Shown here: piece after piece, positions 1-40,719 of the stretch
Layout of the letters: the number at the start of each line of letters is the position of its first letter
Position numbering within the stretch: the first letter of the stretch is position 1
From: a virus
Lineage: Duplodnaviria; Heunggongvirae; Uroviricota; Caudoviricetes
Length of the DNA stretch: 40,719 nucleotides
Strand: one strand, 5' to 3'
IMG/VR virus record: IMGVR_UViG_2734482569_000014
Program-made: the position numbers and the translations under genes
Notes under the pieces: generated by a model
What the model was told of the DNA's origin: nothing
What the model saw: the letters and a program-made list of their open reading frames with translations, nothing else
Databases searched by the model: none

Positions 1-234
1 CGGCGGTGACTGCTCCTGCTCACCTGCCCGGAACACCACCGTGACGCCGGAGATGTTGGTATTCCCCTCACTGTCCAGCACCGGCGTACTGTTCAGCAGC
101 ACGCTTTTTAATCCATCCACCGGACCTTCAACCGGCCCTTCGCTGATGGCATCGATCACACTCAGCAGCTGCGTGGACTTCAGGTTGTCCTTCGCTTCGC
201 GCGGGGTATGCCCCTTACTGCTGCCTTTACCCAT
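1..234 (-). CDS. J: Tail tip / host-specificity protein J, N-terminal part only (gene continues beyond window start)
   Basis: Minus-strand translation from 234 reads MGKGSSKGHTPREAKDNLKSTQLLSVIDAISEGP, matching the lambda gpJ N-terminus as I recall it; GGA-rich SD just upstream; position after I in the K-I-J order. Confidence 0.8.
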   Translation of the reverse strand, partial: MGKGSSKGHTPREAKDNLKSTQLLSVIDAISEGPVEGPVDGLKSVLLNSTPVLDSEGNTNISGVTVVFRAGEQEQSPP

Positions 235-294
235 TCCTCACGCTCCATAAACGACAAAACCGCCCGCAGGCGGTTTCTCATAAAACATTTTGCA

Positions 295-942
295 TCAGCG
301 ACCAATCACCACAACCTGACCACCATCCCCTTCGTCTGCCGTGCTGATCTCCTGAGAAACCACACGTGACCCCACGCGCATTTCCCCGTACAGAACAGGC
401 AGAACATTACCCTGGGCAACCATGTTATCCAGTGACGAGAAATACGTGTTCTGTTTGCCGTTATCTGTACTGGCTGCCGTGGGCGTCCTGGCTTTCGGTG
501 CCAGCATCTGCGCCACACCACCCAGGATCATACTGGCCCCTGCTGCATACATACCCGATACAGCCGCGGCCCCCAGCCAGCCCACAGGGTTCCACCATGC
601 CACCGCAATCAGCGCCGCACCCAGCACCGCCTGAAACACACCGCCACTTTTGGCACCCGCCAGACGCGGAACGATGTGGATCACGGCACCATTTGCCAGC
701 GGTTCATTAAGACGGGCAGATAATTCATTTTCGCCTGCATCACGCCCGGCAATGCGCACCTGATACCAGCCGTCGCTCAGTTTCTGACGAAATGCCGGGA
801 GCTGTGTGGCCAGTGCCCGGATGGCTTCGGCCCCCGTTTTCACACGAAGGTCGATGCGGCGGCCAAATCGCTGCAAATCCCCGTAAAGGCAGATGCGTGC
901 CATGCCCGGTGACGCCAGAGGGAGTGTGTGCGTCGCTGCCAT
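295..942 (-). CDS. I: Tail assembly protein I
   Basis: ORF-track protein MAATHTLPLASPGMARICLYGDLQRFGRRIDLRV... closely resembles lambda gpI; synteny K-I-J. Confidence 0.85.
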   Translation of the reverse strand: MAATHTLPLASPGMARICLYGDLQRFGRRIDLRVKTGAEAIRALATQLPAFRQKLSDGWYQVRIAGRDAGENELSARLNEPLANGAVIHIVPRLAGAKSGGVFQAVLGAALIAVAWWNPVGWLGAAAVSGMYAAGASMILGGVAQMLAPKARTPTAASTDNGKQNTYFSSLDNMVAQGNVLPVLYGEMRVGSRVVSQEISTADEGDGGQVVVIGR

Positions 943-1502
943 TTGTCGGTATACCTCTCTCGTTTGCTCAGTTGTTCAGGAATATGGTGCAGCAGCTCGC
1001 CGTCACCACAGTAAATGGCGGCATGATTCGGCACCGATGAACCAAAACAGCACAGCAGCACATCGCCCGGCTGCGCCGTTGACAACGGCACCTGATACAG
1101 CCCTGTAGCCTCCAGATTATCCAGATAGAGATTCTGACCATTACGCCACCAGTCGTCCTCACGATGAAAATCTGGCATCTCAATTCCCGCCAGATGGTAA
1201 GCGTCCCGGAACAGCGTGTAACAGTCCGTCACCCCGTGCTCAAAGCGCCGCCCGGTGAGATGCGGCACACAGCGGAACTTGTGAATCGCCCCGCGGCAGA
1301 CCAGCCACCACGACAAATCACTCTGCACCTGCAGCCGCCGGTCGGCCTCACTCAGCCAGGGCAGACCACCGGGCGGCTCACCGGAAATATTCACGCAGGG
1401 AAAATATCTTTCCCCCTCCGGTGTTCTCACCACGAAGCCGCACGACTCCGCTGGCGCACATCGCCGGGCGTGCGCCAGAATCGCTGATTCTGTCTGTGTC
1501 AT
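840..1502 (-). CDS. K: Tail assembly protein K (JAMM/MPN plus NlpC/P60-like)
   Basis: ORF-track protein MTQTESAILAHARRCAPAESCGFVV... lambda gpK-like; overlaps I start as in the track. Confidence 0.8.
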   Translation of the reverse strand: MTQTESAILAHARRCAPAESCGFVVRTPEGERYFPCVNISGEPPGGLPWLSEADRRLQVQSDLSWWLVCRGAIHKFRCVPHLTGRRFEHGVTDCYTLFRDAYHLAGIEMPDFHREDDWWRNGQNLYLDNLEATGLYQVPLSTAQPGDVLLCCFGSSVPNHAAIYCGDGELLHHIPEQLSKRERYTDKWQRRTHSLWRHRAWHASAFTGICSDLAAASTFV

Positions 1503-1507
1503 GGGAT

Positions 1508-2206
1508 TTACTGCGAAAGTTTGTTAATGGAAAGGAAGCCGCCAAAGTTGCCGACGTTATTGCGGAACTTACAACCGCTCAGGCATTTGCTGCATTTATC
1601 CTTCGTGATATCGGACGTTGGCTGGTCATATTCATCCGCGACAGCCGGACCGTGATAACCGCACTCATCACCGCGATAGGTCCAGGTGCAGGTATTAGCA
1701 AGCATGATGCGCCCCGGAAAAACAGCGCCGTCCGTTTCCGTCGGCGTGGACAGTACAAAGGAGGCACTGACCGCGCTCAGTTCGCTGCACTGCTCAATAC
1801 GCCAGCGGCTGATCACCTCCTGCTCCGGATCGGCGTCACTGTTTCCGTTGACGAAGTTCACCGCATCCAGAAAACGGGCGTAAACCTTACGCCTGACCAC
1901 CGTTCCGCCGACCAGACTCTGCAGGTCTTCCGCCATCCCGGTGACCATGCCGTGCAGATTAGAGACTTTCAGCGTTGGCCTTGCACTGGCACCTTTGCCG
2001 TTCATCTCAAATCCACTCCCCTGAATGGGATAGGCCTGATACTGCCGACTCTGCCAGGTGACAGACTCTCCTTTCTCGTTCTGCTCATTGCAGAAAAAGT
2101 AGCGATCCCCGCCTACCTCGGTCAGGTCGATTTCCCAGAGCACCACGCTGGCCGACTGCTCCGCACGAATGCATTCATTCAGCGTTTCCTGTTGTATGTC
2201 CTGCAT
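1508..2206 (-). CDS. L: Minor tail protein L
   Basis: 232 aa, lambda gpL-like sequence with C-terminal Cys cluster; synteny. Confidence 0.85.
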   Translation of the reverse strand: MQDIQQETLNECIRAEQSASVVLWEIDLTEVGGDRYFFCNEQNEKGESVTWQSRQYQAYPIQGSGFEMNGKGASARPTLKVSNLHGMVTGMAEDLQSLVGGTVVRRKVYARFLDAVNFVNGNSDADPEQEVISRWRIEQCSELSAVSASFVLSTPTETDGAVFPGRIMLANTCTWTYRGDECGYHGPAVADEYDQPTSDITKDKCSKCLSGCKFRNNVGNFGGFLSINKLSQ

Positions 2207-2544
2207 CAGATCACCACTTCGTCAAACTGACACGAAAAATCGGTATAGGTGATATGTTCTGTCGCTGACCACGTTCGACACACCACTCTGATTTTTCTGT
2301 TAATACCCGGCGGGCGCCAAAAAAAAGATTTATAGCCTTCATGCCGGGCTAAAAATTTTTCAAATGAATCACGTTCATTCGCCTCAACTTTGAAATCACA
2401 GGTGAAAACGCGCAGAGAATGATTAAGTCCATTTGGACTTCGTTGCTCATAACCATCACCAAATCTTACAGTTTTTATCGATGGTTTATTTTCTGTTTTC
2501 ATTCCATCCTCTGGTAACCAGTGAAATTCTTCCGTATTAGCCAC
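2206..2544 (-). CDS. M: Minor tail protein M
   Basis: 112 aa, lambda gpM-like (VRFGDGY...FEVVI-type ending); synteny between H and L. Confidence 0.75.
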
Positions 2545-5500
2545 TTAACATTCCCCCATCACGTCGCATATTTAACAGATTGCCCTGCACCCGCTGATCA
2601 ACCATCCCCATAAGTGCTTTTATTGCCTGAGGGCCAATCTCTCCATTCTGGCCGTCATTTTGAATAGTGATTTGGTATACAGGGGCATAGGTAATATCTC
2701 CGCCTCCATTACCACTTTTACTATTAATAGCTCTGACACCAAGAGAACCATCGGAAGTTCGTGTTAATGGCATAATGGCTTCCGGTCCAGCCTCACCAAA
2801 AACACCAGCCCCTTTTGCAAAAGCAAAAAATTGCGGGGAATCATAAATACCGTTCGAATACGTGCTCAATGACGGAGACTCATAAACACCGCCCTTTGCA
2901 TTCGGAATAAATTTACTAATAGCACTCCCGATAGTTCCTAAAATCCCCCCAGAAGAACTGTTACTAATGCTGTCGAAAATCCCAGTAATTGAAGCCTTTA
3001 ATGCTATTCGACTAAGATCCGAAATCACGGAAGTAGCGAAAGAACGAAAATTTGCCTTGCCTGTCGTGACAAAATCACCCAGCGCATCGGTCATCCCATC
3101 AAACATCTGAGTCGTGGTTGATTTTATCTGCTCACTGATATCCTTAGTGTCATCCAGCCAGTTATTGAATCCCTGGGAGGCACCACTAACCCAGTCTCCT
3201 GCCTGAATATCGAGCTGCTCGTTTTTCTGTCTGACAATTTCTTTTTCCCGTTCCAGAGCATCATTCAGAGCCTGCATTTTCTCTTGAAAAACATGATCTG
3301 ACATTCCACGGGATTTATCTGCATAGTCACGTTCAAGTTGCAGACGCTGATTGTTATATCCATGTTCAATCCGCAGTAATTCCTGCTGGCGTTGCTGATT
3401 TTTATCGCCAACCCCATAACCAGCAATCTGAATATCATACCCCTGCTGACGATTATCAATCGAAGCCTGCAATGAATCACGCCATGCTGTTATTTCGGCG
3501 GATTCCTTGATTAGCCTGTTATTTTTTTCAATCGCAACATTTTTCTCCATCAACGTGGTTATTTCTTCCCGGTGTAAGAGAAGCGATTTCTGATCCTGGG
3601 TTAATTTCGATGATGGTCGTGACTCTAGGTCGGCAATCCGCTGACGCCACTTAACCAGTTCCTGTTCAGAGGAACTTAATTTAACGGTCAACTCAGCTTG
3701 TGAACTTAGTAACGCATTCTGTTGATTCAGATGATCAATCATTCGTTGGGCTGCATCATCAGAATAACCTTTCGCCTTTGGTTGCTTTGGATCTTTATAA
3801 CGCTCATTTATTTGAGCGATAAGATTATTATATTCTTCCTTTGAATACTGATTCTTTAGCTTTTCCAGTTTTGCAAGTTCACTAGCTCTCTGCTGCTCCC
3901 GGGTCTGATATTGTTTTGAAAAGGCATCTGCTCTCTGTCTGAGTTCAATTCCTTCCTGTTGTCGCTTGTTGTAATCGTTTATTGATGAATTTAGTACGTC
4001 CTGAGCAATTTTTTCTGCTTGAAGTACGCCCAATTGCTGCTTTAATCGTGCCAGCCTTTTATTTTGAGCTCCGCCATCTCCAATGCCACCTAACCCGAAA
4101 ACTCCGGGTCGGGTATTTTTTTCTATTTCATCAATTTGACGGAGAACATCTGAGATTTTTTGATCAAGGGAGGCCTCACGGCCAATATCCAGCATGGAAT
4201 CCCATGCCCATTTTGCGGAGTCTGCGACAGCTTTCCATGCAGTCTCAAGATAACCAAGATTTTCTTTAATCTGGTTGGTGCGCTGGATCATTGAGGATGA
4301 GTATTCTTCTGTCGCAATGCGGGCGGCCTCCTGCTGGTTCCCTTCATCCTGTAGCGCCTTAATCTGGTTATAAGTCGCAAGTGTCAGAAAATGGTACTGA
4401 TCATTAAGTTTTGATATGGCACTGACAGGATCCTTTGCAATTTCATTGAAGTCATTAACCAGTTGTTCGGTTGATATTCCTGTTACTTCGCTCGTTTTTA
4501 CTATCGCTGTCGTCACTTGCTCCAGCGAACTGCTCGCTACCTTTCCCGAACGCACAAGCTGATTTAATACTGCCGCCGCAGCACCAGTTGTCGAATCAGC
4601 CGCATTCCCGGCACGTTGAGCTATATCGCCCAATTGCCCGCTGGTTGTCCCCAACTGATTTCCGGTAAGAATAAGAGATTTATTAAATTCGTCCTGCTCC
4701 TGAGAGCCTTTATAGTAAGCCAGTCCTAAGACCCCAACGGCTGCTGCGGCCAGGGTAAAAGGATTAATTAATCCCAGCACATAAGAACCTACACCTTTGA
4801 TCGCCGGGCCAATCCCACCGAACATATCTTTTAGCTGGCCGCCCTGCTGCATTAACACCATAAATGGCGACTGACCAGTGGACAACCCAACAACAATATC
4901 CGTCATTTGTACAGGCAACATGCGCATAGCAAAAGCCGTTTGTTTTGCCGACATTCCGGTTTTGCTTAATTGTGATTGAGTAACCTCAAGCTCACTCCGC
5001 ATAGCACGAAGTTTTCCAGAAAGCTCCTCATACATTTCAGGAGAAAGCATCCCCTTAGCTTTTGCTTCATTGAGCTGTTTCTGTTGTTCTACCAGACGAT
5101 TAAAAGCAGTTCCGACAGGATCAAGTTGAGCAATCAGACGTTGCAAAGCAACAACCTGTTCATCATGCGCTTTTGCTGCTTCTCGCTCTGCCTGAGCCTC
5201 TCCGGTAAGCTCTCGCCGTGTTTCCTGTATTTTTCGGCTATAATTCTCAAACTGAGAACCATTTATTTTCCCGGATGCAAACGCAGCATTAAGTTCATCA
5301 TGCTGTTGTTCAAGATTTCTTAGCGCCGCAGCCAGAGGGTCGATCTTGTCCAGCATTCTTTGAAAGGCCTGAGCCTGCGCTTCCTGCTGGGCGGCAGCAA
5401 GTTTTCCGGCCTTCTCGGCTTCTCTCTGCGCTTGCGCAACCCCGCTCAATTCCTCTGTGGTTTCATTAAGTTTACGGACAAGAAATTCATATTCTTCTTT

Positions 5501-5770
5501 ATCAATAAGCCCTTTATCGAAAAATTTCTTTAATTCAGAATAGCGTCGACCGACAGTATCAATTGCGGCACCAACTGGATCAATAGCTGCTTTTAATTTT
5601 GCGAGCGCGTTCTTCTCATCTTCTGTTGCCTTAGTCACTTTCCCTGCGCTATTTGCAGCAGTTTCCCCAGCCTGCGTCATTTTGACTAATGAGGAGGTCA
5701 GATTGTCAGCATTATTTTTCGCTCCAGTGCTATCAATAATTATTGCGAGACGCGAGGTTTGCTCTGCCAT
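2537..5770 (-). CDS. H: Tail tape measure protein
   Basis: 1077 aa, long coiled-coil-rich protein with hydrophobic glycine-rich central segment; position between chaperone G/GT and M. Confidence 0.9.
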
Positions 5771-5790
5771 TTATTAAAACTCCTGACAAC

Positions 5791-5815
5791 AAAAAACCCA
5801 CCGCGAAGTGGGTTT
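5791..5815 (-). terminator. Terminator-like GC hairpin with U-tract between GT and tape measure gene
   Basis: Minus-strand RNA reads AAACCCAC-UUCGCG-GUGGGUUUUUUG immediately upstream of the H ribosome binding site. Confidence 0.3.
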
Positions 5816-5935
5816 CAGGCGACATAATAGTAGATATAGCGATTACGAGGCCACGCAATGCTTTTCTCCAGGAGCATCATCGATTTAATTAAAGACACCA
5901 TCACATCTCTGTAACAGAGTGTACGTAATTAACAA

Positions 5936-6256
5936 CTACACACACTGCTCCTGAAAATACTGGTCATCCAGTGCAAAGATCACTGCTTCAAATTCATCGC
6001 GCTCAATCAATACCGGATGAGTGGCTAAATATTCATTTATCTCTGTCAGAGATAAAGGCAAAGGCACCCCAGCCATTCCAGCATAACGTCGGGCACGGGA
6101 TATTACCGAATAGGCGTACAACAACTCCTTAAGCACCGGGTCTATTTCTGGTTCCGGTATCGGTGGCAACCTGAGTTTTTCTCGCTTCCATCTTGCCTTT
6201 TCCCCCCTTTCTCCCCCGAACTCCGATAACCACCGCTGGGCAGCTATGGCTTTTTT
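5936..6256 (-). CDS. T-frame extension of tail assembly chaperone (C-terminal part of the GT -1 frameshift fusion)
   Basis: ORF 5936..6169 is in the -1 frame relative to G; reading that frame from the slippery site gives an open frame KKAIAAQRWLSEFGGERGEKARWKREKLR that runs into MPPIPEPEID...; canonical G/GT arrangement upstream of the tape measure gene. Confidence 0.6.
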   Translation of the reverse strand, partial: KKAIAAQRWLSEFGGERGEKARWKREKLRLPPIPEPEIDPVLKELLYAYSVISRARRYAGMAGVPLPLSLTEINEYLATHPVLIERDEFEAVIFALDDQYFQEQCV

Positions 6257-6705
6257 ATCGTATCCTGCTTCTGCTGCTCTTTACCCTGGGCGATGCTGGC
6301 TGCTTCTGCAAGGATCTGCCAGTACAACTCTGGATTCTGCTTAAGCAGCGCGATCCCTCGTTCTGCCGTATATTCCAGTGCAACCTCAACACCATTAACC
6401 AGTTCACCAACCCCTTTCCAGTCTTTCAGCAGATAACGAGCGGCATTATCAATGAGTAAATCATCAACAGAATCCACCTCGGAAACCTTTGAAATATCAA
6501 ACTCCTTCGTTCCGACGTGCAAACTGGCATCCATTTTCTCAATGTGGCGACGGATTAATGCATTACGGGAGCGATACTGATCGTTATCGCTGCTTGCCAC
6601 CAACAGTTTTAACCCGTCTACAGGTTTTAAGTCCTTCATTGGCGTAAACCAGCGTTCTCCACCAATGATAATTTTCTGATTAAGAATAAACATCCATAAC
6701 CTCAT
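6244..6705 (-). CDS. G: Tail assembly chaperone G
   Basis: 153 aa acidic protein immediately upstream of the tape measure gene; ends ...QKQDTIKKP with the slippery heptamer two codons before the stop. Confidence 0.7.
   Translation of the reverse strand: MRLWMFILNQKIIIGGERWFTPMKDLKPVDGLKLLVASSDNDQYRSRNALIRRHIEKMDASLHVGTKEFDISKVSEVDSVDDLLIDNAARYLLKDWKGVGELVNGVEVALEYTAERGIALLKQNPELYWQILAEAASIAQGKEQQKQDTIKKP
6250..6256 (-). promoter_or_regulatory. Programmed -1 ribosomal frameshift slippery heptamer A_AAA_AAG (G to GT)
   Basis: Minus-strand mRNA ...GAU ACG AUA AAA AAG CCA UAG; heptamer identical to the dnaX-type slippery site; the -1 frame is open into the T ORF. Confidence 0.6.
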
Positions 6706-6753
6706 TCAATGCGTCCCCCTGTAGGGCAGTACCACAGGAGGAATAACGGAAAA

Positions 6754-7716
6754 TCAACTAATCGCCTCAGCACTGGCTTTTGCGATCACGGCAGCCGGGG
6801 AATTTTTTTTTCTGGTTATCGTAGGTGCTTCATCTGCTGCGGTAATGCTCAATTGAACCTGGATAATGTCGCTATTACCCCCATCAGGCCATTCACCTGA
6901 CACCTGAACCTTCGGGAAACTGAAAGTGTATGCCCCCTCTCCATTCGAAAGCGTGAAGCTGAACGGAACTGTTTCTCCAGTCAGTGTTTTACTCCAGATT
7001 TCCCACGCGGCTTTAGACCATGAAAGCGTCACCGTACCGGACGGTGTAAAAGTAGTCGGAATATTTGCTCCTGCATAAGGCGAGCCAGTCCCGATACAAC
7101 GCTGTGTCTGGAGTTTGTTATCGAACTGAATATCAAAACTGTCGATACAAAAACCGTTACCTCCGGCAACACCATTCAGGCTTACTGCTGAAACCTCCTT
7201 AAACGAATAACGTAGCTTTCCTGCACTATCCACAGGTTCGCCTTTGATAAAATTCGTATCATCGGCCTTTGATTCCCAGTCCAGTCCGGCAAAGGTTACG
7301 GTCGCTGTAATATCGCCGTCGTTAGGGATCTGCATTTTCCATGAGCCAACCTGCGCTCCTCTGACGACAGAGGCAATTCCGACATCGGACGCATAGGTCG
7401 CCAGAGAAAATGTTATTCGCTCATTCCCCATTGTCAGAGAATCGCCTGACCATTCCGCGCCGAAACAGGATGCAAGAAAATCATCATGTTGACCCCAGCG
7501 AAATTTGGTACCAACATCACCGCCGACATCCACAGTGCCAGGCGTCGCCCCCTGAGCCATCCGGGAGCCACCAATCTCATTATTTTCGCCTTTATTCTGG
7601 GTGGGTTTTACTCCCCAGCTTGTGCGTTTTAATAAACTCCAGTCACCACTTGCTGGCGTAGTGCCTGCAACCGTCTCCCGGATAAATGCCGAGATAACCT
7701 TTGCACCTGAACTCAC
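6754..7716 (-). CDS. Major tail (tube) protein, probably with C-terminal Ig-like extension
   Basis: 320 aa, located directly upstream of the G/GT chaperone; Ser/Thr/Gly-rich beta-type sequence; assignment by synteny and composition. Confidence 0.7.
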   Translation of the reverse strand: MSSGAKVISAFIRETVAGTTPASGDWSLLKRTSWGVKPTQNKGENNEIGGSRMAQGATPGTVDVGGDVGTKFRWGQHDDFLASCFGAEWSGDSLTMGNERITFSLATYASDVGIASVVRGAQVGSWKMQIPNDGDITATVTFAGLDWESKADDTNFIKGEPVDSAGKLRYSFKEVSAVSLNGVAGGNGFCIDSFDIQFDNKLQTQRCIGTGSPYAGANIPTTFTPSGTVTLSWSKAAWEIWSKTLTGETVPFSFTLSNGEGAYTFSFPKVQVSGEWPDGGNSDIIQVQLSITAADEAPTITRKKNSPAAVIAKASAEAIS

Positions 7717-7742
7717 AGGAGCCTCCTATGTCATTAATTGCG

Positions 7743-8135
7743 CTAGAGCGCGCGATATGGAATTTGAAGATTAAGCTGGAACCAGCCATTCTTTTCGCCA
7801 ACGGCTATTGAGGAAACAGCCTGGTAACTGAGACGATCGTCATCCTGAAACTCAAACAGTTCCCGCAATTTATCGGCTGTCTCAGTAATGAGTTTTGAAC
7901 CAGAACCTGCGGGGACAAATAACTGAATAATGATTATCCCCGTGCGATAAACAACCGGCCCCGCGCCAATTTCATTAACTCCAGCCTGCCCGGGAATATT
8001 ACTTAACCGCGCCCAGATTAACTTTCCGGAAGGATCGAACGTTGGCCCGTTCGGATACAATACGTCTTTTCCATCAATAATCGTCTGTGCCGTCATTCTG
8101 GAAATAACCGTATTTCTGATTTCAGTAAACTTCAT
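7743..8135 (-). CDS. Tail terminator / tail completion protein (gpU-like position)
   Basis: 130 aa ORF immediately upstream of major tail gene; synteny only. Confidence 0.45.
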   Translation of the reverse strand: MKFTEIRNTVISRMTAQTIIDGKDVLYPNGPTFDPSGKLIWARLSNIPGQAGVNEIGAGPVVYRTGIIIIQLFVPAGSGSKLITETADKLRELFEFQDDDRLSYQAVSSIAVGEKNGWFQLNLQIPYRAL

Positions 8136-8512
8136 TTGTAAGCCTGTAAAACACCATGAAAAGCGTTGGCATACACGCCAGTTGGCGCTTGTTGTGAATG
8201 ACCGTTTTCAAGAGCCTCTGCATAAGGAAGGTTATTCTGGATATAAATAACCCCGTAATTTGCAGCTTTCGAAATAACCCCGATCCCACGCTGAACAGCA
8301 ATCGTACCGTTCGGATCCACGTTATCAGATATACCAAAATCGGGATGCTGTAACGACACCAGGTTGTTATTTCTGAAACGTCCGGTATCAACCGGAGCAG
8401 CAATATCAATAGCAGTAAGAATCTGCATAGCGATGTAGCGAATCTTCAGCCCTACATCTTCCTCAATCATCCCGGCAAATATTGACGGTTCTATATCCCA
8501 TGCCTTTGCCAT
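8132..8512 (-). CDS. Head-tail joining protein (HK97 gp10-like)
   Basis: 126 aa ORF in head-tail connector block; synteny and recalled family resemblance. Confidence 0.45.
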   Translation of the reverse strand: MAKAWDIEPSIFAGMIEEDVGLKIRYIAMQILTAIDIAAPVDTGRFRNNNLVSLQHPDFGISDNVDPNGTIAVQRGIGVISKAANYGVIYIQNNLPYAEALENGHSQQAPTGVYANAFHGVLQAYK

Positions 8513-8896
8513 TTACGCTCTCCTTAACTGGATAGAGTAAACTGATGCGGAAGGATCTACACTTGCTGTAATTACCTCGTATCGTTGTAACTGCCTTGAT
8601 ACAGGATCATAAATCTCAATAATATGGTCGACAGCTGGTTTATCCGTAACCTCGCATACCAGAGCGGTTAATTTAAGGTCACCATGCAAAATATTAATCC
8701 CATCAATTCTGCCCAGCTTATAACGTGTCAACACGCCTCGCCCGGTATAGATTGCGGTGGATTCGCCGCCAGTTTCCGTCACAGGATCCCAGTGCCGGTG
8801 CGTAACGTAAGAACCAGAAAAATCACTCACGGCGTCCGCTAAATCCTCATCAAAAGCAGCGGCAACCTCTGACTGAATCTCTTCACGAAGCCCCAT
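8513..8896 (-). CDS. Head-tail adaptor / head closure protein
   Basis: 127 aa ORF, translationally abutting neighbours in the connector block; synteny. Confidence 0.4.
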   Translation of the reverse strand: MGLREEIQSEVAAAFDEDLADAVSDFSGSYVTHRHWDPVTETGGESTAIYTGRGVLTRYKLGRIDGINILHGDLKLTALVCEVTDKPAVDHIIEIYDPVSRQLQRYEVITASVDPSASVYSIQLRRA

Positions 8897-9291
8897 TATC
8901 CCCCCCTCACAACCCTGACTTGTGAGCGACTAAGTCCGTACGGTTTCAGCAGTGCTATCGCAAGCTGTAAATCGGGTTCAAGCAATGCAGTGCTGTTTGC
9001 TGGCAACTCAGAAAATGATTTCGATACACTGACCCCGTCAGCCGACACGGCTTTACTGATAACAACGCCAGAATCATTTTTCTGCTGAAACAACTTACCG
9101 AATGAGGCAATTCTGGCTGCATATGCTCCCGCAAGTTTTACCTCTTCCGGAATACGGGATGGGTTAATTTTCAGGTTGAAGCCATTAAGCCAGGCATTAG
9201 CCATTAAAACAGCTTTATTTTTAGCGTTCTCACTCGTCCAGGCGTTCCCAAACGCATTATCAACGTCATCACAGGTCACGTAAGTGATCAT
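8896..9291 (-). CDS. Head-tail connector (gp6-like) protein
   Basis: 131 aa ORF; AGGAG SD overlaps the stop of the upstream small ORF; synteny. Confidence 0.4.
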   Translation of the reverse strand: MITYVTCDDVDNAFGNAWTSENAKNKAVLMANAWLNGFNLKINPSRIPEEVKLAGAYAARIASFGKLFQQKNDSGVVISKAVSADGVSVSKSFSELPANSTALLEPDLQLAIALLKPYGLSRSQVRVVRGG

Positions 9292-9294
9292 GTG

Positions 9295-9471
9295 TTACTC
9301 CTGAGTTTTCCAGCCCATAGCCTTCCAGTTGTCAACTTCATCAGGATGAACATTAGCGATAGTTGGTGCGCCGGGAAACATCTGATAATCGGTCACCATA
9401 ACCACTAACTCAATTTGCGTTTTTTGTGCGGCTTCACGCTGTGCTCTTTGCTCTTTAGTTAATCCGGCCAT
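9295..9471 (-). CDS. Small hypothetical protein (58 aa) between capsid and connector genes
   Basis: Hand-translated: MAGLTKEQRAQREAAQKTQIELVVMVTDYQMFPGAPTIANVHPDEVDNWKAMGWKTQE; below the ORF-track size cutoff; G-rich SD upstream. Confidence 0.3.
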   Translation of the reverse strand: MAGLTKEQRAQREAAQKTQIELVVMVTDYQMFPGAPTIANVHPDEVDNWKAMGWKTQE

Positions 9472-9489
9472 ATGCCCCCCATTAAAAAT

Positions 9490-9503
9490 GGGGCCGAAGC
9501 CCC
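9490..9503 (-). terminator. Intrinsic terminator candidate downstream of major capsid gene
   Basis: Minus-strand RNA GGGGC-UUCG-GCCCC followed by AUUUUUAAU, starting about 10 nt after the capsid stop codon. Confidence 0.5.
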
Positions 9504-9513
9504 GTTTGAATGT

Positions 9514-10653
9514 TTAACCAAGAATCAGACAACCATGTGCCGGCTTCACTGATGAAACACCCCATGCCAGTCCAACTTCATAGCGCACCTGGCGATACTG
9601 ACGATACAGTGCAATCTGGAACGTAATCCCTGAAATCGGGTCCGTAACATTCATTACATCATCAGCATTATCGCCACCTTCCGGCATTGCCGGAGTACGG
9701 GATGCCAGCAGAAACGCGTTGCGATCAAACGCCATATTTGCAGTAAAGGCCCCAACAACTGTGATGGCAGTATCATCGGCCAGATCCTGACGCAGTCCGG
9801 GCGCTGCAAGAGTAATCAGATTGCTGGTCGCTGCTGCCACAACATACTGATTCGGATCACCAGCGAACGTAACAATCTGACCTGCAGAAATACTCCCCGA
9901 ACCAGTATCAATGGAAATAAGAACATCGCCTTCTTTTTTCTCTCCATTCACGAGATAACCAGTTGCAGCAACCTTTGGCGCTCGTTTCACACCTGCCGAA
10001 CTGTGAATATTGAATCCCTCCAGACGCCCCAACACGCCCTCACGCAGTAGCTGTTCAGTGCCGGATTCATTCACTTTAAACAATACAGACTGTTTTCCGC
10101 GCAAATTAGCAATGGCAGTGGAGCCAAGCACCATCTGCAGATCGGTTGTCGGTGCGCCGTTATCCTCCAGAACCTGACGAGCCAGAGCAGCATCAGAAAG
10201 ATCATCTTTAACACCAAACGGCGTTGTCCCTGCGGTTCCCACGGCGCGGGAAGCACCGAAATACAACGCACCAAGATCAGCCTCAACCTCGTTTGCAAGG
10301 GCGCGAAAAGCCTGCTTGAACTGATCAGCCAGAATGGTGTTGTAAGTCCCTGAAGGGCCAAGAGCCAGTTGTTCTTCACCATTCCATTTAACCGGTGCCA
10401 TTTTGGATTTAGTAATTTTTACATCAACAGTGCCAATATTTTGATCACCGGTATTCGGAGCTGACGGCCCCGGTACGATATCTTCGGTTTTCGCCTCAGG
10501 CGCAACTGGCGCGGTTACCGTCTGATCTTTTGCTGCGGCGTCAGCTTTTGCGTTTTTTGCTACCGCAGGGATAAAACCTACCTGCTCACGGGATACAACA
10601 TCCAGGGCGGTATAAATAGTCGGGATCAACCCGGTCAGGGTATTTCCAGCCAT
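9514..10653 (-). CDS. Major capsid protein
   Basis: Large ORF after the scaffold gene; likely true start MAGNTLTGLIP at 10653 preceded by AAGGA SD (track ORF extends to 10746 via an upstream start). Confidence 0.8.
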   Translation of the reverse strand: MAGNTLTGLIPTIYTALDVVSREQVGFIPAVAKNAKADAAAKDQTVTAPVAPEAKTEDIVPGPSAPNTGDQNIGTVDVKITKSKMAPVKWNGEEQLALGPSGTYNTILADQFKQAFRALANEVEADLGALYFGASRAVGTAGTTPFGVKDDLSDAALARQVLEDNGAPTTDLQMVLGSTAIANLRGKQSVLFKVNESGTEQLLREGVLGRLEGFNIHSSAGVKRAPKVAATGYLVNGEKKEGDVLISIDTGSGSISAGQIVTFAGDPNQYVVAAATSNLITLAAPGLRQDLADDTAITVVGAFTANMAFDRNAFLLASRTPAMPEGGDNADDVMNVTDPISGITFQIALYRQYRQVRYEVGLAWGVSSVKPAHGCLILG

Positions 10654-10751
10654 AATTAAATATTCCTTAAAAATTTGCGTAATTGTGAATAGATGGAGTA
10701 ATGAGCTATCCAGCCCTGACACCAGCTCCCATCCGGAAGCTGACAAATGTG

Positions 10752-11516
10752 TTAATCAACGATTGTGATACCGTCTTTCAATGCGTTTTGCTTACCTGCA
10801 ACATCCAGTGCATCAAAAGCAGAGCGTTTCATCGTTTTCTGACCAATATCATGCTGTGTCGGACGGGAGCCGCCGCCATTGTTGCCACTGGCTTTCAGGA
10901 TGTAGTCTTTCTGAGGGTAATTTTCGACAAGGAACTCCAGCGCCTCATCAAACTGCGCCAGTTCGCCAGGCTTCGCGCGGGAATAAATTTTGTTGCCGGA
11001 AGCGTCATAAGCAACGATCCTCCCTTCTTCCACTTTGAATGCCTGCCCGAAGCGGGCTTGTAATAAATCTGCCGGGATCGCAATTTTATCGGCAATATAT
11101 TTTGAACCCGCAAAACTACCGCCAATCATAGAATCGTAAAGCTGCTTCTCCAGCATCTGAGAGCGTTGCTTTTCTTCATCTAATTGCTGCTGAAAATTTT
11201 TCGTAATTTCTGCCTTAACCTGGTCAACCTGTCCCGCATCGAGCAGCTTTTTCTGGTCGATTTTTGACAGCATTTCCAGTGCCTCGATCGCCTTCTTCGG
11301 GTCTTCGATAGCGGCAAACTTAGCCAGTTTTTCCTCTGCAGCTTCTTTAGCCAGGCGATGATTTTTTGCCTCGCCATTAAGCTCTGTAATTTTTTTTGTC
11401 GCCAGCGGTGCATCGAAGCCAATTTCTTTACCATCGTCGTGCACATAAACTGGCAGGCCAGCAGTATCAATTTCTGCGTATTGTTTTCCGTTAATCTCGA
11501 CCGTTTTCAGTTTCAT
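10752..11516 (-). CDS. Capsid scaffolding protein
   Basis: Acidic, alanine/lysine-rich helical protein between MuF-like and capsid genes; likely start MKLKTVEING at 11516 because the track start at 11588 would overlap a terminator hairpin. Confidence 0.6.
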   Translation of the reverse strand: MKLKTVEINGKQYAEIDTAGLPVYVHDDGKEIGFDAPLATKKITELNGEAKNHRLAKEAAEEKLAKFAAIEDPKKAIEALEMLSKIDQKKLLDAGQVDQVKAEITKNFQQQLDEEKQRSQMLEKQLYDSMIGGSFAGSKYIADKIAIPADLLQARFGQAFKVEEGRIVAYDASGNKIYSRAKPGELAQFDEALEFLVENYPQKDYILKASGNNGGGSRPTQHDIGQKTMKRSAFDALDVAGKQNALKDGITIVD

Positions 11517-11576
11517 ATTAGTACCTGGTTTAAGTCTTCCGACAGTTACGCTGCTCACCATCCGGATCGCAGCAAT

Positions 11577-11600
11577 AAAAAAGGCCACCCGAAGGTAGCC
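11577..11600 (-). terminator. Strand-specific intrinsic terminator between head-morphogenesis and scaffold genes
   Basis: Minus-strand RNA GGCUACC-UUCG-GGUGGCC followed by UUUUUU; the plus-strand version has a C-A mismatch and a poor U-tract. Confidence 0.55.
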
Positions 11601-11620
11601 TGTTGTAATAAATGATTTAT

Positions 11621-12736
11621 TTAAATCCCTGCTTTTCTGAATACCTGTGCATCACGCTCACGGAGCTGCTTCAGCGTCAGCCATTCGCCTTTATCGGTGT
11701 AAAATTCATCTGGCGACATACCACCATCCCGAATCAGCTTTGCTCGGCTTTCCCCCACAATCTGTTTTTGTCTGGTGTAAGGCTGACGCAAAAACCATTC
11801 CCTGTAGGTTGTATCTCCGGCCACCACGCCATCCATGCTGGCCCGCTCAGCCGGGGAAATATCGCGAACATCAATACCCAGTTCCTTCGCTGATTTCAGA
11901 ATGAACGTTTCCGTTGAGCGGCAGCAGAAATGAATTTTTCCCGGCCCCTGCAAATAAGGCACGCTGTGACCTACAGGTTTATTATTCAGCGTATATTTGA
12001 GGCGATCCCTGATTCGACATTGTGGCGTAGTACGATTATCAAGCGTTGATAACCATTGCTTACCCTTAATCAAATCATTATTCGCGCTGGCAAAACTCTC
12101 ACGGGCAGTAGCAGCAAGATGTCCAACCGCTGTTTTTGCAATGCTGGCCGCATTAGCCCGGCTCATCTGCAATGCACCATCCTGAAATCCCTTACTGACA
12201 TGTCCCCGAATTTTTCTTGCGATCTGCTCATTGGTATCCCCCAGCAAAAAACCCTGACGCACTGTATTTGTTATGCGTCTGAGCCGATCCGCCTCAAGAT
12301 CTGAGGCCCACTCACTGAGCAGTCGTCCCTGGAATGGTCGCGCCATTGCAGCGGCATAAAGTGCATCAGGAGAGATACCAACCAGAGGGTGAACATCAGC
12401 AACAAAATCAGGTAGCATAGAATCAAACAGACTTAACTGATAACCAGCCTCATAAATTGCCAGCTCGTTCAGCTCTCCGGAGAGACTGGTAAACATGCTG
12501 TTAATAGCAGTGCGGTTAACCTCTCTGACGCTCGCCAGAAGTGACTCCAGGCGCTTAACGGTAAAACTACCTGGATCGAGGCTGTCCAGTGCTATCAGCA
12601 GGCGAGCAGTAAGTTCCGCATCGCTGTCATTCAGTATTTTCACCATTCTGGCAGCCACGCCAGTGCTATAGCGGGATATCCAGACTGCATGAGCAATTGA
12701 TTCATCACGCAGCCGTTCATTCACGGTTTGCATCAT
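11621..12736 (-). CDS. Head morphogenesis protein (Mu F-like / SPP1 gp7 family)
   Basis: 371 aa; position after portal; contains TTPQCR...HFCCR-type motif typical of the family as I recall it. Confidence 0.65.
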   Translation of the reverse strand: MMQTVNERLRDESIAHAVWISRYSTGVAARMVKILNDSDAELTARLLIALDSLDPGSFTVKRLESLLASVREVNRTAINSMFTSLSGELNELAIYEAGYQLSLFDSMLPDFVADVHPLVGISPDALYAAAMARPFQGRLLSEWASDLEADRLRRITNTVRQGFLLGDTNEQIARKIRGHVSKGFQDGALQMSRANAASIAKTAVGHLAATARESFASANNDLIKGKQWLSTLDNRTTPQCRIRDRLKYTLNNKPVGHSVPYLQGPGKIHFCCRSTETFILKSAKELGIDVRDISPAERASMDGVVAGDTTYREWFLRQPYTRQKQIVGESRAKLIRDGGMSPDEFYTDKGEWLTLKQLRERDAQVFRKAGI

Positions 12737-14123
12737 TGATTTCCATCAGCATTACACTCTGATTTTTTAATTCATCGATCACTTCCTCTGGACGGGAATC
12801 CTGATCGATAAATTTCAACGCCTGCAACACCCGAACCGCATCAATCTGACGTATATCACCGCCCTGACGCAATGACTGAACAGCCAGCGCGGAGGATGAG
12901 TCAAACACCTGGGCAGATACATCCAGTTCAGTGCGCACATCCACATTGCCACCGCAACTCTCTCCGATCCATTCCGCCATTATCTGGAGAATATTATCGA
13001 GGGCATCTTCGAGGGAGTTCGCCATTGTATAAAGCGGCGAGTTTTCCTGCATTCGCTCTTCATTAGTCTGATCAACAGATTTGGTGGATGTATTTTCAGC
13101 ACGCAGAAGTTTAGCGCCGGCATGACGCATCTGATTTTCCAGCTTCTCAAGTGATGTTTCGCCAGATTCTATCGCTGCGCCACTATGTTCAACATATTCG
13201 AGGCCATTTTTTGTTCTGTCCTCAAAAATCGTAGCGGTGGATGCACCAACCGTCAGTTCTTCATTCCTGTCCAGCCCGTAGGCCACCAGCAATGGAACGC
13301 GGGCAACATGAAGAATATTGTCCTGCTCGCTCTGGCTTTGCCAGTGCTTGATATTCAGCAAGCCAAGATTAAGCAATGGCGGTGTACCACGCATAAATCC
13401 TGTTTTCTTCGTGTACAGTGTTACCAGAGGAATATCATCACGGCTGGTATTCCATGACTCATGAAGCGTCCAGACAGATTCGCCATTAGTGCCTTCGCTA
13501 CGTCGATAAATTTCAACTCGACGGGGCATAATATGGCGGATCTGCTCCACCTTCTTCTGCCCGAAATCATCACCATCAATAATGATGACCTCTTTTATAC
13601 GCAAATCAGTGAGAACAACTTTCCCTTTTTCAACTTTCGATTTCCATCCAATAACCTGGCGTGGATTCAGCATCGTAACGTACGGACGACCACCGGTCGC
13701 GTTTTCATCGGCTTTTGTCCGAATCTCTTTCATATCCGTTCGTGGATAGTCCACCAGCGCATGTGCCACACCATACTGAAATGCGAGGCTGAAAAATTGC
13801 TGCGCCCACACATCCAGTCGGCTCCCCTCCATGTCGATATTTTCTGCATATTCCCTGATTTTTGCCGGCGTTTCCTCACTCAATACTGTCGGCTCTGCAA
13901 ATATGCGCCCAATATTTTGCTTGATGCTTTCTTCATACACAGGAAGTAGCGTAGCCACAGACAGGCGTTTTTTATAAGCGTCTTCATCTTCGTTAGGCCA
14001 TTTTGGGAGATAATTTTCCCCCTGCCTGCGCATTTCAAGCGTACCGCCCATCAGTGCGTCGTTAATATCCCACGCCTCCAGCATATCGTTATAGTCGAGG
14101 TTGGGTGTTGATATATCAGCCAT
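12717..14123 (-). CDS. Portal protein
   Basis: 468 aa ORF directly downstream of terminase large subunit; size and synteny. Confidence 0.8.
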   Translation of the reverse strand: MADISTPNLDYNDMLEAWDINDALMGGTLEMRRQGENYLPKWPNEDEDAYKKRLSVATLLPVYEESIKQNIGRIFAEPTVLSEETPAKIREYAENIDMEGSRLDVWAQQFFSLAFQYGVAHALVDYPRTDMKEIRTKADENATGGRPYVTMLNPRQVIGWKSKVEKGKVVLTDLRIKEVIIIDGDDFGQKKVEQIRHIMPRRVEIYRRSEGTNGESVWTLHESWNTSRDDIPLVTLYTKKTGFMRGTPPLLNLGLLNIKHWQSQSEQDNILHVARVPLLVAYGLDRNEELTVGASTATIFEDRTKNGLEYVEHSGAAIESGETSLEKLENQMRHAGAKLLRAENTSTKSVDQTNEERMQENSPLYTMANSLEDALDNILQIMAEWIGESCGGNVDVRTELDVSAQVFDSSSALAVQSLRQGGDIRQIDAVRVLQALKFIDQDSRPEEVIDELKNQSVMLMEINDANRE

Positions 14124-14125
14124 AA

Positions 14126-15436
14126 TTAAATCCGAAGTGATGTGACTCTTCCGGTCGGTTTGACAATAGGGAATTGCTTAACGATGAAATAACCTCCGGC
14201 ATCATTCGGGTGATCATTGCCAGATTTTTTATCAGGCTCCCCCTTCTCATCCCAGACCTGTTGCTCCAGAGATTCGGCATATAACGGGCAACGCTTCACA
14301 TTAACTTTATAGCGACGCTCACCATTGGCATTGCAGAACATTGCATTCATTGAGTTAACGCGATCTTTTACTGGCGGGTTCGAGCTGTTCACCACAACGT
14401 TAAAACCAGCCTGCTTAAGCTGGGCTATATCCGTCGTACTTGCGTTACTTGATTTTCTGGAATCCCCGGAAGCATCTGGATAAATATAAATTTCCCTCAC
14501 TTTCCGGTAATCATTCCCATCATACAGCCAGAAGCGTTCTTTAATGATGCGGATCATATCCGGCGTATCGTAGGCATTGATGATTTCAGTTACCGCACAT
14601 GGAAGCCCCAAACGCAGCACATGGACGATTCCCGCCATCTTTCCAACGTTAAAATCCATCCCAATATAAATCGGCTCCCCTGGCTGCTCCACTTCTTCGC
14701 AATTATTCAGTTTCCGGTCAAACTGATGGTAAACAGTACCACTTGTCAGGTTAGTAAACTGTCCTCGAAGATAGGCTTTAATCAGCTCTGGAGGGTATGA
14801 TTCAAGAAGCGAAGGAATGTAATCTGCTGGCAGGTTCTTTTCATTATCGAAAGTAGATGCCTGCACCAGACCATACAGTGAGGCCAGCTCTGTTTTTTCA
14901 CGCACGGCTTTAACAAACTGCTCGTAGACAAATTTGAATCCTTCCGGCGTGGTTGTAACGTCAATACCGTTGCGAAGTCCATCAATCTTATAACGCATAC
15001 GTGCAATTATCTTGCGCCACGCCGTTCTGGCTTTTTCCTTCGGCAAAATGTCCAGTTCATCCACCAACGCATTACCAATTTTGAAACCGACGATCGTTTG
15101 TGGCTTCTCCATCGATCTGCAGATAGTGGTTCCCCGATACTGGCGTCCGTAATAAAAGTGAACCTCTTTATTTCCCTCATTAATTTTTACGTTCAATCCC
15201 CAGTCAGCAGCAACTTCTTCCACTGTAGGGTAAAAAATATCGCGAATTTGGGGATACGTTGGCGCAAAATATCCCTGATTTATACCTGGATGCTCCCAAA
15301 TCCCCTTGCATATGCCGCCACACCCAACCCATGTTTTGCCCGAGCCAAAACCAGCAATATAGGCTTTAAATTTATGGGGCATTGAAAGAAATCGCGCCTG
15401 AGGCACATTAAGCGTCGGAGAGATCATCTTCATCAC
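14126..15436 (-). CDS. Terminase large subunit
   Basis: Walker A-like AGFGSGKT near N-terminus; 436 aa; followed by portal. Confidence 0.9.
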   Translation of the reverse strand: MMKMISPTLNVPQARFLSMPHKFKAYIAGFGSGKTWVGCGGICKGIWEHPGINQGYFAPTYPQIRDIFYPTVEEVAADWGLNVKINEGNKEVHFYYGRQYRGTTICRSMEKPQTIVGFKIGNALVDELDILPKEKARTAWRKIIARMRYKIDGLRNGIDVTTTPEGFKFVYEQFVKAVREKTELASLYGLVQASTFDNEKNLPADYIPSLLESYPPELIKAYLRGQFTNLTSGTVYHQFDRKLNNCEEVEQPGEPIYIGMDFNVGKMAGIVHVLRLGLPCAVTEIINAYDTPDMIRIIKERFWLYDGNDYRKVREIYIYPDASGDSRKSSNASTTDIAQLKQAGFNVVVNSSNPPVKDRVNSMNAMFCNANGERRYKVNVKRCPLYAESLEQQVWDEKGEPDKKSGNDHPNDAGGYFIVKQFPIVKPTGRVTSLRI

Positions 15437-16502
15437 TCCTTACTCTGGCATCAACCACATTAATATTGATCGCCACAGGCTGGGGATGTTCATTATCTTC
15501 CACCGTTTCGATCTCTTTGCGCAGCTTCTGGTTTTCCATTCTGCGCCGTTCAATTTCCAGTTCCCGTAGCCGCTTATCTGCACATAAAGCCCCGCCAGCA
15601 GAAAACAAACGCAACAATTCACGCCGGGCGGCAGCCTTATCCTCCAGCAGGATCTCAACGCCGAATTTTCCGAATTTTGCCCCTGCATATAATTGCCGCG
15701 CATCCCCATCAAGCAGAGTGGTATCAGCCATATAAAGCTGTCCCGTTCCCTCACCGCAGCACTTCGGGCAGTCCGGATTGGGTATGGCGTTATCAACAAA
15801 GCCGAGGCCTCCATATTCCGGTTCGGGTTTGCCATCTCTGGAAGCCTGCGCCGCTGCCTTGTCGAATTCTGCTATATCGCGCCACTGGTAGAGATGATTC
15901 TCGCCCCAGCAATAACGGCAGTTAACACGGCGAAATTGTGCAAGCTGATTGGGGTCGGCCAGGACAATAGCCATCAACTGACTCACTAGTAAATCCAGGT
16001 CTGCGGTATAGCGTTTCTGGTACTGATTGCGGAAGTAGCTGATAGCGCGAAAAACCCTGGCATTTCTAAGCATACGACTGGCGTTGCTGTTAGCTGTCGC
16101 ACCTTGCCCCTCATAACCGGCTAGTCGGTACGCCTCTGTCGGCTTTTTACCCTGAGCAACAAGCATCGCAAACTTAGCCTGCTGGTCAGAAATGCCGAAT
16201 TCATCGGGACAGAACGAAAATTCCTCCGCGTCGCCCTCATTCAGGCCCGCATCGAATACTGGCTTTTTTTCCTGAGATTTTTCGTTCCGCTTTTGTGCAG
16301 TCTGCGCAGATTTTTTCTGCGCACTTTTTTGCGCAGTTTTGCACATTTCTGTCTGCGCATTTTTCGGAGTTTTTTTGATGTAACGACGGGCTGTTGCGTA
16401 ATTCAGTCCCCTTGCTTCACACCATGCCACCGGAGATATACCGGAGCGGGTGTATTCAGCAATATACTCCTGCTGCAACGCCCCCCAGTCCGGTCTGCTC
16501 AT
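15408..16502 (-). CDS. Terminase small subunit (Terminase_2-like core with N-terminal HTH and Cys-rich C-terminal region)
   Basis: Segment QQAKFAMLVAQGKKPTEAYRLAGY...ASRMLRNARV resembles the TerS family motif; lysine-rich AQK repeats; overlaps TerL start. Confidence 0.7.
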   Translation of the reverse strand: MSRPDWGALQQEYIAEYTRSGISPVAWCEARGLNYATARRYIKKTPKNAQTEMCKTAQKSAQKKSAQTAQKRNEKSQEKKPVFDAGLNEGDAEEFSFCPDEFGISDQQAKFAMLVAQGKKPTEAYRLAGYEGQGATANSNASRMLRNARVFRAISYFRNQYQKRYTADLDLLVSQLMAIVLADPNQLAQFRRVNCRYCWGENHLYQWRDIAEFDKAAAQASRDGKPEPEYGGLGFVDNAIPNPDCPKCCGEGTGQLYMADTTLLDGDARQLYAGAKFGKFGVEILLEDKAAARRELLRLFSAGGALCADKRLRELEIERRRMENQKLRKEIETVEDNEHPQPVAININVVDARVRSDEDDLSDA

Positions 16503-16505
16503 CAG

Positions 16506-16757
16506 TTAGTCCTGATTTTTATCCACCCTGAGTAGTTCGCGCAGAGCAAAGGCATCCCCTTTTCTGGCAAGCTTAAACAATGCCGCTCGTAACTCGGCTT
16601 CACCTTTCGCTCTGCCCTTACGGATGGCCGCATAAAAATCTGTCATTGCTTCCCGATTTTCTTTCAGTCGGTTCAGATCAACATCCAGAACGTCAGCGAT
16701 TTGTTGTGCAGTCATCCGGCACGCTGCCAGAGACTCGACTTTCGAATACGGAATCAT
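16506..16757 (-). CDS. Small HTH-type DNA-binding protein, function unknown
   Basis: 83 aa; segment MTAQQIADVLDVDLNRLKENR looks like a helix-turn-helix; immediately upstream of TerS. Confidence 0.35.
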   Translation of the reverse strand: MIPYSKVESLAACRMTAQQIADVLDVDLNRLKENREAMTDFYAAIRKGRAKGEAELRAALFKLARKGDAFALRELLRVDKNQD

Positions 16758-17643
16758 TTGTCACCCCCATTGATATGCAGGGTGTCTTCTTCCTGTATTT
16801 TTCGTGAAGGATTTTTACTGCAGCGTTGTTCCAGGTGACCTGATGGTGAATGCGTTTATGACTGGCACCCATAAGTGAGATTTTTACGCACGACGGCGCA
16901 TACATGACGGAGTAAAAACTTTTAACGTAGGTTCCGGAATCCAGATACAGCTCGGTCATTCCGCCGCTGTTTTTCTGCGTCTGTTTCTGCCCTAACTGGA
17001 CAGCACCGATCGTCATAAACAATTCACCACAGCGACCGAGATTCGTGTACGTATTCACATCCTCGTTAATGCGCCCCATGAATGAGAACGGTCGATCAAC
17101 CGAACAGATAAAGCTGTTCATTGCCTTGCGTTTCACCCACGAAGCATGGCCGCCATTGTCACCAAGAAAATCCCCGCCCTGCGACATAGCGATGGAAAGA
17201 GCAGGTATTGATTCGTAGTACGCAAGCATTTCAGAAAGGATCTCATCCAGTTTCCTTATCGGGAAATAGGCCTGGTCATAGTTGCGATCCACCCGAAACT
17301 GGAACTCGTGATAATCATCATCGAGCTGAATGAAGTATTTACACCCGACCAGTTTTGCCTGGTCGAAACAGGCATTACGGGCGTAAAAAATTGAGCGGCG
17401 GTCACTAAAATTATCGGCTTCGTCAAAACGACTAGCAATATCGGCTTTGGAAAATACCAGCACCTGTTCACCAAATTCAGCCATGTACTGATGCCGTGTC
17501 TTATCTTCATCATCAACAACGATAAAAATTTTCCCGGTATAGCCAGCACGACGCAACGTCCGGTAAGTCAGAACTTTGTCCGGTCGCCCGTGAGTCAGAA
17601 TAAAGGCGCAAAAATCATCACGCATATTCCTCCTCCCCGCCAT
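16693..17643 (-). CDS. YdaY-like protein; putative GT-A-fold (DxD-motif) transferase
   Basis: 316 aa; motifs KIFIVVDDEDK and ARNACFDQAKLVGCKYFIQLDDD resemble family-2 glycosyltransferase signatures by eye; no TM segment; corresponds by position to the Rac ydaY locus. Confidence 0.35.
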   Translation of the reverse strand: MAGRRNMRDDFCAFILTHGRPDKVLTYRTLRRAGYTGKIFIVVDDEDKTRHQYMAEFGEQVLVFSKADIASRFDEADNFSDRRSIFYARNACFDQAKLVGCKYFIQLDDDYHEFQFRVDRNYDQAYFPIRKLDEILSEMLAYYESIPALSIAMSQGGDFLGDNGGHASWVKRKAMNSFICSVDRPFSFMGRINEDVNTYTNLGRCGELFMTIGAVQLGQKQTQKNSGGMTELYLDSGTYVKSFYSVMYAPSCVKISLMGASHKRIHHQVTWNNAAVKILHEKYRKKTPCISMGVTNDSVFESRVSGSVPDDCTTNR

Positions 17644-18406
17644 GCATGATCTCCACCATGCGCTGCGTCATTCGGACAAATCCATTTTCAATAGCCTGCT
17701 GATAATCAATGATCACCAGCGCCGACTCCTCGAAAAGGCACTGAATTTCAGCGGGGGCATGAGCGTAATAGTCCGCAATTCTGCTGAAATTAAACACCGT
17801 GTGACGTTCTGCTGCACACAGGAGGAATTTCTCAATATCAGGATCAAGGGACGCCGAACGTATCCGGCTGATCAGCTCCTGAGTTTTCGTATCGTCGTAC
17901 AGTTCACTGATATCCGGTTTACCGCCTGACGGCTCATAAACAGGCGTATCAATTTTCGTCGTATACGGCTCCTCCTCATTTCCTGTACCGGGCAAAACAT
18001 CCGTCAACAGTTCATCAATTTCTGCCGGGATGAAGCCTGTCAGGGAGACATCAAAATCAGCATTGATTAGGTCCGACAGCTCCATCCGCAACAGATCTTC
18101 ATCCCAGCCAGCATTCATCGGCAGGCGATTATCTGCCAGGCGGTACGCCTTTTTCTGCTCATCCGTCAGGCCAGACAGAACAATGACCGGAACAGAATCC
18201 ATTTTGAGCATTTCAGCCGCCATAACACGACCGTGACCCGCAATAATTTCGCCCTTTTCGTCAATCAGCACCGGATTAGTCCAGCCGAATTGCTTAATAC
18301 TTTCTACCAGTTGTGCCACCTGCTCAGTACTGTGCGTCCTGGCGTTGTGCGCATACGGTGACAATTCTTGTAATGGGCGATAGACTATCTTTAATTTCTC
18401 GCTCAT
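17618..18406 (-). CDS. ParB-like nuclease-domain protein (YnaK-like)
   Basis: N-terminus VYRPLQELSPYAHNARTHS...NPVLIDEKGEIIAGHGRVMAA resembles the ParB/Srx N-terminal domain; sits between trkG and terminase genes as ynaK does in Rac. Confidence 0.65.
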   Translation of the reverse strand: MSEKLKIVYRPLQELSPYAHNARTHSTEQVAQLVESIKQFGWTNPVLIDEKGEIIAGHGRVMAAEMLKMDSVPVIVLSGLTDEQKKAYRLADNRLPMNAGWDEDLLRMELSDLINADFDVSLTGFIPAEIDELLTDVLPGTGNEEEPYTTKIDTPVYEPSGGKPDISELYDDTKTQELISRIRSASLDPDIEKFLLCAAERHTVFNFSRIADYYAHAPAEIQCLFEESALVIIDYQQAIENGFVRMTQRMVEIMHGGEEEYA

Positions 18407-18543
18407 ACAGCCTTGCTTTATGAATAAAACGCACCCCAGCAGCCAGTGCTACTGGGGGCGGAGGTGTTGCTGGTAAAGTTAGGTATTGGATCAATGAGTG
18501 AGTCAACATAATATTAAACTCACAATTATAAATCAGCCATATA

Positions 18544-20019
18544 TTAGGAGCGCCAAAAAAAACCTGAAAACAATATAATAACAGGATAAATTTCAAGGCG
18601 ACCAAGAATCATAGCTATGCACATTAAATATTTTGCAATGTCATTAAGCACTCCGAATGACGATGCAGTAGCCCCAAAACCTAATCCCATATTATTAATA
18701 CATGCAGCCACTGTTGCAAATGATGTAAGAAAATCATATCCCATACCATTTAACACCAGTATAAAAAACACCGTGAAGAGAGTATAAAGAAAAAAGAAAC
18801 TCCATACAGACCTCATTACACGATCTGTAACTATCTTCCCTCCTACATTTACACTCAACAACGCTCTGGGATGAGAAAGCTGATTTATCTCGTGTTTGCT
18901 TTGTTTGAAAAGTATAAGAAATCGAAGTGACTTAATTCCACCACAGGTTGAACCTATACATCCCCCAAAGAAACTTGACAACAGCAAAAACACTATCGTG
19001 TGCGTGGGCCAGTTTGCATAATCCTGCGTAGCTAAACCATTATCAGTGAGCATGGAGCTGGCAAGAAAAAACGAATGAATAAAACTTCCATGCAAGTCAT
19101 ACATACCTATATGCCAGACCTGGAAAGAGGTAACAATGATCACCCCTAAGGCTATTAACAGAAAGAAACGAAGTTCAATATCTCTGATTAAAGGTTTTAT
19201 CGTTTTTCTGCTAATAACAATATACCAAAGAGTGAAGTTGAAAGCCGATAGCAGGGAAAAAGAACCAGCCACCAGCTCAACCAAATAGTTATTAAAATAT
19301 CCGATACTCTCGCTATGAGTTGAGAAACCACCAAGCGAAACTGTGGAAATCCCGTGACAAATAGCATCAAACAAAGGCATTCCTGCAAGTCTATAACAGA
19401 CAATACAAGCAATACCTAATAAAGAATAAGTTATCCACAGTGTCCGTGACGTATCGGCCAGGCGGGGAGTGAGTTTGTCATCCTTAAATGGCCCCGGCAT
19501 TTCTGACTGATAAAGCTTTGCACCACCAATACCCAATAATGGCAATACTGCAACCGCCAGAACAATAACTCCTAAACCACCTATAAAATTTAACTGTGAC
19601 CGATAGTACAAATATGCCCGAGGTAATGAACTAACATCATCAATTACAGTTGCTCCTGTTGTTGTTATTCCAGAAACCCCTTCAAACAGAGCATCAATGA
19701 ACGTTAAATTAAGTTCTGAGTCAATCCATAAAGGGAATGCACTAATAACAGAAAACAAAATCCAAAACATTACAATTATAATAAACCCATCACGGGTACG
19801 TAATTGAATGCCAGATTTCTTAGTTGTATACCACGCTCCGCCACCAATGCAAAAAAATATAACGAAAGTTATAAAGAAAACGAACAGGCTTTTTTCTTTA
19901 TAAAACAATGCTACAACCATTGGTGGCAACATTGAAAGACTATAGAGCCAAACCAGGAACCCACACATATGAGTAACAACTCTTACATGAGATGTATTCA
20001 TATCTAAATATTCTTTCAA
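18544..20019 (-). CDS. trkG: TrkG/TrkH-family potassium uptake membrane protein
   Basis: 491 aa polytopic membrane protein directly after Rz/Rz1, the position trkG occupies in Rac; AT-rich upstream region. Confidence 0.8.
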   Translation of the reverse strand: MKEYLDMNTSHVRVVTHMCGFLVWLYSLSMLPPMVVALFYKEKSLFVFFITFVIFFCIGGGAWYTTKKSGIQLRTRDGFIIIVMFWILFSVISAFPLWIDSELNLTFIDALFEGVSGITTTGATVIDDVSSLPRAYLYYRSQLNFIGGLGVIVLAVAVLPLLGIGGAKLYQSEMPGPFKDDKLTPRLADTSRTLWITYSLLGIACIVCYRLAGMPLFDAICHGISTVSLGGFSTHSESIGYFNNYLVELVAGSFSLLSAFNFTLWYIVISRKTIKPLIRDIELRFFLLIALGVIIVTSFQVWHIGMYDLHGSFIHSFFLASSMLTDNGLATQDYANWPTHTIVFLLLSSFFGGCIGSTCGGIKSLRFLILFKQSKHEINQLSHPRALLSVNVGGKIVTDRVMRSVWSFFFLYTLFTVFFILVLNGMGYDFLTSFATVAACINNMGLGFGATASSFGVLNDIAKYLMCIAMILGRLEIYPVIILFSGFFWRS

Positions 20020-20138
20020 TTATAACCACCTTGCTGCAATATTATGATTATACTGTATAAAATTTAACTCCTCTTAGATCTTACTTCACTGTTCCTTATG
20101 AAACAATCATCAAAATGAATCATATTGTAGTTAAGATT

Positions 20139-20615
20139 TTACTTTAAACACTGCTCGGTTATGTATTGCTGAGCACCTTCAAGTTGGGCCTGCATCATTA
20201 CCAGTCGTTCCCGGAGGGTGAAATAATCCCGTTCAGCGGTGTCTGCCAGTCGGGGGGAGGCTGCATTATCCACGCCGGAGGCGGTGGTGGCTTCACGCAC
20301 TGACTGACAGACTGCTTTGATGTGCAACCGACGACGACCAGCGGCAACATCATCACGCAGAGCATCATTTTCAGCTTTCGCATCAGCTAACTCCTTCGTG
20401 TATTTTGCATCGAGCGCAGCAACATCACGCTGACGCATCTGCATGTCAGTAATTGCCGCGTTCGCCAGCTTCAGTTCTCTGGCATTTTTGTCGCGCTGGG
20501 CTTTGTAGGTAATGGCGTTATCACGGTAATGATTAACAGCCCATGACAGGCAGACGATGATGCAGATAACCAGAGCGGAGATAATCGCGGTGACTCTGCT
20601 CATTGCTGCCCCCAC
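20139..20615 (-). CDS. Rz i-spanin
   Basis: 158 aa with N-terminal TM and coiled-coil; embedded Rz1 ORF in another frame; follows endolysin. Confidence 0.8.
20198..20383 (-). CDS. Rz1 o-spanin lipoprotein (embedded in Rz)
   Basis: 61 aa; lipobox VVGC, proline-rich PPPPPAW segment; entirely within the Rz gene in a different frame. Confidence 0.75.
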
Positions 20616-21097
20616 AAACAGACTTCACGCTCAATCTCACGACGGGTCATCAGCCCTTTCCATTGCTTACCGCCAGCATATGTCCAGCGACGTAGCTGAT
20701 CACATGCGCCTTTGATATCGCCCTGGTTTATTTTGCGAAGAAGCGTCGATGTTCTGAAATTGCCAGCACCCACGTTGTAAACGAATGAGTAAAGAGCGCC
20801 GCGCGTTGTTTCCGGTATATCGACTTTGATGTACGGGTTAATTTGTCTGGCGACAGTGGCAAGGTCTTTATTCAAGAGTGTTTTGCATTCTGCTTTGGTA
20901 TACGTTTTACCGAGCATGATGTCTTTTCCTGTATGCCCGTGACATACAGTCCATACACCAACAATATCTTTGTATGGTATGTAGCTGACACCTTCCAGAC
21001 CATCGTTACCACTTGGGCCAGTGATTAACACTGATGCTATAGCAATTGCTCCGCCACCAATAGCAGCAGCAACGACTTTTCGTAATGATGGAGGCAT
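20600..21097 (-). CDS. SAR endolysin (T4-lysozyme-like, phage 21 R-type)
   Basis: 165 aa; N-terminal weakly hydrophobic Gly/Ala-rich signal-anchor-release segment [16 protein letters not shown] followed by lysozyme-like domain. Confidence 0.85.
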
Positions 21098-21312
21098 TAT
21101 TCACCTCTCGCAGCCTTGCGCTTATCTTCTTTAATCTTGAAATAAAGGTTTGTCAGGTACGTCAGCAGGCCAAATACCAGACTACCCAGCACACCGATTG
21201 CAGCCCACTGTGACGGAGTTACTCTATCGAGCAACTGTAAAAACCAGTAGCCAGCACTGCCTGCGGAGGTGCCGTAGGCAATGCCTGTTGAAATTTTGTC
21301 CATGGATTTCAT
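21097..21312 (-). CDS. Pinholin (phage 21 S-type) with dual-start motif
   Basis: Likely start [14 protein letters not shown]... (two Met codons three codons apart) preceded by GGAGGTGAGG SD; 71 aa; track ORF extends upstream to 21369. Confidence 0.8.
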
Positions 21313-21416
21313 AGCCTCACCTCCGCACGGAACGGATGGCATAGTTATTATGTGTAGGCTTTCAGACACATCAATCAGAGCCTTAATTGATATATATGCT
21401 GGAGACGATGCAATAT

Positions 21417-21442
21417 AAAAAGCTCGCCGTAGCGAGCTAATA
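21417..21442 (-). terminator. Intrinsic terminator candidate between lipoprotein gene and holin
   Basis: Minus-strand RNA AGCUCGC-UACG-GCGAGCU followed by UUUUAUAUU; perfect 7-bp inverted repeat. Confidence 0.45.
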
Positions 21443-21563
21443 AAATGTATTTCTCTGATATTATGTTTATTTGTATTAGCTCAGACTTGACATCACAGGT
21501 TTCGTATATAGAACATCATCAAATCTGTCAGTTTGCTATGAATGAGATATAGTAATTGAAGAG

Positions 21564-21959
21564 CTAACCTCGCATGTCAAAGCCAGATTTCTGAAAATCT
21601 CTGTAGACTTCCGGATTGTTGAAGGCCGGAAATTTGGCTTTATGAGCTGCGGACTTTATCGCTTCGCAATAGGCTTTATCACCGTTACTGGTAGATATTT
21701 TTAACGCCGTGCCATCCTGAGAGAATTCCATATGCAACCTGCATTTTTTCCCTTTCCAGTTATGCGGCTCATCAAGTTTGGCATTAATTGCAGCTCTGAT
21801 TCCCCGCGCTTGCGCCCCCCATTCATCCTGATCATCCCAGCGTCCTGAACTGCAACTACCTGTAGCAGTAGTTTTGTGGCAATCTGAAGGGTGTAAAGGT
21901 GTGCATCCCGCAACAAAACCGACCCAAAAAGTCAACATAACGATTTTCTTTAATCCCAC
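21564..21959 (-). CDS. Lipoprotein with divergent TolA domain-III-like C-terminal module
   Basis: GTG start with GAGGAG SD; signal peptide plus lipobox FVAGC; C-terminal region shares the two-Cys pattern (GKKCRLHMEF...GDKAYCEAIK...PEVYRDF) with the paralogue at 22110..22538. Confidence 0.55.
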   Translation of the reverse strand: MGLKKIVMLTFWVGFVAGCTPLHPSDCHKTTATGSCSSGRWDDQDEWGAQARGIRAAINAKLDEPHNWKGKKCRLHMEFSQDGTALKISTSNGDKAYCEAIKSAAHKAKFPAFNNPEVYRDFQKSGFDMRG

Positions 21960-22109
21960 TTCTTGCTCCTCAATCCATTAAAATCTCAGCAATAGTAGTT
22001 GTTACGTCCGCCACTGGCTCAGAGCTGACTATCCGCTAAATTTAGCTCAGTGCCGTAGCTGTGTCAGAACAAACCTAAGCCGAAACCGTTTATTACAAAA
22101 CAATAAATA

Positions 22110-22538
22110 TCAGGGTTTAAAATCCAGCACCCCATTTTGAAATACTTTATATACTTCCGGCGAAGGGGGGGCAGGTATATCAGCATTCTTTATCGCATTC
22201 ATCGCTTCACGACATAAATCGAGGTCTCCACTTTCTCTTTTAACCTCCAGTAGAAGGCCATTCGGGGCCATATGCATTCTCAGTGTACACTCTTTTCCTG
22301 AATACTTACTCGCATCCCCGAACTGTTTTTCGATGGCGCTCTTGATTTGATGGGCATACAGACGGATATCCTCACTAACATCAGAAGTACGTTCAGATGA
22401 ACTCACATACTGTGTCTCTATTGCTTTATCGGAGTAATATGATGTACGGTCATGATAATTTGTCGATACAGCATCAGTGCACCCGATAATAATCCCACTA
22501 ATAATCAACGTAAGAATTGATGCGCTACGAAAACCCAT
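22110..22538 (-). CDS. Lipoprotein with TolA C-terminal domain (domain III)-like module
   Basis: Signal peptide plus lipobox IIGC; C-terminus YAHQIKSAIEKQFGDASKYSGKECTLRMHMAPNGLLLEVKRESGDLDLCREAMNAIKNADIPAPPSPEVYKVFQNGVLDFKP is near-collinear with the E. coli TolA C-terminal domain as I recall it. Confidence 0.7.
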   Translation of the reverse strand: MGFRSASILTLIISGIIIGCTDAVSTNYHDRTSYYSDKAIETQYVSSSERTSDVSEDIRLYAHQIKSAIEKQFGDASKYSGKECTLRMHMAPNGLLLEVKRESGDLDLCREAMNAIKNADIPAPPSPEVYKVFQNGVLDFKP

Positions 22539-22567
22539 TTTTCCTCACATATGTCATATAGTAAAGG

Positions 22568-22597
22568 ATTATATATACCGTTGTTTTGGACGCTCAA
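22568..22597 (-). promoter_or_regulatory. Candidate sigma70 promoter for the upstream lipoprotein gene
   Basis: Minus strand: -35 TTGAGC, 18-nt spacer, -10 TATAAT, about 30 nt upstream of the AGGAA SD and ATG at 22538. Confidence 0.35.
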
Positions 22598-23135
22598 ACA
22601 GCGAATCAGATCAAATAAAACGCACATTTGTTAACATTTACACAAAGTCTGCGTGGGATATTCTGAAAGAATATCCATAATGTGGAGAGAATCTATTGAA
22701 GTGCATGGTGCCGGGTGCCTCCCGGTGAACAAAATGTTCGTGATACCTGTCGGCGACAGAAAAGGTTAATGGTATCACCCCACCGCACAGGGGGATTCAC
22801 CATGCAGGAGTTTTCTTAGCAAACTCACTGCGCGCCCGGCAACTCCCAACCACATAAAATGCGGAGTTTGTGGCATTTATGCATATAACTCGCAGGAATT
22901 ATCTTAAAAAACTGATGTCGATCCGGATTAAAAAGAAGCAGGTCATCATCAGATGACTGGAAAAAAGGAAAACAAAAAATACTCATCATACAGTTTTGAT
23001 TGCAGGGATGAGCCTGCTATGCACAATATGCAGAATATAAGCAAGATAAAAATATGCAGGCATATTATTTCGGATCTTGTTATTAACACAACCTTTTTAA
23101 TAATCATTTGGCATACAATAAACCAGCCCAAAAAG

Positions 23136-23155
23136 AACCGCCTAAACAGGCGGTT
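23136..23155 (-). terminator. Hairpin with downstream U-run (terminator or pause structure in late leader)
   Basis: Inverted repeat AACCGCC/GGCGGTT with 6-nt loop; on the minus strand it is followed by CUUUUUGGG. Confidence 0.35.
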
Positions 23156-23182
23156 GGTCAATACAAAGGATGCTTCGTCTTT

Positions 23183-23212
23183 ATTATAGTAATCTGAGGC
23201 GTCGGGTGTCTT
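23183..23212 (-). promoter_or_regulatory. Candidate late (PR'-like) promoter
   Basis: Minus strand: -35 AAGACA, 18-nt spacer, perfect -10 TATAAT; hairpin 23136..23155 lies about 20 to 40 nt downstream of the predicted start. Confidence 0.3.
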
Positions 23213-23472
23213 GTATCAGACAACATATTGTCCCGCTAAACAGCGAATTACAAACCACCCTGCAATGATCTCTCATCTCATTTTATATGAGTTGACGACA
23301 TCAGGATAACGCATCATCAGCCCCTGCCAAGAAATATCAAAACTCCCGCCAGCAATGTGTTATCACAATATTGTAAAAAAAACACAGCACCGAAACTATA
23401 ACTGGTCTCTGTTATAATTTGGAGCAGAAAGACCAGTTGCCCAACTAGCAGCATTCTCCCCTGCTTTCCTGA

Positions 23473-23505
23473 CGTAAAAAAACCGCATTAAGCGGTTTTT
23501 TTACG
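23473..23505. terminator. Bidirectional intrinsic terminator downstream of the Q-like gene
   Basis: Perfect 14-bp inverted repeat CGTAAAAAAACCGC / GCGGTTTTTTTACG with 5-nt loop; A7/U7 tracts flank a GC core on both strands. Confidence 0.5.
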
Positions 23506-23582
23506 ATGTCCATGTCTGCAATCCGCCTCGCGATACAGCTTTGCGAAGCATAGCAAAATTGAAGCAGTTTATACGTAAGAAA

Positions 23583-24125
23583 TCAAGCCATTTTCTCAGC
23601 AAATGATTCACGCATGGGAATATATAGGGCATACTCAGCAACAGCTAACCAATTAGCAATCCGTTTTTCGCATGTGCTAAAACACCACTCTGGGTGTGCA
23701 TCATTTAGCAATTCAGCCATTTTGCGCTTAGTCATCCCCCGCCCTTCATAGCGTTGCCGGAGAATGCAAATCAATCCTGGATGCTCTGCCAGCACCTCAC
23801 TTATGACTCGATCAATACATAACGCCTCTGCATCAGTACAATGCGCCAGCCAGCTCTTTTGCTTGCCGTTGATCATCTCTCGCAAAAACGCTTCCAGCTC
23901 AGCTTTCTCTATTCCCGCTTTTTTCATTCTGCGCAGGGCTTCATTAATGGCTGTTTTCGTCAGTTTTTTGGATGCCAACAACTGATTGAACATATTCCCT
24001 GACCTGCCACCGCCAATATACGACCAGCGCCCCCACATACGTAGTTTTCCCTGAATCCAGACACTTTCCAGCGTGGTGAGGCGAAGGTGTTCTCCGCTTT
24101 TTCCTGTATTCGTTGGGTAAATCAT
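23583..24125 (-). CDS. Putative late antiterminator Q-like protein
   Basis: 180 aa ORF that is the last gene before the terminator and late-control gap upstream of the lysis cassette; assignment by position, family not verified. Confidence 0.4.
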   Translation of the reverse strand: MIYPTNTGKSGEHLRLTTLESVWIQGKLRMWGRWSYIGGGRSGNMFNQLLASKKLTKTAINEALRRMKKAGIEKAELEAFLREMINGKQKSWLAHCTDAEALCIDRVISEVLAEHPGLICILRQRYEGRGMTKRKMAELLNDAHPEWCFSTCEKRIANWLAVAEYALYIPMRESFAEKMA

Positions 24126-24412
24126 AAATGACCTTTCTTTCTCCAGATTTCTTGTGTGCGAAAAACCCCTTCAGCATGCATCAGGCGCAATTCTTCTTTG
24201 GTGTAATCGCTGGTTTTTACCCGCCCGTCGATTAGATCGTGGCATGAGCTACAGGCTATCGCCGCCTGCATATCATGTGGTTTTGTCGCTGTTCCGCACG
24301 TCCCCGCCAGCCTGTAATGCGCCAGCACAGAGGTTTCGGGATTGTGATTGCAGTAGCCAGGGATTCTGATCTGGCACATCTGGCCTTTAGCCGCTTTACG
24401 TAAATTCACCAT
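24122..24412 (-). CDS. YbcO-like (DUF1364) Cys-rich nin-region protein
   Basis: 96 aa with CQIRIPGYCNH...CSSCHDL cysteine pattern; same size as the DLP12 ybcO product as I recall. Confidence 0.5.
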   Translation of the reverse strand: MVNLRKAAKGQMCQIRIPGYCNHNPETSVLAHYRLAGTCGTATKPHDMQAAIACSSCHDLIDGRVKTSDYTKEELRLMHAEGVFRTQEIWRKKGHL

Positions 24413-25011
24413 TACGCAAACTCCAGTAGTTGTGCGGCCACATTTTCAACTTCCTCCTGAGAGGAGAATTTACGGAACAGAATCCAGTTCCACAGCACAT
24501 TCAGTACAGATTTATAAACCTGCTGAAACTCGACTTCGTCCATATTCGCAAAAGCGATGGATTTTGCCCGACGCCCACGGCTACCGTCCGGATAAATATG
24601 CTCGGTGTAAAATCCGGCCTGAATGGTTACCCACTCGCGGAAAGCCTCAAACGACTTTAGCAACGCCGTATCCCGGGTTCTACGAGTCGCAACGGTGTTA
24701 AGGTATTGCTCTGCGGCATCACTCAGGGCTGGCGTGTGTTCCCGACCAACTGATTCGCACAGGTAATCAACGAAACCAGACAGCAGTTCTCGTTCGCGAG
24801 GCGTGATCGCCCCACCGACCGGAGTCCAGTAATCGAATCCCAGTTGCAGGAGTTTGAAAAAACGCTTGTGGAATGCGTAGTTACGCACACGCTTAAAGTC
24901 TGCGTGTATCCACTCACCTATTTTGATTTGATGCAGAAAATCGCAACTCTCCGGCGTCGCCGGGAGAAGTAAACCAGAAGAGGTTTGTTTGACCAGTTGT
25001 ATATGCGCCAT
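24412..25011 (-). CDS. Nin-region hypothetical protein (DUF1367-like)
   Basis: 199 aa ORF upstream of the YbcO-like gene in the same operon; family guess from memory only. Confidence 0.4.
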   Translation of the reverse strand: MAHIQLVKQTSSGLLLPATPESCDFLHQIKIGEWIHADFKRVRNYAFHKRFFKLLQLGFDYWTPVGGAITPRERELLSGFVDYLCESVGREHTPALSDAAEQYLNTVATRRTRDTALLKSFEAFREWVTIQAGFYTEHIYPDGSRGRRAKSIAFANMDEVEFQQVYKSVLNVLWNWILFRKFSSQEEVENVAAQLLEFA

Positions 25012-25291
25012 TTCTCAATCTCTCGATGGCGCAGCGCAGCAGATGCCAGTTGTTCAGGCTGACGAATAAAGTATAAATAAACTGGCTATGGTGTAAAGCC
25101 CCACATAGCATGAACAAACACTACATATCAAATAGCTGGTACAAGGATAGAAATACGACACTTATTATTAAAAACGATTAGATAAATTACATTTTAATGT
25201 TATGCAAAAGTTCTTTTTTATCATAACATTTCAATAAAAGCATTACAGATGCAATCATCCCGTCATCATCAATTATTTAAGGTGGTTAAAC

Positions 25292-25378
25292 ATGGAAAAT
25301 AACAAGTTCGCACATCTCGCTCCTTTTTTATCCGTAATCCTTTTCGCTTGTTGTTTTATATGGGCATTATTTTTATAA
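25292..25378 (+). CDS. Small hydrophobic peptide (28 aa), candidate membrane peptide
   Basis: AAGGTGG SD 6 nt before ATG; hand translation MENNKFAHLAPFLSVILFACCFIWALFL; lies in AT-rich intergenic DNA; below track cutoff. Confidence 0.3.
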   Translation: MENNKFAHLAPFLSVILFACCFIWALFL

Positions 25379-25786
25379 AGTAGCCACATGATAAGTTGCT
25401 GGAATCATATTTCCCACTCAAGTCATTAACATTTGATAAGATATATCTAAAAGGACGCCTTTACATTATTTATGCGTATATAATTTATTTATATACACAG
25501 TAAAGGTATCCTGGGAAAATATTTATCGTTAAAAAATACATCATAAATAATTAAGCTGAAATTTCAGAACACAACTAATACACACAATAAGGTTCAGTAA
25601 CAGTAATCTATGTGGACTACATCGAGATTTTTTGATTAAACTTTAATAACTTATTCCTAACACACAGAATGCATAAACTAAAAGTAAAACAAATAGTTAT
25701 ACGAAAAACAACCATATTTATTCTATCTTCTCCTCTAATCAACATATCAATTATGTGTTTCATAACAGCTTGACATAACCCTCCAA

Positions 25787-25809
25787 AAGATGCATTTTTA
25801 ATGCATGTT
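25787..25809 (+). promoter_or_regulatory. NsrR-type operator-like inverted repeat upstream of the YeaR-like gene
   Basis: AAGATGCATTTTTAATGCATGTT: ATGCATT arms inverted around a short spacer; a perfect TTGACA lies at 25770..25775. Confidence 0.4.
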
Positions 25810-25824
25810 TTGGAGGAGGTGGTT

Positions 25825-26163
25825 ATGACACACAAGAGAATTCCTAAAGATTGGGTAATCAAACGCTCAACTCCGTTCTTCACAAAAGAGAACGTACCTT
25901 CAGCGTTATTAACACATCATAATACAGCAGCAGGTGTTTTTGGGCAGTTGTGCGTAATGGAAGGCACTGTAACATATTATGGTTTTACTGATGAGAATGC
26001 TACTGAACCGGAGATAAAAGTAGTCATTAATGCTGGCGCTTTTGCAACAAGCCCACCACAATACTGGCACCGTGTTGAACTAAGCGATGATGCTCAGTTT
26101 AATATTAACTTTTGGGTCGCTCCAGACTTTTCGGGCGAAAAAGTCTATAGCACCAAAAAATAG
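25825..26163 (+). CDS. YeaR-like DUF1971 protein (tellurite-resistance TehB-associated domain)
   Basis: Likely start MTHKRIPKDW with GGAGGAGG SD; strong resemblance to E. coli YeaR as recalled (RSTPF...FNI.F.VAP). Confidence 0.7.
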   Translation: MTHKRIPKDWVIKRSTPFFTKENVPSALLTHHNTAAGVFGQLCVMEGTVTYYGFTDENATEPEIKVVINAGAFATSPPQYWHRVELSDDAQFNINFWVAPDFSGEKVYSTKK

Positions 26164-26202
26164 ATGATCATATTAAAAATGCTTTAACAGTCAGACCCGG
26201 CA

Positions 26203-26240
26203 GGGCTATCCCCGACGGGTCTCATTTTTGTAAATATATT
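26203..26240 (+). terminator. Intrinsic terminator candidate after the YeaR-like gene
   Basis: AGACCCG...CGGGTCT inverted repeat followed by CATTTTTG on the plus strand, about 40 nt after the stop. Confidence 0.4.
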
Positions 26241-26783
26241 GGTTCTACATTGACAGGAGACTTCAACCATAAGAAGTAATCTGAATACTTGAGCAATAAA
26301 TTTACTTAAGATTAATGAGCGCACCTTGCCGGACAAAGATAAACCAAGGTAACACCTTTTTTCTAGCCAGTATGTAATCAATCAGAAAGCCGCTCCATAA
26401 GAACAACAGCAAGACAATAAATTGCCATTACAGCCGCAATAGCCAGCGCACATTTGAGAACCAGCACGACAACCCCCTGTATTAGACGCACACCAGTCCT
26501 GATAAATATGAGGCTGTCTCGTCAGTGATTCAATACAACTATTGGGTATAGTTTCTGTGATTTTATTCTGTAGAAATGGAACACAACAACCAGTCACCAC
26601 CAGCACTTCCTTAAATGCTCTAAGTCAGAAACAAGCCAACATTTTAGTCCGCTTTGAGCGATCTGCAGACATTGCTAGCAGCCTTCTGTGTGAATTCTCA
26701 GGGAGCAGGTCGGCATAGCATCACGTTGAGGCTCTTACCCTACTTGTTCACACCAACCCTAACTCCACAGACTGATTCATAAA

Positions 26784-27785
26784 TTAGTAATCTGCGTGTT
26801 TCGCACTTTTCAGAAATGCTTTCATATTTTCATTAGGTCGCTCAATTTCGAAGTTACTTCCATATAACTCTTGTAATTTTGGCCATAACTTACTTAATAA
26901 CCCTCTCCTGCGATAAAATGGATGTATCCAAACGGTAGATAGGTACGGAGAATTTGCATTTGAATTGTTTATTGTGACCAGCCCAACTAAACATTGTCGA
27001 TAACCACTATTATCCATTGATTGTATTTCTTCGACGAATGGATACGCGATTACATCAGTCCAACCATGATCGGTTGTATCCCATTGCATTCCGTCATGAC
27101 ATTCCTTCGACTGATAGCGGCGTAAAGCTACACACGCGAGCTTTTGCCAATCTGGAGAATTAATTGTGATCTCTTCATCGTATGACGCGCCTATTGGAGC
27201 GGGTATTGGTCTGATTAATCCAGCATGGCATTCATCATAGAACTTCATGTTTCCCTCAGAAACGTTGTGTACGTTGGGTTGCTCCATGTGTGCGCCATTC
27301 AAAAATAGCTCTGATAGTAGTGTATCTACACTGTAATCTTTATTGATTATTGTCGGCTTAGAGTTTTTCTTATTAAGGCCGCGAGTAACGATTTTTTGAT
27401 CAATGTTAACAACATGGAATAATCCGTCGGGGAGGCTAGCGAACCACGATGGGGCATCGGACCAGAATAGCATGCCTTTTGTACTTCTTAAGAGTTTAAT
27501 TAAGTTAATACAAGCTTCTTCACTAGTCTTGCCGTTGATGCGAAGTATGTTAGGACTAAAGTAATATTCATCCATATCAGGGAATGCAGCTTCGCAAAAC
27601 TCCTGTACATAATTTAGCACCTGGATTCTACAGAGATCATCATAGCTGGTAATAACTAAGGGGGTATCTTCATTACTATTATGATTATCAATAATGCAAT
27701 CTATAGCGAGACTTACTGCTTTGCGTATCACTTCAGTTGAATCTAACGACTCTAAAAATTTTGTCTTTCGTGTGCGAATATCCAT
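26784..27785 (-). CDS. Two-domain protein with C-terminal GNAT acetyltransferase-like domain
   Basis: 333 aa; C-terminal VWIHPFYRRRGLLSKLW resembles the GNAT acetyl-CoA-binding motif; N-terminal about 240 aa unassigned; AT-rich codon usage. Confidence 0.5.
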   Translation of the reverse strand: MDIRTRKTKFLESLDSTEVIRKAVSLAIDCIIDNHNSNEDTPLVITSYDDLCRIQVLNYVQEFCEAAFPDMDEYYFSPNILRINGKTSEEACINLIKLLRSTKGMLFWSDAPSWFASLPDGLFHVVNIDQKIVTRGLNKKNSKPTIINKDYSVDTLLSELFLNGAHMEQPNVHNVSEGNMKFYDECHAGLIRPIPAPIGASYDEEITINSPDWQKLACVALRRYQSKECHDGMQWDTTDHGWTDVIAYPFVEEIQSMDNSGYRQCLVGLVTINNSNANSPYLSTVWIHPFYRRRGLLSKLWPKLQELYGSNFEIERPNENMKAFLKSAKHADY

Positions 27786-27800
27786 GTATGACCTGCGCTA

Positions 27801-28823
27801 TTAAAATTCATGAATGAACGGTTTGTCATCTGGTTGCAAAATGGTGGTTTTATTCGTTGCTACATTTAAACTGTTGTAGAGCATAATTGCCAGGTTCGAT
27901 GCATTTTCAATCAGCGTTTCAAGATCCTGGTCTGTAATCACTACGAGGTTCCCTTCTTTATCCTTTCCACCACGATGCACTAAGTGATTTCGATTGAGGG
28001 TTGCCAATTCAATAGCTTCTATCGGACAGTCTTTTTGTACTTTTATATCGAATGTAGCTTCATAGCGGTCGATTACCTTTTTAGTGCTATGCCAGCTTGC
28101 ACTGATCAAGTGTTCCTTGATTGACCTGATTAGCTCTCCCCTAATTTTCTCGATGGGTTCACCCTTGAAAGGCAACGCAGCAATATCTTTGCTTACTTTA
28201 AATTCAGTCTTACCTTTTTCTATACAATTGGCTATGTAGACATCATCTTTCTCTATAGAATTAATGAATAGCTCAACATAAAGCGTTTCCAAAGCTGTAA
28301 TAACATTCGTGTAGAGCAAACTAAGCAAGTGGTTTTTTTGCTGTTGTTCAGTTTTATCTTTTGCAAGTTTTTTTATTTTATCGATATTATCAATGAATTT
28401 TAAATACGGATTACCGGAAGACGTTACAGCGTCGTAGATATCATCATCGTACCAATCATCTATATTATTTGAGTTTCCAGACCAGTCAAAACATTGTGTT
28501 TGTAATTCATCTACTAATTCCTCAATATACTCAGATTTAACATATTGACCGAAGATGGATTGTAGTTCTTCGCTCGCATCATACGGCCCGCCATATATGT
28601 AAGCATAGCCACCTTCTCTACTTTCATACGGACAAGCATTTGCCGGATCTTCAAAGTTTTCAAAGAACCAGTTTTTCATTACTTCGAGTTGATCTTTTTT
28701 GCTTATGTATTTTAAAGATTTTAGTGGAACTTTCTTTCCATTAACCTCGAAAACAATTTTCACGATGTAACGCTCCCTTGTATCAATTGCGCAACTATTA
28801 TACCACAGCGAAATACAGGGCAT
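27801..28823 (-). CDS. HEPN-motif protein (candidate RNase, Abi-like)
   Basis: Likely start MPCISLWYN with AAGGAGG SD (track ORF begins upstream at a GTG, 28892); C-terminal LNRNHLVHRGG fits the R-x4-H HEPN signature; AT-rich; 15 nt upstream of the GNAT gene on the same strand. Confidence 0.45.
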   Translation of the reverse strand: MPCISLWYNSCAIDTRERYIVKIVFEVNGKKVPLKSLKYISKKDQLEVMKNWFFENFEDPANACPYESREGGYAYIYGGPYDASEELQSIFGQYVKSEYIEELVDELQTQCFDWSGNSNNIDDWYDDDIYDAVTSSGNPYLKFIDNIDKIKKLAKDKTEQQQKNHLLSLLYTNVITALETLYVELFINSIEKDDVYIANCIEKGKTEFKVSKDIAALPFKGEPIEKIRGELIRSIKEHLISASWHSTKKVIDRYEATFDIKVQKDCPIEAIELATLNRNHLVHRGGKDKEGNLVVITDQDLETLIENASNLAIMLYNSLNVATNKTTILQPDDKPFIHEF

Positions 28824-28961
28824 AACCTGCCTCCTTAAACTAACATACCATGAGCCAGCAATGTCCGCTATTGGCACAAAGCGGACAACCACGCTAGCTC
28901 TCCCCTGTGCCAGAAAAATGTCAATTTACATATGAACTAATGCTCTTTGATCTAGTAACGT

Positions 28962-29393
28962 CTATAAATACCGAAGATTTCCTTGATAAAATGCCAGTAC
29001 ACGTTTCATAACTTCACTCTTCCGGCACTCGCGACAGATTATGTTCTGACGCCTGTCATAGCGGCGTATTTCTCCGTCTGGTAATGACCAGATAAGGTCA
29101 GGATCAACCACAACCGTTTTTTTCACCTTTGCCCTGGATAGTTTTTTGCGGGCGTTTTTCCAATCCTTACGAGCCTGTTCAGACGGGAATAACCCATAGC
29201 CAGAGTTGTATACATCGCCACTGGCAACCAACTCTCTGGCAAGAATGCTCATCAGATATCTTGTCGCACCTGTCTTGGCCTCCAGTTGCCTTAACGTCTC
29301 GCGCCCACTCTGGCGTACCAACTCAACAACCTGCTCCTTAATTTTTTCACGCTCTTCCTGTGTAAAAACTTTTGCCATAAGCGCCTCCGGCAA
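28962..29393 (-). CDS. Hypothetical early-operon protein
   Basis: 143 aa lysine/arginine-rich ORF with C-terminal CRECR pair; no family recognised. Confidence 0.35.
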   Translation of the reverse strand: MPEALMAKVFTQEEREKIKEQVVELVRQSGRETLRQLEAKTGATRYLMSILARELVASGDVYNSGYGLFPSEQARKDWKNARKKLSRAKVKKTVVVDPDLIWSLPDGEIRRYDRRQNIICRECRKSEVMKRVLAFYQGNLRYL

Positions 29394-30206
29394 TCACTTT
29401 TCCGACACAATACGACTGGAGGAATCGACAATCTGTCGGACAATATCCCGGTGCTTGTTCAGCTCCCGCAGCGCGGCGCAGACTCGCTCCCACTTCTGGA
29501 CATGATTTTTCGCCCGACGCAGTTCGCGGTTTGCCATATGCAGCGATGGTAAAACTAGGTCATCCGCTTGCGTTTCAGTAAACGATGGCAGCGACTGCAC
29601 AATGTCCGCCACAGTTTCTGTTTTAATATCTTCCTGTGTTGCCGCTTCCTGTACTGGTAACGCAACACCGGCTGGCTGAGGAAAGGCTTTACCATCAGTT
29701 TCCGCTACCGATGCAGCTTTCGGCTCTGCTGGTAAATTATCGCCCGGCATGCAGTAACGAAATTTACTGTTCTGGTTTACGCGAATCAGGCGTCCTTTGC
29801 TGATTGCCATTGCCAGCGTTGAAGCAACTTTGCGGGATGTTGTACCGAACAGCGTAGCCAGTTCATCCGCCGTTTGTGGTCCGCGTTGTTCAATCGTCGC
29901 GGTTAAATCGCACTCTGAGATTTTCACTACAGTTGCCGTGGTGGTTTCTTCCGGCAGTTCTGCCTGCATTGGCTGTTCCTGCTGAACGTTGTTATCAGCC
30001 ACACGCCAGGTGTACGCGCTTTTATCAACGAAACCAGCTTTTTTCAGTTCCCATAGTTCGTTCAGCACTTCTTCACGACTGATATCAAGTCGCGCAGCAA
30101 GTTCTATGGATGTGGCTTTTCCCATTGCTTTCAGTGCGTCAAAAACAGTCTCCATAAAAATTTCCTCCCGGTAAAAATTACTTCTCAATTCCTGGCTGGA
30201 CGACAT
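29394..30206 (-). CDS. YdaW-like hypothetical protein (possible winged-helix N-terminus)
   Basis: 270 aa ORF downstream of the DnaC-like gene; true start may be the internal [11 protein letters not shown]. Confidence 0.4.
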
Positions 30207-30924
30207 TCGGACGCCAGCTCTCCCAGTTAAAATTCACCCATCGCCCGCCGTTCATGGTCATGCGATCCATAATCCGCTCGCCGAGCAATGTTTTCATGGC
30301 CTCATAGTTCAGGTTTGTCAGCATCCCCACGCTGCGCATCGACGCTGTCCGGCGATCAACAATCTGGTGCAGCACCACCTGCTCGTTTTTCGTCTCGCGC
30401 TGAATGCCAATTTCATCAAGAACCAGCAGATCCACTTCGCATAGTTCCCGCAAAAATTTTTCGCCTGACTGCCCATCGTCATAGCTGGCGTGCAGGGCAC
30501 TCATAACATCAGCCACGGTAACCACAATCACTGTCTGACCGTCTTTCAGCAGGCGATTCCCGATAGCTGCCGCTAAGTGGTTCTTCCCGGTACCAGGTTT
30601 TCCGCTGAACGCAAAATTTGTACACCCGGTCATCAGTTCATCAGCGATGGATTTCGCCTGACTCAACGCGTATCGCTGCGCTTCGTTCTGCACCTGGTAA
30701 TTCGAAAACGAGCATTTGCGGTGCAATGGCTGGATGCCAGAGCGATTCAGAATTTTTTCCACCCGCAACTGACGATTCTGACGGTTGATCTCCTCACAAC
30801 GTTTCTGGCCTTCGGAAAGTTGCCACTCGCGCCACTCCGCTACCGTCTTGAATGGCGCGGTTACATGTGACGGGGCCAGTCTGCGGATACGTTCAAGAAC
30901 GTCGCCTGTCGCAATATTTTTCAT
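30178..30924 (-). CDS. ydaV: DnaC/IstB-like replication helicase loader
   Basis: Walker [16 protein letters not shown] and Walker B LLVLDEIG; follows the O-like gene. Confidence 0.85.
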
Positions 30925-30930
30925 GGTCAG

Positions 30931-31788
30931 TTACCCCCTGAAGCCTGGCGGGATCGCACTATCCGGTAACGAGACGGTGTTAACCTGTCGGAGTAACGTC
31001 TCAGGTCGAACACCTTTCGGCGCGAACAAGCCCTGGTATTCATTGGCGATGCTGTGTCGAATCACCTGCTCAGGTGAAAAACCCTGCTGGCGGAATTTTT
31101 CCAGCTCCCGTATCGCCCCGTTAGCGCCCTGCTCCGTTCGAATCGGTTTTCGCAATGCCTGGCGAAATTCAACCCACTCACGCCAAAGCGAGACAGAAAT
31201 CCAGTTCGGCAAAGCAATATCCAGAGGGTCAAACTTTTTGACACCTCGATTCCCCCGGGGGGGATTTAGGGGGGGATCTGTTTTTAGATCTTTATCTGTA
31301 TCTTTATTAGTTGCCTTTGTGTTGACATCATGTTCAAACACCACTTCAACATCTGTTTGAACACCTGTTAAATTTCTCTCTTGTTTTGTTTGAACATCTG
31401 CTTCCTTTCTGCTTCTTCTGGCCTGAACAGATGCTTTTCCTGCGGCTGATTTTTTGGTTAATTTTTCCCTGACTGATGCCAGATCTTCCTCAATCCGAAG
31501 ATGCACCCATTCCTCGCCGTTATCGCAAAAAAACTCCTGCAAGGATGGTTCAACATCAGCCCATCGCTCGTTAGTCAGACGGGCAATTTTTGCCAGCCTG
31601 TTTTTAGGTATTGGCTTTCCTGTTTGCCAGTAATTGAACATCAGCAACAAATACGCACCATGCTCCTCTGCTGACAAATGCATGGTGTCAGCCAGGTAAT
31701 CAGCTATGTACAGTTGCATGTATGGTAATGCGGCCATAATTGCCCCGTATGATGCTGCCCGGTGGCTTAGAATAAGCACAAACAGCAT
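30931..31788 (-). CDS. ydaU: Replication initiation O-like protein (YdaU-like)
   Basis: 285 aa; position between YdaT-like and DnaC-like genes; same length as Rac YdaU as recalled. Confidence 0.65.
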   Translation of the reverse strand: MLFVLILSHRAASYGAIMAALPYMQLYIADYLADTMHLSAEEHGAYLLLMFNYWQTGKPIPKNRLAKIARLTNERWADVEPSLQEFFCDNGEEWVHLRIEEDLASVREKLTKKSAAGKASVQARRSRKEADVQTKQERNLTGVQTDVEVVFEHDVNTKATNKDTDKDLKTDPPLNPPRGNRGVKKFDPLDIALPNWISVSLWREWVEFRQALRKPIRTEQGANGAIRELEKFRQQGFSPEQVIRHSIANEYQGLFAPKGVRPETLLRQVNTVSLPDSAIPPGFRG

Positions 31789-31800
31789 GGAAACTTTTGC

Positions 31801-32223
31801 TTAATGAACAATGACAGAATCGTCGGAAGACCCGCCGCCGCTGAAATGCGCTTTCCGGTAAACGGCTTGGACTGCATCATCATGCGCATCAATTGCCGTA
31901 CTTAACGCTTCCTGCGCCGCCAGTAATGCACGGCGTTCCAGGGTATCGAAGATGCAGAGTCGGTGACGCAGCTCGCGCGGAAGGATTGCCAGAATTGCTG
32001 GGATCAGCTTCTGAATTTTTTCTCTTTGCGTTTTCGTTTCACCTTTCAACCAACGGTGATAGATATTCTGCTGATTATTCCAGTCCTTGCCTGGTACCAG
32101 GGGCAATTCGCCGCCCCCCTGGCGCAGATATTCTTCAGTAATGGCATTGGCTACCCATGCCTGCCCTTTTTCGGCTGCCAGGGCTAACAACACTGACTCG
32201 ATGTGCTCATGCTTGATTTTCAT
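31801..32223 (-). CDS. ydaT: YdaT-like protein
   Basis: 140 aa, same length and position as Rac YdaT (downstream of cro-like ydaS). Confidence 0.65.
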   Translation of the reverse strand: MKIKHEHIESVLLALAAEKGQAWVANAITEEYLRQGGGELPLVPGKDWNNQQNIYHRWLKGETKTQREKIQKLIPAILAILPRELRHRLCIFDTLERRALLAAQEALSTAIDAHDDAVQAVYRKAHFSGGGSSDDSVIVH

Positions 32224-32474
32224 GAATCAACTCCCATCAGCTTTTTCGTAGTAGTTTTATTTCTGCCAATAGTTAAAATTACATCAGCAGAAAATAATCC
32301 GTTTGATGCATGAGCGATTTTTTCAGCGTAATTTGTTTCGCCGGTATATTCTGTGCGAGGCAATTTTCCGTTATCCATCCATTTGTAGATTGCTCTTTGG
32401 CTGACACCACAAACGTCGGCCACAACAGAAACGCGAACAGTTTTGATTACATCTTCAAGTGTTTTCTGGTTCAT
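32220..32474 (-). CDS. ydaS: Cro-like HTH regulator (YdaS-like)
   Basis: Likely start MNQKTLEDVIK; HTH segment CGVSQRAIYKWMDNGKLP; divergent from racR. Confidence 0.6.
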   Translation of the reverse strand: MNQKTLEDVIKTVRVSVVADVCGVSQRAIYKWMDNGKLPRTEYTGETNYAEKIAHASNGLFSADVILTIGRNKTTTKKLMGVDS

Positions 32475-32481
32475 ATCACCC

Positions 32482-32533
32482 TCACAATGTGAACTTTGAG
32501 TACATGCTATAACAGAACTGACAGTACATTCAA
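32482..32533. promoter_or_regulatory. Immunity-region operators and divergent promoter region
   Basis: Palindrome TCACAATGTGA (32482..32492); AGTACAT copies at 32499..32505 and 32523..32529; minus-strand promoter -35 TTGAAT (32528..32533), -10 TATAGC (32506..32511). Confidence 0.35.
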
Positions 32534-32535
32534 GA

Positions 32536-32973
32536 GTGAATATCATTGAACTTATGGTTCATGAAGATAAAGCGCGTAAAGAGTTCGCCAGTAGGCTTGC
32601 GCTAGCCTGTGAAAACGCTGGTTATGAACAACATGGAAGGCAGGCAGAAATTGCCCGTCGAATGAAATTAACACCAAAAGCGGTTAGCAAATGGTTTAAT
32701 GGCGAAACAATTCCTCGCCGAGAGAAATTAAGGGAATTAGCAACACTCATTGGAACAACACCAACCTATCTTTTGGGAGAGGATACAGAAGAAAGTGGAC
32801 AGGTACGTTTCTATCAGGAGTTAAATCCAAGACAAAAAATCATCATTGACCTTCTGGACGAGCTCCCTGACAGTGAGACAGATGAACTTTTAAAAACTCT
32901 TGAGGAGAAAAAACAGAAGTACAATGCAATTTACGAAGAGCTAGCACGAAAGAAAAAACAAAAAGCCTCTTAA
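32536..32973 (+). CDS. racR: CI-like repressor (XRE-family HTH), RacR-like
   Basis: HTH segment QAEIARRMKLTPKAVSKWFNGETIP; divergent to cro-like gene; position as in Rac. Confidence 0.7.
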   Translation: MNIIELMVHEDKARKEFASRLALACENAGYEQHGRQAEIARRMKLTPKAVSKWFNGETIPRREKLRELATLIGTTPTYLLGEDTEESGQVRFYQELNPRQKIIIDLLDELPDSETDELLKTLEEKKQKYNAIYEELARKKKQKAS

Positions 32974-33263
32974 ACCAGCATAAATCCGGTAGCGTCCCCC
33001 TCCGGGTTTGTGCTTCACTTTATCCCATCTCATTTTTTTACACACAAAATGTACTTATAGTACTTTACATCAATGAACACAAAGTACATTATATACCTAC
33101 CAACCCACCCCGCCCCACAGAACGCAGGGCAATACTTCGAGTTACCAGGCAGTGGTCAGGGGTTAAGTAGCCAGCCCGAGGCGTATGAACATGACGGCAG
33201 GGTTCAGATTTTGCAGTGCAGCAGGTTTCAGTTCCGCCACCCGGCGTTAAGGGGAGAGATAAG

Positions 33264-33398
33264 ATGGTGCATTACGAAGTAGTTCAGTATTTGATGGATT
33301 GTTGCGGTATCACTTACAACCAGGCTGTGCAGGCTTTACGCAGCAACGACTGGGATCTCTGGCAGGCAGAAGTCGCTATACACAGCAACAAGATGTGA
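33264..33398 (+). CDS. ydaG: Small Rac protein YdaG-like (44 aa)
   Basis: MVHYEVVQYLMDCCGITYNQ... with AAGGGGAGAG SD; size matches Rac YdaG. Confidence 0.55.
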   Translation: MVHYEVVQYLMDCCGITYNQAVQALRSNDWDLWQAEVAIHSNKM

Positions 33399-33408
33399 GA
33401 TTCGCAAA

Positions 33409-33564
33409 ATGCAAAAAATCGACCTCGGCAACAACGAATCCCTGGTGTGCGGCGTGTTCCCCAACCAGGATGGAACGTTCACTGCCATGACGTATACCAA
33501 AAGCAAAACATTTAAAACCGAAACTGGTGCGCGCCGATGGTTGGAGAAGCACACAGTAAGCTAA
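33409..33564 (+). CDS. ydaF: Small Rac protein YdaF-like (51 aa)
   Basis: Hand translation MQKIDLGNNESLVCGVFPNQDGTFTAMTYTKSKTFKTETGARRWLEKHTVS; below track cutoff. Confidence 0.55.
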   Translation: MQKIDLGNNESLVCGVFPNQDGTFTAMTYTKSKTFKTETGARRWLEKHTVS

Positions 33565-34049
33565 CGATTAAAACGTCTACTCCTGCTGTTCCAGAATAAC
33601 TTCATAAAATGGGAGTATTTTTCGGTGACGAGATAATAAGAACAGTTTGCGCTATCACTCTGATGTTGAATGATGCCCTTCCGTTCTAATTTTTTCATAA
33701 CCGGGTTACGGCAAGGAGAAGTGATAATAAGATTTCCTGTTTTAAGGAAATCTTTAAATACAGCGATTTCTTTCTCAGATAAACGAAGCAATACTCGTTG
33801 CTCTGGTAGTAATGAATAATGCTTTTGAATATGTGCTCGCAATCTTGAGAAGGAAATGGCGACCACGAAAGAAAAGGCAAAAACGATAATCTGAAAGAGC
33901 CAAGGTATTTCAGTATAAGCATTGAATGCGACAGTAAACTCTTTCGGTATCAGCCAGAGAGTGAGACCAAAAATGATAATCGTATACATAAGTATTTCGA
34001 GTGGCTCGTTAGCAAAAAGTTTCAACAATGGAGTAAATACATCCAACAT
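33561..34049 (-). CDS. sieB: Superinfection exclusion protein B
   Basis: Likely start MLDVFTPLLKLFANEPLEILMYTIIIFGL giving 162 aa with N-terminal TM segments, as for Rac SieB. Confidence 0.75.
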   Translation of the reverse strand: MLDVFTPLLKLFANEPLEILMYTIIIFGLTLWLIPKEFTVAFNAYTEIPWLFQIIVFAFSFVVAISFSRLRAHIQKHYSLLPEQRVLLRLSEKEIAVFKDFLKTGNLIITSPCRNPVMKKLERKGIIQHQSDSANCSYYLVTEKYSHFMKLFWNSRSRRFNR

Positions 34050-34490
34050 ATCAATAACTCTCAACTGTAAGGGTATTGAAATGTTAACACAAGCTCTCGC
34101 TGTAGGGGTATAGCCGAGACCACCGAAGCCCGGAGGTGGTGAAATAAAACCGGGCACAACACGAAGGCGCATTTCCGATATCCATAAAGAGTCGGTCTTG
34201 TCTGTTAAATTTAAATGGTGGGAGTGCGCCTCCGGTTGTAAATAACGACATTGCTGTGTGTAGTCCTGGCGGCATCAGTTTTTTTCTTGAAGTTCGGCTG
34301 ATGTCCGCCCTTTTTAAAGTGAATTTTGTGATGCGGTGAATGCGGCTAAGCGCACGTGGCACAGTTAAAAGTCATGTTAGTCCTTATTGGTTTGGGTGGG
34401 AAAGCCGACTGTAATTGTTAACTGGTTGCAGTCACCTGGAGGCACCAGGCACCGCATCAACAAAGTTCATTTGTAAAAATGGAGATAATT

Positions 34491-34712
34491 ATGATTGCAC
34501 ATCACTTCGGAACTGATGAAATACCACGTCAGTGTGTGACTCCTGGCGATTATGTTCTTCATGAAGGCCGGACATATATTGCCTCGGCAAACAATATTAA
34601 AAAGCGAAAACTATATATTCGTAACCTGACCACAAAAACATGCATTACTGACCGCATGATTAAAGTCTTCCTCGGTCGTGATGGTTTACCTGTAAAGGCG
34701 GAGTCATGGTGA
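34491..34712 (+). CDS. kilR: FtsZ inhibitor KilR
   Basis: [35 protein letters not shown]..., 73 aa, matches Rac KilR as recalled. Confidence 0.75.
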
Positions 34713-34882
34713 TGACTAAGAAAATAAAATGTGCTTACCACCTTTGCAAAAAAGACGTTGAAGAAAGCAAAGCTATTGAAAGAATGCTTCACTTCATGCA
34801 CGGGATTTTATCAAAAGACGAACCGAGAAAATATTGCAGTGAAGCTTGTGCCGAAAAAGACCAGATGGCACATGAACTTTAA
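34712..34882 (+). CDS. ydaE: YdaE-like zinc-binding small protein (56 aa)
   Basis: Hand translation [56 protein letters not shown]; start overlaps kilR stop (TGATG). Confidence 0.55.
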   Translation: MTKKIKCAYHLCKKDVEESKAIERMLHFMHGILSKDEPRKYCSEACAEKDQMAHEL

Positions 34883-34956
34883 TTAATTGACTATTCGAAA
34901 CTGAATTTATGCCAGAAATGGCAGGTATTCGCTCAACCTTAATTAAGGAGAAAAAC

Positions 34957-35232
34957 ATGATTACCAATTATGAAGCCACTGTTGTAACTACCGATGACAT
35001 TGTTCACGAGGTGAATCTGGAAGGAAAGCGCATTGGCTACGTAATTAAAACAGAAAATAAAGAAACCCCATTCACTGTGGTTGATATCGATGGTCCATCA
35101 GGCAACGTAAAAACACTTGATGAAGGTGTCAAAAAAATGTGCCTGGTGCATATCGGAAAGAATCTGCCCGCAGAAAAAAAAGCCGAATTTCTGGCAACTC
35201 TAATTGCAATGAAATTAAAAGGTGAAATCTGA
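34957..35232 (+). CDS. racC: RacC
   Basis: MITNYEATVVTTDDIVHEV..., 91 aa; immediately upstream of recE. Confidence 0.7.
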   Translation: MITNYEATVVTTDDIVHEVNLEGKRIGYVIKTENKETPFTVVDIDGPSGNVKTLDEGVKKMCLVHIGKNLPAEKKAEFLATLIAMKLKGEI

Positions 35233-35333
35233 AAGAAATAGCCTGCGTATGGCGCAGGCTATGAACAGTGTGTATCCGGCAAGATCATTCACTGAACAAA
35301 ACGAATTTTAATCTGAGTTGAGGTTAAAAAACA

Positions 35334-37934
35334 ATGAGCACAAAACCACTCTTCCTGTTACGGAAAGCGAAAAAATCATCCGGTGAACCTGACGTCGTCC
35401 TGTGGGCAAGCAACGATTTTGAATCGACCTGTGCCACTCTGGACTACCTGATCGTTAAGTCAGGTAAAAAACTGAGCAGCTATTTTAAAGCTGTTGCCAC
35501 GAATTTTCCTGTCGTTAATGACCTGCCCGCTGAAGGTGAGATCGATTTTACCTGGAGTGAACGCTATCAACTCAGCAAAGACTCCATGACATGGGAACTA
35601 AAACCGGGAGCAGCACCAGACAACGCTCACTATCAAGGCAATACCAACGTCAACGGCGAAGACATGACTGAGATTGAGGAGAATATGCTACTCCCAATTT
35701 CTGGCCAGGAACTGCCCATTCGTTGGCTTGCTCAACACGGCAGCGAAAAACCGGTAACGCACGTTTCACGCGACGGACTCCAGGCATTACACATTGCTCG
35801 GGCTGAAGAACTACCGGCTGTTACTGCCCTGGCTGTTTCCCACAAAACCAGCCTGCTCGACCCGCTGGAAATTCGCGAACTCCACAAACTGGTTCGTGAC
35901 ACTGACAAAGTTTTCCCTAATCCTGGTAATTCAAACCTGGGACTGATAACTGCTTTTTTCGAAGCATACCTGAACGCTGACTACACCGATCGAGGACTGC
36001 TGACAAAAGAGTGGATGAAGGGTAATCGTGTTTCACACATCACTCGCACGGCTTCCGGTGCTAATGCTGGCGGCGGAAACCTCACCGATCGCGGCGAAGG
36101 TTTCGTACACGATCTGACGTCACTGGCGCGGGACGTAGCCACTGGCGTACTGGCCCGTTCAATGGATCTGGACATCTATAACCTTCATCCGGCACACGCT
36201 AAACGCATTGAGGAAATTATCGCTGAAAATAAACCGCCCTTTTCTGTTTTCCGCGACAAATTCATCACCATGCCTGGCGGGCTGGATTATTCCCGCGCCA
36301 TCGTGGTTGCGTCCGTAAAAGAAGCACCAATTGGGATCGAGGTCATCCCCGCGCACGTCACTGAATATCTGAACAAAGTACTGACTGAAACCGATCATGC
36401 CAACCCTGATCCGGAAATCGTGGATATTGCCTGCGGTCGCTCCTCTGCCCCGATGCCGCAGCGAGTAACAGAAGAAGGAAAACAGGATGATGAAGAAAAA
36501 CCGCAACCATCTGGAACAACGGCAGTTGAACAGGGAGAGGCTGAAACAATGGAACCGGACGCAACTGAACATCATCAGGACACGCAGCCGCTGGATGCTC
36601 AGTCACAGGTAAATTCTGTTGATGCGAAATATCAGGAACTGCGGGCAGAACTCCATGAAGCCCGGAAAAACATTCCATCAAAAAATCCTGTCGATGCCGA
36701 TAAATTGCTTGCTGCATCACGTGGTGAATTTGTTGACGGAATTAGCGACCCGAACGATCCGAAATGGGTAAAGGGGATCCAGACTCGCGATTGTGTGTAC
36801 CAGAACCAGCCAGAAACGGAAAAAACCAGCCCGGATATGAATCAACCTGAGCCAGTAGTGCAACAGGAACCGGAAATAGCCTGCAATGCCTGCGGCCAGA
36901 CTGGCGGGGATAACTGCCCTGACTGTGGTGCGGTGATGGGCGACGCAACATACCAGGAAACATTCGATGAAGAGAGTCAGGTTGAAGCTAAGGAAAATGA
37001 TCCGGAGGAAATGGAAGGCGCTGAACATCCGCACAATGAGAATGCTGGCAGCGATCCGCATCGCGATTGCAGTGATGAAACTGGCGAAGTCGCAGATCCC
37101 GTAATCGTAGAAGACATAGAGCCAGGTATTTATTACGGAATTTCGAATGAGAATTACCACGCGGGTCCCGGTGTCAGTAAGTCTCAGCTCGATGACATTG
37201 CTGATACTCCGGCACTGTATTTGTGGCGTAAAAATGCCCCCGTGGACACCACAAAGACAAAAACGCTCGATTTAGGAACCGCTTTCCACTGCCGGGTACT
37301 TGAGCCGGAAGAATTCAGTAACCGCTTTATCGTAGCACCTGAATTTAACCGCCGGACAAACTCCGGAAAAGAAGAAGAGAAAGCGTTTCTGAGGGAATGC
37401 GCAAGCACAGGAAAAACGGTTATCACTGCCGAAGAAGGCCGGAAAATTGAACTCATGTATCAGAGCGTTATGGCTTTGCCGCTGGGGCAATGGCTTGTTG
37501 AAAGCGCCGGACACGCTGAATCATCAATTTACTGGGAAGATCCTGAAACAGCAATTTTGTGTCGGTGCCGTCCGGACAAAATTATCCCTGAATTTCACTG
37601 GATCATGGACGTGAAAACTACGGCGGATATTCAACGATTCAAAACCGCTTATTACGACTACCGCTATCACGTTCAGGATGCATTCTACAGTGACGGTTAT
37701 GAAGCACAGTTTGGAGTGCAGCCAACTTTCGTTTTTCTGGTTGCCAGCACAACTATTGAATGCGGACGTTATCCGGTTGAAATTTTCATGATGGGCGAAG
37801 AAGCAAAACTGGCAGGTCAGCTGGAATATCACCGCAATCTGCGAACCCTGGCTGACTGCCTCAATACCGATGAATGGCCAGCTATTAAGACGTTATCACT
37901 GCCCCGCTGGGCTAAGGAATATGCAAATGACTAA
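35334..37934 (+). CDS. recE: Exodeoxyribonuclease VIII (RecE)
   Basis: 866 aa, same length as K-12 RecE; followed by overlapping recT. Confidence 0.9.
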
Positions 37935-38736
37935 GCAACCACCAATCGCAAAAGCCGATCTGCAAAAAACTCAGGGAAACCGTGCACCAGCAGCAATTAA
38001 AAATAACGACGTGATTAGTTTTATTAACCAGCCATCAATGAAAGAGCAACTGGCAGCAGCTCTTCCACGCCATATGACGGCTGAACGTATGATCCGTATC
38101 GCCACCACAGAAATTCGTAAAGTTCCGGCGTTAGGAAACTGTGACACTATGAGTTTTGTCAGTGCAATCGTACAGTGTTCACAGCTCGGACTTGAGCCCG
38201 GTAGCGCCCTCGGTCATGCATATTTACTGCCTTTTGGTAATAAAAACGAAAAGAGCGGTAAAAAAAACGTTCAGCTAATCATTGGCTATCGCGGCATGAT
38301 TGATCTGGCTCGCCGTTCAGGTCAAATCGCCAGCCTGTCAGCCCGTGTTGTCCGTGAAGGTGACGAGTTTAATTTCGAATTTGGCCTTGATGAAAAGTTA
38401 ATACACCGCCCAGGAGAAAACGAAGATGCCCCTGTTACCCACGTCTATGCTGTCGCAAGACTGAAAGACGGAGGTACTCAGTTTGAAGTTATGACGCGCA
38501 AACAGATTGAGCTGGTGCGCAGCCAGAGTAAAGCTGGTAATAACGGGCCGTGGGTAACTCACTGGGAAGAAATGGCAAAGAAAACGGCTATTCGTCGCCT
38601 GTTCAAATATCTGCCCGTATCAATTGAGATCCAGCGTGCAGTATCAATGGATGAAAAGGAACCACTGACAATCGATCCTGCAGATTCCTCTGTATTAACC
38701 GGGGAATACAGTGTAATCGATAATTCAGAGGAATAA
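37927..38736 (+). CDS. recT: Single-strand annealing protein RecT
   Basis: Start [12 protein letters not shown] overlapping recE stop; 269 aa. Confidence 0.9.
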
Positions 38737-38791
38737 TTCAGCCTGGCGGTGTAATGCACCGCCAACTTGAAATATTTTTATGAGAAAAATT

Positions 38792-38941
38792 ATGAGATAT
38801 GACAATGTTAAACCATGTCCATTTTGTGGTTGTCCATCAGTAACGGTGAAAGCCATTTCAGGATATTACCGAGCGAAGTGTAACGGATGCGAATCCCGAA
38901 CCGGTTATGGTGGAAGTGAAAAAGAAGCACTCGAACGATGA
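38792..38941 (+). pseudogene. ralR: ralR (restriction alleviation / type I toxin) with apparent premature TGA at codon 50
   Basis: Reads MRYDNVKPCPFCGCPSVTVKAISGYYRAKCNGCESRTGYGGSEKEALER then TGA, after which NKRTTGNNNGGVHV continues in frame; a 64-aa ORF is absent from the track. Confidence 0.5.
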
Positions 38942-38966
38942 AATAAACGAACCACTGGAAATAATA

Positions 38967-39167
38967 ATGGAGGTGTTCATGTATAAAATTACCGCCACTA
39001 TTGAAAAGGAAGGTGGCACTCCTACTAACTGGACAAGATATTCAAAATCTAAACTAACGAAATCAGAATGCGAAAAAATGCTCTCAGGTAAAAAAGAAGC
39101 AGGCGTTTCCAGAGAGCAGAAAGTAAAACTGATAAATTTTAATTGCGAGAAACTTCAGTCCTCGTGA
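38967..39167 (+). CDS. ydaC: YdaC-like small protein
   Basis: MEVFMYKITATIEKEGGTPTNW...; track ORF extends upstream to 38907 inside ralR in another frame. Confidence 0.5.
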   Translation: MEVFMYKITATIEKEGGTPTNWTRYSKSKLTKSECEKMLSGKKEAGVSREQKVKLINFNCEKLQSS

Positions 39168-39266
39168 ATTGCATTGTATTCAAATTAAAACTTCATAGCT
39201 GATTATTAATAATCAACATCGGGCGTCAATTTAAGTCTAACATTGGCGCCTGCCAGAGGTGATGCG

Positions 39267-39482
39267 ATGGCACAAGTAATCTTTAATGAAGAGTGGATGG
39301 TTGAATACGGCCTGATGCTTCGCACTGGTCTGGGGGCCAGACAAATTGAAGCATACCGCCAGAACTGTTGGGTGGAAGGCTTCCACTTCAAACGAGTATC
39401 TCCTTTAGGGAAGCCAGACAGTAAGCGAGGGATTATCTGGTATAACTATCCAAAGATAAATCAGTTTATCAAAGACTCATGA
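39267..39482 (+). CDS. xis: Excisionase (YdaQ/Xis-like)
   Basis: [28 protein letters not shown]..., 71 aa, immediately upstream of integrase. Confidence 0.7.
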
Positions 39483-39483
39483 T

Positions 39484-40719
39484 ATGTCTAAATTACCAAC
39501 AGGTGTCGAGATTCGAGGTAAATACATTCGCATCTGGTTCATGTTTCGAGGAAAACGATGTCGGGAAACATTGAAAGGCTGGGAGGTTACTAACAGTAAC
39601 ATTAAAAAAGCCGGGAATTTAAGAGCGTTGATAGTTCATGAAATCAATTCCGGTGAGTTTGAGTATTTAAGACGTTTTCCCCAGTCCAGCACTGGGGCAA
39701 AAATGGTGACAACGAGGGTCATAAAAACGTTCGGGGAGCTTTGTGATATCTGGACAAAAATTAAAGAAACAGAGTTAACAACAAACACAATGAAGAAAAC
39801 GAAATCACAATTAAAAACACTCAGGATAATAATTTGTGAGAGTACTCCGATATCGCATATTCGTTATAGCGATATCTTAAACTACCGGAATGAACTGCTG
39901 CATGGAGAAACGCTTTACCTGGATAATCCAAGATCCAACAAAAAAGGAAGAACCGTGCGCACAGTTGATAACTATATCGCCCTGCTCTGTTCGTTGTTAC
40001 GTTTTGCGTATCAGTCGGGATTTATATCAACCAAACCATTTGAAGGAGTAAAGAAATTACAGAGAAACAGAATAAAGCCTGACCCGTTATCTAAAACAGA
40101 ATTCAATGCATTAATGGAAAGTGAAAAAGGACAGAGCCAGAACTTGTGGAAATTTGCCGTATACTCCGGGCTTCGTCACGGGGAACTGGCTGCTCTGGCG
40201 TGGGAGGATGTGGATTTCGAGAAGGGAGTTGTGAATGTCAGAAGAAACCTGACGATACTGGATATGTTCGGTCCCCCAAAAACAAATGCGGGGATCCGGA
40301 CGGTAACACTACTGCAGCCTGCTCTTGAAGCACTGAAGGAGCAATACAAACTGACCGGGCATCATCGCAAAAGCGAAATCACTTTTTATCATCGGGAGTA
40401 CGGCAGAACCGAAAAGCAAAAACTGCATTTTGTTTTCATGCCCAGAGTGTGTAACGGAAAACAGAAACCTTATTACTCGGTAAGCAGTTTGGGTGCGAGA
40501 TGGAATGCAGCAGTAAAACGTGCTGGTATTCGCCGCCGTAATCCGTACCATACGCGGCATACTTTTGCCTGCTGGCTGTTGACGGCAGGAGCGAACCCGG
40601 CGTTTATAGCCAGCCAGATGGGGCATGAAACTGCGCAGATGGTGTATGAAATTTACGGTATGTGGATTGATGACATGAACGACGAACAGGTAGCCATGTT
40701 GAATGCGCGGTTATCGTAG
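39484..40719 (+). CDS. intR: Tyrosine recombinase / prophage integrase
   Basis: 411 aa; C-terminal catalytic region with HTRHTFACWLL...Y motif; stop codon is the last three bases of the window. Confidence 0.9.
   Translation: MSKLPTGVEIRGKYIRIWFMFRGKRCRETLKGWEVTNSNIKKAGNLRALIVHEINSGEFEYLRRFPQSSTGAKMVTTRVIKTFGELCDIWTKIKETELTTNTMKKTKSQLKTLRIIICESTPISHIRYSDILNYRNELLHGETLYLDNPRSNKKGRTVRTVDNYIALLCSLLRFAYQSGFISTKPFEGVKKLQRNRIKPDPLSKTEFNALMESEKGQSQNLWKFAVYSGLRHGELAALAWEDVDFEKGVVNVRRNLTILDMFGPPKTNAGIRTVTLLQPALEALKEQYKLTGHHRKSEITFYHREYGRTEKQKLHFVFMPRVCNGKQKPYYSVSSLGARWNAAVKRAGIRRRNPYHTRHTFACWLLTAGANPAFIASQMGHETAQMVYEIYGMWIDDMNDEQVAMLNARLS

What the first reader, a model, noticed from the sequence alone, without database searches (positions are those of the whole stretch)
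1..40719. Window looks like an intact Rac-type prophage with its complete morphogenesis module
Gene content and order (int, xis, ydaC, ralR, recT, recE, racC, ydaE, kilR, sieB, ydaF/G, racR, ydaS/T/U/V/W, Rz/Rz1, trkG, ParB-like) match what I recall of the defective K-12 Rac prophage. Here a full head and tail gene set and a phage-21-type lysis cassette are also present, plus accessory cassettes absent from K-12 Rac. The attachment sites lie outside the window.
Basis: partly seen in the sequence, partly recalled or inferred. Interest (0 to 1): 0.4.

Follow-up and report, generated by a model that had tools for sequence, protein, structure and literature searches.

The report
Near-complete Rac-type prophage, one tail-gene lesion
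The window is about four-fifths of a full-size relative of the defective K-12 Rac prophage, a kind of phage already described as active in other strains; its genes are intact except for an in-frame deletion in the tail-assembly gene K, and its tail-tip and fibre genes lie outside the window.

Summary
The window is a Rac-type lambdoid prophage: 98.3-99.9% DNA identity to K-12 Rac in four collinear blocks, and 99.9% to a ~52.5-kb prophage at ttcA in E. coli NCTC10444. K-12 Rac looks like this phage after three deletions (9.1, 11.6 and 8.4 kb).

Four points need correcting:
- The racR-ydaS immunity module is not present. A non-homologous DicA-like repressor and cro-like pair takes its place.
- The morphogenesis module is not complete in the window. 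J is cut at codon 78, and lom, stf and tfa lie outside.
- The gpK homologue carries an 81-bp in-frame deletion that removes the His-x-His of its JAB/MPN domain. This rare natural allele was seen only in Shigella sonnei assemblies. All 49 other mapped CDS are full length.
- Full-size, particle-forming Rac-like phages are already published (KingRac, Rac-SA53, Sp10/CP-933R).

The phage-21-type lysis cassette, trkG, the ParB-like gene and the accessory cassettes are confirmed, and both att sites lie outside the window.

Verdict: ordinary and already known. "Intact" is only partly supported.

Side leads: a conserved ParB-TAGT glycosyltransferase pair ahead of the terminase genes, and a HEPN-like two-gene cassette shared with Aeromonas defence islands.

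The parts
1..234 (-). First 78 codons of the central tail fibre gene J, cut by the window edge
   Evidence: Maps to gpJ of NCTC10444. The translation starts MGKGSSKGHTPREAKDNLKSTQ.
295..843 (-). gpI-like tail assembly protein (182 aa)
   Evidence: phrog_32 tail assembly protein, 7.5e-84. Identical to the NCTC10444 protein.
840..1502 (-). gpK homologue (JAB/MPN + NlpC/P60), 220 aa, with a 27-residue in-frame deletion
   Evidence: NLPC_P60 is intact; Prok-JAB is matched only over profile positions 3-40. The exact protein is WP_072112000.1 of Shigella sonnei.
1373..1374 (.). Junction of the 81-bp deletion (removes EEYFRMAPEDWLQAEMQGEIVALVHSH)
   Evidence: Alignment to NCTC10444. The 60-nt junction has no match in 5,426 complete E. 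coli genomes. A 27-nt junction pattern has no exact match in the genome or metagenome collections.
1508..2544 (-). gpL (1508-2206) and gpM (2206-2544) tail tip proteins
   Evidence: phrog_18 and phrog_14. Identical to NCTC10444.
2537..5770 (-). Tape measure protein, 1077 aa. K-12 ynaA is its N-terminal remnant (window 4836-5770).
   Evidence: phrog_24. K-12 alignment block window 4836-6595.
5936..6705 (-). Tail assembly chaperones G (6244-6705) and G-T, with slippery A_AAA_AAG at 6250-6256. K-12 ydaY is the C-terminal part of G.
   Evidence: phrog_313. The sequence was read directly, and the -1 frame is open into 5936-6169. K-12 block.
6754..9471 (-). Tail tube (6754-7716), tail terminator (7743-8135), Neck1/tail completion (8132-8512), head closure Hc1 (8513-8896), adaptor Ad1 (8896-9291), 58-aa protein (9295-9471)
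   Evidence: PHROG and Pfam matches. All full length.
9514..16502 (-). Head and packaging genes: P22-coat-like major capsid protein (9514-10653), scaffold DUF6651 (10752-11516), Mu F-like minor head protein (11621-12733), portal (12717-14123), TerL (14126-15427), TerS (15408-16502)
16506..16715 (-). Conserved 69-aa protein between the TAGT gene and TerS
   Evidence: Kept in this position in 74 of the 80 IMG/VR loci (the other six are cut short or are the most distant one), down to 57% identity. No Pfam match.
16693..17643 (-). TAGT-family (PF20691) GT-A glycosyltransferase; function here unknown
   Evidence: Pfam 4.1e-34 and phrog_842 8e-104. Invariant DDD at residues 108-110. Weak GT-A fold matches.
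17618..18406 (-). Full-length ParB_N-domain protein, 262 aa. K-12 ynaK is its first ~85 codons.
   Evidence: Pfam ParB_N and phrog_620. The K-12 block ends at window 18153.
18544..20001 (-). trkG potassium transporter, an accessory gene in a low-GC stretch
   Evidence: PGAP name. GC 0.39-0.43. 99.3% identical to K-12.
20139..21312 (-). Lysis cassette: Rz (20139-20603) with embedded Rz1 lipoprotein (20198-20383), SAR endolysin (20600-21097), S21-type holin with dual start (21097-21312)
   Evidence: Pfam Phage_lysis, Phage_lysozyme and Phage_holin_2_1 'P21 holin S' 2.1e-35. Translations.
21564..22538 (-). Two TolA C-terminal-domain proteins (21564-21938 and 22110-22538)
   Evidence: Pfam TolA, 1.3e-14 and 2.4e-23.
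22649..22835 (-). STnc100 sRNA family match in the 1-kb non-coding gap downstream of the Q-like gene
   Evidence: Rfam, 86.6 bits against a gathering score of 47.
23583..25011 (-). Late-regulation block: Q-like DUF1133 (23583-24125), YbcO (24122-24412), DUF1367 (24412-25011)
   Evidence: Pfam. DUF1133 also matches Phage_antitermQ at 8.6e-06.
25825..26163 (+). DUF1971 / TehB-N-like accessory gene on the opposite strand, in an AT-rich stretch
   Evidence: Pfam 2.6e-26. NCBIfam TehB, partial match.
26784..28763 (-). Two-gene accessory cassette: p320 (27801-28763, HEPN-like) and p333 (26784-27785, GNAT-like C-terminus)
   Evidence: 86% nt identity to Aeromonas islands next to Thoeris genes. No PADLOC match.
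28962..32223 (-). Replication and early-right genes: DUF977 (28962-29378), full-length ydaW/DUF1627 (29394-30155), ydaV DnaC-like (30178-30924), ydaU (30931-31788), ydaT cII-position protein (31801-32223)
   Evidence: K-12 block window 29706-32229 at 98.3%.
32220..32973 (.). Immunity region, not homologous to racR-ydaS: cro-like HTH (32220-32474, minus strand) and DicA-like repressor with no peptidase domain (32554-32973, plus strand)
   Evidence: No DNA match to K-12. BLASTP. NCBIfam DicA subfamily 2e-15, below the cut-off. Pfam HTH_3 only.
33264..35232 (.). ydaG, ydaF, sieB (minus strand), kilR, ydaE, racC
   Evidence: 98.7% block with K-12. PGAP names. SieB Pfam match.
35334..38736 (+). recE (866 aa) and recT (269 aa)
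38792..39167 (.). ralR (49 aa, W50stop relative to K-12), RalA sRNA (38985-39163, minus strand), rcbA/ydaC DUF1187 (38979-39167)
39267..40719 (+). xisR (39267-39482) and intR (39484-40719). The window ends on the intR stop codon.

Best explanation
The window is about 78% (40.7 of ~52.5 kb) of a full-size Rac-type lambdoid prophage integrated in ttcA. It most likely comes from Shigella sonnei or a very close E. coli relative.

The element has the K-12 Rac early-left operon (int/xis, ralR/RalA, recET, kilR, sieB). It has a different, DicA-like immunity pair. It then carries the Rac replication genes (ydaT-U-V-W), a Q-like late regulator, a phage-21-type lysis cassette, trkG, a ParB-TAGT pair, and a head and tail module. 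That module combines a P22-coat-like head with a lambda-like tail (G/G-T, H, M, L, K, I, J).

K-12 Rac is what remains of such a phage after three deletions, an IS5 insertion and an immunity swap.

Within the window every gene is full length except the gpK homologue. That gene has lost 27 residues, including the zinc-binding His-x-His of its JAB/MPN domain.

Shown: identity, synteny, gene integrity and the lesion. Inferred: the element can still excise, replicate, lyse the cell and build heads. Tail-tip assembly is probably impaired, which I put at about 55%, so I would not call it intact.
For: Four collinear blocks match K-12 Rac at 98.3-99.9%, with K-12 lacking window 20584-29705, 6596-18152 and everything below 4836.

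Identity to the NCTC10444 prophage between uspF/sitABCD and ttcA is 99.9%. There the imperfect ttcA 5' duplicates flank the element, about 52.5 kb apart.

Of the 50 mapped CDS, 49 are full length without internal stops. The G/G-T slippery site is intact. Structural gene assignments come, and the lysis cassette.

The gpK deletion is documented. The exact allele is on record only for Shigella sonnei, on 3 contigs, against at least 1,000 contigs for the full-length allele. Those contigs match the window at 99.97%.

gpK is required for lambda tail assembly (PMC12617516). Full-size Rac-like phages are known to make particles (KingRac, PMC6731689).
Against: The consequence of the gpK deletion is untested. 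The role of the JAB motif in gpK is a prediction (PMC1779556), and that paper notes prophage K versions with only the NlpC/P60 domain. The deletion is in frame and the NlpC/P60 domain is untouched.

J, lom, stf, tfa and both att sites cannot be assessed from the window. In the Shigella sonnei draft contigs J is interrupted by runs of N, which are scaffold gaps.

Those assemblies are short-read drafts, so an assembly error in a multi-copy tail gene is not fully excluded.
Confidence: 0.85

Rival explanations
1. The prophage is fully functional: it is inducible and produces infectious particles, and the gpK deletion is tolerated.
For: 49 of 50 CDS are intact, and the deletion is in frame with NlpC/P60 preserved. 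K versions without a JAB domain exist in prophages (PMC1779556). The allele is seen in several Shigella sonnei assemblies. Close relatives such as KingRac form particles.
Against: The deletion removes the core of the JAB fold and both zinc-binding histidines, and the Pfam score falls below the cut-off. The 60-nt junction is absent from 5,426 complete E. coli genomes, 4,363 of which carry a match to this K region; the twelve best all keep the 81 bp. Persistence in a lysogen needs no functional tail. J and the fibre genes are not in the window.
Confidence: 0.35
2. The 81-bp gpK deletion is an assembly artefact of short-read drafts, caused by several near-identical K genes in co-resident lambdoid prophages. 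The real prophage would then have a normal K.
For: The contigs carrying the allele are draft scaffolds with N gaps in the neighbouring J gene. K-like sequences occur at a median of 3 places per genome.
Against: The same junction appears in at least 3 independent assemblies and in the window. It lies more than 1.2 kb from the N gaps. Collapse of repeats does not normally produce a clean internal 81-bp deletion with no repeat at the junction.
Confidence: 0.1
3. The early region belongs to a different prophage family, and the resemblance to Rac is superficial.
For: The immunity pair is not racR/ydaS.
Against: 7.6 kb (int to ydaG) at 98.7% and 2.5 kb (ydaT to ydaW) at 98.3% identity to K-12 Rac, collinear, and next to ttcA in the nearest complete genome.
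Confidence: 0.01

Closest known systems
Cryptic prophage Rac of E. coli K-12 (NC_000913.3 1411899-1434958)
   Same: Same integrase, excisionase and integration site. Same early-left operon, ydaT-U-V-W, Rz/Rz1, trkG and the start of the ParB-like gene, at 98.3-99.9% identity and collinear.
   Different: K-12 lacks 9.1 kb (rest of ydaW, accessory genes, Q-like block, holin, endolysin, start of Rz). It lacks 11.6 kb (rest of ParB, TAGT, terminase to tail tube, start of G) and 8.4 kb (rest of the tape measure to lom). K-12 carries racR-ydaS where the window has a DicA-like/cro-like pair. K-12 RalR is 64 aa against 49 aa here.
Rac-type prophage of E. coli NCTC10444 (NZ_LR134092.1, about 2711392-2763901)
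   Same: 99.9% identical over the whole window, with the same gene set including the rare p320/p333 cassette.
   Different: 32 substitutions, a 1-nt intergenic indel at 25808, and a full-length 247-aa K.
KingRac (Frazao et al. 2019, PMC6731689), Rac-SA53 (KU052037; Jobling 2016, cited in PMC5917428), Sp10/CP-933R (PMC4632033)
   Same: Full-size Rac-like prophages, described at ttcA for KingRac and for Sp10/CP-933R. KingRac forms tailed particles and lysogenises K-12 in the mouse gut. Rac-SA53 shares 41% of window 20400-40719 at 92% identity.
   Different: They are mosaics with different cargo (LT-II toxin genes in Rac-SA53) and partly different late and structural modules. KingRac was not available for alignment.
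Phage 21 lysis cassette (S21 pinholin, R21 SAR endolysin, Rz/Rz1)
   Same: Holin matches Pfam 'Bacteriophage P21 holin S' and has the MKSM dual start. The endolysin has a Gly/Ala-rich N-terminal SAR segment. Rz1 is embedded in Rz.
   Different: It was not aligned to phage 21 itself, so family-level membership only.
Lambda tail genes G/G-T, H, M, L, K, I, J
   Same: Same order, programmed -1 frameshift, and domain content.
   Different: K lacks 27 residues of its JAB domain. The head genes are P22-coat/Mu F-like rather than lambda-like.

Membership tests
Rac-type prophage | IntR/XisR integration module next to ttcA | tested here: met
   intR and xisR lie in the 98.7% block with K-12. In the 99.9%-identical NCTC10444 copy, ttcA follows intR by 52 nt. 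ttcA itself is outside the window.
Rac-type prophage | Early-left operon ralR/RalA-recT-recE-racC-ydaE-kilR with sieB, ydaF and ydaG | tested here: met
   Collinear at 98.7%. RalA by Rfam at 225 bits.
Rac-type prophage | racR-ydaS immunity module | tested here: not met
   No DNA homology. Only a 33-residue HTH match to RacR and none to YdaS. The repressor is DicA-like. Immunity swaps are normal among lambdoid mosaics, so this lowers 'same immunity type', not 'Rac-type'.
Rac-type prophage | ydaT-ydaU-ydaV-ydaW replication block, then Rz/Rz1-trkG-ynaK | tested here: met
   Blocks at 98.3% and 99.3%.
Rac-type prophage | Flanking att duplicates of the ttcA 5' end | not testable with these tools
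   Both lie outside the window. They are present in NCTC10444.
Intact (inducible, particle-forming) prophage | All essential head, tail and lysis genes are undisrupted | tested here: not met
   49 of 50 CDS are intact, but gpK has a 27-residue deletion through its JAB motif. J is cut at codon 78 by the window edge.
Intact (inducible, particle-forming) prophage | Excision, induction and plaque or particle production | not testable with these tools
   This needs experiments. The repressor has no S24 peptidase domain, and KingRac was only weakly induced by mitomycin C.
Phage-21-type lysis cassette | S21-family holin with dual start | tested here: met
   PF04971, 2.1e-35; the N-terminus reads MKSMDK.
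Phage-21-type lysis cassette | SAR endolysin, and Rz with embedded Rz1 lipoprotein | tested here: met
   The endolysin N-terminus [20 protein letters not shown] precedes the lysozyme domain. Rz1 has the lipobox VVGC.
TAGT (TET-associated glycosyltransferase) DNA hypermodification system | TAGT-family GT-A enzyme with a DxD motif | tested here: met
   PF20691, 4.1e-34; invariant DDD; weak GT-A fold matches.
TAGT (TET-associated glycosyltransferase) DNA hypermodification system | A partner that creates the hydroxylated base (TET/JBP-type dioxygenase, or hmC/hmU synthesis, or an alpha/beta-GT) | tested here: not met
   None of the window's CDS carries such a domain or annotation. None is present in the distant locus L084 either. 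It should therefore not be filed as a known hmC/hmU glycosylation pathway.

The most novel reading that the evidence does not exclude
The ParB_N protein (17618-18406) and the solitary TAGT glycosyltransferase (16693-17643) form a two-gene module. It sits immediately upstream of the terminase genes in all 80 related viral loci examined (in 74 of them with the 69-aa protein; six are cut short or too distant), down to 53-61% identity, and also in an unrelated phage backbone.

The proposal is a packaging-linked glycosylation system that works without any TET/JBP dioxygenase or hydroxymethyl-pyrimidine pathway. By analogy with the ParB-dependent thymidine dioxygenases reported in 2026, the ParB-fold protein would load on phage DNA and recruit or activate the glycosyltransferase. 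The acceptor would be either a so far unknown DNA target or a packaging or virion protein. K-12 ynaK would be the stump of this system.
Probability: 0.25. Interest if true: 0.6.

Novelty: already known. Interest (0 to 1): 0.15.

Why it matters
It matters little for the main finding. Full-size Rac-like prophages, their site in ttcA and their ability to form particles are published. Near-identical copies of the structural half occur in 690 of 5,426 complete E. coli genomes.

Three things are useful:
- A clean map of how K-12 Rac derives from such a phage. On this map ydaY is the C-terminal part of tail chaperone G, ynaA the N-terminal part of the tape measure, ynaK the first ~85 codons of a ParB-fold protein, and rzpR is Rz minus its first 20 nt.
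- A caution that this copy carries a lesion in gpK and has a different immunity type from K-12 Rac.
- Two side leads (ParB-TAGT, and the HEPN-like/GNAT-like cassette) that touch open questions about solitary phage glycosyltransferases and prophage-borne defence genes.

Tried and rejected
- The deletion junction has no match in complete E. coli genomes (60-nt query). A 27-nt junction pattern has none in one-per-species genome representatives or metagenome contigs. This first suggested a private or artificial change. The exact-protein look-up then found the allele in Shigella sonnei assemblies, so I dropped the idea of an artificial edit.
- I tried to judge J from the Shigella sonnei contigs. 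The apparent split of J is caused by runs of N, so nothing can be concluded.
- PADLOC scans of ten accessory and unknown proteins gave no defence-system match, apart from the ParB N-domain hitting a ParB-methyltransferase model.
- PDB sequence searches for TAGT, p320 and p333 gave nothing usable.
- The TAGT model is only moderately confident (pLDDT 68). Its PDB fold matches are generic GT-A enzymes with low TM-scores, so no acceptor could be inferred.
- No tRNA genes were found. No further Rfam families were found in the non-coding gaps, and no hok/sok-like element in the AT-rich 25012-25824 stretch.
- The Jobling 2016 paper on Rac-SA53 is not held in the library, so it is cited only through PMC5917428.
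- The ON470xxx 'phage' records come from a survey of phages located in clinical isolate genomes (title only). I did not treat them as evidence of viable virions.

Full report
**What the window is.** All 40,719 bases match a prophage of E. coli NCTC10444 (NZ_LR134092.1 2723009-2763809) at 99.9% identity. The differences are 32 substitutions, a 1-nt intergenic indel at window 25808 and one 81-bp gap. In that genome the element lies between uspF/sitABCD and ttcA. It is flanked by imperfect ~50-nt duplicates of the ttcA 5' end about 52.5 kb apart. The window begins 234 nt inside gene J and ends exactly on the intR stop codon. It therefore holds about 78% of the element. Most of J, plus lom, the side tail fibre gene, tfaR, the sitABCD cargo and both att sites, lie outside it.

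K-12 Rac (NC_000913.3) aligns to the window in four collinear blocks:
- intR to ydaG: window 33098-40719, 98.7%.
- ydaT to the first part of ydaW: window 29706-32229, 98.3%.
- Rz remnant, trkG and ynaK: window 18153-20583, 99.3%.
- ydaY and ynaA: window 4836-6595, 99.9%.

K-12 therefore lacks three segments. The first is window 20584-29705 (9.1 kb: rest of ydaW, DUF977, accessory genes, the Q-like block, TolA-like genes, holin, endolysin and the first 20 nt of Rz). The second is window 6596-18152 (11.6 kb: rest of the ParB-like gene, the glycosyltransferase, terminase, portal, head, connector and tube genes, and the start of tail chaperone G). The third is 8.4 kb, running from inside the tape measure gene to lom.

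This explains several K-12 orphan genes. ydaY is the C-terminal part of chaperone G. ynaA is the N-terminal ~311 residues of the tape measure protein. ynaK is the first ~85 codons of a 262-aa ParB-fold protein. rzpR is Rz without its start.

**One module is not Rac.** K-12 positions covering racR and ydaS have no DNA counterpart in the window. The 139-aa repressor-position protein (32554-32973) shares only a 33-residue helix-turn-helix stretch with RacR, at 36% identity. The 84-aa cro-position protein has no significant match to YdaS. The repressor resembles the DicA subfamily, scoring below the curated cut-off, and has only an HTH domain with no peptidase domain. These are positional analogues, so the element has a different immunity type from K-12 Rac.

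**Gene integrity.** I mapped the 50 CDS annotated in the NCTC10444 copy onto the window. Forty-nine are full length without internal stops, and 44 of them are identical in protein sequence.

The structural set is coherent. In order it runs:
- TerS, TerL, portal and a Mu F-like minor head protein.
- Scaffold, a P22-coat-like capsid protein and a 58-aa protein.
- Adaptor, head closure, tail completion, tail terminator and tail tube.
- Chaperones G/G-T, tape measure, M, L, K, I and the start of J.

The G/G-T programmed frameshift is intact. The slippery heptamer A_AAA_AAG lies at 6250-6256 on the minus strand, two codons before the G stop, and the -1 frame is open through to 5936.

The lysis cassette is of the phage 21 type. 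The holin matches Pfam 'Bacteriophage P21 holin S' (2.1e-35) and has an MKSM dual start. The endolysin has a Gly/Ala-rich SAR N-terminus. Rz carries an embedded Rz1 lipoprotein with a VVGC lipobox.

PGAP's two 'pseudogenes' in NCTC10444 (ynaK and tolA) are artefacts of comparison with a truncated or a much longer reference. The window has clean ORFs of 262 and 142 aa there.

**The exception is gene K.** Relative to NCTC10444 and the best-matching complete E. coli genomes, the window lacks 81 bp between positions 1373 and 1374. The deletion is in frame, removes whole codons and has no repeat at the junction. It deletes EEYFRMAPEDWLQAEMQGEIVALVHSH. That segment is the core of the JAB/MPN domain and includes the His-x-His of the HSHPGG...S..D zinc site. 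The Prok-JAB Pfam match shrinks from profile positions 3-103 (53.8 bits) to 3-40 (20.9 bits, below the 25-bit cut-off), while NlpC/P60 is unaffected.

The 60-nt junction is absent from 5,426 complete E. coli genomes, and a 27-nt junction pattern from the genome and metagenome collections. The exact 220-aa protein is nevertheless on record as WP_072112000.1 of Shigella sonnei. It is on 3 contigs, against at least 1,000 contigs for the 247-aa form. Those contigs match the window at 99.97%. The allele is therefore natural and rare, and it points to Shigella sonnei or a close relative as the source.

gpK is required for lambda tail assembly but has not been found in the virion (PMC12617516 and PMC10721106). 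Its JAB and NlpC/P60 domains were predicted to process the ubiquitin-like gpI. The same paper notes that prophages sometimes carry K versions without JAB, possibly degenerate ones (PMC1779556).

I infer that tail-tip assembly is more likely impaired than not, at about 55%. This is an inference, not a result. In the Shigella sonnei draft contigs J is interrupted only by scaffold gaps, so J cannot be judged.

**What is already known.** Full-sized Rac-like prophages are in the literature:
- Jobling's LT-II-encoding Rac-SA53 (cited in PMC5917428; GenBank KU052037).
- Sp10 and CP-933R in O157:H7 (PMC4632033).
- KingRac, a 46.8-kb Rac-like prophage. It replaced K-12 Rac at ttcA in the mouse gut, is weakly induced by mitomycin C and yields tailed particles (PMC6731689).

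The structural half of the window (at least 80% coverage in one place) occurs in 690 of 5,426 complete E. coli genomes, and the early/late half in 60. The finding is a correct identification of a known kind of element.

**Accessory content.** They are:
- Two TolA C-terminal-domain proteins.
- An STnc100-family sRNA in the 1-kb gap downstream of the Q-like gene.
- A DUF1971/TehB-N-like gene on the opposite strand in AT-rich DNA.
- A two-gene cassette at 26784-28763.
- The ParB-TAGT pair.

**Side lead 1: the two-gene cassette.** p320 belongs to a family whose members carry the Pfam domains PF18870 (HEPN/RES N-terminal domain 1) and PF18735. R258 and H263, spaced as in the HEPN Rx4H motif, are invariant in 25 homologues down to 31% identity. 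p333 has a weak GNAT match with an RRRG motif. The 2.08-kb unit is 86% identical in DNA to Aeromonas loci, where it sits next to Thoeris-type genes (SIR2/STALD and ThsB-TIR) and, in one locus, an AbiEi gene. Only 13 of 5,426 E. coli genomes carry at least 80% of window 25012-28961. No PADLOC model matches it.

**Side lead 2: ParB-TAGT.** Directly upstream of TerS lie a 262-aa ParB_N protein, a 316-aa TAGT-family glycosyltransferase and a conserved 69-aa protein. The glycosyltransferase matches PF20691 at 4.1e-34 and phrog_842 at 8e-104, has an invariant DDD motif, and models as a GT-A-like fold. ParB directly precedes the glycosyltransferase in all 80 IMG/VR loci recovered, down to 53-61% identity, even where TerL and portal are unrelated. 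The 69-aa protein and TerS follow in most of them. In a distant backbone with a different terminase family and a P22-type portal, the ParB-TAGT pair again directly precedes the packaging genes.

No dioxygenase, cytosine methyltransferase or hydroxymethylase appears among the window's domain matches or annotations. Recent papers show that ParB-fold proteins activate phage thymidine dioxygenases (PMC13229309). They also note that 288 of 753 GT-encoding phage genomes have solitary TAGT homologues of unknown role (PMC13216743). The acceptor here is unknown. I record this as the most novel reading that the evidence leaves open.

**Verdict.** The element is an already known kind: a full-size Rac-type prophage. 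Within the window it is complete except for the truncated J. It has a different immunity type from K-12 Rac and a probably damaging in-frame deletion in tail gene K. Interest is low for the main finding.

Noticed in passing
window 16506-18406 (minus strand): The ParB_N protein and TAGT glycosyltransferase sit immediately upstream of the packaging genes in all 80 IMG/VR loci, and with the 69-aa protein and TerS in most, down to 53-61% identity. The pair also precedes the terminase in an unrelated backbone (L084). No dioxygenase or hydroxymethyl-base pathway accompanies it, so the acceptor is unknown.
   Followed up: partly
window 26742-28822 (minus strand); loci L085-L089: A two-gene cassette: p320 is HEPN-like with R258 and H263 invariant (Rx4H spacing), and p333 has a GNAT-like C-terminus. 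It is 86% nt-identical to Aeromonas islands next to Thoeris genes. At least 80% of window 25012-28961, the stretch that holds it, is present in only 13 of 5,426 E. coli genomes, and there is no PADLOC match. It is a candidate anti-phage or abortive-infection module.
   Followed up: partly
window 4836-6595, 18153-18406 and 20139-20583, against K-12 L002: Several K-12 orphan genes are deletion stumps. ydaY is the C-terminal part of tail chaperone G, ynaA the N-terminal part of the tape measure, ynaK the first ~85 codons of the ParB-fold gene, and rzpR is Rz lacking its first 20 nt. PGAP flags the full-length ParB gene as a pseudogene in NCTC10444 because the K-12 stub is the reference.
   Followed up: yes
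window 38939-38941: ralR carries a stop at codon 50 (49 aa against 64 aa in K-12), while the RalA antitoxin sRNA is intact. NCTC10444 has the same allele.
   Followed up: partly
window 22649-22835 (minus strand): An STnc100 sRNA family match (86.6 bits) lies in a 1-kb non-coding gap downstream of the Q-like gene. It may be part of the late-promoter leader.
   Followed up: no
window 32554-32973: The repressor is DicA-like and has no S24 peptidase domain. Induction is therefore unlikely to work by RecA-stimulated self-cleavage, which fits the weak mitomycin C induction reported for KingRac.
   Followed up: no
window 1-292: 11 of the 32 substitutions against NCTC10444 cluster in the first 292 nt (the 5' end of J and the J-I spacer). 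Another 7 cluster at 20592-20654 (the Rz/endolysin junction). This suggests recombination patches exchanged with other lambdoid prophages.
   Followed up: no
L003 2778-6227 (NCTC10444, outside the window): In the closest complete genome the prophage carries sitABCD iron/manganese transporter genes as cargo, between tfaR and the att site. K-12 has pinR and ynaE in that position.
   Followed up: no
L090 12925-13174; L091 11554-11847: The Shigella sonnei draft contigs that share the K allele have N-filled scaffold gaps inside J. Gene callers therefore report a falsely split J.
   Followed up: yes

Follow-up and report, generated by a model that had tools for sequence, protein, structure and literature searches.

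The heptamer A_AAA_AAG close to the end of gene G in the window (the whole stretch of viral DNA analysed, 40,719 nt) is very probably a programmed -1 ribosomal frameshift site of the tail assembly chaperone G/GT type, where two tRNA-Lys would slip in tandem. Most ribosomes translating G (6693..6244, minus strand) would read AAA AAG CCA and end at the UAG codon to give the 149-aa G protein, while a minority, carrying tRNA-Lys in both the P and A sites on A_AAA_AAG, would slip back one base, re-pair on AAA AAA and take GCC as the next codon in the -1 frame. Translation of 104 further -1 codons would then produce a 252-aa GT protein (about 28 kDa) with the predicted junction ...DTIKK-AIAAQRW.... 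By analogy with phage lambda, the G part may bind the tape measure protein and the T part may recruit the tube protein, with a large excess of G over GT presumably needed for tail assembly. The features of the region are as follows.

6754..7716, minus strand: tail tube (major tail) gene, directly upstream of G (Pfam Phage_tube_2, E 9.4e-32)

6244..6693, minus strand: gene G, tail assembly chaperone of the YdaY family, 149 aa plus UAG (PHROG 313 and homologue alignment)

6263..6266, minus strand: AGGA, candidate Shine-Dalgarno-like stimulator, 6 nt 5' of the heptamer (-10..-7)

6250..6256, minus strand: slippery heptamer A_AAA_AAG, formed by the codons AAA (6255-6253) and AAG (6252-6250) and the preceding A of ATA (6256)

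6244..6246, minus strand: UAG stop codon of G, separated from the heptamer by CCA alone

5936..6250, minus strand: T segment, running in the -1 frame of G for 104 codons plus stop (conservation, wobble periodicity and phrog_1189)

2537..5770, minus strand: tape measure gene, next downstream (Pfam TMP_2, E 3.9e-81; Tape_meas_lam_C, E 3.9e-26)

From 6267 to 6244 the minus strand reads CAG GAT ACG ATA AAA AAG CCA TAG, preceded by an AAG codon, and A_AAA_AAG (6256..6250) lies in the X_XXY_YYZ phase of the ORF 6705/6693..6244. The initial annotation had described this heptamer as standing two codons before the stop of G in the context AUA AAA AAG CCA UAG, which is exactly what the minus strand contains. 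It had also taken the -1 frame to be open into a listed 77-aa ORF (5936..6169). Translated from 6256, this frame (KKAIAAQRWLSEFGGERGEKARWKREKLRLPPIPEPEIDPV...DDQYFQEQCV*) begins with KKAIAAQRW and remains open for 104 codons until its first stop at 5938..5936 (QEQCV*), and the 77-aa ORF is in frame with it. The proposed reading as a G/GT-type -1 frameshift is further backed by gene order, the match of G to a PHROG chaperone profile and strong comparative evidence. The bare motif is not rare, as the window contains 21 copies of AAAAAAG where 14.9 +/- 3.7 are expected, and the significance of the site thus rests on its position, phase and conservation. Only the copy at 6256..6250 combines 150 upstream codons in phase, a 0-frame stop within three codons and a -1 frame of 104 codons. 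Each of the other 20 copies in the window lacks at least one of three features: correct phase, a long ORF upstream and a long ORF in the -1 frame.

G matches PHROG 313 ('Tail assembly chaperone') with an E-value of 4.9e-46 over profile positions 15-149 of 258. The gene likely starts at ATG 6693, which has GAGG 6 nt 5' and from which the homologues align (Met of MFILNQ...), while the upstream ATG 6705 is less probable. No family match was obtained for G in local Pfam and NCBIfam, and a PDB profile search using the G alignment gave no match; in a large protein database, Pfam PF27119 is attached to all G homologues. The AlphaFold model of G, built from a 15-sequence alignment, has a mean pLDDT of 49 and is too poor for a fold test.

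The T segment matches phrog_1189 (E 1.4e-36), weakly matches PHROG 313 at profile positions 173-246, and shows a sub-threshold match only to Pfam Phage_TAC_18, which is seen in 4 of 12 relatives. When G up to ...TIKK is fused in silico to AIAAQ..., the resulting GT protein follows PHROG 313 collinearly and in one piece from position 20 to 246 of 258 and scores 174 bits, compared with 158 bits for G alone; some members of PHROG 313 evidently carry both halves within one sequence. All the genes concerned lie on the minus strand in the order tube, G, T frame and tape measure.

The T stop is separated from the tape measure ATG by 165 nt, which contain a strong terminator-like hairpin (GAAACCCAC-TTCG-CGGTGGGTTTT, followed by TTGTTG; 5793..5816, minus strand). 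Ahead of the hairpin lies a possible ORF of 28 codons (ATGGTGTCTTTAATTAAATCG...TGA; 5815..5901, minus strand), whose stop overlaps it. Both are odd for the interior of a late tail operon, and together they may represent a tiny moron or the remnant of one. In relatives the same slot holds one to four extra small genes, as in Klebsiella phage ST846-OXA48phi9.2 (L101, 2327..3313) and Pseudomonas phages Aurca01 (L097, 2225..3562) and phiPSA1 (L100, 772..1236), and it looks like a variable insertion site.

For comparison, 14 loci were taken from contigs representing one genome per species and 80 from IMG/VR, along with several annotated phages. In 99 loci, which comprise 52 distinct sequences, a shift site that ends in AAG occupies the same codon, and almost all of these loci contain A_AAA_AAG. 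They come from Escherichia, Shigella, Salmonella, Citrobacter, Klebsiella, Raoultella, Siccibacter, Pantoea, Scandinavium, Dryocola and Entomohabitans. In 20 diverged enterobacterial relatives, heptamer positions 4-7 (AAAG) never vary and the sole departures from A_AAA_AAG are swaps to G_GGA_AAG, which is found in one Raoultella locus (L011) and one Pantoea locus (L013). This swap is a coordinated triple change from AAA to GGG, which replaces Lys by Gly and keeps the canonical slippery pattern. G_GGA_AAG also occupies the aligned position in Acinetobacter phage TCUAN1, a distant relative with about 32% identity.

The selective constraint on the sequence changes frame at the heptamer. Among 20 diverged sequences, the mean pairwise divergence at codon positions 1, 2 and 3 is 0.15, 0.10 and 0.44 over the 81 nt upstream (0 frame), and 0.23, 0.19 and 0.47 over the 81 nt downstream (-1 frame). 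The third-position variability thus moves from the 0 frame to the -1 frame at this point, which is the signature expected for a recoding site. The protein sequence encoded by the -1 frame is conserved from the first residue past the site (A[IL]xAQxW...), where W7 and K18 are invariant in all 12 aligned sequences, including phages at 31-38% identity. The 0 frame is unconstrained beyond the heptamer, as its stop drifts and lies 0, 1, 7, 25 or 35 codons past the heptamer in different relatives; the UAG, whose position is not conserved among them, is consequently not a required part of the signal. In a group of loci about 91% identical (L077-L083, IMG/VR, ~3440..3550), the G stop TAG is replaced by TTG and the 0 frame runs 35 codons beyond the heptamer and overlaps the T frame, with heptamer and T unchanged. 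A 183-aa protein from Salmonella Brandenburg (P0005) may be compared with this group.

The frame switch bears directly on a reading implicit in GenBank and RefSeq, in which T would be an independent small gene initiated at an internal TTG, GTG or ATG and the heptamer a coincidental pair of Lys codons. Public records do call short ORFs of 41-66 aa in the T stretch, AAGGAG is located just 5' of the TTG codons at 6124 and 6121, and AAAAAAG is common in the window. However, the -1 frame of the window contains no ATG, GTG or TTG from its upstream stop to codon +27, and in relatives the first possible start varies between +30, +38, +40, +48 and +58, with two loci (L016 and L084) offering only the ATG at +58. 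The stretch of 27-58 residues ahead of the first start is nevertheless conserved as protein with -1-frame wobble periodicity. A chance Lys-Lys pair is likewise at odds with an AAAG core that is invariant, and with variation in the 20 enterobacterial relatives that is confined to a coordinated slippery swap. The shift of constraint between frames also counts against both an independent T gene and a chance Lys-Lys pair, and this reading is therefore considered very unlikely. We infer that the T segment is translated only as the C-terminal extension of GT.

The swapped heptamers are also informative on transcriptional slippage, in which RNA polymerase would slip on the A6 run so that a fraction of the mRNAs gains one A, with no slippage of the ribosome. 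Such slippage is employed by some bacterial and phage genes (PMC5009743), and a homopolymeric A6 run is present inside the site. This run is, however, shorter than the runs of at least 8 A/T that have been tied to transcriptional realignment (PMC3711429). In addition, L011, L013 and TCUAN1, where G_GGA_AAG offers only A3 and G3 runs, have the same two-frame architecture, so that the replacements keep the tRNA re-pairing pattern and not the homopolymer length. There is accordingly very little probability that the polymerase, and not the ribosome, produces the shift.

A third explanation is that a frameshift mutation in a prophage that had become defective divided an ancestral single G-T ORF into two, without functional recoding. 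The element is mostly known from prophages, the Rac copy of E. coli K-12 is clearly a remnant, and rare single-frame G-T fusions (P0009) occur in databases. The fusion is, however, explained by a secondary event and does not reflect the ancestral condition. Just 5' of the heptamer, GCAGAAGCAG occurs twice on the minus strand as a direct repeat of 10 nt, at 6309..6300 and 6274..6265, 35 nt apart. P0009, a 240-aa E. coli protein with 5 member sequences, corresponds to what is encoded after a 35-bp deletion from one copy to the other, which places G and T permanently in one frame (...AEAGYDKKAIAAQRW...). The split is the same in frame and position across many genera and is also found in phages deposited as isolates (SPF_0923, Gungnir39, phiPSA1 and TCUAN1), while each frame is under purifying selection on its own side of the heptamer. 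Decay, against which the frame-switch signature counts as well, is hence highly improbable, and programmed frameshifting by the ribosome is the preferred reading.

The putative shift would operate with little help from RNA structure. The 141 nt around the site are no more stable than shuffled sequence (z = +0.82), no conserved downstream structure was detected in 12 diverged relatives (consensus fold -3.46 kcal/mol, negligible covariation), and a scan of Rfam at a permissive E-value returned noise only, with no match to a frameshift element. The composite dnaX element is thus absent, and the term 'dnaX-type' used in the initial annotation fits the heptamer only: it holds for neither the downstream stem-loop, nor an Rfam element match, nor the length of the product, which is longer and not shorter.

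Two short elements may serve as weak stimulators, as judged from their conservation. AGGA is present at -10..-7 in 16 of 18 distinct upstream sequences, and its G at the third, synonymous position of the CAG/AAG codon is kept in 16/16. The search of Sharma et al. (PMC4066793) for stimulatory Shine-Dalgarno-like sequences covered spacings of 6-17 nt 5' of the motif, which places the AGGA spacing of 6 nt, unusually short, at the edge of the known range. The second element is the dinucleotide CC directly 3' of the heptamer, found in 14 of the 18 sequences; in E. coli, no other 3' dinucleotide makes A_AAA_AAG as shift-prone (Atkins review, PMC5009743).

Frameshifting values for E. coli given in the supplement of Sharma et al. 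2014 (PMC4066793) are 0.29% for A_AAA_AAG and 0.28% for G_GGA_AAG when unstimulated, 4.3% and 3.8% with the IS911 stimulator, and 39% and 43% with the IS3 stimulator, respectively. As the two heptamers are practically equal, the swap between them is functionally neutral for frameshifting. The efficiency at the site is probably low and lambda-like, in the per-cent range, because no strong stimulator is present, and the yield of GT could be low given the value of about 0.3% for unstimulated A_AAA_AAG in one reporter.

Non-canonical sites are found at the same codon in more distant phages. Erwinia phage Gungnir39 (L098, 1986..1995) contains C_GCA_AAG with UAA directly after it, while Pseudomonas phages Aurca01 (L097, 1887..1893) and phiPSA1 (L100, 434..440), at about 32% identity, contain G_GAA_AAG followed by CCA; the latter two also have AAA_AAA_G 27 nt upstream of the aligned site. 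These sites may use single-tRNA slippage on A_AAG. The sites at this fixed codon therefore include A_AAA_AAG, G_GGA_AAG, G_GAA_AAG (Pseudomonas phages) and C_GCA_AAG-UAA (Erwinia phage), and it may be suggested, quite tentatively, that the YdaY-type chaperones constitute a natural series of minimal, structure-free frameshift signals. If the non-canonical sites do slip by a single tRNA, and if AGGA and CC set the ratio of G to GT, the family would exemplify structure-free tuning of this ratio.

The element belongs to the Rac-like lambdoid prophage type of E. coli. A region of 1.1 kb shows 100% identity to Salmonella phage SPF_0923 and about 98% to several E. coli phages. Of 5426 complete E. coli genomes, 1075 contain this region; the 61 nt surrounding the site are found in 1066 of the 5426 (~20%) and are identical in 758. 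The RefSeq name of the gene is ydaY. Among the GenBank and RefSeq records inspected, none is annotated with ribosomal slippage; these records call G together with a short 'hypothetical protein' of 41-66 aa, or with nothing, for the T stretch. A literature search combining ydaY with frameshifting or tails returned nothing relevant, and Xu et al. 2004 or Gurvich et al. 2003 might list the Rac/ydaY site.

In intact prophages, RefSeq ydaY encodes 119 aa from the internal ATG 6603 (L103, 1698..2057) and not from 6693. Since the homologues are conserved from ATG 6693, with I3, I8, R14, W15 and P18 invariant, the RefSeq start is 30 codons too late, and was apparently modelled on the truncated K-12 gene. 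In the Rac remnant of K-12 MG1655 (L102, 2249..2852), ydaY is truncated at its 5' end and adjoins ynaK (ParB/Srx N-terminal domain) and ynaA, while the shift site and the entire T frame survive in an unannotated stretch of about 470 nt from ydaY to ynaA. Databases also contain chimeric ParB-YdaY proteins (P0043).

The family of ydaY, a gene with no assigned function in E. coli K-12, can thus be identified as supplying the G half of a tail assembly chaperone, while the unannotated stretch or short 'hypothetical protein' 3' of ydaY would be its T half, reached by the -1 frameshift. The main value of the analysis is this correction of annotation for the ydaY family; besides E. coli, the site is found in relatives from many Enterobacterales. 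The sequence family is new and had not been annotated, while the mechanism and the heptamer are already known and no new mechanism is added.

As to known systems, dnaX contains the identical heptamer A_AAA_AAG and a purine-rich Shine-Dalgarno-like element upstream, for which the window offers a candidate. In dnaX this element is AGGGAG, located 10 nt upstream, from which the candidate AGGA of the window, present in 16 of 18 sequences, differs in both spacing (6 nt) and strength. A_AAA_AAG is decoded by a single E. coli tRNA-Lys (PMC5009743). Frameshifting in dnaX involves two stimulators, one of which is a stable downstream stem-loop, reaches about 50% and gives a shorter product (PMC3711429), whereas the window has no conserved structure, no Rfam match and a longer predicted product.

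The initial annotation had set the lysine-type heptamer of the window apart from the G_GGA_AAG of lambda. A_AAA_AAG is indeed present, but it has already been reported among tail chaperone genes and is not unusual: AAAAAAG is listed for VT1-Sakai, psiM2, PVL, PV83, ul36 and a Borrelia prophage (Xu et al. 2004, as cited in PMC3483164), and is found in Paenibacillus phages (PMC6003738). A close parallel is ECs1801 of Sp9 in E. coli O157 Sakai, which shares host species, heptamer and gene order with the window and has its site just before UAG (GCC AGA AAA AAG TAG). Its cluster, A_AAA_AAG_25, is marked as true in Table S4 of Sharma et al. 2014 (PMC4066793), and no match to 'ydaY' was obtained among the clusters found in that supplement. 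Membership of ECs_1801 in the same family as the window G was ruled out, as no BLASTP alignment was obtained.

In long-tailed phages the G/GT frameshift is textbook knowledge (Levin, Hendrix and Casjens 1993; Xu, Hendrix and Duda 2004, 2013, 2014; reviewed in PMC5009743), and in lambda the ratio of G to GT is about 30:1 (PMC5009743). Neither G nor T of the window shows similarity to its lambda counterpart in profile comparisons by hhalign (probability ~0.1% for G and 0.06% for T). The window also differs from lambda in its heptamer A_AAA_AAG, in its stop one codon past the site compared with five in lambda, and in the spacing of T and the tape measure gene, which lie 165 nt apart with a terminator-like hairpin in the interval, whereas lambda T overlaps H. 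The architecture is nonetheless that of lambda: two overlapping ORFs lie between the major tail and tape measure genes, a -1 shift leads, or in the window would lead, to a longer fusion protein, and no strong RNA stimulator is involved. The lambda site reads GCG GGA AAG TGT..., and some relatives of the window G carry lambda's own G_GGA_AAG.

Follow-up and report, generated by a model that had tools for sequence, protein, structure and literature searches.

Two minus-strand genes, one for a ParB-like protein and one for a putative sugar transferase, lie side by side just upstream of the packaging genes of an intact Rac-like E. coli prophage, and the question raised by this locus is what such a pair does there. 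The whole stretch of DNA analysed here, hereafter the window, is 40,719 nt long. Both ORFs were found in it, and the locus is laid out as follows.

18434–18457, minus strand: terminator-like hairpin between the trkG insert and ynaK, with a 10-bp stem (7 G-C pairs) and then a T-rich tail.
17618–18406, minus strand: full-length ynaK, ParB-like partner of 262 aa (ORF, Pfam ParB_N, PHROG 620).
17618–17636, minus strand: predicted translational-coupling junction, read from the sequence, with Shine-Dalgarno GGAGGAGG at 17636–17629, ATG at 17625–17623 and the ynaK TGA at 17620–17618.
16693–17625, minus strand: predicted TAGT-family GT-A glycosyltransferase, 310 aa from Met7 (Pfam PF20691, PHROG 842, structural model, PGAP name).
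16506–16757, minus strand: ORF for a small protein of 83 aa (69 aa in PGAP), matching phrog_309, which is labelled terminase small subunit (E 8e-23).
15408–16502, minus strand: terminase small subunit, TerS (Pfam Terminase_2, PHROG 51).
14126–15436, minus strand: terminase large subunit, TerL (Pfam Terminase_6N and Terminase_6C).

The reading frame of the transferase is open from 17643 to 16693, which corresponds to 316 aa. However, the start is almost certainly Met7 (ATG, 17625–17623), giving 310 aa, because the Shine-Dalgarno sequence precedes this codon and ATGCGTGA overlaps the ynaK stop by 8 nt; the 316-aa start codon was dropped in its favour. Small overlaps between the two genes are the rule among homologous loci, and the transferase is predicted from this arrangement to be translationally coupled to ynaK. 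The hairpin upstream of ynaK implies that read-through would be needed for late transcription. Downstream of the transferase come the 83-aa ORF, TerS and TerL in that order; the pair is therefore near the terminase genes but not immediately upstream of them, as had been claimed, since the 83-aa ORF intervenes before TerS. Strain ETEC4085, although without the ParB–transferase pair, has the 83-aa protein beside the same TerS, and a homologue of this protein comes after the cassette in another locus (L094). It is a member of the packaging module, not of the cassette; the cassette itself heads the packaging operon.

Searches with the transferase gave a match to Pfam PF20691 (TAGT) with an E-value of 4.1e-34 and 118.8 bits, against a gathering cutoff of 27.5, over profile positions 4–205 of 205, and a match to PHROG 842 (E 8e-104), a family labelled T2/T6 beta-glucosyl-HMC-alpha-glucosyltransferase. 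TAGT was the sole Pfam family at E ≤ 0.1, and Glycos_transf_2 was not matched. A meaningful match was not found in NCBIfam, a sequence-profile search of the PDB returned a chance match only, and the protein was unmatched in PADLOC, which places it outside the defence systems listed there. The family is already named by Pfam and by PGAP, the latter calling the protein 'GREB1-related protein'.

The AlphaFold prediction of the transferase (mean pLDDT 89.3, pTM 0.84) is a soluble, compact alpha/beta fold. With this model, Foldseek found 132 PDB matches at E ≤ 1e-3, the top ones being all GT-A glycosyltransferases (ColGalT1, ppGalNAc-T2, ThuS, SpsA, TarS and GnT-I). AvpGT and ThuS, which are nucleoside- or peptide-modifying GT-A enzymes, are among the matches, as is glycogenin at low rank, and the likeness to SpsA and TarS holds at fold level only, with about 10% identity. 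The top matches in BFVD were TAGT-domain proteins (TM up to 0.77–0.86), and a T4-like phage homologue also appeared among the BFVD matches. In the preliminary description, a GT-A fold with a DxD motif had been proposed by eye from motifs resembling family-2 glycosyltransferase signatures. FIVVDDEDK (residues 40–48), ARNACFDQAKL (88–98) and YFIQLDDD (103–110) are indeed all present in the 316-aa ORF, and the proposed fold is borne out by the TAGT match, the confident model and the GT-A top matches; the family-2 likeness stands at the level of fold but not of GT2 membership, given the Pfam result above. Of the two folds named there, GT-A and nucleotidyltransferase, the latter was rejected because the DxD motif and the top fold matches favour a glycosyltransferase, and ADP-glucose pyrophosphorylase appears only at rank 38. 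The protein can be called uncharacterised, as it was, in the experimental sense only, since its family is named. Three short motifs stand out in the transferase.

17503–17514, minus strand: DDED, residues 44–47, nucleotide-binding acidic motif after the second beta-strand (alignment and model).
17314–17322, minus strand: DDD, residues 108–110, DxD metal/NDP-sugar motif after beta-strand 103–108 (alignments).
16843–16848, minus strand: HH, residues 266–267, invariant, in a family-specific C-terminal extension beyond the Pfam TAGT domain (alignments).

A nucleotide-binding acidic motif is typical of GT-A enzymes. D47 is invariant in 52 of 52 homologues, and strand 38–44 is seen in the model. D108 is invariant in an alignment of 34 sequences, while D108, D109 and D110 are each at least 90% conserved among the 52 homologues, and the catalytic motifs are conserved across bacterial and archaeal viruses. 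The transferases are basic, with a median pI of 8.6. From profile, motifs and model, the gene is predicted to encode a glycosyltransferase of GT-A fold and DxD type that belongs to the TAGT family (PF20691).

The partner, ynaK, encodes a strongly acidic protein (pI 4.5) in which three parts can be distinguished.

17999–18406, minus strand: ParB/Srx nucleotide-binding-type N-domain, residues 1–136 (AlphaFold pLDDT about 75–93, Foldseek).
17930–17965, minus strand: linker motif YTTKIDTPVYEP (YTxKIxxPxYEP), residues 148–159 (alignments).
17657–17914, minus strand: helical C-terminal domain, residues 165–250, putative transferase-specific partner domain, with no Pfam family.

The match of ynaK to Pfam ParB_N (PF02195; E 8.7e-7) lies just above threshold, at 29.3 bits against a cutoff of 26.3, and that to PHROG 620 is strong (E 1.7e-90). 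The AlphaFold model resembles structures of Noc, ParB-CDP, KorB, PadC and sulfiredoxin (Srx), with E-values down to 7e-7 in Foldseek, and the ParB/Srx-type N-terminal domain noticed earlier is thus confirmed by Pfam and by fold. Its GxxR phosphate-binding motif is AGHGR (residues 56–60), the arginine of which is kept in 93 and lost in 15 of 109 homologues. The nearest sequence relatives of this domain are the N-domains of phage ParB–DNA-methyltransferase fusions (PADLOC MTase_II, 1.5e-38; phrog_498, 6e-51), and 431 phage records match it, many of them annotated as methylases. A partition ParB of the plasmid type (ParABS) was rejected: the score against TIGR00180 is 38.1, under the cutoff of 58.45, the model has no HTH or other DNA-binding domain, and no ParA gene was annotated or found within the window.

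In the linker, Y148, P155 and Y157 are invariant across 20 diverse sequences, although a divergent Porphyromonas homologue has Phe for Y148 and Ile for Y157. The segment is modelled as disordered (pLDDT < 50) despite its conservation, which suggests that it may be a docking or acceptor peptide. For the C-terminal domain, a Pfam scan to E 10 gave no match below E 0.03 (best 0.04), and in PHROG only the parent family, PHROG 620, was matched. In Vibrio jumbo phages this domain is encoded next to the transferase as a protein of its own, about 130–155 aa long, and the same holds for the majority of the 16 uncut partners from which the ParB domain is absent. About 8% of loci are without the ParB N-domain. 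Together with the loss of the GxxR arginine in some homologues, this means that nucleotide-dependent gating cannot be essential. Conservation of the C-terminal domain matches that of the transferase (mean pairwise identities of 0.50 and 0.53, respectively), and the two co-vary (Spearman 0.56). These comparisons indicate that the C-terminal part of ynaK, linker plus helical domain, is the obligate and co-evolving partner of the transferase, and that the ParB domain is an optional part of that partner.

Such pairs turned out to be common. Among 5,426 complete E. coli genomes, 867 contain at least 80% of a 2.3-kb query made up of the pair with its flanks. More widely, the pair was met in a haloarchaeal virus and in prophages and phages that span more than 15 phyla. 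This conserved cassette contradicts the preliminary view that a glycosyltransferase partner is unusual. A ynaK homologue stands directly upstream of the transferase at nearly all sampled loci: the partner adjoins the transferase at 127 of the 130 viral loci that were informative and at 73 of the 77 genomic ones, and in the reciprocal search from the C-terminal domain a transferase was found within 150 nt at 77 of 79 loci. The order ParB, transferase, terminase is seen in E. coli, Lactobacillus, Nocardia and Porphyromonas phages and in the halovirus HHTV-2; in Vibrio jumbo phages the pair is placed among replication genes. Since the terminases downstream of the pair fall into at least five Pfam families, the conserved acceptor cannot be any one packaging protein. 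In strain ETEC4085, where the pair is absent, the start of the TerS gene is the same (96% identity across 434 matched nt) and a terminase large subunit is annotated. Because of this, the cassette appears to be accessory and dispensable, and the pair was rejected as an essential terminase helper. Phage c5 carries the pair as well, and its genome annotation lists no integrase or partition gene. In a related phage, a gene of the anti-CBASS Acb1 family lies downstream of the terminase genes, so counter-defence genes do occur in this region.

In K-12 Rac, a deletion of 11.6 kb corresponds to window positions 6596–18152 and has left the first ~85 codons of ynaK, with the transferase gone. The suggestion that the prophage carries the intact module lost from K-12 Rac agrees with this deletion. 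The K-12 loci had been given as ynaK and ydaY, truncated or pseudogenised. This is correct for ynaK, which is truncated, but the transferase was deleted entirely, not pseudogenised, and ydaY is not its locus: that gene belongs to the tail region (window ~6244–6603), where the tail-tube and tape-measure genes flank it, and was rejected as a transferase remnant on account of that position.

The neighbours and fusions of the cassette tell more about its likely chemistry. Genes for an NDP-sugar epimerase/dehydratase and a cytidylyltransferase adjoin it at some loci, and the transferase is found fused to a sulfotransferase, to SAM methyltransferases, to a second TAGT domain or to a P-loop domain. 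In the last case (P0149, P0182 and P0192) the P-loop domain is N-terminal, and its only match, a weak one, is to a PHROG that bears the label terminase small subunit. At one locus (L120) a ParB–DNA-methyltransferase fusion is directly upstream of the pair. The cassette thus appears, from these gene contexts, to have acquired sugar-making or sugar-decorating enzymes repeatedly.

Enzymes that could prepare a DNA acceptor were looked for in the same neighbourhoods. No TET/JBP (5mYOX) enzyme was found in the PGAP annotation of a near-identical prophage or in the unassigned ORFs of the window, and neither the Rac-like prophage nor phage c5 has an annotated hydroxymethylase or alpha-glucosyltransferase. 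Likewise, neither TET/JBP nor hydroxymethylase genes were found in the complete 31.8-kb genome of phage c5 or in the Pfam-called flanks of three further loci (10 kb on each side for L090; 1.9–10 kb for L094 and L099). TET_JBP was not among the 25 listed of 51 Pfam families from 78 upstream-neighbour representatives, a survey in which weak matches are possible. The TET/JBP association from which the TAGT family takes its name was hence not found in this prophage or in its sampled relatives, and the type of acceptor used by characterised viral DNA glycosyltransferases is therefore unavailable. We know of no GT-A enzyme that glycosylates a canonical base. Glycosylation of phage DNA is known only for bases that first acquire a hydroxyl or hydroxymethyl group, or for sugars that such bases already carry.

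Several known systems resemble the cassette in part. One member of PF20691 is the T2/T6 enzyme, by which glucosyl-hmC in DNA receives a second glucose (PMC13216743, PMC13390438), and that enzyme shares the Pfam family, the GT-A fold and the PHROG 842 label with our transferase. However, the two are distant (about 14% identity, TM ~0.6), the T2/T6 enzyme has no ParB-like partner, and its acceptor, alpha-glucosylated 5hmC, needs a dCMP hydroxymethylase and an alpha-glucosyltransferase, neither of which is in the prophage. Where Rac-like, Lactobacillus and halovirus genes bear the 'beta-glucosyl-HMC' label, the annotation has been transferred too far. The phage GT-A glycosyltransferases linked to TET/5mYOX enzymes modify DNA after replication and, like our pair, are often near genes for ParB-like proteins, terminases, epimerases and second transferases (PMC8256090; bioRxiv 10.1101/2023.12.21.572611). 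Unlike the pair, they need a neighbouring methyltransferase plus 5mYOX, or ThyS, for 5hmC or 5hmU, and none of these was found here or in the sampled loci. The authors of those surveys set aside the 65% of transferase contigs without such enzymes (PMC8256090; bioRxiv 10.1101/2023.12.21.572611).

Phage ParB-like proteins made of an N-domain and a C-domain, without a DNA-binding domain, activate thymine dioxygenases on dsDNA (O'Toole et al. 2026, PMC13229309). The architecture of ynaK is the same, and it too adjoins its cognate enzyme. Moreover, mutation of the nucleotide-binding residues of the dioxygenase-linked ParB did not abolish function (PMC13229309), a tolerance matched here by the 15 of 109 ynaK homologues that have lost the GxxR arginine. 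The differences are that the client of ynaK is a glycosyltransferase, with no 5mYOX found, and that the ynaK C-domain appears specific to the transferase and can occur without a ParB domain; transferases are mostly linked to the ParB-independent dioxygenase clade (PMC13229309). Phage ParB–DNA-methyltransferase fusions (phrog_498, PADLOC MTase_II; Kaljevic et al. 2025), which the N-domain of ynaK matches, are enriched in prophages (PMC12704722). In these the enzyme is fused to the ParB domain, whereas ynaK has a putative docking domain in its place and a separate, apparently coupled transferase.

A eukaryotic relative is also named in the annotation, as PGAP calls the E. coli protein after GREB1. 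Iyer et al., in NAR in 2013, are reported to have assigned the kinetoplastid base-J glucosyltransferase (JGT) and animal GREB1 to the same glycosyltransferase clade. JGT differs in requiring 5hmU made by JBP1/2. GREB1 has a transferase domain and glycosylates a protein (PMC7968844); it differs from the phage protein in being a large eukaryotic protein with a protein substrate. Our literature search found no paper testing a TET-less ParB–TAGT pair and nothing relevant on ynaK, and the papers that mention HHTV-2, or ParB with glycosyltransferases, are silent on the pair.

We tentatively favour the reading that the cassette is a late, accessory DNA-glycosylation system in which the two proteins would work together. 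The linker and C-terminal domain of the partner would dock onto and activate the transferase, and the ParB/Srx N-domain would gate or tether the complex on replicated phage DNA, a role proposed because the same subtype is fused to phage DNA methyltransferases and by likeness to the ParB-like switch of thymine dioxygenases. With an NDP-sugar as donor, the transferase would then glycosylate phage DNA just ahead of packaging, and the packaged genome would so be protected from nucleases in the next host. We infer this role in DNA modification from the DNA enzymes within PF20691, the methyltransferase-type N-domain, the terminase or replication neighbours, the links to sugar enzymes, the basic transferase, the predicted coupling of the two genes and the apparent dispensability of the cassette. 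Against a DNA target are the missing acceptor pathway, the want of any known GT-A enzyme that acts on a canonical base, the acidic partner (pI ~4.5) without a DNA-binding domain and the protein substrate of GREB1. As no enzyme forming hydroxymethyl-pyrimidines is encoded, the acceptor would not be the usual 5hmC or 5hmU. That the pair glycosylates unmodified DNA, either on a canonical base (e.g. an exocyclic amine) or on the backbone, with no hydroxymethyl precursor, we regard as unlikely.

The same missing pathway also speaks for a protein acceptor, which is the chief alternative but on the whole rather unlikely. Most economically, the transferase would glycosylate its own partner at the linker tyrosines, in the way that glycogenin, one of the low-ranking fold matches, glycosylates itself. 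Y148 and Y157 lie in a predicted disordered segment and are invariant in 20 diverse sequences, and the linker and C-terminal domain of the partner are the only gene universally conserved beside the transferase. Alternatively, a host or phage protein could be presented by the partner, in the manner of GREB1, which carries the same domain and O-GlcNAcylates the oestrogen receptor (PMC7968844). However, both tyrosines are replaced in the Porphyromonas homologue, whereas a residue needed as the acceptor should be retained. A protein target also leaves the methyltransferase-type N-domain and the terminase or replication neighbourhood unexplained, and the characterised viral members of PF20691 modify DNA. 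A GT-A fold is compatible with NDP-sugar hydrolysis and with small-molecule acceptors as well. Action on a metabolite or an immune signalling nucleotide, or hydrolysis of host NDP-sugar, that alters the cell surface or blunts defence late in infection would fit the presence of AvpGT and ThuS among the fold matches, the absence of an encoded pathway for a macromolecular acceptor and the Acb1-family gene near the terminases of the related phage. This is distinctly unlikely, as a strict, co-evolving partner with a ParB/Srx domain is unexpected for a metabolite enzyme, and the sulfotransferase and methyltransferase fusions point to a glycan that is built, not to hydrolysis.

It is very improbable that the ParB-like protein is a nuclease or site-recognition helper of the terminase, or a plasmid-type partition protein, with the transferase fold incidental or inactive. 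In public records the gene is indeed named 'ParB-like nuclease' in some cases and 'chromosome (plasmid) partitioning protein' in others, and at most loci the pair is directly 5′ of the terminase genes. Nevertheless, the ETEC4085 relative keeps its TerS and annotated TerL without the pair, and the diversity of downstream terminase families argues in the same direction. The TIGR00180 score, the absence of HTH in the model and of ParA in the window, and the presence of the pair in phage c5 all count against partition, and the conservation of the catalytic motifs from bacterial to archaeal viruses counts against an inactive transferase.

A large share of TAGT-type transferases is found in phages that make no hydroxyl or hydroxymethyl handle, and earlier surveys set such cases aside. 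The prophage cassette offers a tractable E. coli example of such a TET-less transferase. Its analysis provides, at the level of sequence and model, a probable obligate partner domain outside Pfam, a ParB domain that appears optional, and an apparently accessory cassette whose genes are predicted to be translationally coupled. With either a DNA or a protein target, the 'beta-glucosyl-HMC-alpha-glucosyltransferase' and 'partitioning protein' labels in phage records, which are over-transferred, would be corrected. If the target is a protein, the pair would represent a widespread phage protein-glycosylation system, a prokaryotic counterpart of GREB1. If it is DNA, the product would be a new phage DNA mark, with a bearing on restriction evasion and on sequencing-based detection of modifications; and if that DNA is unmodified beforehand, a new DNA-modification chemistry would be encoded by a 2.3-kb region that is present in about one-sixth of complete E. 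coli genomes.

As judged from sequence comparisons, ynaK and the adjoining transferase gene constitute a conserved cassette. The transferase was found by tblastn in 36 isolated-phage records, and in the annotated neighbourhoods that we inspected (L. gasseri phage phi jlb1, L. delbrueckii phage c5, Nocardia phage NTR1, a Porphyromonas phage and haloarchaeal virus HHTV-2), the ParB-like gene runs up to or into the start of the transferase gene, and terminase genes come next. Transferases of these phages share 27-47% identity with the E. coli protein, and in phage c5 the pair forms the first two genes after cos. Separate HMMs covered the transferase, ynaK residues 1-136 (the ParB N-domain) and ynaK residues 145-250 (its C-terminal part). 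An adjacent partner with both N- and C-domains was present at 109 of 132 non-redundant viral loci; the adjacent partner was cut by the contig end at 11 and carried no detectable ParB N-domain at 7, three loci were scored non-adjacent (one an ORF-calling artefact), and the transferase lay at the contig end in two. For 80 genomic loci (one genome per species), the corresponding counts were 61, 3, 9, 3 and 3, with no partner at one locus. Reciprocal searches from the C-terminal domain located a transferase within 150 nt in 77 of 79 loci and within 1 kb in the other two. Hosts include Pseudomonadota, Bacillota, Bacteroidota, Actinomycetota, Verrucomicrobiota, Planctomycetota, Spirochaetes, Chlorobi, candidate-phyla-radiation lineages and archaea. 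The preliminary description regarded this pairing as unusual; it is instead common, with at least 80% of the 2.3-kb cassette region turning up in 867 of 5,426 complete E. coli genomes. Strain EC2 is 100% identical over the 2.3 kb spanning the pair.

The 262-aa ORF at 18406-17618 is full-length ynaK, which just passes the threshold for Pfam ParB_N and gives a strong match to PHROG 620. Its predicted structure can be aligned with Noc, ParB-CDP, KorB, PadC and sulfiredoxin, and its N-domain matches ParB-DNA methyltransferase fusions of the kind described in PMC12704722. Patterns of divergence and domain retention indicate that the transferase's true partner is ynaK's C-terminal portion. Vibrio jumbo phages encode a short upstream protein of only ~130-155 aa, made up of the linker motif and the helical domain, and so do most of the 16 uncut loci that lack a detectable ParB domain. 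Mean pairwise identity across 109 pairs was 0.53 among transferases, 0.50 among C-domains and 0.35 among ParB domains, and transferase divergence correlated far better with that of the C-domain (Spearman 0.56) than with that of the ParB domain (0.22). In the linker YTxKIxxPxYEP, Y148, P155 and Y157 are invariant in 20 diverse sequences, despite predicted disorder. The helical C-terminal domain matched no Pfam family. With a pI of ~4.5, the partner is acidic across all lineages. Two partners (L144:7178-7996 and L219:758-1582) have the usual length (~272 aa) and retain the C-terminal domain; their N-terminal halves matched neither the ParB N-domain HMM nor any Pfam family, and another sequence may have taken the place of the ParB domain. 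The intact 262-aa ynaK of EC2 is annotated by PGAP as an incomplete 258-nt pseudogene (L002:20750-21007, NZ_CP058571), which looks like an annotation artefact, with the truncated K-12 protein as reference the likely cause.

The transferase ORF belongs to the already named Pfam family PF20691, the "TET-associated glycosyltransferases" (TAGT; E 4.1e-34). The ParB-like and GT-A-like pair lies where the preliminary description had put it. Its predicted GT-A fold was also borne out: the model built from a 52-sequence alignment was confident (pLDDT 89.3), the best PDB matches were GT-A glycosyltransferases throughout (~10% identity), and the best viral matches were other TAGT-domain proteins. The two acidic motifs noticed by eye correspond to the GT-A nucleotide-binding DD(E)D, in which D47 is invariant in the alignment, and to the DxD, D108-D110. 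The transferase is basic (median pI 8.6), and starts at Met7 in homologues and in PGAP. Because a ribosome-binding site, GGAGGAGG, precedes the Met7 ATG and ATGCGTGA overlaps the ynaK stop codon, the two genes are translationally coupled. The ~28-aa tail of the E. coli protein (residues 289-316, pLDDT < 60) is lineage-specific and missing from most homologues.

An intact Rac-like E. coli prophage, with an integrase, recE/recT-type genes and a replication module, makes up the window. Its late region on the minus strand runs through a Q-like antiterminator, lysis genes, trkG, ynaK, the transferase, an 83-aa gene, TerS, TerL, portal, head and tail genes. Further features of the window are as follows.

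26784-28892, minus strand: two ORFs (333 and 363 aa) of low GC (0.37-0.40), with weak GNAT and HEPN/RES N-terminal-domain matches
21564-22538, minus strand: two small ORFs immediately preceding the lysis cassette, whose EC2 counterparts carry a TolA C-terminal domain according to PGAP
18544-20019, minus strand: trkG (TrkH-family potassium transporter), in a low-GC stretch (0.39-0.43), inserted between the lysis genes and ynaK
18457-18434, minus strand: terminator-like hairpin after trkG, trkG's own
16693-16757: overlap of the transferase C-terminal tail with the 5' end of the 83-aa ORF (69 aa in the PGAP call)

Since the hairpin lies between trkG and ynaK, late transcription must read through it to reach the cassette and the terminase genes. 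PADLOC searches gave no match for the small ORFs or for the 333-/363-aa pair. This pair is a possible toxin-antitoxin or defence insert, and its 333-aa member carries a frameshift in EC2.

Two clean deletions set K-12 Rac apart from this prophage. The first, of 11.6 kb (window 6596-18152), joins the ydaY region to ynaK codon ~85, leaving the 87-aa YnaK as an N-terminal stump and removing transferase, terminase and head genes; the second (20584-29705) removed the lysis genes through the DUF1627 gene. The window does hold the intact version of the K-12 locus, as had been proposed. The proposed transferase counterpart, ydaY, was ruled out; it lies in the tail region, flanked by the tail-tube and tape-measure genes, and has no relation to the transferase.

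Genes upstream of the cassette are heterogeneous (lysis, replication or recombination), and those downstream are terminases of at least five Pfam families, then portals. A close E. coli relative keeps the same TerS and 83-aa genes without the cassette, and the cassette is therefore accessory. Genes for sugar handling turn up repeatedly. An NDP-sugar epimerase/dehydratase directly follows the transferase in three loci (L094, L095, L097); two cluster representatives had epimerase/dehydratase matches and one a cytidylyltransferase match. Some transferases are fused to a sulfotransferase, small-molecule-type SAM methyltransferases, a second TAGT domain or a P-loop domain. DNA methyltransferases adjoin the cassette in some loci, and at L120 a ParB-N6/N4-methyltransferase fusion lies directly upstream. 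One metagenomic phage (L099:71-1042, L099:1879-3270) has a gene for a radical-SAM enzyme immediately ahead of the ParB-like gene and, at the N-terminus of its transferase, a P-loop (GxxxxGKS) domain; both could represent additional steps of the same pathway. No TET/JBP enzyme or annotated hydroxymethylase was found among the window's unassigned ORFs, in Pfam-called flanks of three loci (1.9-10 kb a side), or, for 78 upstream-neighbour representatives, among the 25 listed of 51 matched Pfam families, a listing that may leave out weak matches. Neither was found in the EC2 prophage as annotated by PGAP, which is identical to the window over the cassette, or in the complete 31.8-kb genome of phage c5.

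Because the neighbouring genes, terminases included, vary from locus to locus, the acceptor must be either universal, as ordinary DNA is, or the partner protein that co-evolves with the transferase. We tentatively favour a role of the cassette in late DNA glycosylation, in which the partner would dock onto and gate the transferase. This reading draws on family precedent, the methyltransferase-type ParB domain, an analogy with dioxygenase activation and the placement beside packaging or replication genes. The T2/T6 enzyme that attaches a second glucose to glucosyl-hmC in DNA belongs to PF20691 (PMC13216743, PMC13390438), which accounts for the PHROG label on the window transferase, here an over-transfer. 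Phage transferases working with 5mYOX or ThyS glycosylate 5hmC, and the 65% of transferase contigs without either were set aside in that survey (bioRxiv 10.1101/2023.12.21.572611). For phage thymine dioxygenases, activation specifically on dsDNA is provided by cognate ParB-like proteins that have N- and C-domains and no DNA-binding domain (PMC13229309), and phage ParB folds are often fused to DNA methyltransferases (PMC12704722).

Protein glycosylation is judged less likely and stays a strong rival, because the DNA reading has no known acceptor, the partner is acidic and has no DNA-binding domain, and GREB1, with the same domain, has a protein as its O-GlcNAcylation substrate (PMC7968844). Both DNA and protein glycosylation are likelier than small-molecule chemistry, which we consider improbable, and than a packaging or partition role, which seems very improbable. 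Some probability is assigned to none of these four readings.

Within the literature searched, we found no paper testing a TET-less ParB-TAGT pair. The obligate, previously undescribed partner domain, the optional nature of the ParB domain and the consistent absence of a precursor-making enzyme appear to be new there.

Follow-up and report, generated by a model that had tools for sequence, protein, structure and literature searches.

Tandem Prophage Lipoprotein Genes Carrying TolA Domain III: Possible Outer-Membrane-Tethered Decoys

Two Genes in the Q-to-Lysis Slot

The window analyzed here is a stretch of 40,719 nucleotides (IMG/VR record IMGVR_UViG_2734482569_000014), and the element that hosts the genes described below is a Rac-like E. 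coli prophage. Two minus-strand open reading frames, termed gene A and gene B, are present where the initial annotation had placed them. The features of this region are as follows (positions are those of the window).

23583..24125, minus strand: Q-like late antiterminator gene, the upstream border of the slot (Pfam DUF1133, 2.5e-107; Phage_antitermQ, 26.1 bits; phrog_753, 'anti-termination protein Q-like')
22649..22835, minus strand: STnc100-family prophage sRNA, directly upstream of gene A (Rfam RF02076, 86.6 bits; gathering score, 47)
22568..22597, minus strand: candidate sigma-70-like promoter for gene A (TTGAGC, 18-nt spacer, TATAAT; 10 of 12 consensus matches), the -10 element ending about 30 nt before the ATG
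22110..22538, minus strand: gene A, a complete open reading frame with a 142-aa translation; signal peptide, aa 1-19; Cys20, nt 22479..22481; disordered linker, aa 21-53; TolA domain III, aa 54-142 (nt 22113..22379)
22165..22171, minus strand: run of seven C (C7 run) inside gene A, in the codons of the PAPPSP segment
21564..21959, minus strand: gene B, 131 aa, with a GTG start and AGGAG 6 nt upstream; signal peptide, aa 1-18; Cys19, nt 21903..21905; TolA domain III, aa 44-131 (nt 21567..21830)
21411..21438, minus strand: intrinsic-terminator-like hairpin between gene B and the holin gene (stem-loop 21438..21421; AGCTCGC-TACG-GCGAGCT, then TTTTATATT)
21097..21369, minus strand: gene for the P21-type holin S, the downstream border of the slot (PF04971)
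20600..21097, after the holin gene: lysozyme gene (Pfam; PF00959, PF03245 and PF06085 for lysozyme, Rz and Rz1)
20139..20615, after the lysozyme gene: Rz gene (Pfam)
20198..20383, after the lysozyme gene: Rz1 gene (Pfam)

The Pfam and PHROGs matches thus place genes A and B, as proposed earlier, between a Q-like gene on one side and the holin, lysozyme, Rz and Rz1 genes on the other. The GC contents of genes A and B are 0.42 and 0.46, compared with 0.47-0.53 for Q, S, R and Rz and a window mean of 0.46. No tRNA genes were found in the window.

Only positions 21096..22826 of the window are common to phage mEp460_ev081 (96.9%), of which the Q and lysozyme genes differ. This common segment has its edge at the 5' end of the STnc100 gene and takes in the terminator-like hairpin and the holin gene. 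A diverged allele of gene A occupies the Q-to-holin slot of another prophage, which bears Stx-phage-type accessory genes (nanS-p-like esterase, DUF1378, DUF826) and lacks gene B; other accessory genes lie between that allele and the holin gene. In addition, a 1,355-bp strain-variable phage region listing 'TolA protein, hypothetical protein' has been described (PMC6854850). These three observations support the view that the genes constitute a moron: the cassette lies between conserved modules, and related phages differ in whether they have it. The Rac prophage of K-12 presumably lacks this region.

Whereas the slot between phage modules and the variable presence uphold the moron assignment of the initial annotation, the autonomy that it attributed to the moron is less secure. 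The sigma-70-like site upstream and the hairpin with its T-run downstream are both present as consensus matches, but these are close to the shuffle background, as the consensus scans barely exceed shuffled sequences (11 found vs. 7.2 expected; 4 found vs. 2.7 expected). Moreover, the promoter candidate is absent as a conserved site upstream of the diverged A alleles, for which the upstream regions align poorly.

Lipoprotein Signals of A and B

The ATG of gene A is preceded by a GAGGA ribosome-binding site with 5-nt spacing, as read from the sequence. The N-terminus of A is MGFRSASILTLIISGIIIG followed by Cys20, with the lipobox I-I-G-C at residues 17-20, and that of B is MGLKKIVMLTFWVGFVAG followed by Cys19, with the lipobox V-A-G-C at residues 16-19. 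Both lipoboxes, which had been noticed before, were read at pattern level, as [LVI][ASTVI][GAS]C in the first ~35 residues. In both signal peptides, a hydrophobic core follows a basic n-region. In E. coli, lipoproteins with a residue other than Asp at position +2 are sorted to the outer membrane. As residue +2 is Thr in both A and B, sorting to the outer membrane is predicted, and the two products are probably outer-membrane lipoproteins. The RefSeq start of B is shorter than the GTG start; because the KK n-region is conserved in B homologues, the GTG start is favored. The linker of B contains a conserved Cys-x8-Cys (C27, C36).

A and B share 29% identity (E 2e-18) and therefore are paralogues. 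B is the more divergent copy, in agreement with the initial annotation: the identity to E. coli TolA domain III (TolAIII) is about 60% for A and about 32% for B. Frameshifted database variants of A break at the C7 run, with loss of β3 as well as of the last helix (variants P0010 and P0015).

TolA Domain III in Both Proteins

[quoted passage not shown] Against Pfam PF06519 (cut-off, 25 bits; 96 model positions), A scores 82.6 bits (E 2.4e-23; aa 49-140, model positions 4-96) and B scores 54.6 bits (E 1.3e-14; aa 44-125, model positions 10-92). In phmmer searches against TolAIII chains in the PDB (1S62, 3QDP, 2X9A, 1TOL), A matches with E ~5e-28 over aa 55-142 and B with E ~5e-9. The TolA C363/C388 pair corresponds to C84 and C109 in A and to C73 and C98 in B, and these columns are invariant in both families. 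AlphaFold2 models of A and B have a core pLDDT of >90 and an N-terminal stretch of 38-50 residues with pLDDT <50. Foldseek comparison with the PDB superposes both predicted models on solved TolAIII structures, A on 2x9a_B (rmsd 0.6 Å over 88 columns, TM 0.96) and B on 3qdp (rmsd 1.1 Å over 83 columns, TM 0.89), with the TolAIII fold order α-β-β-α-α-β. A additionally matches TonB_2, weakly.

Thus, A and B resemble E. coli TolAIII (about residues 334-421) in fold, disulfide cysteines and core residues, but differ from TolA in the remaining architecture. Transmembrane domain I and helical domain II of TolA, and thereby the link to the TolQR motor, are absent; in their place, the N-terminus has a lipoprotein signal followed by a short tether that is disordered. 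NF007065, the model of full-length TolA (cut-off, 213), is matched only at positions 293-386 of 387, with scores of 107.8 for A and 53.7 for B. For TIGR02794 (cut-off, 59.45), A scores 75.6 via its C-terminal 98 residues alone and B scores 47.2, below the cut-off. Also, unlike tolA, genes A and B lie outside the tolQRA-tolB-pal-cpoB operon, and genes of this type are carried by genomic islets and plasmids as well as by a prophage.

The C-terminal strand of A, VLDFKP, retains TolA L417-D418-F419-K420-P421 unchanged, whereas the β3 strand of B is altered (GFDMRG). Of the three lysines that contact colicin A, two are retained in A and none in B. Among the TolA-like proteins retrieved, none is closer to the A domain than E. 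coli TolA (60%), and a recent capture of the domain therefore cannot be shown.

Distribution and Conservation

Among 5426 complete E. coli genomes, 773 (14%) carry the A/B cassette with at least 99% identity; natural carriers include ATCC 43896 and HS30-1. Of 80 related loci, 78 have an intact A, and the B sequence is the same in all 80. Alleles of A at 65-74% identity retain the length (140-142 aa), the lipobox (L-T-x-G-C) and the domain, with signal peptides that otherwise differ, and the TolAIII domain is better conserved than the N-terminal part.

The initial annotation regarded these proteins as prophage lipoproteins. This holds for the present locus, but the B type is not phage-specific. 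Copies of B with about 87% identity occur on about 600 plasmids. IncK2/Z plasmids and pO157 carry B homologues, and the chromosomes of Citrobacter, Enterobacter and Serratia have B homologues as stand-alone genes. In IncK2/Z (MPF_I) plasmids, the B-type gene is located 67 nt downstream of the nikB relaxase gene on the same strand (3 of 3 examined). The Enterobacter homologue resides at a single conserved place among housekeeping genes, and the Serratia homologue adjoins GmrSD_N and HEPN genes. No lysis genes are near the plasmid and chromosomal copies. Among 50,697 phage records, a single one, that of the laboratory-evolved mEp460_ev081, has either gene. The IMG/VR scan yielded near-identical copies only and no new contexts, and the BFVD viral structures include no fold match at E <= 1e-3.

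At the 50% identity level, at least 55 clusters combine a lipoprotein signal with TolAIII, and the lipobox is present in at least 55 family representatives. Comparison of 55 lipoprotein representatives with 51 long TolA-like proteins gives β3 conservation values of 0.62 vs. 0.63 for L417, 0.65 vs. 0.35 for D418, 0.80 vs. 0.98 for F419 and 0.47 vs. 0.51 for K420. β3 is thus about as conserved in the lipoprotein family as in the long TolA-like proteins. Lipoprotein-anchored TolAIII is a large, functionally uncharacterized family that keeps the ligand-binding β3 strand.

The homology has already been recognized by annotation pipelines. The RefSeq product of B, WP_001348108.1, is named 'cell envelope integrity TolA C-terminal domain-containing protein', and A and B both fall in phrog_5772 (1.6e-62 and 6.7e-65), labeled 'unknown function'; these labels include the two proteins without assigning a function. 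PADLOC gives no hit and has no model for proteins of this type. A literature search found no functional study of these TolAIII lipoproteins and no report of a phenotype or of expression. A seeming prophage 'TolA' gene, up 32-fold with ciprofloxacin in EDL933, was considered and rejected, as the gene is a tail fibre gene.

TolAIII Ligands and a Decoy Model

TolAIII is an entry hub common to group A colicins and filamentous phages and is key to a machinery that stabilizes the outer membrane. Levengood-Freyermuth et al. are said to have found in 1993 that TolAIII overproduced in the periplasm causes colicin tolerance and Ff resistance, and Boeke et al. reportedly described in 1982 the converse competitor of the Tol pathway, g3p in the periplasm. 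The principle common to these cases is that a free copy of one partner blocks import, with a leaky envelope as the reported side effect. Those competitors are laboratory constructs or the phage's own protein, whereas the A/B family is natural, lipid-anchored and carried on a tailed-phage prophage, plasmids and chromosomes.

In TolA, g3p-N1, ColN and TolB all bind by β-augmentation at strand β3 (A415-K420), and binding is lost with either D418P or K420P (PMC4339652). The Kd of TolAIII is about 1 µM for ColN and g3p and about 40 µM for TolB, ranging from 40 to 200 µM across species (PMC4339652; PMC7391070).

The explanation that we favor, tentatively and at a little short of an even chance, is that A and B are outer-membrane-tethered TolAIII decoys against Tol-dependent colicins and filamentous phages, uncoupled from TolQR. 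Each protein would present a free TolAIII on a flexible tether of 25-35 residues beneath the outer membrane, unable to couple to the TolQR motor because TolA domains I and II are missing. Ligands that need TolAIII for import, such as the g3p N1 domain and the epitopes through which group A colicins and related Tol-dependent bacteriocins bind TolA, would be caught unproductively at the entry point, and the lysogen or plasmid host would thereby become tolerant. Two paralogues would probably widen the ligand range, A having the exact β3 and two of the lysines, and B an altered β3 and none. Given the difference between ~1 µM and ~40 µM Kd, invaders should be captured in preference to TolB when decoy levels are modest. 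We infer that A and B are probably placed in the outer membrane, expressed in the lysogen, able to bind ligands and protective.

The decoy model is supported by the TolAIII sequence and fold with the disulfide cysteines, the absence of TolA domains I and II, the β3 strand kept in A and across the family, the conservation of the reading frames (A intact at 78/80 loci, B identical at 80/80) and the spread of the cassette (773/5426 genomes). The function also appears to be independent of lysis, because B homologues exist as stand-alone chromosomal genes and on the roughly 600 plasmids. PDB entry 2X9A is the g3p of phage If1 bound to TolAIII, and If1 infects via I-type conjugative pili; an IncK2/Z plasmid that creates susceptibility to If1 would then also carry a putative decoy. 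The model is weakened by the promoter and terminator candidates, which are near shuffle level, and by the lack of promoter conservation in diverged A loci. As genes A and B have the same orientation as Q and the holin gene, they are possibly expressed mainly late in the lytic cycle. In B, the three colicin A contact lysines are lost and β3 is changed, so that its ligand may be none of the known ones. A copy of TolAIII could bring an envelope cost, and the fixed housekeeping position of the Enterobacter copy also fits an ordinary physiological role.

Small outer-membrane lipoproteins that act in exclusion or host protection include Cor (phi80/N15), Llp (T5), TraT (F plasmid) and Bor (lambda). 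Like A and B, these are accessory lipoproteins of temperate phages or conjugative plasmids that are thought to protect from the inner face of the outer membrane. They bind or mask a receptor (FhuA, OmpA) or confer serum resistance and are not known to be copies of a receptor domain, whereas mimicry of a periplasmic co-receptor is proposed for A and B. A sequence relationship of A and B to Cor, Llp, TraT or Bor was neither found nor expected.

A wider proposal, which is possible but doubtful, is that TolA-tip lipoproteins represent a widespread, unrecognized receptor-mimic immunity in the periplasm that intercepts Tol-dependent bacteriocins, by their translocation domains, as well as filamentous-phage g3p. 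Its carriers are Rac-like and Stx-like prophages, I-complex and F-type plasmids including pO157, and many Enterobacterales chromosomes; conjugative plasmids would in this way cancel the filamentous-phage susceptibility that their own pili create.

If the decoy model is correct, a mobile, lipid-anchored copy of the hub would be a new kind of host protection by prophages and plasmids, one that mimics the receptor instead of masking it. It would help to account for strain differences in sensitivity to colicins and to M13/If1 and would be relevant to colicin- or phage-based antimicrobials against E. coli, including O157 strains with the pO157 copy. The family would also supply natural TolAIII variants for mapping ligand surfaces.

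Alternative Explanations

The main, though unlikely, alternative is modulation of Tol-Pal, in which the tethered TolAIII copies at the outer membrane would compete with TolA for the disordered N-terminus of TolB. The TolB-Pal complex would then be dissociated less, leaving less Pal on the cell wall and a looser outer membrane; the outcome could be more vesicles in the lysogen, or help for the spanins at rupture via Q-dependent late read-through. The TolB-binding β3 is identical in A and conserved family-wide (PMC4339652). Because β3 is the TolB site as well, its conservation cannot separate a decoy from a TolB binder. A review has raised the idea that tuning of TolB interactions could regulate vesicle production (PMC7391070), and the fixed chromosomal positions in Enterobacter suit a physiological role. 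The weak TolA-TolB affinity (40-200 µM) is a difficulty, since effective competition for TolB would need much protein. Furthermore, a tol-like leaky envelope would carry a cost, but 14% of complete E. coli genomes keep the cassette with an identity of 99% or above.

As regards the link to lysis, genes A and B lie in the late operon, from Q to the holin gene on the same strand, and the segment common to mEp460_ev081 includes the holin gene. This arrangement has to be set against the terminator-like hairpin between gene B and the holin gene, the accessory genes between the diverged A allele and the holin gene, and the plasmid and chromosomal copies, near which no lysis genes lie. In strain ECCHD184 at least, the prophage that retains the cassette is defective, with a tail tape-measure gene truncated beside an IS5-family transposase gene; this retention also speaks against modulation of Tol-Pal. 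If Tol-Pal tuning were nonetheless true, A and B would be the first regulators of Tol-Pal on mobile elements.

Less probable still is a new partner bound via the TolAIII/TonB-CTD scaffold, such as an outer-membrane protein, a transfer component or the entry protein of another element, with the resemblance to the TolA site being structural only. It is mainly B that suggests this, with its ~32% identity to TolAIII, its GFDMRG strand and its lack of colicin A contact lysines. B-type proteins also have the extra Cys-x8-Cys in a nearly invariant linker (PLHPSxCHKTTATGSCSSGRWDDQDEWG), which would be unexpected in a passive tether; the gene position right behind the relaxase operon in IncK2/Z plasmids and the weak TonB_2 match of A point in the same direction. 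A, on the other hand, has its closest relative among the proteins retrieved in E. coli TolAIII (60% identity), the conservation of the family parallels that of TolA including β3, and the contexts examined have no candidate partner gene in common.

Finally, the notion that A and B are decaying, functionless fragments of a captured tolA, is implied by the RefSeq pseudogene call and favored by the TIGR02794 match of A through its C-terminal 98 residues only and by the C7-run frameshifts in some database variants. It is largely refuted and very improbable, as A is a complete open reading frame that has its ribosome-binding site, its signal peptide and its lipobox, is intact at 78 of 80 loci, keeps 140-142 aa, lipobox and domain in the 65-74% alleles, and is more conserved in the domain than in the N-terminal part, and as the architecture recurs in at least 55 clusters (50% identity level). 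In the genomes examined, RefSeq gives A as a 'tolA pseudogene' of 87 codons that is incomplete and missing its N-terminus, and A has no RefSeq protein record because of this call. RefSeq thus drops gene A, though it is an intact, conserved lipoprotein gene.

Prophage setting

Genes A and B, a pair of minus-strand paralogues, are rated here as encoding a type of mobile-element lipoprotein with a predicted outer-membrane location and a putative protective role, built from a copy of a receptor domain, TolA domain III (TolAIII). The E. coli prophage in the window is lambdoid and Rac-like, and the surrounding genes were taken from a complete E. coli genome (L001) that carries window positions 21400..22700, the 1.3-kb cassette segment, at 100% identity. 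From the integrase side, this genome has intR, xisR, ralR, recT, recE, kilR and sieB, followed by replication genes, a transporter cargo islet, hokD, a DUF1367 gene, a YbcO-type nuclease gene and a Q-like gene; A and B come next, and then holin, lysozyme and Rz/Rz1 genes, trkG, and the head and tail genes. The initial annotation placed A and B between Q and the lysis genes, and this holds because Pfam and PHROG searches verified the flanking genes as Q-like and as holin/lysozyme/Rz; A and B are co-oriented with the late genes.

Genes of the Q-to-lysis region (window positions)
23583..24125, Q-like antiterminator (DUF1133/phrog_753)
22110..22538 (-), A
21564..21959 (-), B
21097..21369, P21-type holin
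20600..21097, lysozyme
20139..20615, Rz
20198..20383, Rz1

Directly upstream of A lies an STnc100-family prophage sRNA (22649..22835 (-); Rfam RF02076, 86.6 bits), which may be a separate sRNA or part of a leader for A; STnc100 is related to PasD sRNAs (2026 preprint). The cargo islet, located in the early region from hokD to the replication genes (window about 26356..32606; L001 24957..31207), contains genes for an MFS transporter, a gamma-glutamylcyclotransferase, a LysR regulator, a DUF2254 protein and a BCCT transporter. The RalA antitoxin sRNA (window 38985..39163 (-); Rfam RF02694, 225 bits) lies beside ralR, as expected for Rac. The GC content of trkG (window 18544..20019 (-)) is 0.377, far below the 0.47-0.53 of its neighbours, as would fit insertion of foreign DNA among the late genes. 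The copy of the prophage in genome L001 is defective, its tail tape-measure gene being truncated beside an IS5-family element.

Predicted lipoproteins carrying TolA domain III

Both ORFs lie exactly where they had been assigned. A encodes 142 aa (N-terminus MGFRSASILTLIISGIIIG followed by Cys), and B encodes 131 aa (N-terminus MGLKKIVMLTFWVGFVAG followed by Cys) from a GTG start preceded by AGGAG. The signal peptides and lipoboxes initially proposed are borne out by sequence reading: in each protein a basic n-region is followed by a hydrophobic core and a canonical lipobox, and Thr at +2 would, by the E. coli +2 rule, sort both to the outer membrane. The proposed TolA relationship is likewise upheld by the Pfam TolA_C scores (82.6 bits for A and 54.6 bits for B; cut-off 25), and solved E. 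coli TolAIII chains are matched directly (A, E about 5e-28 over residues 55-142; B, E about 5e-9); in the NCBIfam TolA models, A and B match just the last ~95 positions. AlphaFold2 models have a confident core (pLDDT above 90) after 38-50 disordered N-terminal residues, and these cores superpose on crystal structures of TolAIII at 0.6 Å (A with 2X9A chain B) and 1.1 Å (B with 3QDP). The two proteins are paralogues, as suggested, with 29% mutual identity. A promoter-like site (22597..22568) and a hairpin with a T-run (21438..21421), both noted initially, are present and remain candidates, because scans for such elements were barely richer than those of shuffled sequence.

B-type proteins have an extra conserved Cys-x8-Cys pair (B residues 27-36; window 21852..21881 (-)). 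Their linker from the lipid cysteine to the domain is near-invariant (PLHPSxCHKTTATGSCSSGRWDDQDEWG; also in homologues P0170, P0177, P0181 and P0185) and has low AlphaFold confidence.

An exhaustive profile search yielded 590 cluster representatives at E <=1e-3; of the 150 top-ranked ones, 96 do not exceed 170 aa, and at least 55 of those 96 have a strict lipobox. Klebsiella, Enterobacter, Serratia and Dryocola contribute the named members, the names being domain-level only; the locations of further members include a phage-like contig and sites beside capsule genes. The TolA homology is already picked up by annotation pipelines, and PHROGs places A and B in phrog_5772 ('unknown function'). PADLOC has no model for A or B, and the viral structures in BFVD gave no match to their fold at E <=1e-3. 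In the searchable literature, no characterisation of the architecture, spread or function of lipoprotein-TolAIII was found, the sole trace being a table entry for a 1,355-bp variable phage region, 'TolA protein, hypothetical protein' (PMC6854850).

Intactness of A and B

In the RefSeq/PGAP annotation, A is reduced to an 87-codon 'tolA pseudogene, missing N-terminus' (L001 20711..20971, equal to window 22110..22370) and B is given a shorter start. The call for A probably reflects the C-terminal domain, which exceeds the TIGR02794 tolA cut-off by itself; as a result of the call, no protein record exists for the intact lipoprotein ORF in the genomes examined. The pseudogene reading can essentially be dismissed. 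Of 80 related viral contigs, 78 have A as an intact 142-aa ORF and all 80 have an identical B, and the 1.3-kb segment with both genes occurs at >=99% identity in 773 of 5426 complete E. coli genomes. A-family alleles of 65-74% identity have another signal peptide (MYCRAVPVLVLILASLTTG followed by Cys) and keep the lipobox, length (140-142 aa) and domain, which is better conserved than the N-terminal part. All B homologues keep a '(V/I)KKIVML' n-region, which argues for the GTG start of B and also counters the pseudogene reading.

Mobility and distribution

Phage mEp460_ev081 shares with the window only 21096..22826 (96.9% identity; holin, candidate terminator, B, A and sRNA region). As its Q and lysozyme differ from those of the window, this segment has moved between lambdoid backbones. 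The 5' end of the STnc100-family sRNA coincides with the segment edge (22826). A diverged A allele, without B, occupies the Q-to-holin slot of a prophage with Stx-phage-type accessory genes, neighboured by an AraC-type regulator and a nanS-p-like esterase; Stx phages have their stx genes at this position. In L091-L093 (about 3636..6429), prophages with such accessory genes, a PF03589-type Q is followed by a TfpB-domain gene, an AraC-type regulator and this allele, and in L093 further by the esterase, DUF1378, DUF826 and a holin.

B is spread more widely than A, with copies about 87% identical on about 600 plasmids. On pO157, the O157:H7 virulence plasmid, a homologue lies between a hok-type toxin gene and toxB (L002, pO157-type p86-24-1, 6003..6434). 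On all three IncK2/Z plasmids examined (L003 6004..6435; L099 and L100 3504..3935), it follows the nikB relaxase gene after 67 nt and in the same orientation, like a member of the oriT/relaxase operon. Stand-alone chromosomal copies (82-84% DNA identity) occur in Citrobacter amalonaticus and Serratia marcescens, that of S. marcescens adjoining GmrSD_N (DUF262) and HEPN-domain genes (L087 6001..8736), a pairing typical of defence islets. The four loci compared, on plasmids and in Citrobacter and Serratia, resemble window DNA no further than about 35 nt beyond either end of the B ORF. In Enterobacter, a protein-level homologue (86% identical) occupies one fixed place among housekeeping genes. 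Isolated phages almost entirely lack A and B (1 of 50,697 records has them).

Ligand sites and possible function

TolA strand beta3 (A415-K420) takes g3p-N1, colicin N and the TolB N-terminus by beta-strand addition, and D418P and K420P abolish binding of all three (PMC4339652). The Kd is about 1 µM for ColN and g3p versus about 40 µM for TolB, or 40-200 µM across species (PMC4339652; PMC7391070). The colicin A site is on the opposite TolAIII face, comprising L375-P380, K368, K379 and K396 (PMC3365938). These sites were mapped onto A and B through their alignments to TolAIII.

Ligand sites in A and B
beta3 strand: A, L417-P421 unchanged; B, GFDMRG
Colicin A lysines: A, K379 and K396 kept, K368 replaced by His; B, Glu, Ser and His

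The conservation of beta3 in 55 lipoprotein representatives is about that seen in 51 long TolA-like proteins, with D418 more conserved, and judged from these alignments the strand is under selection in the family. This fits TolA mimicry, whichever ligand matters.

As the most likely mechanism, held at slightly less than even confidence, A and B would be expressed in the lysogen as outer-membrane-tethered TolAIII copies uncoupled from TolQR, and would act as decoys that trap Tol-dependent invaders at their entry into the periplasm, resulting in colicin tolerance and filamentous-phage exclusion. In the laboratory, either TolAIII or g3p in the periplasm gives colicin and filamentous-phage tolerance. 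The B homologue behind the relaxase operon of I-type (MPF_I) transfer plasmids is suggestive of such a decoy; the Foldseek match 2X9A is a solved structure of g3p of phage If1 bound to TolAIII, and If1 enters through I-type pili. Titration of TolB, which would modulate Tol-Pal and affect vesicles or aid lysis, would use the same beta3 site and is compatible with the late-operon position, but is less likely, being weakened by the weak TolB affinity, an expected fitness cost and the copies without lysis genes nearby; the gap in Kd favours invader trapping over TolB disturbance. Less probable still is a partner other than the known TolA ligands, to which mainly B points through its divergent surfaces and conserved Cys-x8-Cys linker.

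A run of seven C lies within A (window 22165..22171 (-)), and database variants frameshifted there, P0010 (158 aa) and P0015 (157 aa, 15 member sequences), lose the last helix and beta3; such frameshifts may reflect sequencing error, gene decay or on/off switching.

What the first reader, a model, noticed from the sequence alone, without database searches (positions are those of the whole stretch)
25292..25378. Well-initiated 28-codon hydrophobic peptide ORF in AT-rich intergenic DNA
AAGGTGG lies 6 nt upstream of an ATG whose ORF I translated as MENNKFAHLAPFLSVILFACCFIWALFL, a single predicted transmembrane helix. Small membrane peptides with strong SD sequences in prophage accessory regions are often type I toxins or regulatory membrane peptides. 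It is below the size cutoff of the ORF track.
Basis: seen in the sequence. Interest (0 to 1): 0.4.

Follow-up and report, generated by a model that had tools for sequence, protein, structure and literature searches.

The report
Unannotated prophage membrane micro-protein gene
The 28-codon reading frame is a real, conserved but never-annotated gene for a tiny single-helix membrane peptide, carried on a ~230-bp cassette in lambda-like prophages of about a fifth of E. coli genomes; its job, toxin or membrane-protein modulator, is still unknown.

Summary
AAGGTGG (25279-25285) lies 6 nt before an ATG at 25292, and the frame runs 28 codons (MENNKFAHLAPFLSVILFACCFIWALFL) to a TAA at 25376-25378, in DNA of 26-34% GC.

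It is more than chance. The same frame occurs in about 1,170 of 5,426 complete E. coli genomes, in Shigella flexneri and in E. ruysiae. It was unannotated in every hit row shown.

- All 134 copies found through a non-coding upstream anchor keep exactly 28 codons.
- Only this frame is open in all 18 distinct sequences.
- pN/pS is 0.12-0.35 in this frame and 0.6-1.7 in the other two forward frames.
- The frame has no insertions or deletions, while its leader does.

The unit is a ~230-bp cassette, from -138 to +92 relative to the ATG:
- a 44-nt AT-rich block, 89-98% conserved;
- a 17-nt spacer of constant length;
- a TANNAT -10-like element;
- a ~56-nt leader, the SD and the ORF.

It lies in the accessory hotspot between the replication and nin/Q genes, opposite to phage early transcription. 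Its neighbours vary: hokD/sok, iteAS or DUF1971.

No known family matches. The type I toxin reading is neither shown nor excluded: the mRNA is unstructured, and only weak antisense promoter-like sites exist.

Verdict: a new small-membrane-protein family of ordinary kind, of moderate interest.

The parts
25161..25204 (+). A 44-nt AT-rich block (CTTATTATTAAAAACGATTAGATAAATTACATTTTAATGTTATG). It is the most conserved part of the cassette. I read it as an UP-element-like and -35 region, possibly also a regulator binding site. Its 3' end (AATGTTATG, 25196-25204) is the left arm of a 9-bp inverted repeat.
   Evidence: The block is 89-98% identical, without gaps, between four lineages whose ORFs are only 79-90% identical. 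It is present in front of every copy found. The left boundary of homology in the foreign-context copy L105 lies at -138.
25205..25221 (+). A 17-nt spacer that varies in sequence but is constant in length.
   Evidence: It is 41-53% identical between deep lineages, yet exactly 17 nt long in all 65 distinct cassettes. Pairing within it is no better than chance.
25222..25230 (+). CATAACATT, the right arm of the inverted repeat. It contains a -10-like hexamer, TAACAT (25224-25229), which is TANNAT in all lineages. The predicted transcription start is near 25234-25237.
   Evidence: The strict consensus scan did not call a + strand promoter here, so this assignment is an inference from conservation geometry.
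25236..25278 (+). A poorly conserved leader (5' UTR).
   Evidence: It is 52-66% identical between lineages and carries indels. Each lineage has a small hairpin here, but their strand assignment is ambiguous. There is no thermodynamic signal.
25279..25285 (+). Shine-Dalgarno sequence AAGGTGG, 6 nt before the ATG.
   Evidence: The sequence is AAGGTGA in type A, AAGGTAG in L105 and the weaker AAAGTGA in type B.
25292..25378 (+). The 28-codon ORF MENNKFAHLAPFLSVILFACCFIWALFL plus a TAA stop. The predicted membrane helix is residues 9-28 (25316-25375).
25272..25298 (-). A promoter-like site on the opposite strand. Its -35 TTTCCA is the complement of 25293-25298, inside ATG-GAA-A. Its -10 AATAAT is the complement of 25272-25277. 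The spacer is 15 nt here and 16 nt in the other lineages. It would transcribe leftwards through the leader and the conserved block.
   Evidence: It is the only promoter-like element found at one position in all 65 distinct cassettes. The standard scan flagged it in L002, L003 and L004. It is weak evidence, because the -35 is fixed by the first codons.
25366..25394 (-). A second opposite-strand promoter-like site, TTATCA-17-AATAAT, at the 3' end of the ORF.
   Evidence: 9 of 12 matches. A relaxed match lies at the same position in 59 of 65 cassettes. The -10 lies in the coding sequence, so it is not independent evidence.

Best explanation
This is a genuine protein-coding gene that annotation pipelines miss because it has only 28 codons.

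The gene and its product (shown or predicted)
- It encodes a micro-protein with an 8-residue polar N-terminus (MENNK-AH).
- A 20-residue C-terminal helix should span or anchor in the inner membrane.

The cassette (shown, except the promoter reading)
- The gene sits on a self-contained 'moron' cassette of about 230 bp.
- The cassette holds a highly conserved AT-rich promoter region, read as an UP-like/-35 block, a 17-bp spacer and a TANNAT -10.
- A leader of about 56 nt, the SD and the ORF follow.
- In most contexts a hairpin terminator comes next. It is shared with convergent hokD, or is a bidirectional terminator.

Position and expression (inferred)
- The cassette lies at the nin-proximal edge of the accessory hotspot of Escherichia lambda-like prophages.
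- It points against the phage early-right operon. It is therefore probably expressed from the repressed prophage and opposed by convergent transcription after induction.

Mechanism (inferred)
- Invariant residues P11, S14, L17, F18, C21, W24, A25 and L28 lie on one side of the helix. The variable positions lie on the other.
- The peptide therefore most likely acts through specific helix-helix packing in the membrane, with itself or with a host or phage membrane protein. MgtS, PmrR, KdpF and AcrZ work this way.
- It is less likely to act by non-specific membrane damage.

Sub-claim probabilities
- Translated gene under selection: about 0.85.
- Autonomous prophage accessory cassette: about 0.8.
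- Modulator of a membrane partner or exclusion-type role: about 0.45.
- Antisense-controlled toxin: about 0.2-0.25.
For: Sequence as described.

Conservation island
- About 80%-identical relatives align only over the SD plus the ORF.
- 1,174-1,177 of 5,426 complete E. coli genomes carry the element, and at least 1,063 carry it at full length.
- It is also in Shigella flexneri and E. ruysiae.

Coding evidence
- 126 of 126 pattern hits and 134 of 134 hits found through the upstream anchor have exactly 28 codons.
- Only frame +0 is open in all 18 distinct sequences.
- There are 17 synonymous against 19 non-synonymous codon variants, where neutrality predicts about 1:4.
- pN/pS is 0.12-0.35 in frame, with binomial p down to 1e-4. 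It is 0.56-1.7 in the other two frames.
- The ORF has no indels, while the leader does.

Cassette boundaries and autonomy
- The L105 copy has unrelated flanks on both sides. Only -138 to +92 matches E. coli.
- At least four different right-hand neighbours occur.

Promoter geometry
- The block is 89-98% identical, the spacer is always 17 nt long though only 41-53% identical, and TANNAT is conserved.

Other support
- The start region is open and unstructured.
- Conservation has a helical-face bias: resultant 0.45, permutation p 0.047.
- The hotspot context lies between DUF1376/DnaC-like replication genes and DUF1367/DUF1364/Q.
Against: - There is no direct evidence of transcription or translation. 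No paper or supplement searched contains the peptide.
- Diversity is limited to 3-4 deep lineages with 15-18 substitutions per pair, and the pairwise tests are not independent.
- The + strand promoter matches the sigma-70 consensus poorly (about 7-8 of 12), and the strict scan did not call it.
- The commonest lineage (type B) has a weakened SD, AAAGTGA.
- The helical-face test is only marginal (p about 0.05).
- The 44-nt block is more conserved than a simple promoter needs to be. A further function of the cassette, such as an RNA or a protein-binding site, remains unexplained.
Confidence: 0.6

Rival explanations
1. The cassette is a type I toxin-antitoxin module. The peptide would be a membrane-depolarising toxin. 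An antisense RNA would hold its translation in check. That RNA would start at the opposite-strand promoter overlapping the start codon or SD, or at the one at the 3' end of the ORF. The unusually conserved 44-nt block would be the body or 3' end of that RNA.
For: - The size and hydrophobicity are those of Ibs, ShoB, TisB, DinQ or ZorO (own knowledge of these families).
- The peptide sits in the same hotspot as hokD/sok and other defence cargo.
- An opposite-strand promoter-like site lies at a fixed position in 65 of 65 variants. A second lies at the 3' end of the ORF.
- A terminator-like hairpin on the minus strand lies at the left edge of the cassette in types A and B. In L105 it shows a compensatory G:C to A:T change.
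- The non-coding block is more conserved than the ORF, as is common for type I regulatory RNAs.
Against: - No toxin family matches, and no Rfam RNA matches.
- The mRNA and the candidate antisense RNAs fold no better than shuffles (|z| below 2; z 0.14).
- The start region is open with a good SD, whereas classic type I toxin mRNAs sequester it.
- The -35 of the antisense site is dictated by codons 1-3.
- The hairpin at the left edge is weak, and in L105 no T-run follows it.
- Wobble and mismatch patterns of the hairpins do not consistently favour either strand.
- No trans-complementary repeat is conserved.
Confidence: 0.22
2. The ORF is not translated. Conservation would reflect a DNA- or RNA-level element: a promoter or terminator region for the nin operon, a non-coding RNA, or a recombination 'boundary sequence' that flanks the cargo hotspot. 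The open frame would be a by-product of T-rich sequence.
For: - The most conserved part of the cassette is non-coding.
- The cassette always marks the edge of a variable cargo region.
- AT-rich DNA readily yields hydrophobic ORFs (PMC11188072).
- Promoter-like and terminator-like sites for the opposite strand lie nearby.
Against: - The excess of synonymous changes is frame-specific. It is absent in the other two forward frames.
- 17 of 31 variable sites are third codon positions.
- The start codon, the stop codon and the 28-codon length are invariant across 134 copies, while the flanks carry indels.
- Amino-acid replacements are conservative: V/I/A, L/F/V.
Confidence: 0.1
3. The ORF is a leader peptide or upstream ORF. 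Its translation would control the downstream DUF1971 gene (25825-26163) by attenuation or polarity.
For: In the window lineage the ORF and the DUF1971 gene share a strand. No strong terminator lies between them.
Against: - In about 80% of sampled copies there is no DUF1971 gene.
- In those copies the ORF is followed within about 20 nt by a terminator hairpin and by a convergent gene, hokD or iteS.
- About 450 nt of AT-rich DNA and a separate TTGACA element precede the DUF1971 gene.
- The amino-acid sequence is under selection, which is unusual for a pure leader.
Confidence: 0.03

Closest known systems
Phage 'morons': autonomous promoter-gene-terminator cassettes inserted between phage genes and expressed from the prophage, e.g. 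lambda bor and lom (concept of Juhala/Hendrix; own knowledge)
   Same: - It is a compact unit with its own conserved promoter region and, in most contexts, a terminator hairpin.
- It is AT-richer than its surroundings.
- It is oriented against the flanking phage operon.
- It is found in several unrelated contexts.
   Different: - It is far smaller than described morons (87-nt ORF).
- Expression in lysogens has not been shown.
- The promoter is inferred from conservation geometry, not mapped.
E. coli type I toxins of similar size: IbsA-E (18-19 aa), ShoB (26 aa), DinQ (27 aa), TisB (29 aa), ZorO (29 aa)
   Same: - It has 28 residues, almost all of them one hydrophobic helix.
- It lies in horizontally acquired AT-rich DNA.
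- It neighbours another type I system, hokD/sok.
- Promoter-like sites exist on the opposite strand.
   Different: - There is no sequence similarity to any of these families.
- No identified antitoxin RNA exists.
- The leader is short and unstructured, with an exposed SD.
- It occurs once per prophage, not in the chromosomal repeats typical of ibs/sib or ldr/rdl.
Small regulatory or accessory inner-membrane proteins: MgtS (31 aa), PmrR (29 aa), KdpF (29 aa), AcrZ (49 aa), MgrB (47 aa)
   Same: - It has a single helix of comparable length.
- Conservation concentrates on one helical face that includes small residues (S14, C21, A25). This is the pattern expected for packing against a partner helix.
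   Different: - No partner is known or encoded next to it, and the neighbours vary.
- It is prophage-borne and confined to Escherichia/Shigella.
- There is no sequence similarity.
Intergenic smORF families of Enterobacteriaceae ('Entero67K', Fesenko et al. 2024, PMC11188072)
   Same: It is an intergenic ORF of 15-70 codons. It is hydrophobic, under purifying selection and missed by annotation. This is exactly the class described there.
   Different: This peptide was not found in the held supplementary files of that paper. The cassette structure, prophage hotspot position and distribution reported here are not described there.

Membership tests
Type I toxin-antitoxin system | A small hydrophobic, membrane-targeting toxin ORF (under about 60 aa) | tested here: met
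   The ORF has 28 aa. Residues 9-28 have a Kyte-Doolittle mean of 2.5.
Type I toxin-antitoxin system | An antisense or partly complementary small RNA antitoxin encoded at the locus | tested here: inconclusive
   Opposite-strand promoter-like sites lie at fixed positions (65 of 65 and 59 of 65). There is no Rfam match. There is no folding signal. Terminators are weak. No complementary repeat is conserved.
Type I toxin-antitoxin system | A toxin mRNA whose structure hides the ribosome binding site until it is processed | tested here: not met
   The window mRNA has z 0.14. The region -60 to +90 has z -0.9 to +1.9 in five lineage representatives.
Type I toxin-antitoxin system | Growth arrest or membrane depolarisation on expression, relieved by the RNA | not testable with these tools
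   This needs inducible expression with a start-codon control.
Known toxin peptide families (Hok/Gef, Ldr, Ibs, TisB, ShoB, Fst and others in Pfam/NCBIfam) | Sequence match to the family profile | tested here: not met
   Pfam gave no hit at E up to 10. NCBIfam gave only a sub-threshold lipoprotein signal-peptide match. PHROGs gave only E of 0.1 or worse. PADLOC gave nothing.
Phage moron (autonomous accessory cassette) | The unit is found in different genomic contexts with sharp homology boundaries | tested here: met
   L105 has unrelated flanks on both sides, and only -138 to +92 matches. L094 has a different left flank. Four kinds of right flank occur.
Phage moron (autonomous accessory cassette) | Its own promoter and terminator, and a base composition unlike its neighbours | tested here: inconclusive
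   GC is 26-34% against about 50%. A conserved block, 17-bp spacer and TANNAT geometry is present, but the consensus match is weak. A terminator hairpin follows in the hokD and iteS contexts but not clearly in the window.
Phage moron (autonomous accessory cassette) | Expression from the repressed prophage | not testable with these tools
   This needs RNA-seq or a reporter in a lysogen.
Protein-coding gene under purifying selection | Frame-specific excess of synonymous change, conserved start, stop and length | tested here: met
Bacterial lipoprotein signal peptide | A conserved lipobox, L-[ASTVI]-[GAS]-C, followed by a mature domain | tested here: not met
   Weak profile matches to lipoprotein or spanin signal peptides prompted the test. 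The window has L-F-A-C, but most lineages have F-V-L-C or F-V-F-C. Only 7-8 residues would remain after cleavage.
Leader peptide or attenuator of a downstream gene | Constant linkage to the regulated gene | tested here: not met
   The DUF1971 gene follows in only about 20% of sampled copies. The others end at a terminator facing a convergent gene.

The most novel reading that the evidence does not exclude
The ~230-bp cassette could be a previously unrecognised two-gene module. A 28-aa membrane peptide would be kept in check by a divergent or antisense RNA that starts at the promoter-like site over its own start codon. The body of that RNA would be the 44-nt block, which is more conserved than the peptide. 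The module would serve as a new type I toxin-antitoxin or abortive-infection/exclusion device, marking the edge of the defence hotspot of Escherichia lambda-like prophages.
Probability: 0.2. Interest if true: 0.6.

Novelty: new member of a known kind. Interest (0 to 1): 0.4.

Why it matters
About one in five complete E. coli genomes carries this gene, and no annotation, protein database or family library searched here records it. The carriers include avian and urinary pathogens and Shigella. It adds a concrete, testable case to the growing class of hidden bacterial micro-proteins. It has clear cassette boundaries, a defined conserved helix face, and a regulatory block conserved beyond what a plain promoter needs.

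Its position matters too. It lies at the edge of a prophage hotspot that elsewhere holds hok/sok, an anti-phage protease system and other cargo. If it proved to be a toxin, an exclusion factor or a modulator of a host membrane protein, it would bear on how prophages change the physiology of their hosts.

If it proved to have no phenotype, it would still be a useful marker for this hotspot and a correction to annotation.

Tried and rejected
1. Known RNA families. Rfam at E up to 5 over 24000-27500, and at E up to 1 over four related loci, found nothing at the cassette. The only relevant hit was sok beside hokD.
2. Known protein families. Pfam, NCBIfam, PHROGs and PADLOC gave nothing usable.
3. 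Exact look-up of four peptide variants in about 15 billion proteins found none. A tandem-peptide query, used to get round the 40-aa minimum, found only four aberrant relatives: one fused to an upstream ORF and three frameshifted.
4. E. coli K-12. The Qin prophage has ydfU-rem-hokD without the cassette.
5. Lipoprotein reading: the lipobox is not conserved.
6. Leader peptide for the DUF1971 gene: rejected on linkage.
7. The antisense 38-aa ORF (25273-25389, minus strand) and the upstream ORF seen in type A (MQICQ...): neither is conserved.
8. A 14-nt complement of the SD region at 25539-25552: absent from sister lineages, so taken as chance.
9. Hairpins in the leader, in the inverted repeat and at the left edge. 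Wobble and mismatch patterns favour the + strand in some variants and the - strand in others. Loop pairing is no better than shuffled loops, and no z-score is beyond 2.
10. A functional tie to hokD. The window has no hok gene, and L005 has a truncated one behind the DUF1971 gene, so the peptide does not depend on hokD.
11. Literature. No paper or held supplement contains the peptide, and a topical search gave nothing specific.
12. Wider taxonomic reach. A degenerate pattern over 185,579 species genomes found only S. flexneri and E. ruysiae, plus three chance hits. tblastn over 50,697 phage records found only four induced E. coli prophages. tblastn over plasmid records found two, both mislabelled chromosomes.

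Full report
**1. The observation**

- AAGGTGG lies at 25279-25285, followed by the 6-nt spacer TTAAAC.
- The ATG is at 25292. Twenty-eight sense codons encode MENNKFAHLAPFLSVILFACCFIWALFL, ending in TAA at 25376-25378.
- Residues 1-8 are polar. Residues 9-28 are strongly hydrophobic (Kyte-Doolittle mean 2.5), enough for one membrane helix.
- GC content is 26-34% across 25000-25900, against about 50% in the adjacent genes.

An ORF of this size is not remarkable in itself. One search lists 66 ORFs of at least 20 aa in a 4-kb stretch.

**2. Context**

The window is a lambda-like prophage of E. coli with its long operons on the minus strand.
- To the left of the ORF lie DUF1367 (24412-25011), DUF1364 and a Q-type antiterminator (DUF1133), all on the minus strand.
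- To the right lie a plus-strand DUF1971 gene (25825-26163) and two uncharacterised minus-strand cargo genes.
- Beyond those come DUF977, DUF1627, a DnaC-like protein and a DUF1376 replication protein.

The ORF therefore lies in the accessory region between the replication and nin/Q modules. It points against the phage early-right transcription. RefSeq annotation has no feature there.

**3. It is conserved as an island**

- A sensitive nucleotide search with 25200-25460 hit 1,174 of 5,426 complete E. coli genomes.
- About 600 of them match at about 80% identity over only query positions 58/73/78-180. That is window 25257-25379, the SD plus the ORF.
- With a 195-nt query of the commonest lineage, 1,177 genomes match, and 1,063 of them over at least 80% of the length.
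- No listed hit had an annotated feature.
- In these relatives the right-hand neighbour is not DUF1971. It is convergent hokD with its sok RNA, or the anti-phage pair iteS/iteA.
- K-12's Qin prophage lacks the element.

**4. It is protein-coding**

A degenerate pattern scan of viral contigs returned at least 120 loci. All 126 copies then in hand had exactly 28 codons.

That pattern constrains the N-terminal half, so I repeated the collection with a 21-nt anchor in the non-coding upstream block.
- All 134 true, untruncated hits carry an intact 28-codon ORF 106-113 nt downstream.
- Among the 18 distinct ORF sequences, only frame +0 is stop-free in all.
- 17 of 31 variable sites are third codon positions.
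- Distinct codon variants split 17 synonymous to 19 non-synonymous, where neutrality predicts about 1:4.

Between the deep lineages, pN/pS is 0.12-0.35 in frame, with binomial p for a synonymous excess down to 1e-4. The same calculation in the other two forward frames gives 0.56-1.7.

The ORF has no indels, while the leader has several. Replacements are conservative (V/I/A, L/F/V). M1-E2-N3-N4, H8, P11, L13, S14, I16-F18, C21, W24, A25, F27 and L28 are invariant.

Rare damaged alleles exist. The only relatives in a 5.8-billion-cluster protein database are one fusion with an upstream ORF and three frameshifted forms. This also shows why the intact gene is never called: it is shorter than gene-finder cut-offs. 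The exact peptides are absent from the collection.

**5. The unit is a cassette of about 230 bp**

An alignment of nine contexts, and a search with the most divergent copy (L105), define the boundaries. L105's flanks occur in none of the 5,426 E. coli genomes. Only its positions 641-870, equal to -138 to +92 relative to the ATG, match. L105 sits next to a 992-aa tail-fibre/spike-like gene, a wholly different neighbourhood.

| Segment | Identity between lineages | Notes |
|---|---|---|
| 44-nt AT-rich block (window 25161-25204) | 89-98% | no gaps |
| 17-nt spacer | 41-53% | always 17 nt long |
| 9-mer containing TANNAT (25222-25230) | 67-89% | |
| leader | 52-66% | with indels |
| 19 nt before the ATG | 70-84% | |
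| ORF | 79-90% | no gaps |
| 3' flank | 44-63% | |

Conserved, then a spacer of constant length, then conserved again: this is the geometry of a sigma-70 promoter. In that reading the block supplies an UP-like and -35 region, and the start site lies near 25234-25237, giving a leader of about 56 nt.

This is an inference. The hexamers match the consensus poorly, and the strict scan called no + strand promoter. The block is also more conserved than a plain promoter needs to be, which I cannot explain.

In a sample of 135 copies, about 70% are followed within about 20 nt by the hokD terminator hairpin. About 10% are followed by a perfect bidirectional terminator before iteS. About 20% have the window-type flank leading to DUF1971. 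One has another flank.

**6. Distribution**

- A degenerate pattern over one genome for each of 185,579 species found only Shigella flexneri (identical peptide) and Escherichia ruysiae, plus three chance matches.
- tblastn over 50,697 phage records found four induced E. coli prophages, all unannotated at this site.
- The two plasmid-collection hits are mislabelled chromosomes.

The family is confined to Escherichia/Shigella prophages.

**7. What it is not**

- No Pfam, NCBIfam, PHROGs or PADLOC family matches, and no Rfam family matches.
- Weak similarity to lipoprotein signal peptides prompted a lipobox test. L-F-A-C in the window becomes F-V-L-C or F-V-F-C elsewhere, so it is not a lipoprotein.
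- It is not a dedicated leader peptide for DUF1971, because that gene is absent from most copies.

**8. The toxin question**

For a type I toxin:
- The size and hydrophobicity fit.
- Its neighbours in the hotspot are toxin and defence genes.
- A promoter-like site on the opposite strand has its -35 (TTTCCA) over ATG-GAA-A and its -10 just 5' of the SD. It is present at one position in all 65 distinct cassettes.
- A second such site lies at the 3' end of the ORF.
- A weak terminator-like hairpin lies on the minus strand at the left edge of the cassette.
- The non-coding block is highly conserved.

Against:
- The -35 of the first site is dictated by codons 1-3, and the -10 of the second by codons 25-27.
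- The hairpins are weak, and their wobble and mismatch patterns do not consistently favour one strand.
- None of the candidate RNAs, sense or antisense, folds better than dinucleotide shuffles. The region around the start codon is, if anything, less structured than random. This is the opposite of hok, tisB, zorO or shoB mRNAs.
- A 14-nt complement of the SD region further downstream is not conserved in sister lineages.

I rate the toxin-antitoxin reading at about 0.2-0.25.

**9. Most likely mechanism**

Shown:
- The gene is conserved and under selection.
- It encodes a one-helix hydrophobic peptide.
- It sits on a mobile cassette in a prophage accessory hotspot.

Inferred:
- It has its own promoter.
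- It is expressed in the lysogen, and convergent early transcription opposes it after induction.
- The peptide inserts in the inner membrane.

Variable helix positions (9, 10, 12, 15, 19, 20, 22, 23, 26) cluster on one face. The invariant ones (P11, S14, L17, F18, C21, W24, A25, L28 and others) lie on the opposite face (resultant 0.45, permutation p 0.047). This marginal result suggests specific helix-helix packing, with itself or with a membrane protein, as in MgtS, PmrR, KdpF or AcrZ. It argues against non-specific membrane damage.

**10. Novelty and interest**

The kind is well known. Small hydrophobic intergenic ORFs under purifying selection number in the tens of thousands of families in Enterobacteriaceae (PMC11188072), and prophage morons are a textbook concept.

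This family itself appears undescribed. No database entry, paper or held supplement contains it.

It is a new member of a known kind. Its interest is moderate. It is raised somewhat by its prevalence (about 20% of E. coli genomes), by its position at a defence hotspot, and by the unexplained, very highly conserved upstream block.

Noticed in passing
window 25161-25230: A 44-nt AT-rich block is 89-98% identical across lineages, more than the ORF it precedes. It ends in a 9-bp inverted repeat, AATGTTATG-N17-CATAACATT, whose spacer varies in sequence but is always 17 nt long. 'TAGATAAATT' inside the block resembles the H-NS high-affinity motif TCGATAAATT (from memory). A plain promoter does not need this much conservation.
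   Followed up: partly
window 25070-25097 (minus strand): A good promoter-like site, TTTACA-16-TATACT (10 of 12), lies about 60-85 nt upstream of the DUF1367 start. It is conserved at the same place in L002, L003 and L004, even where the first nin-like gene differs. It may be an internal promoter for the nin/Q region.
   Followed up: no
window 26784-27785 and 27801-28892 (minus strand): Two adjacent cargo genes of 333 and 363 aa lie between the replication module and the small ORF. Their only domain hits are faint: GNAT acetyltransferase (E 9e-4) and HEPN/RES N-terminal domain (E 2e-4). PADLOC finds nothing. They may be an undescribed toxin or defence pair in the same hotspot.
   Followed up: partly
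L004 3157-6103; L002 3232-3556; L003 3215-3540: In other genomes the same hotspot, directly right of the small ORF, holds the anti-phage pair iteS/iteA or a complete hokD/sok module (Rfam sok 111-116 bits). The small ORF thus marks the nin-side edge of an exchangeable cargo site.
   Followed up: partly
L005 4104-4229: In the sister lineage of the window, a hokD gene truncated to 41 aa lies behind the DUF1971 gene. This suggests the DUF1971 segment was inserted between the small-ORF cassette and hokD. The window itself has lost hokD altogether.
   Followed up: partly
window 25780-25816: A 17-nt near-perfect inverted repeat (CCTCCAAAAGATGCATT / AATGCATGTTTTGGAGG, 3 nt apart) overlaps the ribosome binding site and upstream ATG of the DUF1971 gene, just after a perfect TTGACA at 25771-25776. 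It may be an operator or a translational hairpin for that gene.
   Followed up: no
window about 21564-22538 (minus strand); L001 565-1539: Between the Q-like gene and the lysis genes, the matching RefSeq prophage (L001) is annotated with two TolA-like ('cell envelope integrity TolA C-terminal domain') proteins. That is unusual cargo for this position. The window coordinates are inferred from two minus-strand ORFs at the corresponding position.
   Followed up: no
P0001-P0004 (relatives in the protein database): The only database proteins related to the peptide are aberrant alleles. One 58-aa form fuses a non-conserved upstream ORF in frame, and three are frameshifted after residue 17-23. Gene finders call them only because the damage lengthens the ORF.
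   Followed up: yes
L105 1410-1765: The foreign-context copy lies near sub-threshold Rfam matches to SraC/RyeA, SdsR/RyeB and CssrB. Its flanks are absent from all 5,426 E. coli genomes. The host of this contig was not identified.
   Followed up: no

Follow-up and report, generated by a model that had tools for sequence, protein, structure and literature searches.

A DUF1971 gene carried by a Rac-type temperate phage of Escherichia coli is probably a lysogenic-conversion gene, or moron, with a captured sigma-70 promoter and NsrR operator, which would be repressed by NsrR, released by nitric oxide (NO) and translated into a protective protein. NsrR is a host Fe-S repressor of the Rrf2 family that acts as an NO sensor. 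The gene was analysed in a 40,719-nucleotide viral contig, IMGVR_UViG_2734482569_000014 (hereafter the window), and compared with its alleles and orthologs.

The window is an almost complete Rac-type E. coli prophage, extending from tail gene J to the integrase. A 12-kb stretch of it was compared with NCTC10444 and other strains and proved 99.9% identical. As the preliminary description of this DNA had pointed out, the DUF1971 gene runs against its surroundings: it is the sole plus-strand gene amid phage genes that lie on the minus strand throughout both flanks.

23583-25011, minus strand: nin-like genes (DUF1133, DUF1364, DUF1367), on one flank of the DUF1971 gene
25380-26362, no strand assigned: the DUF1971 cassette (moron), 983 bp, delimited by blastn against Rac-like prophage L123 (NZ_CP123260)
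26784-32475, minus strand: cargo and replication genes, on the other flank

The limits of the cassette are set by comparison with L123, which lacks the DUF1971 gene. In blastn alignments the DNA common to both prophages stops at 25379 and restarts at 26363, and between the same two points L123 carries a 454-bp hokD segment (L123 3175-3628). A swap site lies between the ninB-like DUF1367 gene and the variable cargo, and it holds either hokD or the DUF1971 cassette. Base composition also sets the cassette apart, with 27.5% GC upstream of the coding sequence and 41% within it, compared to 46% for the window. The proposal that this is a self-contained moron is therefore borne out: the gene forms an autonomous unit with its own -35 hexamer, Shine-Dalgarno sequence (SD) and terminator, its GC content is atypically low, and it is present or absent among related prophages, with hokD as the alternative.

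Other cargo surrounds the cassette. To its right, a variable region from 26661 to ~28860 differs among carriers. The minus-strand interval 26784-28892 contains one gene for a 333-aa protein with a weakly GNAT-like C-terminus (E 9e-4) and a second for a 320-363 aa protein with a weak HEPN/RES match in its N-terminal domain (E 2e-4). PADLOC gave no meaningful match for either, and the two may represent an uncharacterised toxin-antitoxin or defence pair. Further non-phage-like cargo is found between the lysis and Q-like genes, where trkG and genes with a TolA C-terminal domain lie on the minus strand at 18544-20001 and 21564-22370; the potassium transporter gene trkG is a known Rac moron. A search of 24900-26900 against Rfam returned a meaningless miRNA as its sole match (E 0.13).

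The elements of the cassette itself are as follows.

25770-25775, plus strand: -35 hexamer TTGACA (6/6), read from the sequence
25780-25816, plus strand: extended palindrome, with 7 more complementary bp per side (CCTCCAA / TTGGAGG) than the operator, the right arm containing the SD
25787-25809, no strand assigned: NsrR-type operator, an 11-1-11 inverted repeat, AAGATGCATTT-T-TAATGCATGTT, identified by its matrix score
25793-25798, plus strand: probable -10 hexamer CATTTT (3/6), inside the left half of the operator, placed by its 17-bp distance from TTGACA
25812-25819, plus strand: Shine-Dalgarno sequence GGAGGAGG (GGAGG), read from the sequence, 5 nt before the ATG
25825-26163, plus strand: coding sequence for a 112-aa DUF1971 protein of the STM1808 subgroup (Pfam PF09313, E 2.3e-26)
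26193-26231, plus strand: intrinsic-terminator-like hairpin followed by CAUUUUUGU, from RNA folding

Every element named in the preliminary description was found where it had been placed, although two of its readings require adjustment. The first concerns the protein, which had been described as strongly resembling E. coli YeaR. The family assignment stands, with a PF09313 match that is full-length (profile positions 1-80 of 80), but the close likeness to YeaR does not: alignment gives only 41% identity to the K-12 protein, compared to 79% over the full length with P0014, a dsbB-linked protein of Salmonella. Translation is taken to start at ATG 25825, which lies downstream of the SD and agrees with the RefSeq annotation; the mechanically defined open reading frame begins at 25801. 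The P0014 gene directly follows fadR-nhaB-dsbB in Salmonella, a position that in the LT2 gene order is that of STM1808. On this basis, and because the histidine positions discussed below also match, we take P0014 to be STM1808. Judged by alignment, the phage protein belongs to the STM1808 subgroup of DUF1971 and is closer to STM1808 than to YeaR or TehB.

RefSeq labels the product either 'DUF1971 domain-containing protein' or 'TehB family protein'. The NCBIfam TehB model matches the N-terminal domain only and falls far under its cut-off. Nor does the locus qualify as an ortholog of the yeaR-yoaG operon, given the limited identity to YeaR together with the absence of both a downstream yoaG (DUF1869) and NarL heptamers. 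By homology, the fold is known from PDB entries 3DL3 ('tellurite resistance protein B', 119 aa; E 3.5e-59) and 3BB6 (YeaR; E 1.6e-24). Both resemble the phage protein in sequence, and both are structural-genomics entries without assigned biochemistry.

Close relatives with 73-82% protein identity occur in Kluyvera, Pantoea, Leclercia, Citrobacter, Klebsiella, Raoultella, Salmonella, Vibrio, Aliivibrio, Photobacterium and Shewanella. The closest, at 80-82%, come from Kluyvera, Pantoea and Leclercia, and even here DNA identity is only 72% and synonymous sites are saturated (pS ~0.9). A search for the donor among these relatives yielded none that could be named.

Salmonella STM1808 is said to bind zinc, to protect against nitrosative stress and to support growth in systemic infection, and Karlinsey and colleagues reportedly found that two histidines, His32 and His82, are needed for its zinc binding and NO resistance. 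Both residues are found at exactly these positions and are invariant in our alignment, the window protein included, which fits this role. Membership of the STM1808 subgroup further strengthens the link to NO, since STM1808 has been published as belonging to the NsrR regulon and as playing a part in virulence (Karlinsey et al. 2012, cited by PMC7527575 and PMC7082413).

The palindrome upstream of the gene had been likened to the NsrR operator consensus and, contrary to the poor score that the preliminary description named as speaking against this idea, it scores highly on a matrix of published sites. Scored against a position weight matrix (PWM) built from the 27 NsrR 11-1-11 sites of E. coli CFT073 (Mehta et al. 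2015, PMC5320621 Table 4), the 23-bp sequence AAGATGCATTTTTAATGCATGTT reaches 26.7 bits, just under ytfE. In leave-one-out scoring, ytfE reaches 29.4, hcp 23.3, yeaR 20.9 and hmp 16.9 bits, and the candidate outscores every published CFT073 site but ytfE. The training set consists partly of predicted sites; a matrix restricted to ChIP-positive sites ranks the candidate the same, second after ytfE (25.0 bits, P 5e-10). The analytic P for the full matrix is 7.6e-11 per position, corresponding to 3e-6 expected matches in the window and ~4e-4 per whole genome, and the second-best match in the window scores only 12.3 bits. Expressed as ln P, the site lies near -23 against a published PatSer cut-off of -14.28, the two matrices not being identical. 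It matches the ytfE operator at 20/23 positions, and its right half-site, reverse-complemented to AACATGCATTA, agrees with the left half-site at 9/11. Half-sites of the expected form with a 1-bp spacer, a score in the range of verified sites, and overlap with the core promoter around a predicted transcription start site (TSS) together mark it as a candidate E. coli-type NsrR operator. Motifs for Fur, FNR and NarL upstream of the phage copy are at chance level (the best Fur match, 13/19, is equalled by 37% of shuffles), and no NarL heptamers were found there. By motif, therefore, NsrR is the only recognisable regulator upstream of the gene.

The second adjustment concerns the promoter. The perfect -35 hexamer, the strong SD and the downstream hairpin with its T-run are all present, and the operator overlaps the promoter as suggested, spanning the -10 and the predicted TSS in a layout that is conserved among orthologs. 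The refinement is that the -10 is weak in the window allele. An alternative, TTTAAT/TATAAT at operator positions 11-16, was rejected as the main -10, since its distance from TTGACA is 21 bp and the spacing of 17-18 bp conserved among orthologs points to positions 7-12. In the terminator, AGACCCG (26193-26199) pairs with CGGGTCT (26216-26222) ahead of CATTTTTGT, producing a 7-bp GC-rich outer stem and a 3-bp inner stem. No T-run follows the hairpin on the minus strand, so it reads as a terminator for the plus strand only, and no open reading frame lies between the stop codon and the terminator. A generic scan called neither promoter nor terminator, because the -10 falls under its threshold and the terminator loop exceeds 8 nt; both elements were assigned by comparative alignment and folding.

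Comparison across genera gives independent support to the NsrR interpretation. We scanned the 300 bp upstream of each ortholog, drawn from one-genome-per-species contigs and from IMG/VR. All enterobacterial orthologs examined carry an NsrR box of 20.7-30 bits (24-30 bits in all but Salmonella enterica diarizonae, with 20.7), centred 27-39 bp before the ATG; one Leclercia copy is an exception, with its box shifted by 1 bp. Box-bearing genera comprise Kluyvera, Leclercia, Pantoea, Enterobacter, Pseudescherichia, Silvania, Buttiauxella, Citrobacter, Klebsiella, Raoultella and Salmonella. In most Vibrionaceae and Shewanella copies no box was detectable with the matrix used, which is that of E. coli. 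Across ~60 distinct ortholog promoters the layout is constant: a -35-like hexamer, 17-18 bp, then a -10-like hexamer coinciding with operator positions 7-12. The -35 hexamer is TTGACA in the phage, TTTACA in the Kluyvera group, TTGACG in Klebsiella and Raoultella, and TTGCCT in Citrobacter, while operator positions 7-12 read CATTTT in the window and TATTTT, TATATT or CATATT in orthologs. Box and geometry have thus been retained while synonymous sites became saturated, which indicates selection rather than recent common descent. Since the NsrR box and its promoter layout are shared by enterobacterial orthologs, gene, promoter and operator very likely entered the phage together, as a single unit.

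A subset of these orthologs carries an additional element. In loci L006-L027, from Kluyvera, Leclercia, Pantoea, Pseudescherichia and Buttiauxella, a strong Fur box lies directly upstream of the -35, ~84 bp before the ATG; one example, GATAATGAGATTCATTATC, matches the consensus at 17/19 positions and stands alongside the NsrR box. The presence of both boxes implies dual control by iron and NO, as predicted from these motifs, for this DUF1971 subgroup. The Kluyvera-group orthologs that carry the Fur box are also those closest in protein sequence to the phage copy, and the Kluyvera locus L006 is ordinary chromosome adjoining murQ/PTS-like genes. Neither the phage copy nor the dsbB-linked Salmonella, Citrobacter and Klebsiella copies have the Fur box.

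We are now able to propose how the cassette would work. In a lysogen without NO, NsrR would bind the inverted repeat, covering the -10 and the likely start of transcription (~25805) and excluding RNA polymerase. NO would nitrosylate the NsrR cluster, NsrR would leave the DNA, and the TTGACA promoter would fire. The short leader with its strong SD would then be translated into a small, metal-binding, cupin-like protein, and the monocistronic transcript would end at the downstream hairpin. As the gene is antisense to both early(-right) and late phage transcription, its expression would be expected mostly while the prophage is repressed, the usual pattern for lysogenic-conversion genes, and the host probably gains from the prophage one more stress gene that NO can induce. 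Within this model, which we infer from sequence comparison, we place more confidence in NsrR binding and less in the protective phenotype, and the TSS is a predicted one.

The operator varies between phages. Three alleles occur among the IMG/VR loci: AACACGCATTTATAATGCATGTT (20.7 bits, n=17), AAGGTGCATTTATAATGCATGTT (26.6 bits, n=11) and the AAGATG... type found in the window (n=6), which scores 27.8 bits on a uniform-background matrix. In the commonest E. coli allele the left half-site is weakened to AACACGCATTT, at 20.7 bits. When the window was compared with 31 distinct E. coli prophage alleles in 40-bp bins, the operator/leader interval 25785-25824 contained 12 variable sites, more than any other bin of the upstream cassette; the bins next to it had 3-9, and those of the coding sequence 0-3. 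This variability, together with the weakened half-site of the commonest allele, suggests that regulation may differ between alleles or be drifting. Comparison of E. coli alleles shows the coding sequence to be under purifying selection (pN/pS 0.09), and almost all 35 E. coli-type IMG/VR loci have it at full length. In other alleles, a t-to-a change produces a perfect TATAAT at the operator centre.

These observations bear on a rival explanation, that NsrR binds without regulating or that the promoter is dead, leaving the operator as a relic and the gene silent or expressed by read-through only. Some promoters are indeed bound by NsrR without being regulated by it, a class proposed by Mehta et al. 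(PMC5320621), and the 3/6 match of the -10, the failure of the generic scan to call the promoter, the variation hot spot at the operator/leader and the degraded half-site of the commonest allele would all be compatible with decay. We count each of these points, together with the lack of a box detectable by the E. coli matrix in most Vibrionaceae orthologs, against our own proposal. Nonetheless, we consider a dead or unregulated promoter unlikely. A perfect TTGACA is maintained at the conserved 17-bp spacing, the coding sequence remains intact across alleles under strong purifying selection, and all three operator alleles score at or above ~20 bits, a level close to that of yeaR and higher than that of hmp. 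Furthermore, transcripts reading through from upstream would have their SD locked in a hairpin of about -25 kcal/mol, so that expression would need the cassette's own promoter.

This hairpin arises from the extension of the operator into a longer palindrome. As RNA it folds with -25.1 kcal/mol (z -5.6), and only a transcript begun upstream of 25780 can form it. An extension of 7-11 bp per side is seen in the E. coli phage, Citrobacter (L028-L053) and Salmonella (L004) copies. Compensatory changes occur at paired positions among E. coli alleles (C..G to A..T) and among Citrobacter species, where tggcatCtat/ataGatgcca in one corresponds to tggcatTtat/ataAatgcca in another. The extension could reflect a function of the RNA or DNA hairpin, or homogenisation of a quasi-palindrome by template switching. 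It is possible to argue from the added complementarity, which takes in the SD, from the stability of the fold and from the compensatory changes that the palindrome is mainly a nucleic-acid hairpin that blocks or insulates against incoming upstream transcription and hides the SD. We regard this as very unlikely, as the central 23 bp keep the NsrR consensus across genera beyond what mere complementarity would demand, the extension is slight or missing in Kluyvera-group and Klebsiella copies, and the conserved -35/-10 pair would start the transcript inside the right arm, where the hairpin becomes impossible. The hairpin is more likely an added layer than an alternative to NsrR control.

Another suggestion is that the operator serves as an NsrR sponge, such that replicating phage DNA titrates scarce NsrR and switches on hmp, ytfE and hcp, with the DUF1971 gene secondary. 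Multicopy NsrR sites do derepress the regulon, an effect exploited in the 'repressor titration' assay (Bodenmiller & Spiro 2006, as cited in PMC5320621), and the phage operator is among the best NsrR matches known. Set against this, the coding sequence is itself strongly conserved, the commonest allele has a weaker rather than a stronger operator, and the operator-gene unit is single-copy on the chromosomes of many genera; we consider the sponge slightly more improbable still than a pure hairpin. Finally, the palindrome might match NsrR by chance or serve a different regulator, for instance a phage repressor or IscR. This reading would draw only on AT-rich palindromes being generally abundant between phage genes and can be given almost no weight in view of the P value and window expectation above, the same box upstream of non-phage chromosomal orthologs in many genera, and the lack in the prophage of the second copy that phage operators would require.

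Returning to NsrR repression and NO release as the preferred reading, the cassette can be placed among known systems. It most resembles STM1808: besides their 79% protein identity and shared His32 and His82, both genes have an NsrR 11-1-11 box over the -10 (AAGGTGTATATTAAATACACCTT, 25.6 bits, in Salmonella) and both are monocistronic with their own terminator. The low DNA similarity between the two reflects saturated synonymous sites. They differ in that STM1808 is chromosomal beside dsbB whereas the window gene is cargo of a Rac-type prophage, in the -35 hexamer (consensus TTGACA in the phage, TTGTTT in Salmonella), and in that the data on NsrR regulation, zinc binding and virulence are those of Salmonella, the phage copy being known from its sequence.

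The yeaR-yoaG operon of E. coli is regulated by NsrR and NarL. It shares with the phage cassette a DUF1971 gene and an NsrR box in its promoter (AAATGGTATTTAAAATGCAAATT). Unlike this operon, however, the phage gene is followed directly by a terminator, and its operator is nearer the consensus, at 26.7 bits against ~21 for yeaR. As at ytfE and hmp, the classical NsrR targets of E. coli, the phage operator overlaps the core promoter, so repression would exclude RNA polymerase; the gene product is a different one, and the phage site is located on a mobile element. HokD of Rac/Qin-like prophages is likewise a small autonomous unit, present or absent in the same slot between the replication/cargo region and the ninB-like gene, but it is a type I toxin-antitoxin locus, whereas the DUF1971 cassette is predicted to be a stress-response gene wired to a host transcription factor.

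The cassette is common. It is present in 466 of 5426 complete E. coli genomes (~8.6%), almost always as a single chromosomal copy, as well as in a Shigella flexneri genome (L005) and in 35 IMG/VR viral contigs. Three GenBank phage records contain the gene; all stem from a study of prophages in clinical-isolate genomes and are no proof of an active phage. The plasmid collection yielded only distant DUF1971 genes of the chromosomal type. E. coli K-12 is not known to carry such a gene at the corresponding position. CFT073 evidently lacks the cassette too, judging by the exhaustive site list of Table 4, in which no such site appears (PMC5320621).

While NsrR operators, the NsrR-regulated STM1808 and phage morons are each well known, what would be new here is a member of the E. 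coli NsrR regulon that is strain-specific and delivered by a phage. Our literature search found no paper describing the cassette or linking NsrR to a prophage-borne DUF1971 gene. A further, quite unlikely reading would combine several layers: NO induction through the NsrR operator, palindrome arms that lock the SD in foreign transcripts, and titration of NsrR driven by replication. If this were true, an operator amplified, for example, upon NO-triggered SOS induction would soak up NsrR and switch on the host NO-defence regulon, keeping the cell alive until lysis, and the rapid turnover of operators among near-identical alleles would represent a tuning of NsrR affinity.

A prophage gene under NsrR control may not surprise a specialist, yet the case is clean, common in the population and relevant to phage-borne, ready-wired resistance. 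It places a gene of the STM1808 kind on a temperate phage in about one in twelve complete E. coli genomes and in a Shigella genome. If our proposal is correct, the cassette would be a strain-specific member of the NsrR regulon that has been missed by regulon maps based on K-12 and CFT073, and a clear case of a phage spreading a ready-regulated trait for resistance to innate immunity.

What the first reader, a model, noticed from the sequence alone, without database searches (positions are those of the whole stretch)
26784..28892. AT-rich two-gene operon pairing a HEPN-motif protein with a GNAT-domain fusion protein
Two co-oriented minus-strand genes 15 nt apart sit in visibly AT-richer DNA than the flanking replication and nin-like genes, suggesting a separately acquired cargo cassette in the early-right operon, a classic slot for phage-borne defence genes. 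The upstream protein has a C-terminal LNRNHLVHRGG segment fitting the R-x4-H HEPN RNase signature, with an acidic N-terminal domain of unknown type. The downstream protein ends in a GNAT-like acetyl-CoA-binding motif (VWIHPFYRRRGLLSKLW) after an unassigned domain of about 240 aa. I do not recognise a HEPN plus GNAT-fusion pair as a named defence or toxin-antitoxin system; it may be a new abortive-infection or toxin-immunity module.
Basis: partly seen in the sequence, partly recalled or inferred. Interest (0 to 1): 0.8.

Follow-up and report, generated by a model that had tools for sequence, protein, structure and literature searches.

The report
Published phage-defence cassette DS-33 in prophage
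This AT-rich two-gene cassette in a Rac-like E. coli prophage is the anti-phage system DS-33, published in 2025-2026; its HEPN nuclease gene alone gives the protection, and the job of the neighbouring acetyltransferase-like gene is still unknown.

Summary
Two co-oriented minus-strand genes lie 15 nt apart in 38.5% GC DNA, between the replication/DUF977 genes and the nin-like genes of a Rac-like prophage.

The system is not new. The HEPN protein is 100% identical to WP_014639476.1, and the GNAT protein is 332/333 identical to WP_000354965.1. Together these are DS-33 of DeWeirdt, Mahoney and Laub (Science 2026).

Their plaque data show 2-6 logs of protection against T7, T3, Bas67 and Bas26. Protection is lost in the HEPN deletion and in R258A, and kept or slightly raised when the GNAT gene is deleted. 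This does not fit a toxin-immunity pair.

My comparative analysis agrees. The pair holds in only one sub-clade, HEPN relatives are usually solo, and the GNAT gene often survives loss of the HEPN gene.

Two things are not in the paper. The tested GNAT allele carries L at a position that is P in 44 of 44 loci. The cassette is also bracketed by a conserved stem-loop shared with other defence cassettes in this slot.

The parts
26696..28863 (-). Variable cargo cassette (DS-33), as defined against an otherwise 99.8% identical prophage
   Evidence: Homology to L002 (E. coli NCTC9066 Rac-like prophage) stops at 26695 and resumes at 28864. GC is 0.385. The same segment, 26710-28886, occurs at 97% nt identity in Serratia grimesii with unrelated flanks, and at 86% in Aeromonas.
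27801..28763 (-). DS-33A gene: HEPN/RES-NTD1 plus HEPN protein, 320 aa, GTG start; identical to WP_014639476.1
   Evidence: 0 differences over 320 aa. phrog_17908. The published deletion and the R258A mutant both abolish defence.
28428..28763 (-). N-terminal HEPN/RES-NTD1 domain (about aa 1-112), presumed sensor or regulatory module
   Evidence: PF18870 scores E 1.9e-4 and 22.2 bits, below the gathering score of 27.4, for this sequence. It is hit in 51 of 54 homologues. The motif WFxxNFEDP...YxYIYGGPYDA is highly conserved. The same domain is fused to PIN_8 and to other C-terminal domains in viral contigs.
27840..28346 (-). HEPN domain (about aa 140-308)
27972..27992 (-). Catalytic R-x4-H motif: R258 N H L V H263 R264
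   Evidence: These residues are invariant in 54 sequences. The codons were read directly from the sequence. The published R258A mutant loses defence.
26784..27785 (-). DS-33B gene: orphan N-terminal domain plus GNAT fold, 333 aa; equals WP_000354966.1
   Evidence: It differs from the tested DS-33B (WP_000354965.1) only at residue 289: P in the window, L in the tested allele. phrog_16994.
27201..27785 (-). Orphan alpha/beta N-terminal domain of DS-33B (about aa 1-195)
26787..27200 (-). GNAT-fold domain of DS-33B (about aa 196-333), ending after helix alpha-4
26895..26924 (-). GNAT motif-A region HPFYRRRGLL (aa 288-297)
   Evidence: R292 is invariant and H288 and P289 are at least 90% conserved. 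P289 is present in 44 of 44 loci examined, whereas the published tested allele has L289.
28773..28805 (-). Putative cassette promoter (extended -10 TGgTATAAT, 28797-28805) and Shine-Dalgarno AGGGAG (28773-28778)
   Evidence: Read directly from the sequence. The same arrangement is kept in Aeromonas (TGaTACAAT ... AGGAGA ... GTG). The consensus scan did not report it because the -35 is poor. Promoter function is inferred, not shown.
28854..28886 (-). Upstream copy of the bracketing stem-loop element (GTCCGCTTTGTGCCAATAGCGGACATTGCTGGC)
   Evidence: 2 matches in the window, 0 expected. It folds at -27 kcal/mol with z -3.7. It is shared with the 3HP and PD-T7-1-like cassettes.
26647..26679 (+). 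Downstream copy of the bracketing stem-loop element (GTCCGCTTTGAGCGATCTGCAGACATTGCTAGC)
   Evidence: It lies about 105 nt after the DS-33B stop codon. On the transcribed strand the hairpin is followed by a U-rich stretch.

Best explanation
The region is DS-33, an anti-phage defence cassette that has already been published and experimentally validated. It is carried as a moron in the variable slot between the replication/DUF977 (ren-like) genes and the nin-like genes of a Rac-like E. coli prophage.

Shown:
- DS-33A (27801-28763) is identical to the tested protein.
- The cassette protects E. coli by 2-6 logs against T7, T3, Bas67 (Autographiviridae) and Bas26 (Epseptimavirus).
- Protection needs the DS-33A gene and its HEPN arginine R258.
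- Protection does not need DS-33B.

Inferred mechanism: DS-33A is a self-contained sensor-effector protein. Its C-terminal HEPN domain is a metal-independent RNase that forms a composite R-x4-H active site on dimerisation. Its N-terminal HEPN/RES-NTD1 domain, a portable module also found on RES, PIN and other effectors, keeps the RNase off until a phage cue arrives. RNA cleavage then halts translation and phage growth, probably at the cost of the infected cell.

The cassette appears to have its own extended -10 promoter, so it can be expressed from the lysogen.

DS-33B is a co-transcribed accessory protein: an orphan alpha/beta domain plus a C-terminally truncated GNAT fold that most resembles protein lysine acetyltransferases. 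It joined DS-33A once, in one sub-clade, and often outlives it. Its role is unresolved. My leading guesses are an independent cargo function or a mild dampening of DS-33A.
For: Identity with DS-33: the window DS-33A is 320/320 identical to WP_014639476.1, and DS-33B is 332/333 identical to WP_000354965.1.

Published phenotype (Table S7 of PMC13092281, two replicates, -log10 EOP):
- Wild type: T7 3.8/2.6, T3 3.3/2.4, Bas67 4.0/2.0, Bas26 5.0/5.9.
- HEPN deletion: all 0.55 or below.
- R258A: all 0.8 or below.
- GNAT deletion: T7 4.8/4.3, T3 3.3/3.3, Bas67 4.0/3.3, Bas26 5.0/4.9.

HEPN autonomy: HEPN homologues at 74% identity or less are solo genes in 15 viral loci and in L003, and the 77%-identical L076 copy is also solo.

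Defence context:
- The same slot holds 3HP (PADLOC Hp1-3) in a 99.8% identical prophage.
- A related phage holds a PD-T7-1-like gene between the same stem-loops.
- The Aeromonas copy sits beside Thoeris ThsA/ThsB and AbiEi.

The cassette is found in 205 of 5426 complete E. coli genomes.
Against: - No RNase activity, RNA target, trigger or abortive-infection phenotype has been measured for DS-33, either here or in the paper. DS-33 is not discussed in the paper's main text.
- The window sequence itself is below the Pfam gathering score for PF18870 and gives no PF18735 hit. Family membership rests on homologues, on the fold and on the paper's HHblits result.
- The sensor role of NTD1 is inferred only from its domain-fusion pattern.
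- 'DS-33B is dispensable' was tested on five phages only, from a plasmid, and with an allele (L289) that differs from every natural copy I examined (P289 in 44 of 44). An effect of intact DS-33B could therefore have been missed.
- The pair has kept its 15-16 nt spacing through about 25% protein divergence and three unrelated genomic contexts. That argues for some functional link.
Confidence: 0.85

Rival explanations
1. Obligate toxin-immunity or toxin-antitoxin pair. The HEPN protein is a constitutively toxic RNase, and the GNAT fusion protein is needed to neutralise it or to complete the system.
Against: The published GNAT-gene deletion strain grows and defends as well as or better than wild type in two replicates. 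HEPN homologues at 77% identity or less are solo genes. GNAT homologues at 62% identity or less sit beside unrelated genes such as polA, a beta-lactamase-like gene and DUF4400. There is no PADLOC or TA-family hit.
Confidence: 0.05
2. DS-33B is a safety catch: an acetyltransferase that dampens DS-33A by acetylating it or its target. This would lower autoimmunity at some cost in defence strength.
For: Deleting the GNAT gene raised protection against T7 by 1.0 and 1.7 logs, against Bas67 by 0 and 1.3, against T3 by 0 and 0.9, and against T5 by 1.0 and 0.5 in the two replicates. The pair is co-inherited through about 25% divergence, and losses within the clade are one-sided. The GNAT domain most resembles protein lysine acetyltransferases: ATAT, ESCO1, HAT1 and MYST. 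There is a precedent in the covalent neutralisation of HEPN toxins by MNT AMPylation (8xdj and 7ae2; established knowledge).
Against: The differences are about one ten-fold dilution step, were not tested statistically, and go the other way for Bas26 (0 and -1.0). They could also reflect polar or expression effects of the deletion. The deep branches of the GNAT family are solo and unrelated to any HEPN gene. The catalytic Tyr position of typical GNATs is Leu, the motif-A glycine is not conserved, and strands beta-6/7 are missing, so activity is uncertain. No interaction or acetylation data exist.
Confidence: 0.25
3. DS-33B is an independent cargo gene that merely travels with DS-33A. It may have its own defence range or another accessory function.
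For: Most family members are solo genes in variable or mobile regions: an ICE with DUF4400, an island with Fic and HNH genes, a prophage, and a position next to a ThsA-like SIR2 protein. It persists after the HEPN gene decays. It is dispensable for DS-33 defence.
Against: The HEPN deletion construct (DS-33B alone) gave no protection against the five phages tested. DefensePredictor gave it a log-odds of only 1.08, against 9.45 for DS-33A. The fixed 15-16 nt spacing and co-divergence with DS-33A suggest more than chance linkage.
Confidence: 0.4

Closest known systems
DS-33 (working name 'GNAT') of DeWeirdt, Mahoney and Laub, DefensePredictor, Science 2026 (PMC13092281; bioRxiv 10.1101/2025.01.08.631726)
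   Same: It is the same two genes. DS-33A, WP_014639476.1, is 100% identical. DS-33B is 332/333 identical. The order and spacing are the same, and the source is also E. coli.
   Different: The window carries the consensus P289 in DS-33B, whereas the tested clone has L289. The paper gives only plaque data and no mechanism.
PD-T4-2 subunit B (RiboL-PSP-HEPN protein; Vassallo et al. 2022, PMC9519451)
   Same: It is a remote HEPN homologue. The DS-33 paper's HHblits search gives 96.1% probability over 55% of DS-33A. PF18735 is hit in 31 of 54 DS-33A homologues. Both systems are E. coli defence genes carried on mobile elements.
   Different: There is no PADLOC PD-T4-2_B hit even at E <= 1. The N-terminal domain (NTD1) differs, the partner gene appears to differ (not checked here), and the reported phage differs (T4 versus T7-like and Bas26).
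HEPN/RES-NTD1-fused HEPN proteins predicted as conflict-system components (Anantharaman et al. 2013, PMC3710099)
   Same: The domain architecture, NTD1 followed by HEPN, is the same.
   Different: That work was a computational prediction with no phenotype. It lists NTD1 with the MAE_28990/MAE_18760 HEPN families, whereas here Pfam places the HEPN domain nearest to RiboL-PSP-HEPN.
HEPN-MNT type VII toxin-antitoxin systems
   Different: The partner here is a GNAT-fold protein, not an MNT nucleotidyltransferase, and it is not needed to keep cells alive. DS-33A also has an extra N-terminal domain.
Single-protein HEPN abortive-infection and prophage defences (AbiD/AbiF, HepS, Tha)
   Same: These are stand-alone HEPN proteins that protect against phages and are often prophage-borne. 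HepS and Tha are triggered by phage tail proteins.
GNAT toxins of type II TA systems (TacT, AtaT, ItaT, KacT)
   Same: They share the GNAT fold and are encoded on mobile DNA in a conflict context (general knowledge).
   Different: Those are small single-domain toxins of about 160-180 aa, paired with RHH/DUF1778 antitoxins. DS-33B is 333 aa with an orphan N-terminal domain and a truncated GNAT C-terminus, and it has no such partner.

Membership tests
DS-33 (DeWeirdt et al. 2026) | Proteins match WP_014639476.1 and WP_000354965.1, in that order and adjacent to each other | tested here: met
   320/320 and 332/333 identical, with a 15 nt gap.
DS-33 (DeWeirdt et al. 2026) | Confers anti-phage protection that depends on the HEPN gene | not testable with these tools
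   Taken from the published Table S7 for the identical DS-33A protein. It was not re-measured for this window's allele pair.
HEPN superfamily | Four-helix up-and-down bundle HEPN fold | tested here: met
HEPN superfamily | Conserved R-x4-6-H motif at the start of the last core helix | tested here: met
   R258-NHLV-H263 is invariant in 54 homologues, together with E159.
HEPN superfamily | Metal-independent RNase activity | not testable with these tools
   There is only indirect evidence: the published R258A mutant loses defence.
Pfam PF18735 RiboL-PSP-HEPN | Scores above the Pfam gathering score | tested here: inconclusive
   The window protein has no hit at E <= 1. 31 of 54 homologues hit it, best E 7e-11. 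The paper's HHblits search gave 96.1% probability to a RiboL-PSP-HEPN protein.
Pfam PF18870 HEPN/RES-NTD1 | Scores above the Pfam gathering score (27.4 bits) | tested here: inconclusive
   The window protein scores 22.2 bits, E 1.9e-4, below the cut-off. 51 of 54 homologues match at E <= 0.01, best 1e-6.
GNAT superfamily | GNAT fold (beta1-alpha1-alpha2-beta2-4-alpha3-beta5-alpha4-beta6) | tested here: met
GNAT superfamily | Motif A, Q/R-x-x-G-x-G/A, for binding the acetyl-CoA pyrophosphate | tested here: inconclusive
   The sequence is R292-R-R-G-L-L. R292 is invariant, but the glycine is replaced in several homologues and the last G/A position is L. Pfam Acetyltransf_1 scores 19.9 bits against a cut-off of 20.7.
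GNAT superfamily | Acyl-CoA-dependent acyl transfer | not testable with these tools
   No biochemical data exist here or in the paper.
Type II/VII toxin-antitoxin pair | The second gene is required to neutralise the first, so deleting it is toxic | tested here: not met
   I did not run this test myself. The published GNAT-gene deletion strain is viable and defends. Solo HEPN homologues are common.
PADLOC-DB v2 known or candidate systems (including PD-T4-2, AbiD/F) | Significant match to a system HMM | tested here: not met
   DS-33B has 0 families. DS-33A has only chance-level hits at E >= 0.011.
Phage moron / defence hotspot cargo | Present or absent, or swapped, between otherwise near-identical prophages; deviant base composition; own promoter | tested here: met
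   It is swapped for 3HP in a 99.8% identical prophage. GC is 0.385 against 0.50. A conserved extended -10 lies upstream; promoter activity was not tested.

The most novel reading that the evidence does not exclude
DS-33B is an active protein acetyltransferase with a previously undescribed substrate-recognition domain. It restrains the DS-33A HEPN RNase by acetylation. This would be a new way of regulating HEPN effectors, parallel to MNT AMPylation. The published experiment would have missed it because the cloned allele carries L289 at a position that is proline in every natural copy I examined. A second novel strand concerns the bracketing stem-loop element, which may be the exchange junction that lets DS-33, 3HP, PD-T7-1-like and other defence cassettes swap in this lambdoid slot.
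Probability: 0.2. Interest if true: 0.6.

Novelty: already known. Interest (0 to 1): 0.3.

Why it matters
As a discovery it adds little. The exact system was predicted, cloned and shown to defend E. coli in a 2025 preprint and 2026 paper, and the NTD1-HEPN architecture was catalogued in 2013.

The check still contributes four things:
- It places DS-33 in its native setting, a swap-prone defence slot of Rac/Qin-like prophages that is bracketed by conserved stem-loops.
- It shows that the HEPN-GNAT pairing arose once and that the HEPN gene is lost repeatedly while the GNAT gene stays.
- It flags that the only functional test of the GNAT gene used an atypical allele.
- It leaves a defined open question: what a narrowly distributed GNAT protein with an orphan domain does beside a self-sufficient HEPN effector.

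Tried and rejected
- PADLOC scan of both proteins: no meaningful hits.
- NCBIfam: nothing above noise.
- Megablast against phage genomes: only the DUF977 edge matched.
- Rfam on 22-33 kb: only STnc100, far from the cassette.
- Consensus promoter and terminator scan: counts no higher than in shuffled sequence. It missed the extended -10, which I then found by eye.
- A hypothesis that DS-33B always follows some variable effector gene: rejected. Its upstream neighbours include polA, a beta-lactamase-like gene, DUF4400 and an HTH gene, or nothing at all.
- A hypothesis that P0148 was a HEPN::GNAT fusion: rejected. It is a fusion between a DnaC-like protein and DS-B, created by a prophage deletion.
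- An attC- or integron-like reading of the flanking repeats: rejected, because no GTTRRRY core is present. A Cys-His-Asp triad idea for the N-terminal domain was considered but could not be tested.
- My first search pattern for the flanking repeat had the wrong spacer length and found nothing. It was corrected.
Full report
**What is there**

The window is a Rac-like lambdoid prophage of E. coli. Positions 21981-26695 and 33238-40664 are 99.8-99.97% identical to the Rac-type prophage of strain NCTC9066, which carries intR, xisR, ralR, recET, kilR and sieB.

On the minus strand, after the replication genes (a replisome organiser, a DnaC-like gene and DUF1627) and a DUF977 ren-like gene (28962-29393), lie two ORFs. 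One spans 27801..28892 and the other 26784..27785, and they are 15 nt apart.

GC content is 0.383 over the finding. The right flank is 0.499 and the whole window is 0.46. The next 1.7 kb to the left, which holds a plus-strand DUF1971 gene, is also AT-rich at 0.362.

**Gene boundaries**

The upstream ORF is 363 aa from its first GTG, but several lines point to a GTG start at 28761-28763, giving 320 aa:
- The RefSeq annotation uses it.
- All 54 aligned homologues start at MK(I/V)VF.
- A Shine-Dalgarno AGGGAG lies 9 nt upstream, and an extended -10 (TGgTATAAT) lies at 28797-28805.
- The same promoter, Shine-Dalgarno and GTG layout is kept in the 86%-identical Aeromonas copy.

The cassette therefore probably has its own promoter. 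That is inferred, not shown.

**It is a swappable cassette**

Against NCTC9066, homology breaks at 26695 and resumes at 28864. The 2168-bp DS-33 segment is replaced there by a 3.3-kb three-gene cassette whose proteins match PADLOC Hp1, Hp2 and Hp3 (E 5e-41, 1e-10 and 4e-11). From memory, these correspond to the 3HP defence system.

The cassette also occurs in other settings:
- In a Qin-like prophage with different flanks (L001).
- In Serratia grimesii at 97% nt identity with unrelated flanks.
- In Aeromonas at 86% nt identity, beside Thoeris ThsA/ThsB and AbiEi.

Of 5426 complete E. coli genomes, 205 carry at least 80% of it, and roughly 700 more match only at the DUF977 end of the query.

**The HEPN protein**

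- Pfam gives HEPN/RES-NTD1 (PF18870) at E 1.9e-4 for residues 26-92, below the gathering score. Among 54 homologues, 51 hit this family and 31 hit RiboL-PSP-HEPN (PF18735, best E 7e-11).
- R258, H263, R264 and E159 are invariant. The N-terminal WFxxNFEDP...YIYGGPYDA block is nearly invariant.
- NTD1 was described in 2013 as a module fused to HEPN, RES and ABC domains. In viral contigs I also found it on a PIN_8 protein and on proteins with other C-termini.

**The GNAT protein**

- Pfam Acetyltransf_1 scores 19.9 bits against a cut-off of 20.7 for residues 264-311. It is hit in 17 of 45 homologues.
- The chain ends after helix alpha-4. In motif A only R292 is invariant. The usual catalytic Tyr position is Leu. 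Catalytic competence is therefore open.
- An exhaustive search of 1.84 billion representatives found only 21 clusters. All full-length matches have the same roughly 330-aa architecture; the rest are fragments, one deletion fusion and one repetitive protein.

**It is already published**

A full-text search and supplement look-up of DeWeirdt, Mahoney and Laub (DefensePredictor, Science 2026, PMC13092281; preprint January 2025) found WP_014639476.1 plus WP_000354965.1 listed as working id 'GNAT', DS-33, defensive = TRUE.

The window's HEPN protein is 320/320 identical to WP_014639476.1. Its GNAT protein is WP_000354966.1, which differs from the tested protein only at residue 289.

Their Table S7 gives two replicates, as -log10 EOP:

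| Genotype | T7 | T3 | Bas67 | Bas26 | T5 |
|---|---|---|---|---|---|
| Wild type | 3.8/2.6 | 3.3/2.4 | 4.0/2.0 | 5.0/5.9 | 0.8/0.1 |
| HEPN deletion | about 0 | about 0 | about 0 | 0.5/0.3 | 0.5/0.1 |
| R258A | 0.8/0.5 | -0.3/0.3 | 0.5/0 | 0.7/0.4 | 0.4/0.3 |
| GNAT deletion | 4.8/4.3 | 3.3/3.3 | 4.0/3.3 | 5.0/4.9 | 1.7/0.5 |

Bas67 is a Berlinvirus (Autographiviridae) and Bas26 an Epseptimavirus (Demerecviridae).

The HEPN gene and its catalytic arginine are therefore necessary. The GNAT gene is dispensable for defence against these phages. The paper's main text and the preprint do not discuss DS-33 beyond counting it among four HEPN-containing systems. I found no later paper on it.

**Comparative genomics of the pairing**

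Of 53 viral-contig loci with a relative of the HEPN protein, the 21 that also carry the GNAT gene are all at least 96% identical to the window. Another 15 loci with full-length HEPN homologues at 29-74% identity lack it, and most have a convergent gene immediately downstream. The remaining 17 loci match only the NTD1 domain.

Of 12 genome loci with a GNAT-family gene, only the 100% and 95% copies have the HEPN gene. Targeted look-ups add two more pairs:
- Aeromonas, at 87% (HEPN) and 78% (GNAT) identity, with a 16 nt gap.
- A metagenomic contig, L086, at 78% and 74%, also with a 16 nt gap.

Several GNAT genes stand alone. Those in Mangrovibacter (91%), Enterobacter and Rahnella (86%) and A. 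salmonicida (75%) have no HEPN gene. The Citrobacter-type island keeps a 64-codon 3' remnant of the HEPN gene, covering aa 257-320 at 90% identity.

Simple NJ trees put all paired HEPN genes in one clade. They scatter the paired GNAT genes among solo ones within one clade. The simplest reading is one fusion of two autonomous genes, followed by repeated loss of the HEPN gene.

Deeper GNAT relatives (62% identity or less) sit next to polA, a beta-lactamase-like gene, DUF4400, an HTH gene or a ThsA-like SIR2 gene, or stand alone.

**Interpretation**

- **Shown:** the identity with DS-33, the defence phenotype and the genetic requirements (published), the two folds, and the cassette nature.
- **Inferred:** DS-33A is a self-contained sensor-effector. 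Its HEPN RNase is held off by, or activated through, NTD1, and it probably acts by abortive infection.
- **Unresolved:** the role of DS-33B.

Three observations keep a functional link between the two genes alive:
- The spacing and co-divergence of the pair.
- The one-sided pattern of gene loss.
- The slightly higher defence of the deletion strain, about one dilution step and not tested statistically.

The solo distribution of both wider families and the deletion phenotype argue against any obligate partnership.

There is one caveat on the published test. The cloned DS-33B has L289 next to motif A, whereas all 44 copies I examined have P289, across identities from about 39% to 100%.

**Side observation**

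The cassette is bracketed by two copies of a palindromic stem-loop with the core GTCCGCTTTGWGC-N5-GCRGACATTGCT, at 26647-26679 and 28854-28886. None are expected by chance, and each copy folds on its own.

The same element brackets other cargo:
- The 3HP cassette in L002, L087 and L095.
- A cassette with a PD-T7-1-like gene (E 3e-69) in L098.
- It also adjoins an IetS gene in L092.

Sequence divergence between cassettes starts in or just inside the stem-loop. The Serratia copy of DS-33 keeps both stem-loops despite unrelated flanks.

The stem-loops could be moron terminators or insulators, or recombination junctions for cassette exchange. I could not tell which.

**Verdict**

The system is already known as DS-33, and the two-component toxin-immunity idea is contradicted by published genetics and by the gene distribution. 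Interest is low to moderate. It rests on the unexplained GNAT partner, the atypical tested allele and the stem-loop-bracketed hotspot.

Noticed in passing
window 26647-26679 (+) and 28854-28886 (-); also L002 4667/8023, L087 3150/6506, L095 285/3641, L098 4143/6278, L092 11069, L008 4900 and about 7180: A conserved palindromic stem-loop element (GTCCGCTTTGWGC-N5-GCRGACATTGCT) brackets the DS-33 cassette. The same element brackets 3HP and PD-T7-1-like cassettes in the same slot of related prophages and adjoins an IetS gene. Sequence divergence between cassettes begins in or just inside the stem-loop. The Serratia copy of DS-33 carries both stem-loops into an unrelated context. It matches no Rfam family.
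   Followed up: partly
DS-33B residue 289 (window 26919-26921): The DS-33B allele tested in the published work (WP_000354965.1) has Leu at position 289, next to GNAT motif A. The window and all 44 homologous loci examined have Pro. The published 'GNAT gene is dispensable' result may therefore have been obtained with a compromised allele.
   Followed up: partly
L078-L081 (Citrobacter-type island), about 5790-5982: An intact DS-33B homologue (86% identity) is preceded by a remnant of only the last 64 codons of the HEPN gene, aa 257-320 including the R-x4-H motif. This catches HEPN loss in progress.
   Followed up: yes
protein P0148 (E. coli); corresponds to window 30178..30924 fused to 26784..about 27386: A 320-aa chimeric protein joins residues 1-119 of the prophage DnaC-like replication protein to residues 134-333 of DS-33B. 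A prophage deletion has removed DUF1627, DUF977, the HEPN gene and the start of the GNAT gene.
   Followed up: yes
NZ_CP084096.1 2831671-2835307 (hit H4): In one E. coli O78 genome the otherwise 100% identical cassette is split into two pieces, with an IS2 transposase annotated under the match. This suggests insertional disruption.
   Followed up: no
L002 4799-7801 (E. coli NCTC9066): The same prophage slot carries three genes matching PADLOC Hp1, Hp2 and Hp3, which RefSeq annotates only as hypothetical proteins.
   Followed up: partly
L072-L075 (Aeromonas), 5420-5836 and 9093-12963: The Aeromonas DS-33 pair lies in a defence island with Thoeris (ThsA SIR2/STALD and several ThsB TIR genes), AbiEi and an Xre-MbcA/ParS-type antitoxin. 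It is preceded by a 138-aa gene with weak similarity to PD-Lambda-2_B (E 4e-7).
   Followed up: no
window 16693-18406 (-): Two adjacent genes encode a TET-associated glycosyltransferase (TAGT, E 4e-34) and a ParB_N-domain protein. This may be a DNA-modification or defence-related module in the late region of the prophage.
   Followed up: no
window 18544-20019 (-), GC 0.35-0.41: A second AT-rich cargo gene encodes a TrkH-family potassium transporter (E 1e-144), like trkG of the K-12 Rac prophage.
   Followed up: no
window 21564-22538 (-) and 22649-22835 (-): Two small ORFs with TolA C-terminal domains (E 1e-14 and 2e-23) lie next to an STnc100 sRNA match (86.6 bits).
   Followed up: no
window 25801-26163 (+), GC about 0.33: A plus-strand DUF1971 (TehB N-terminal-like) gene sits in AT-rich DNA directly beside the cassette slot. 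It is conserved in the NCTC9066 prophage and may be a further moron.
   Followed up: no
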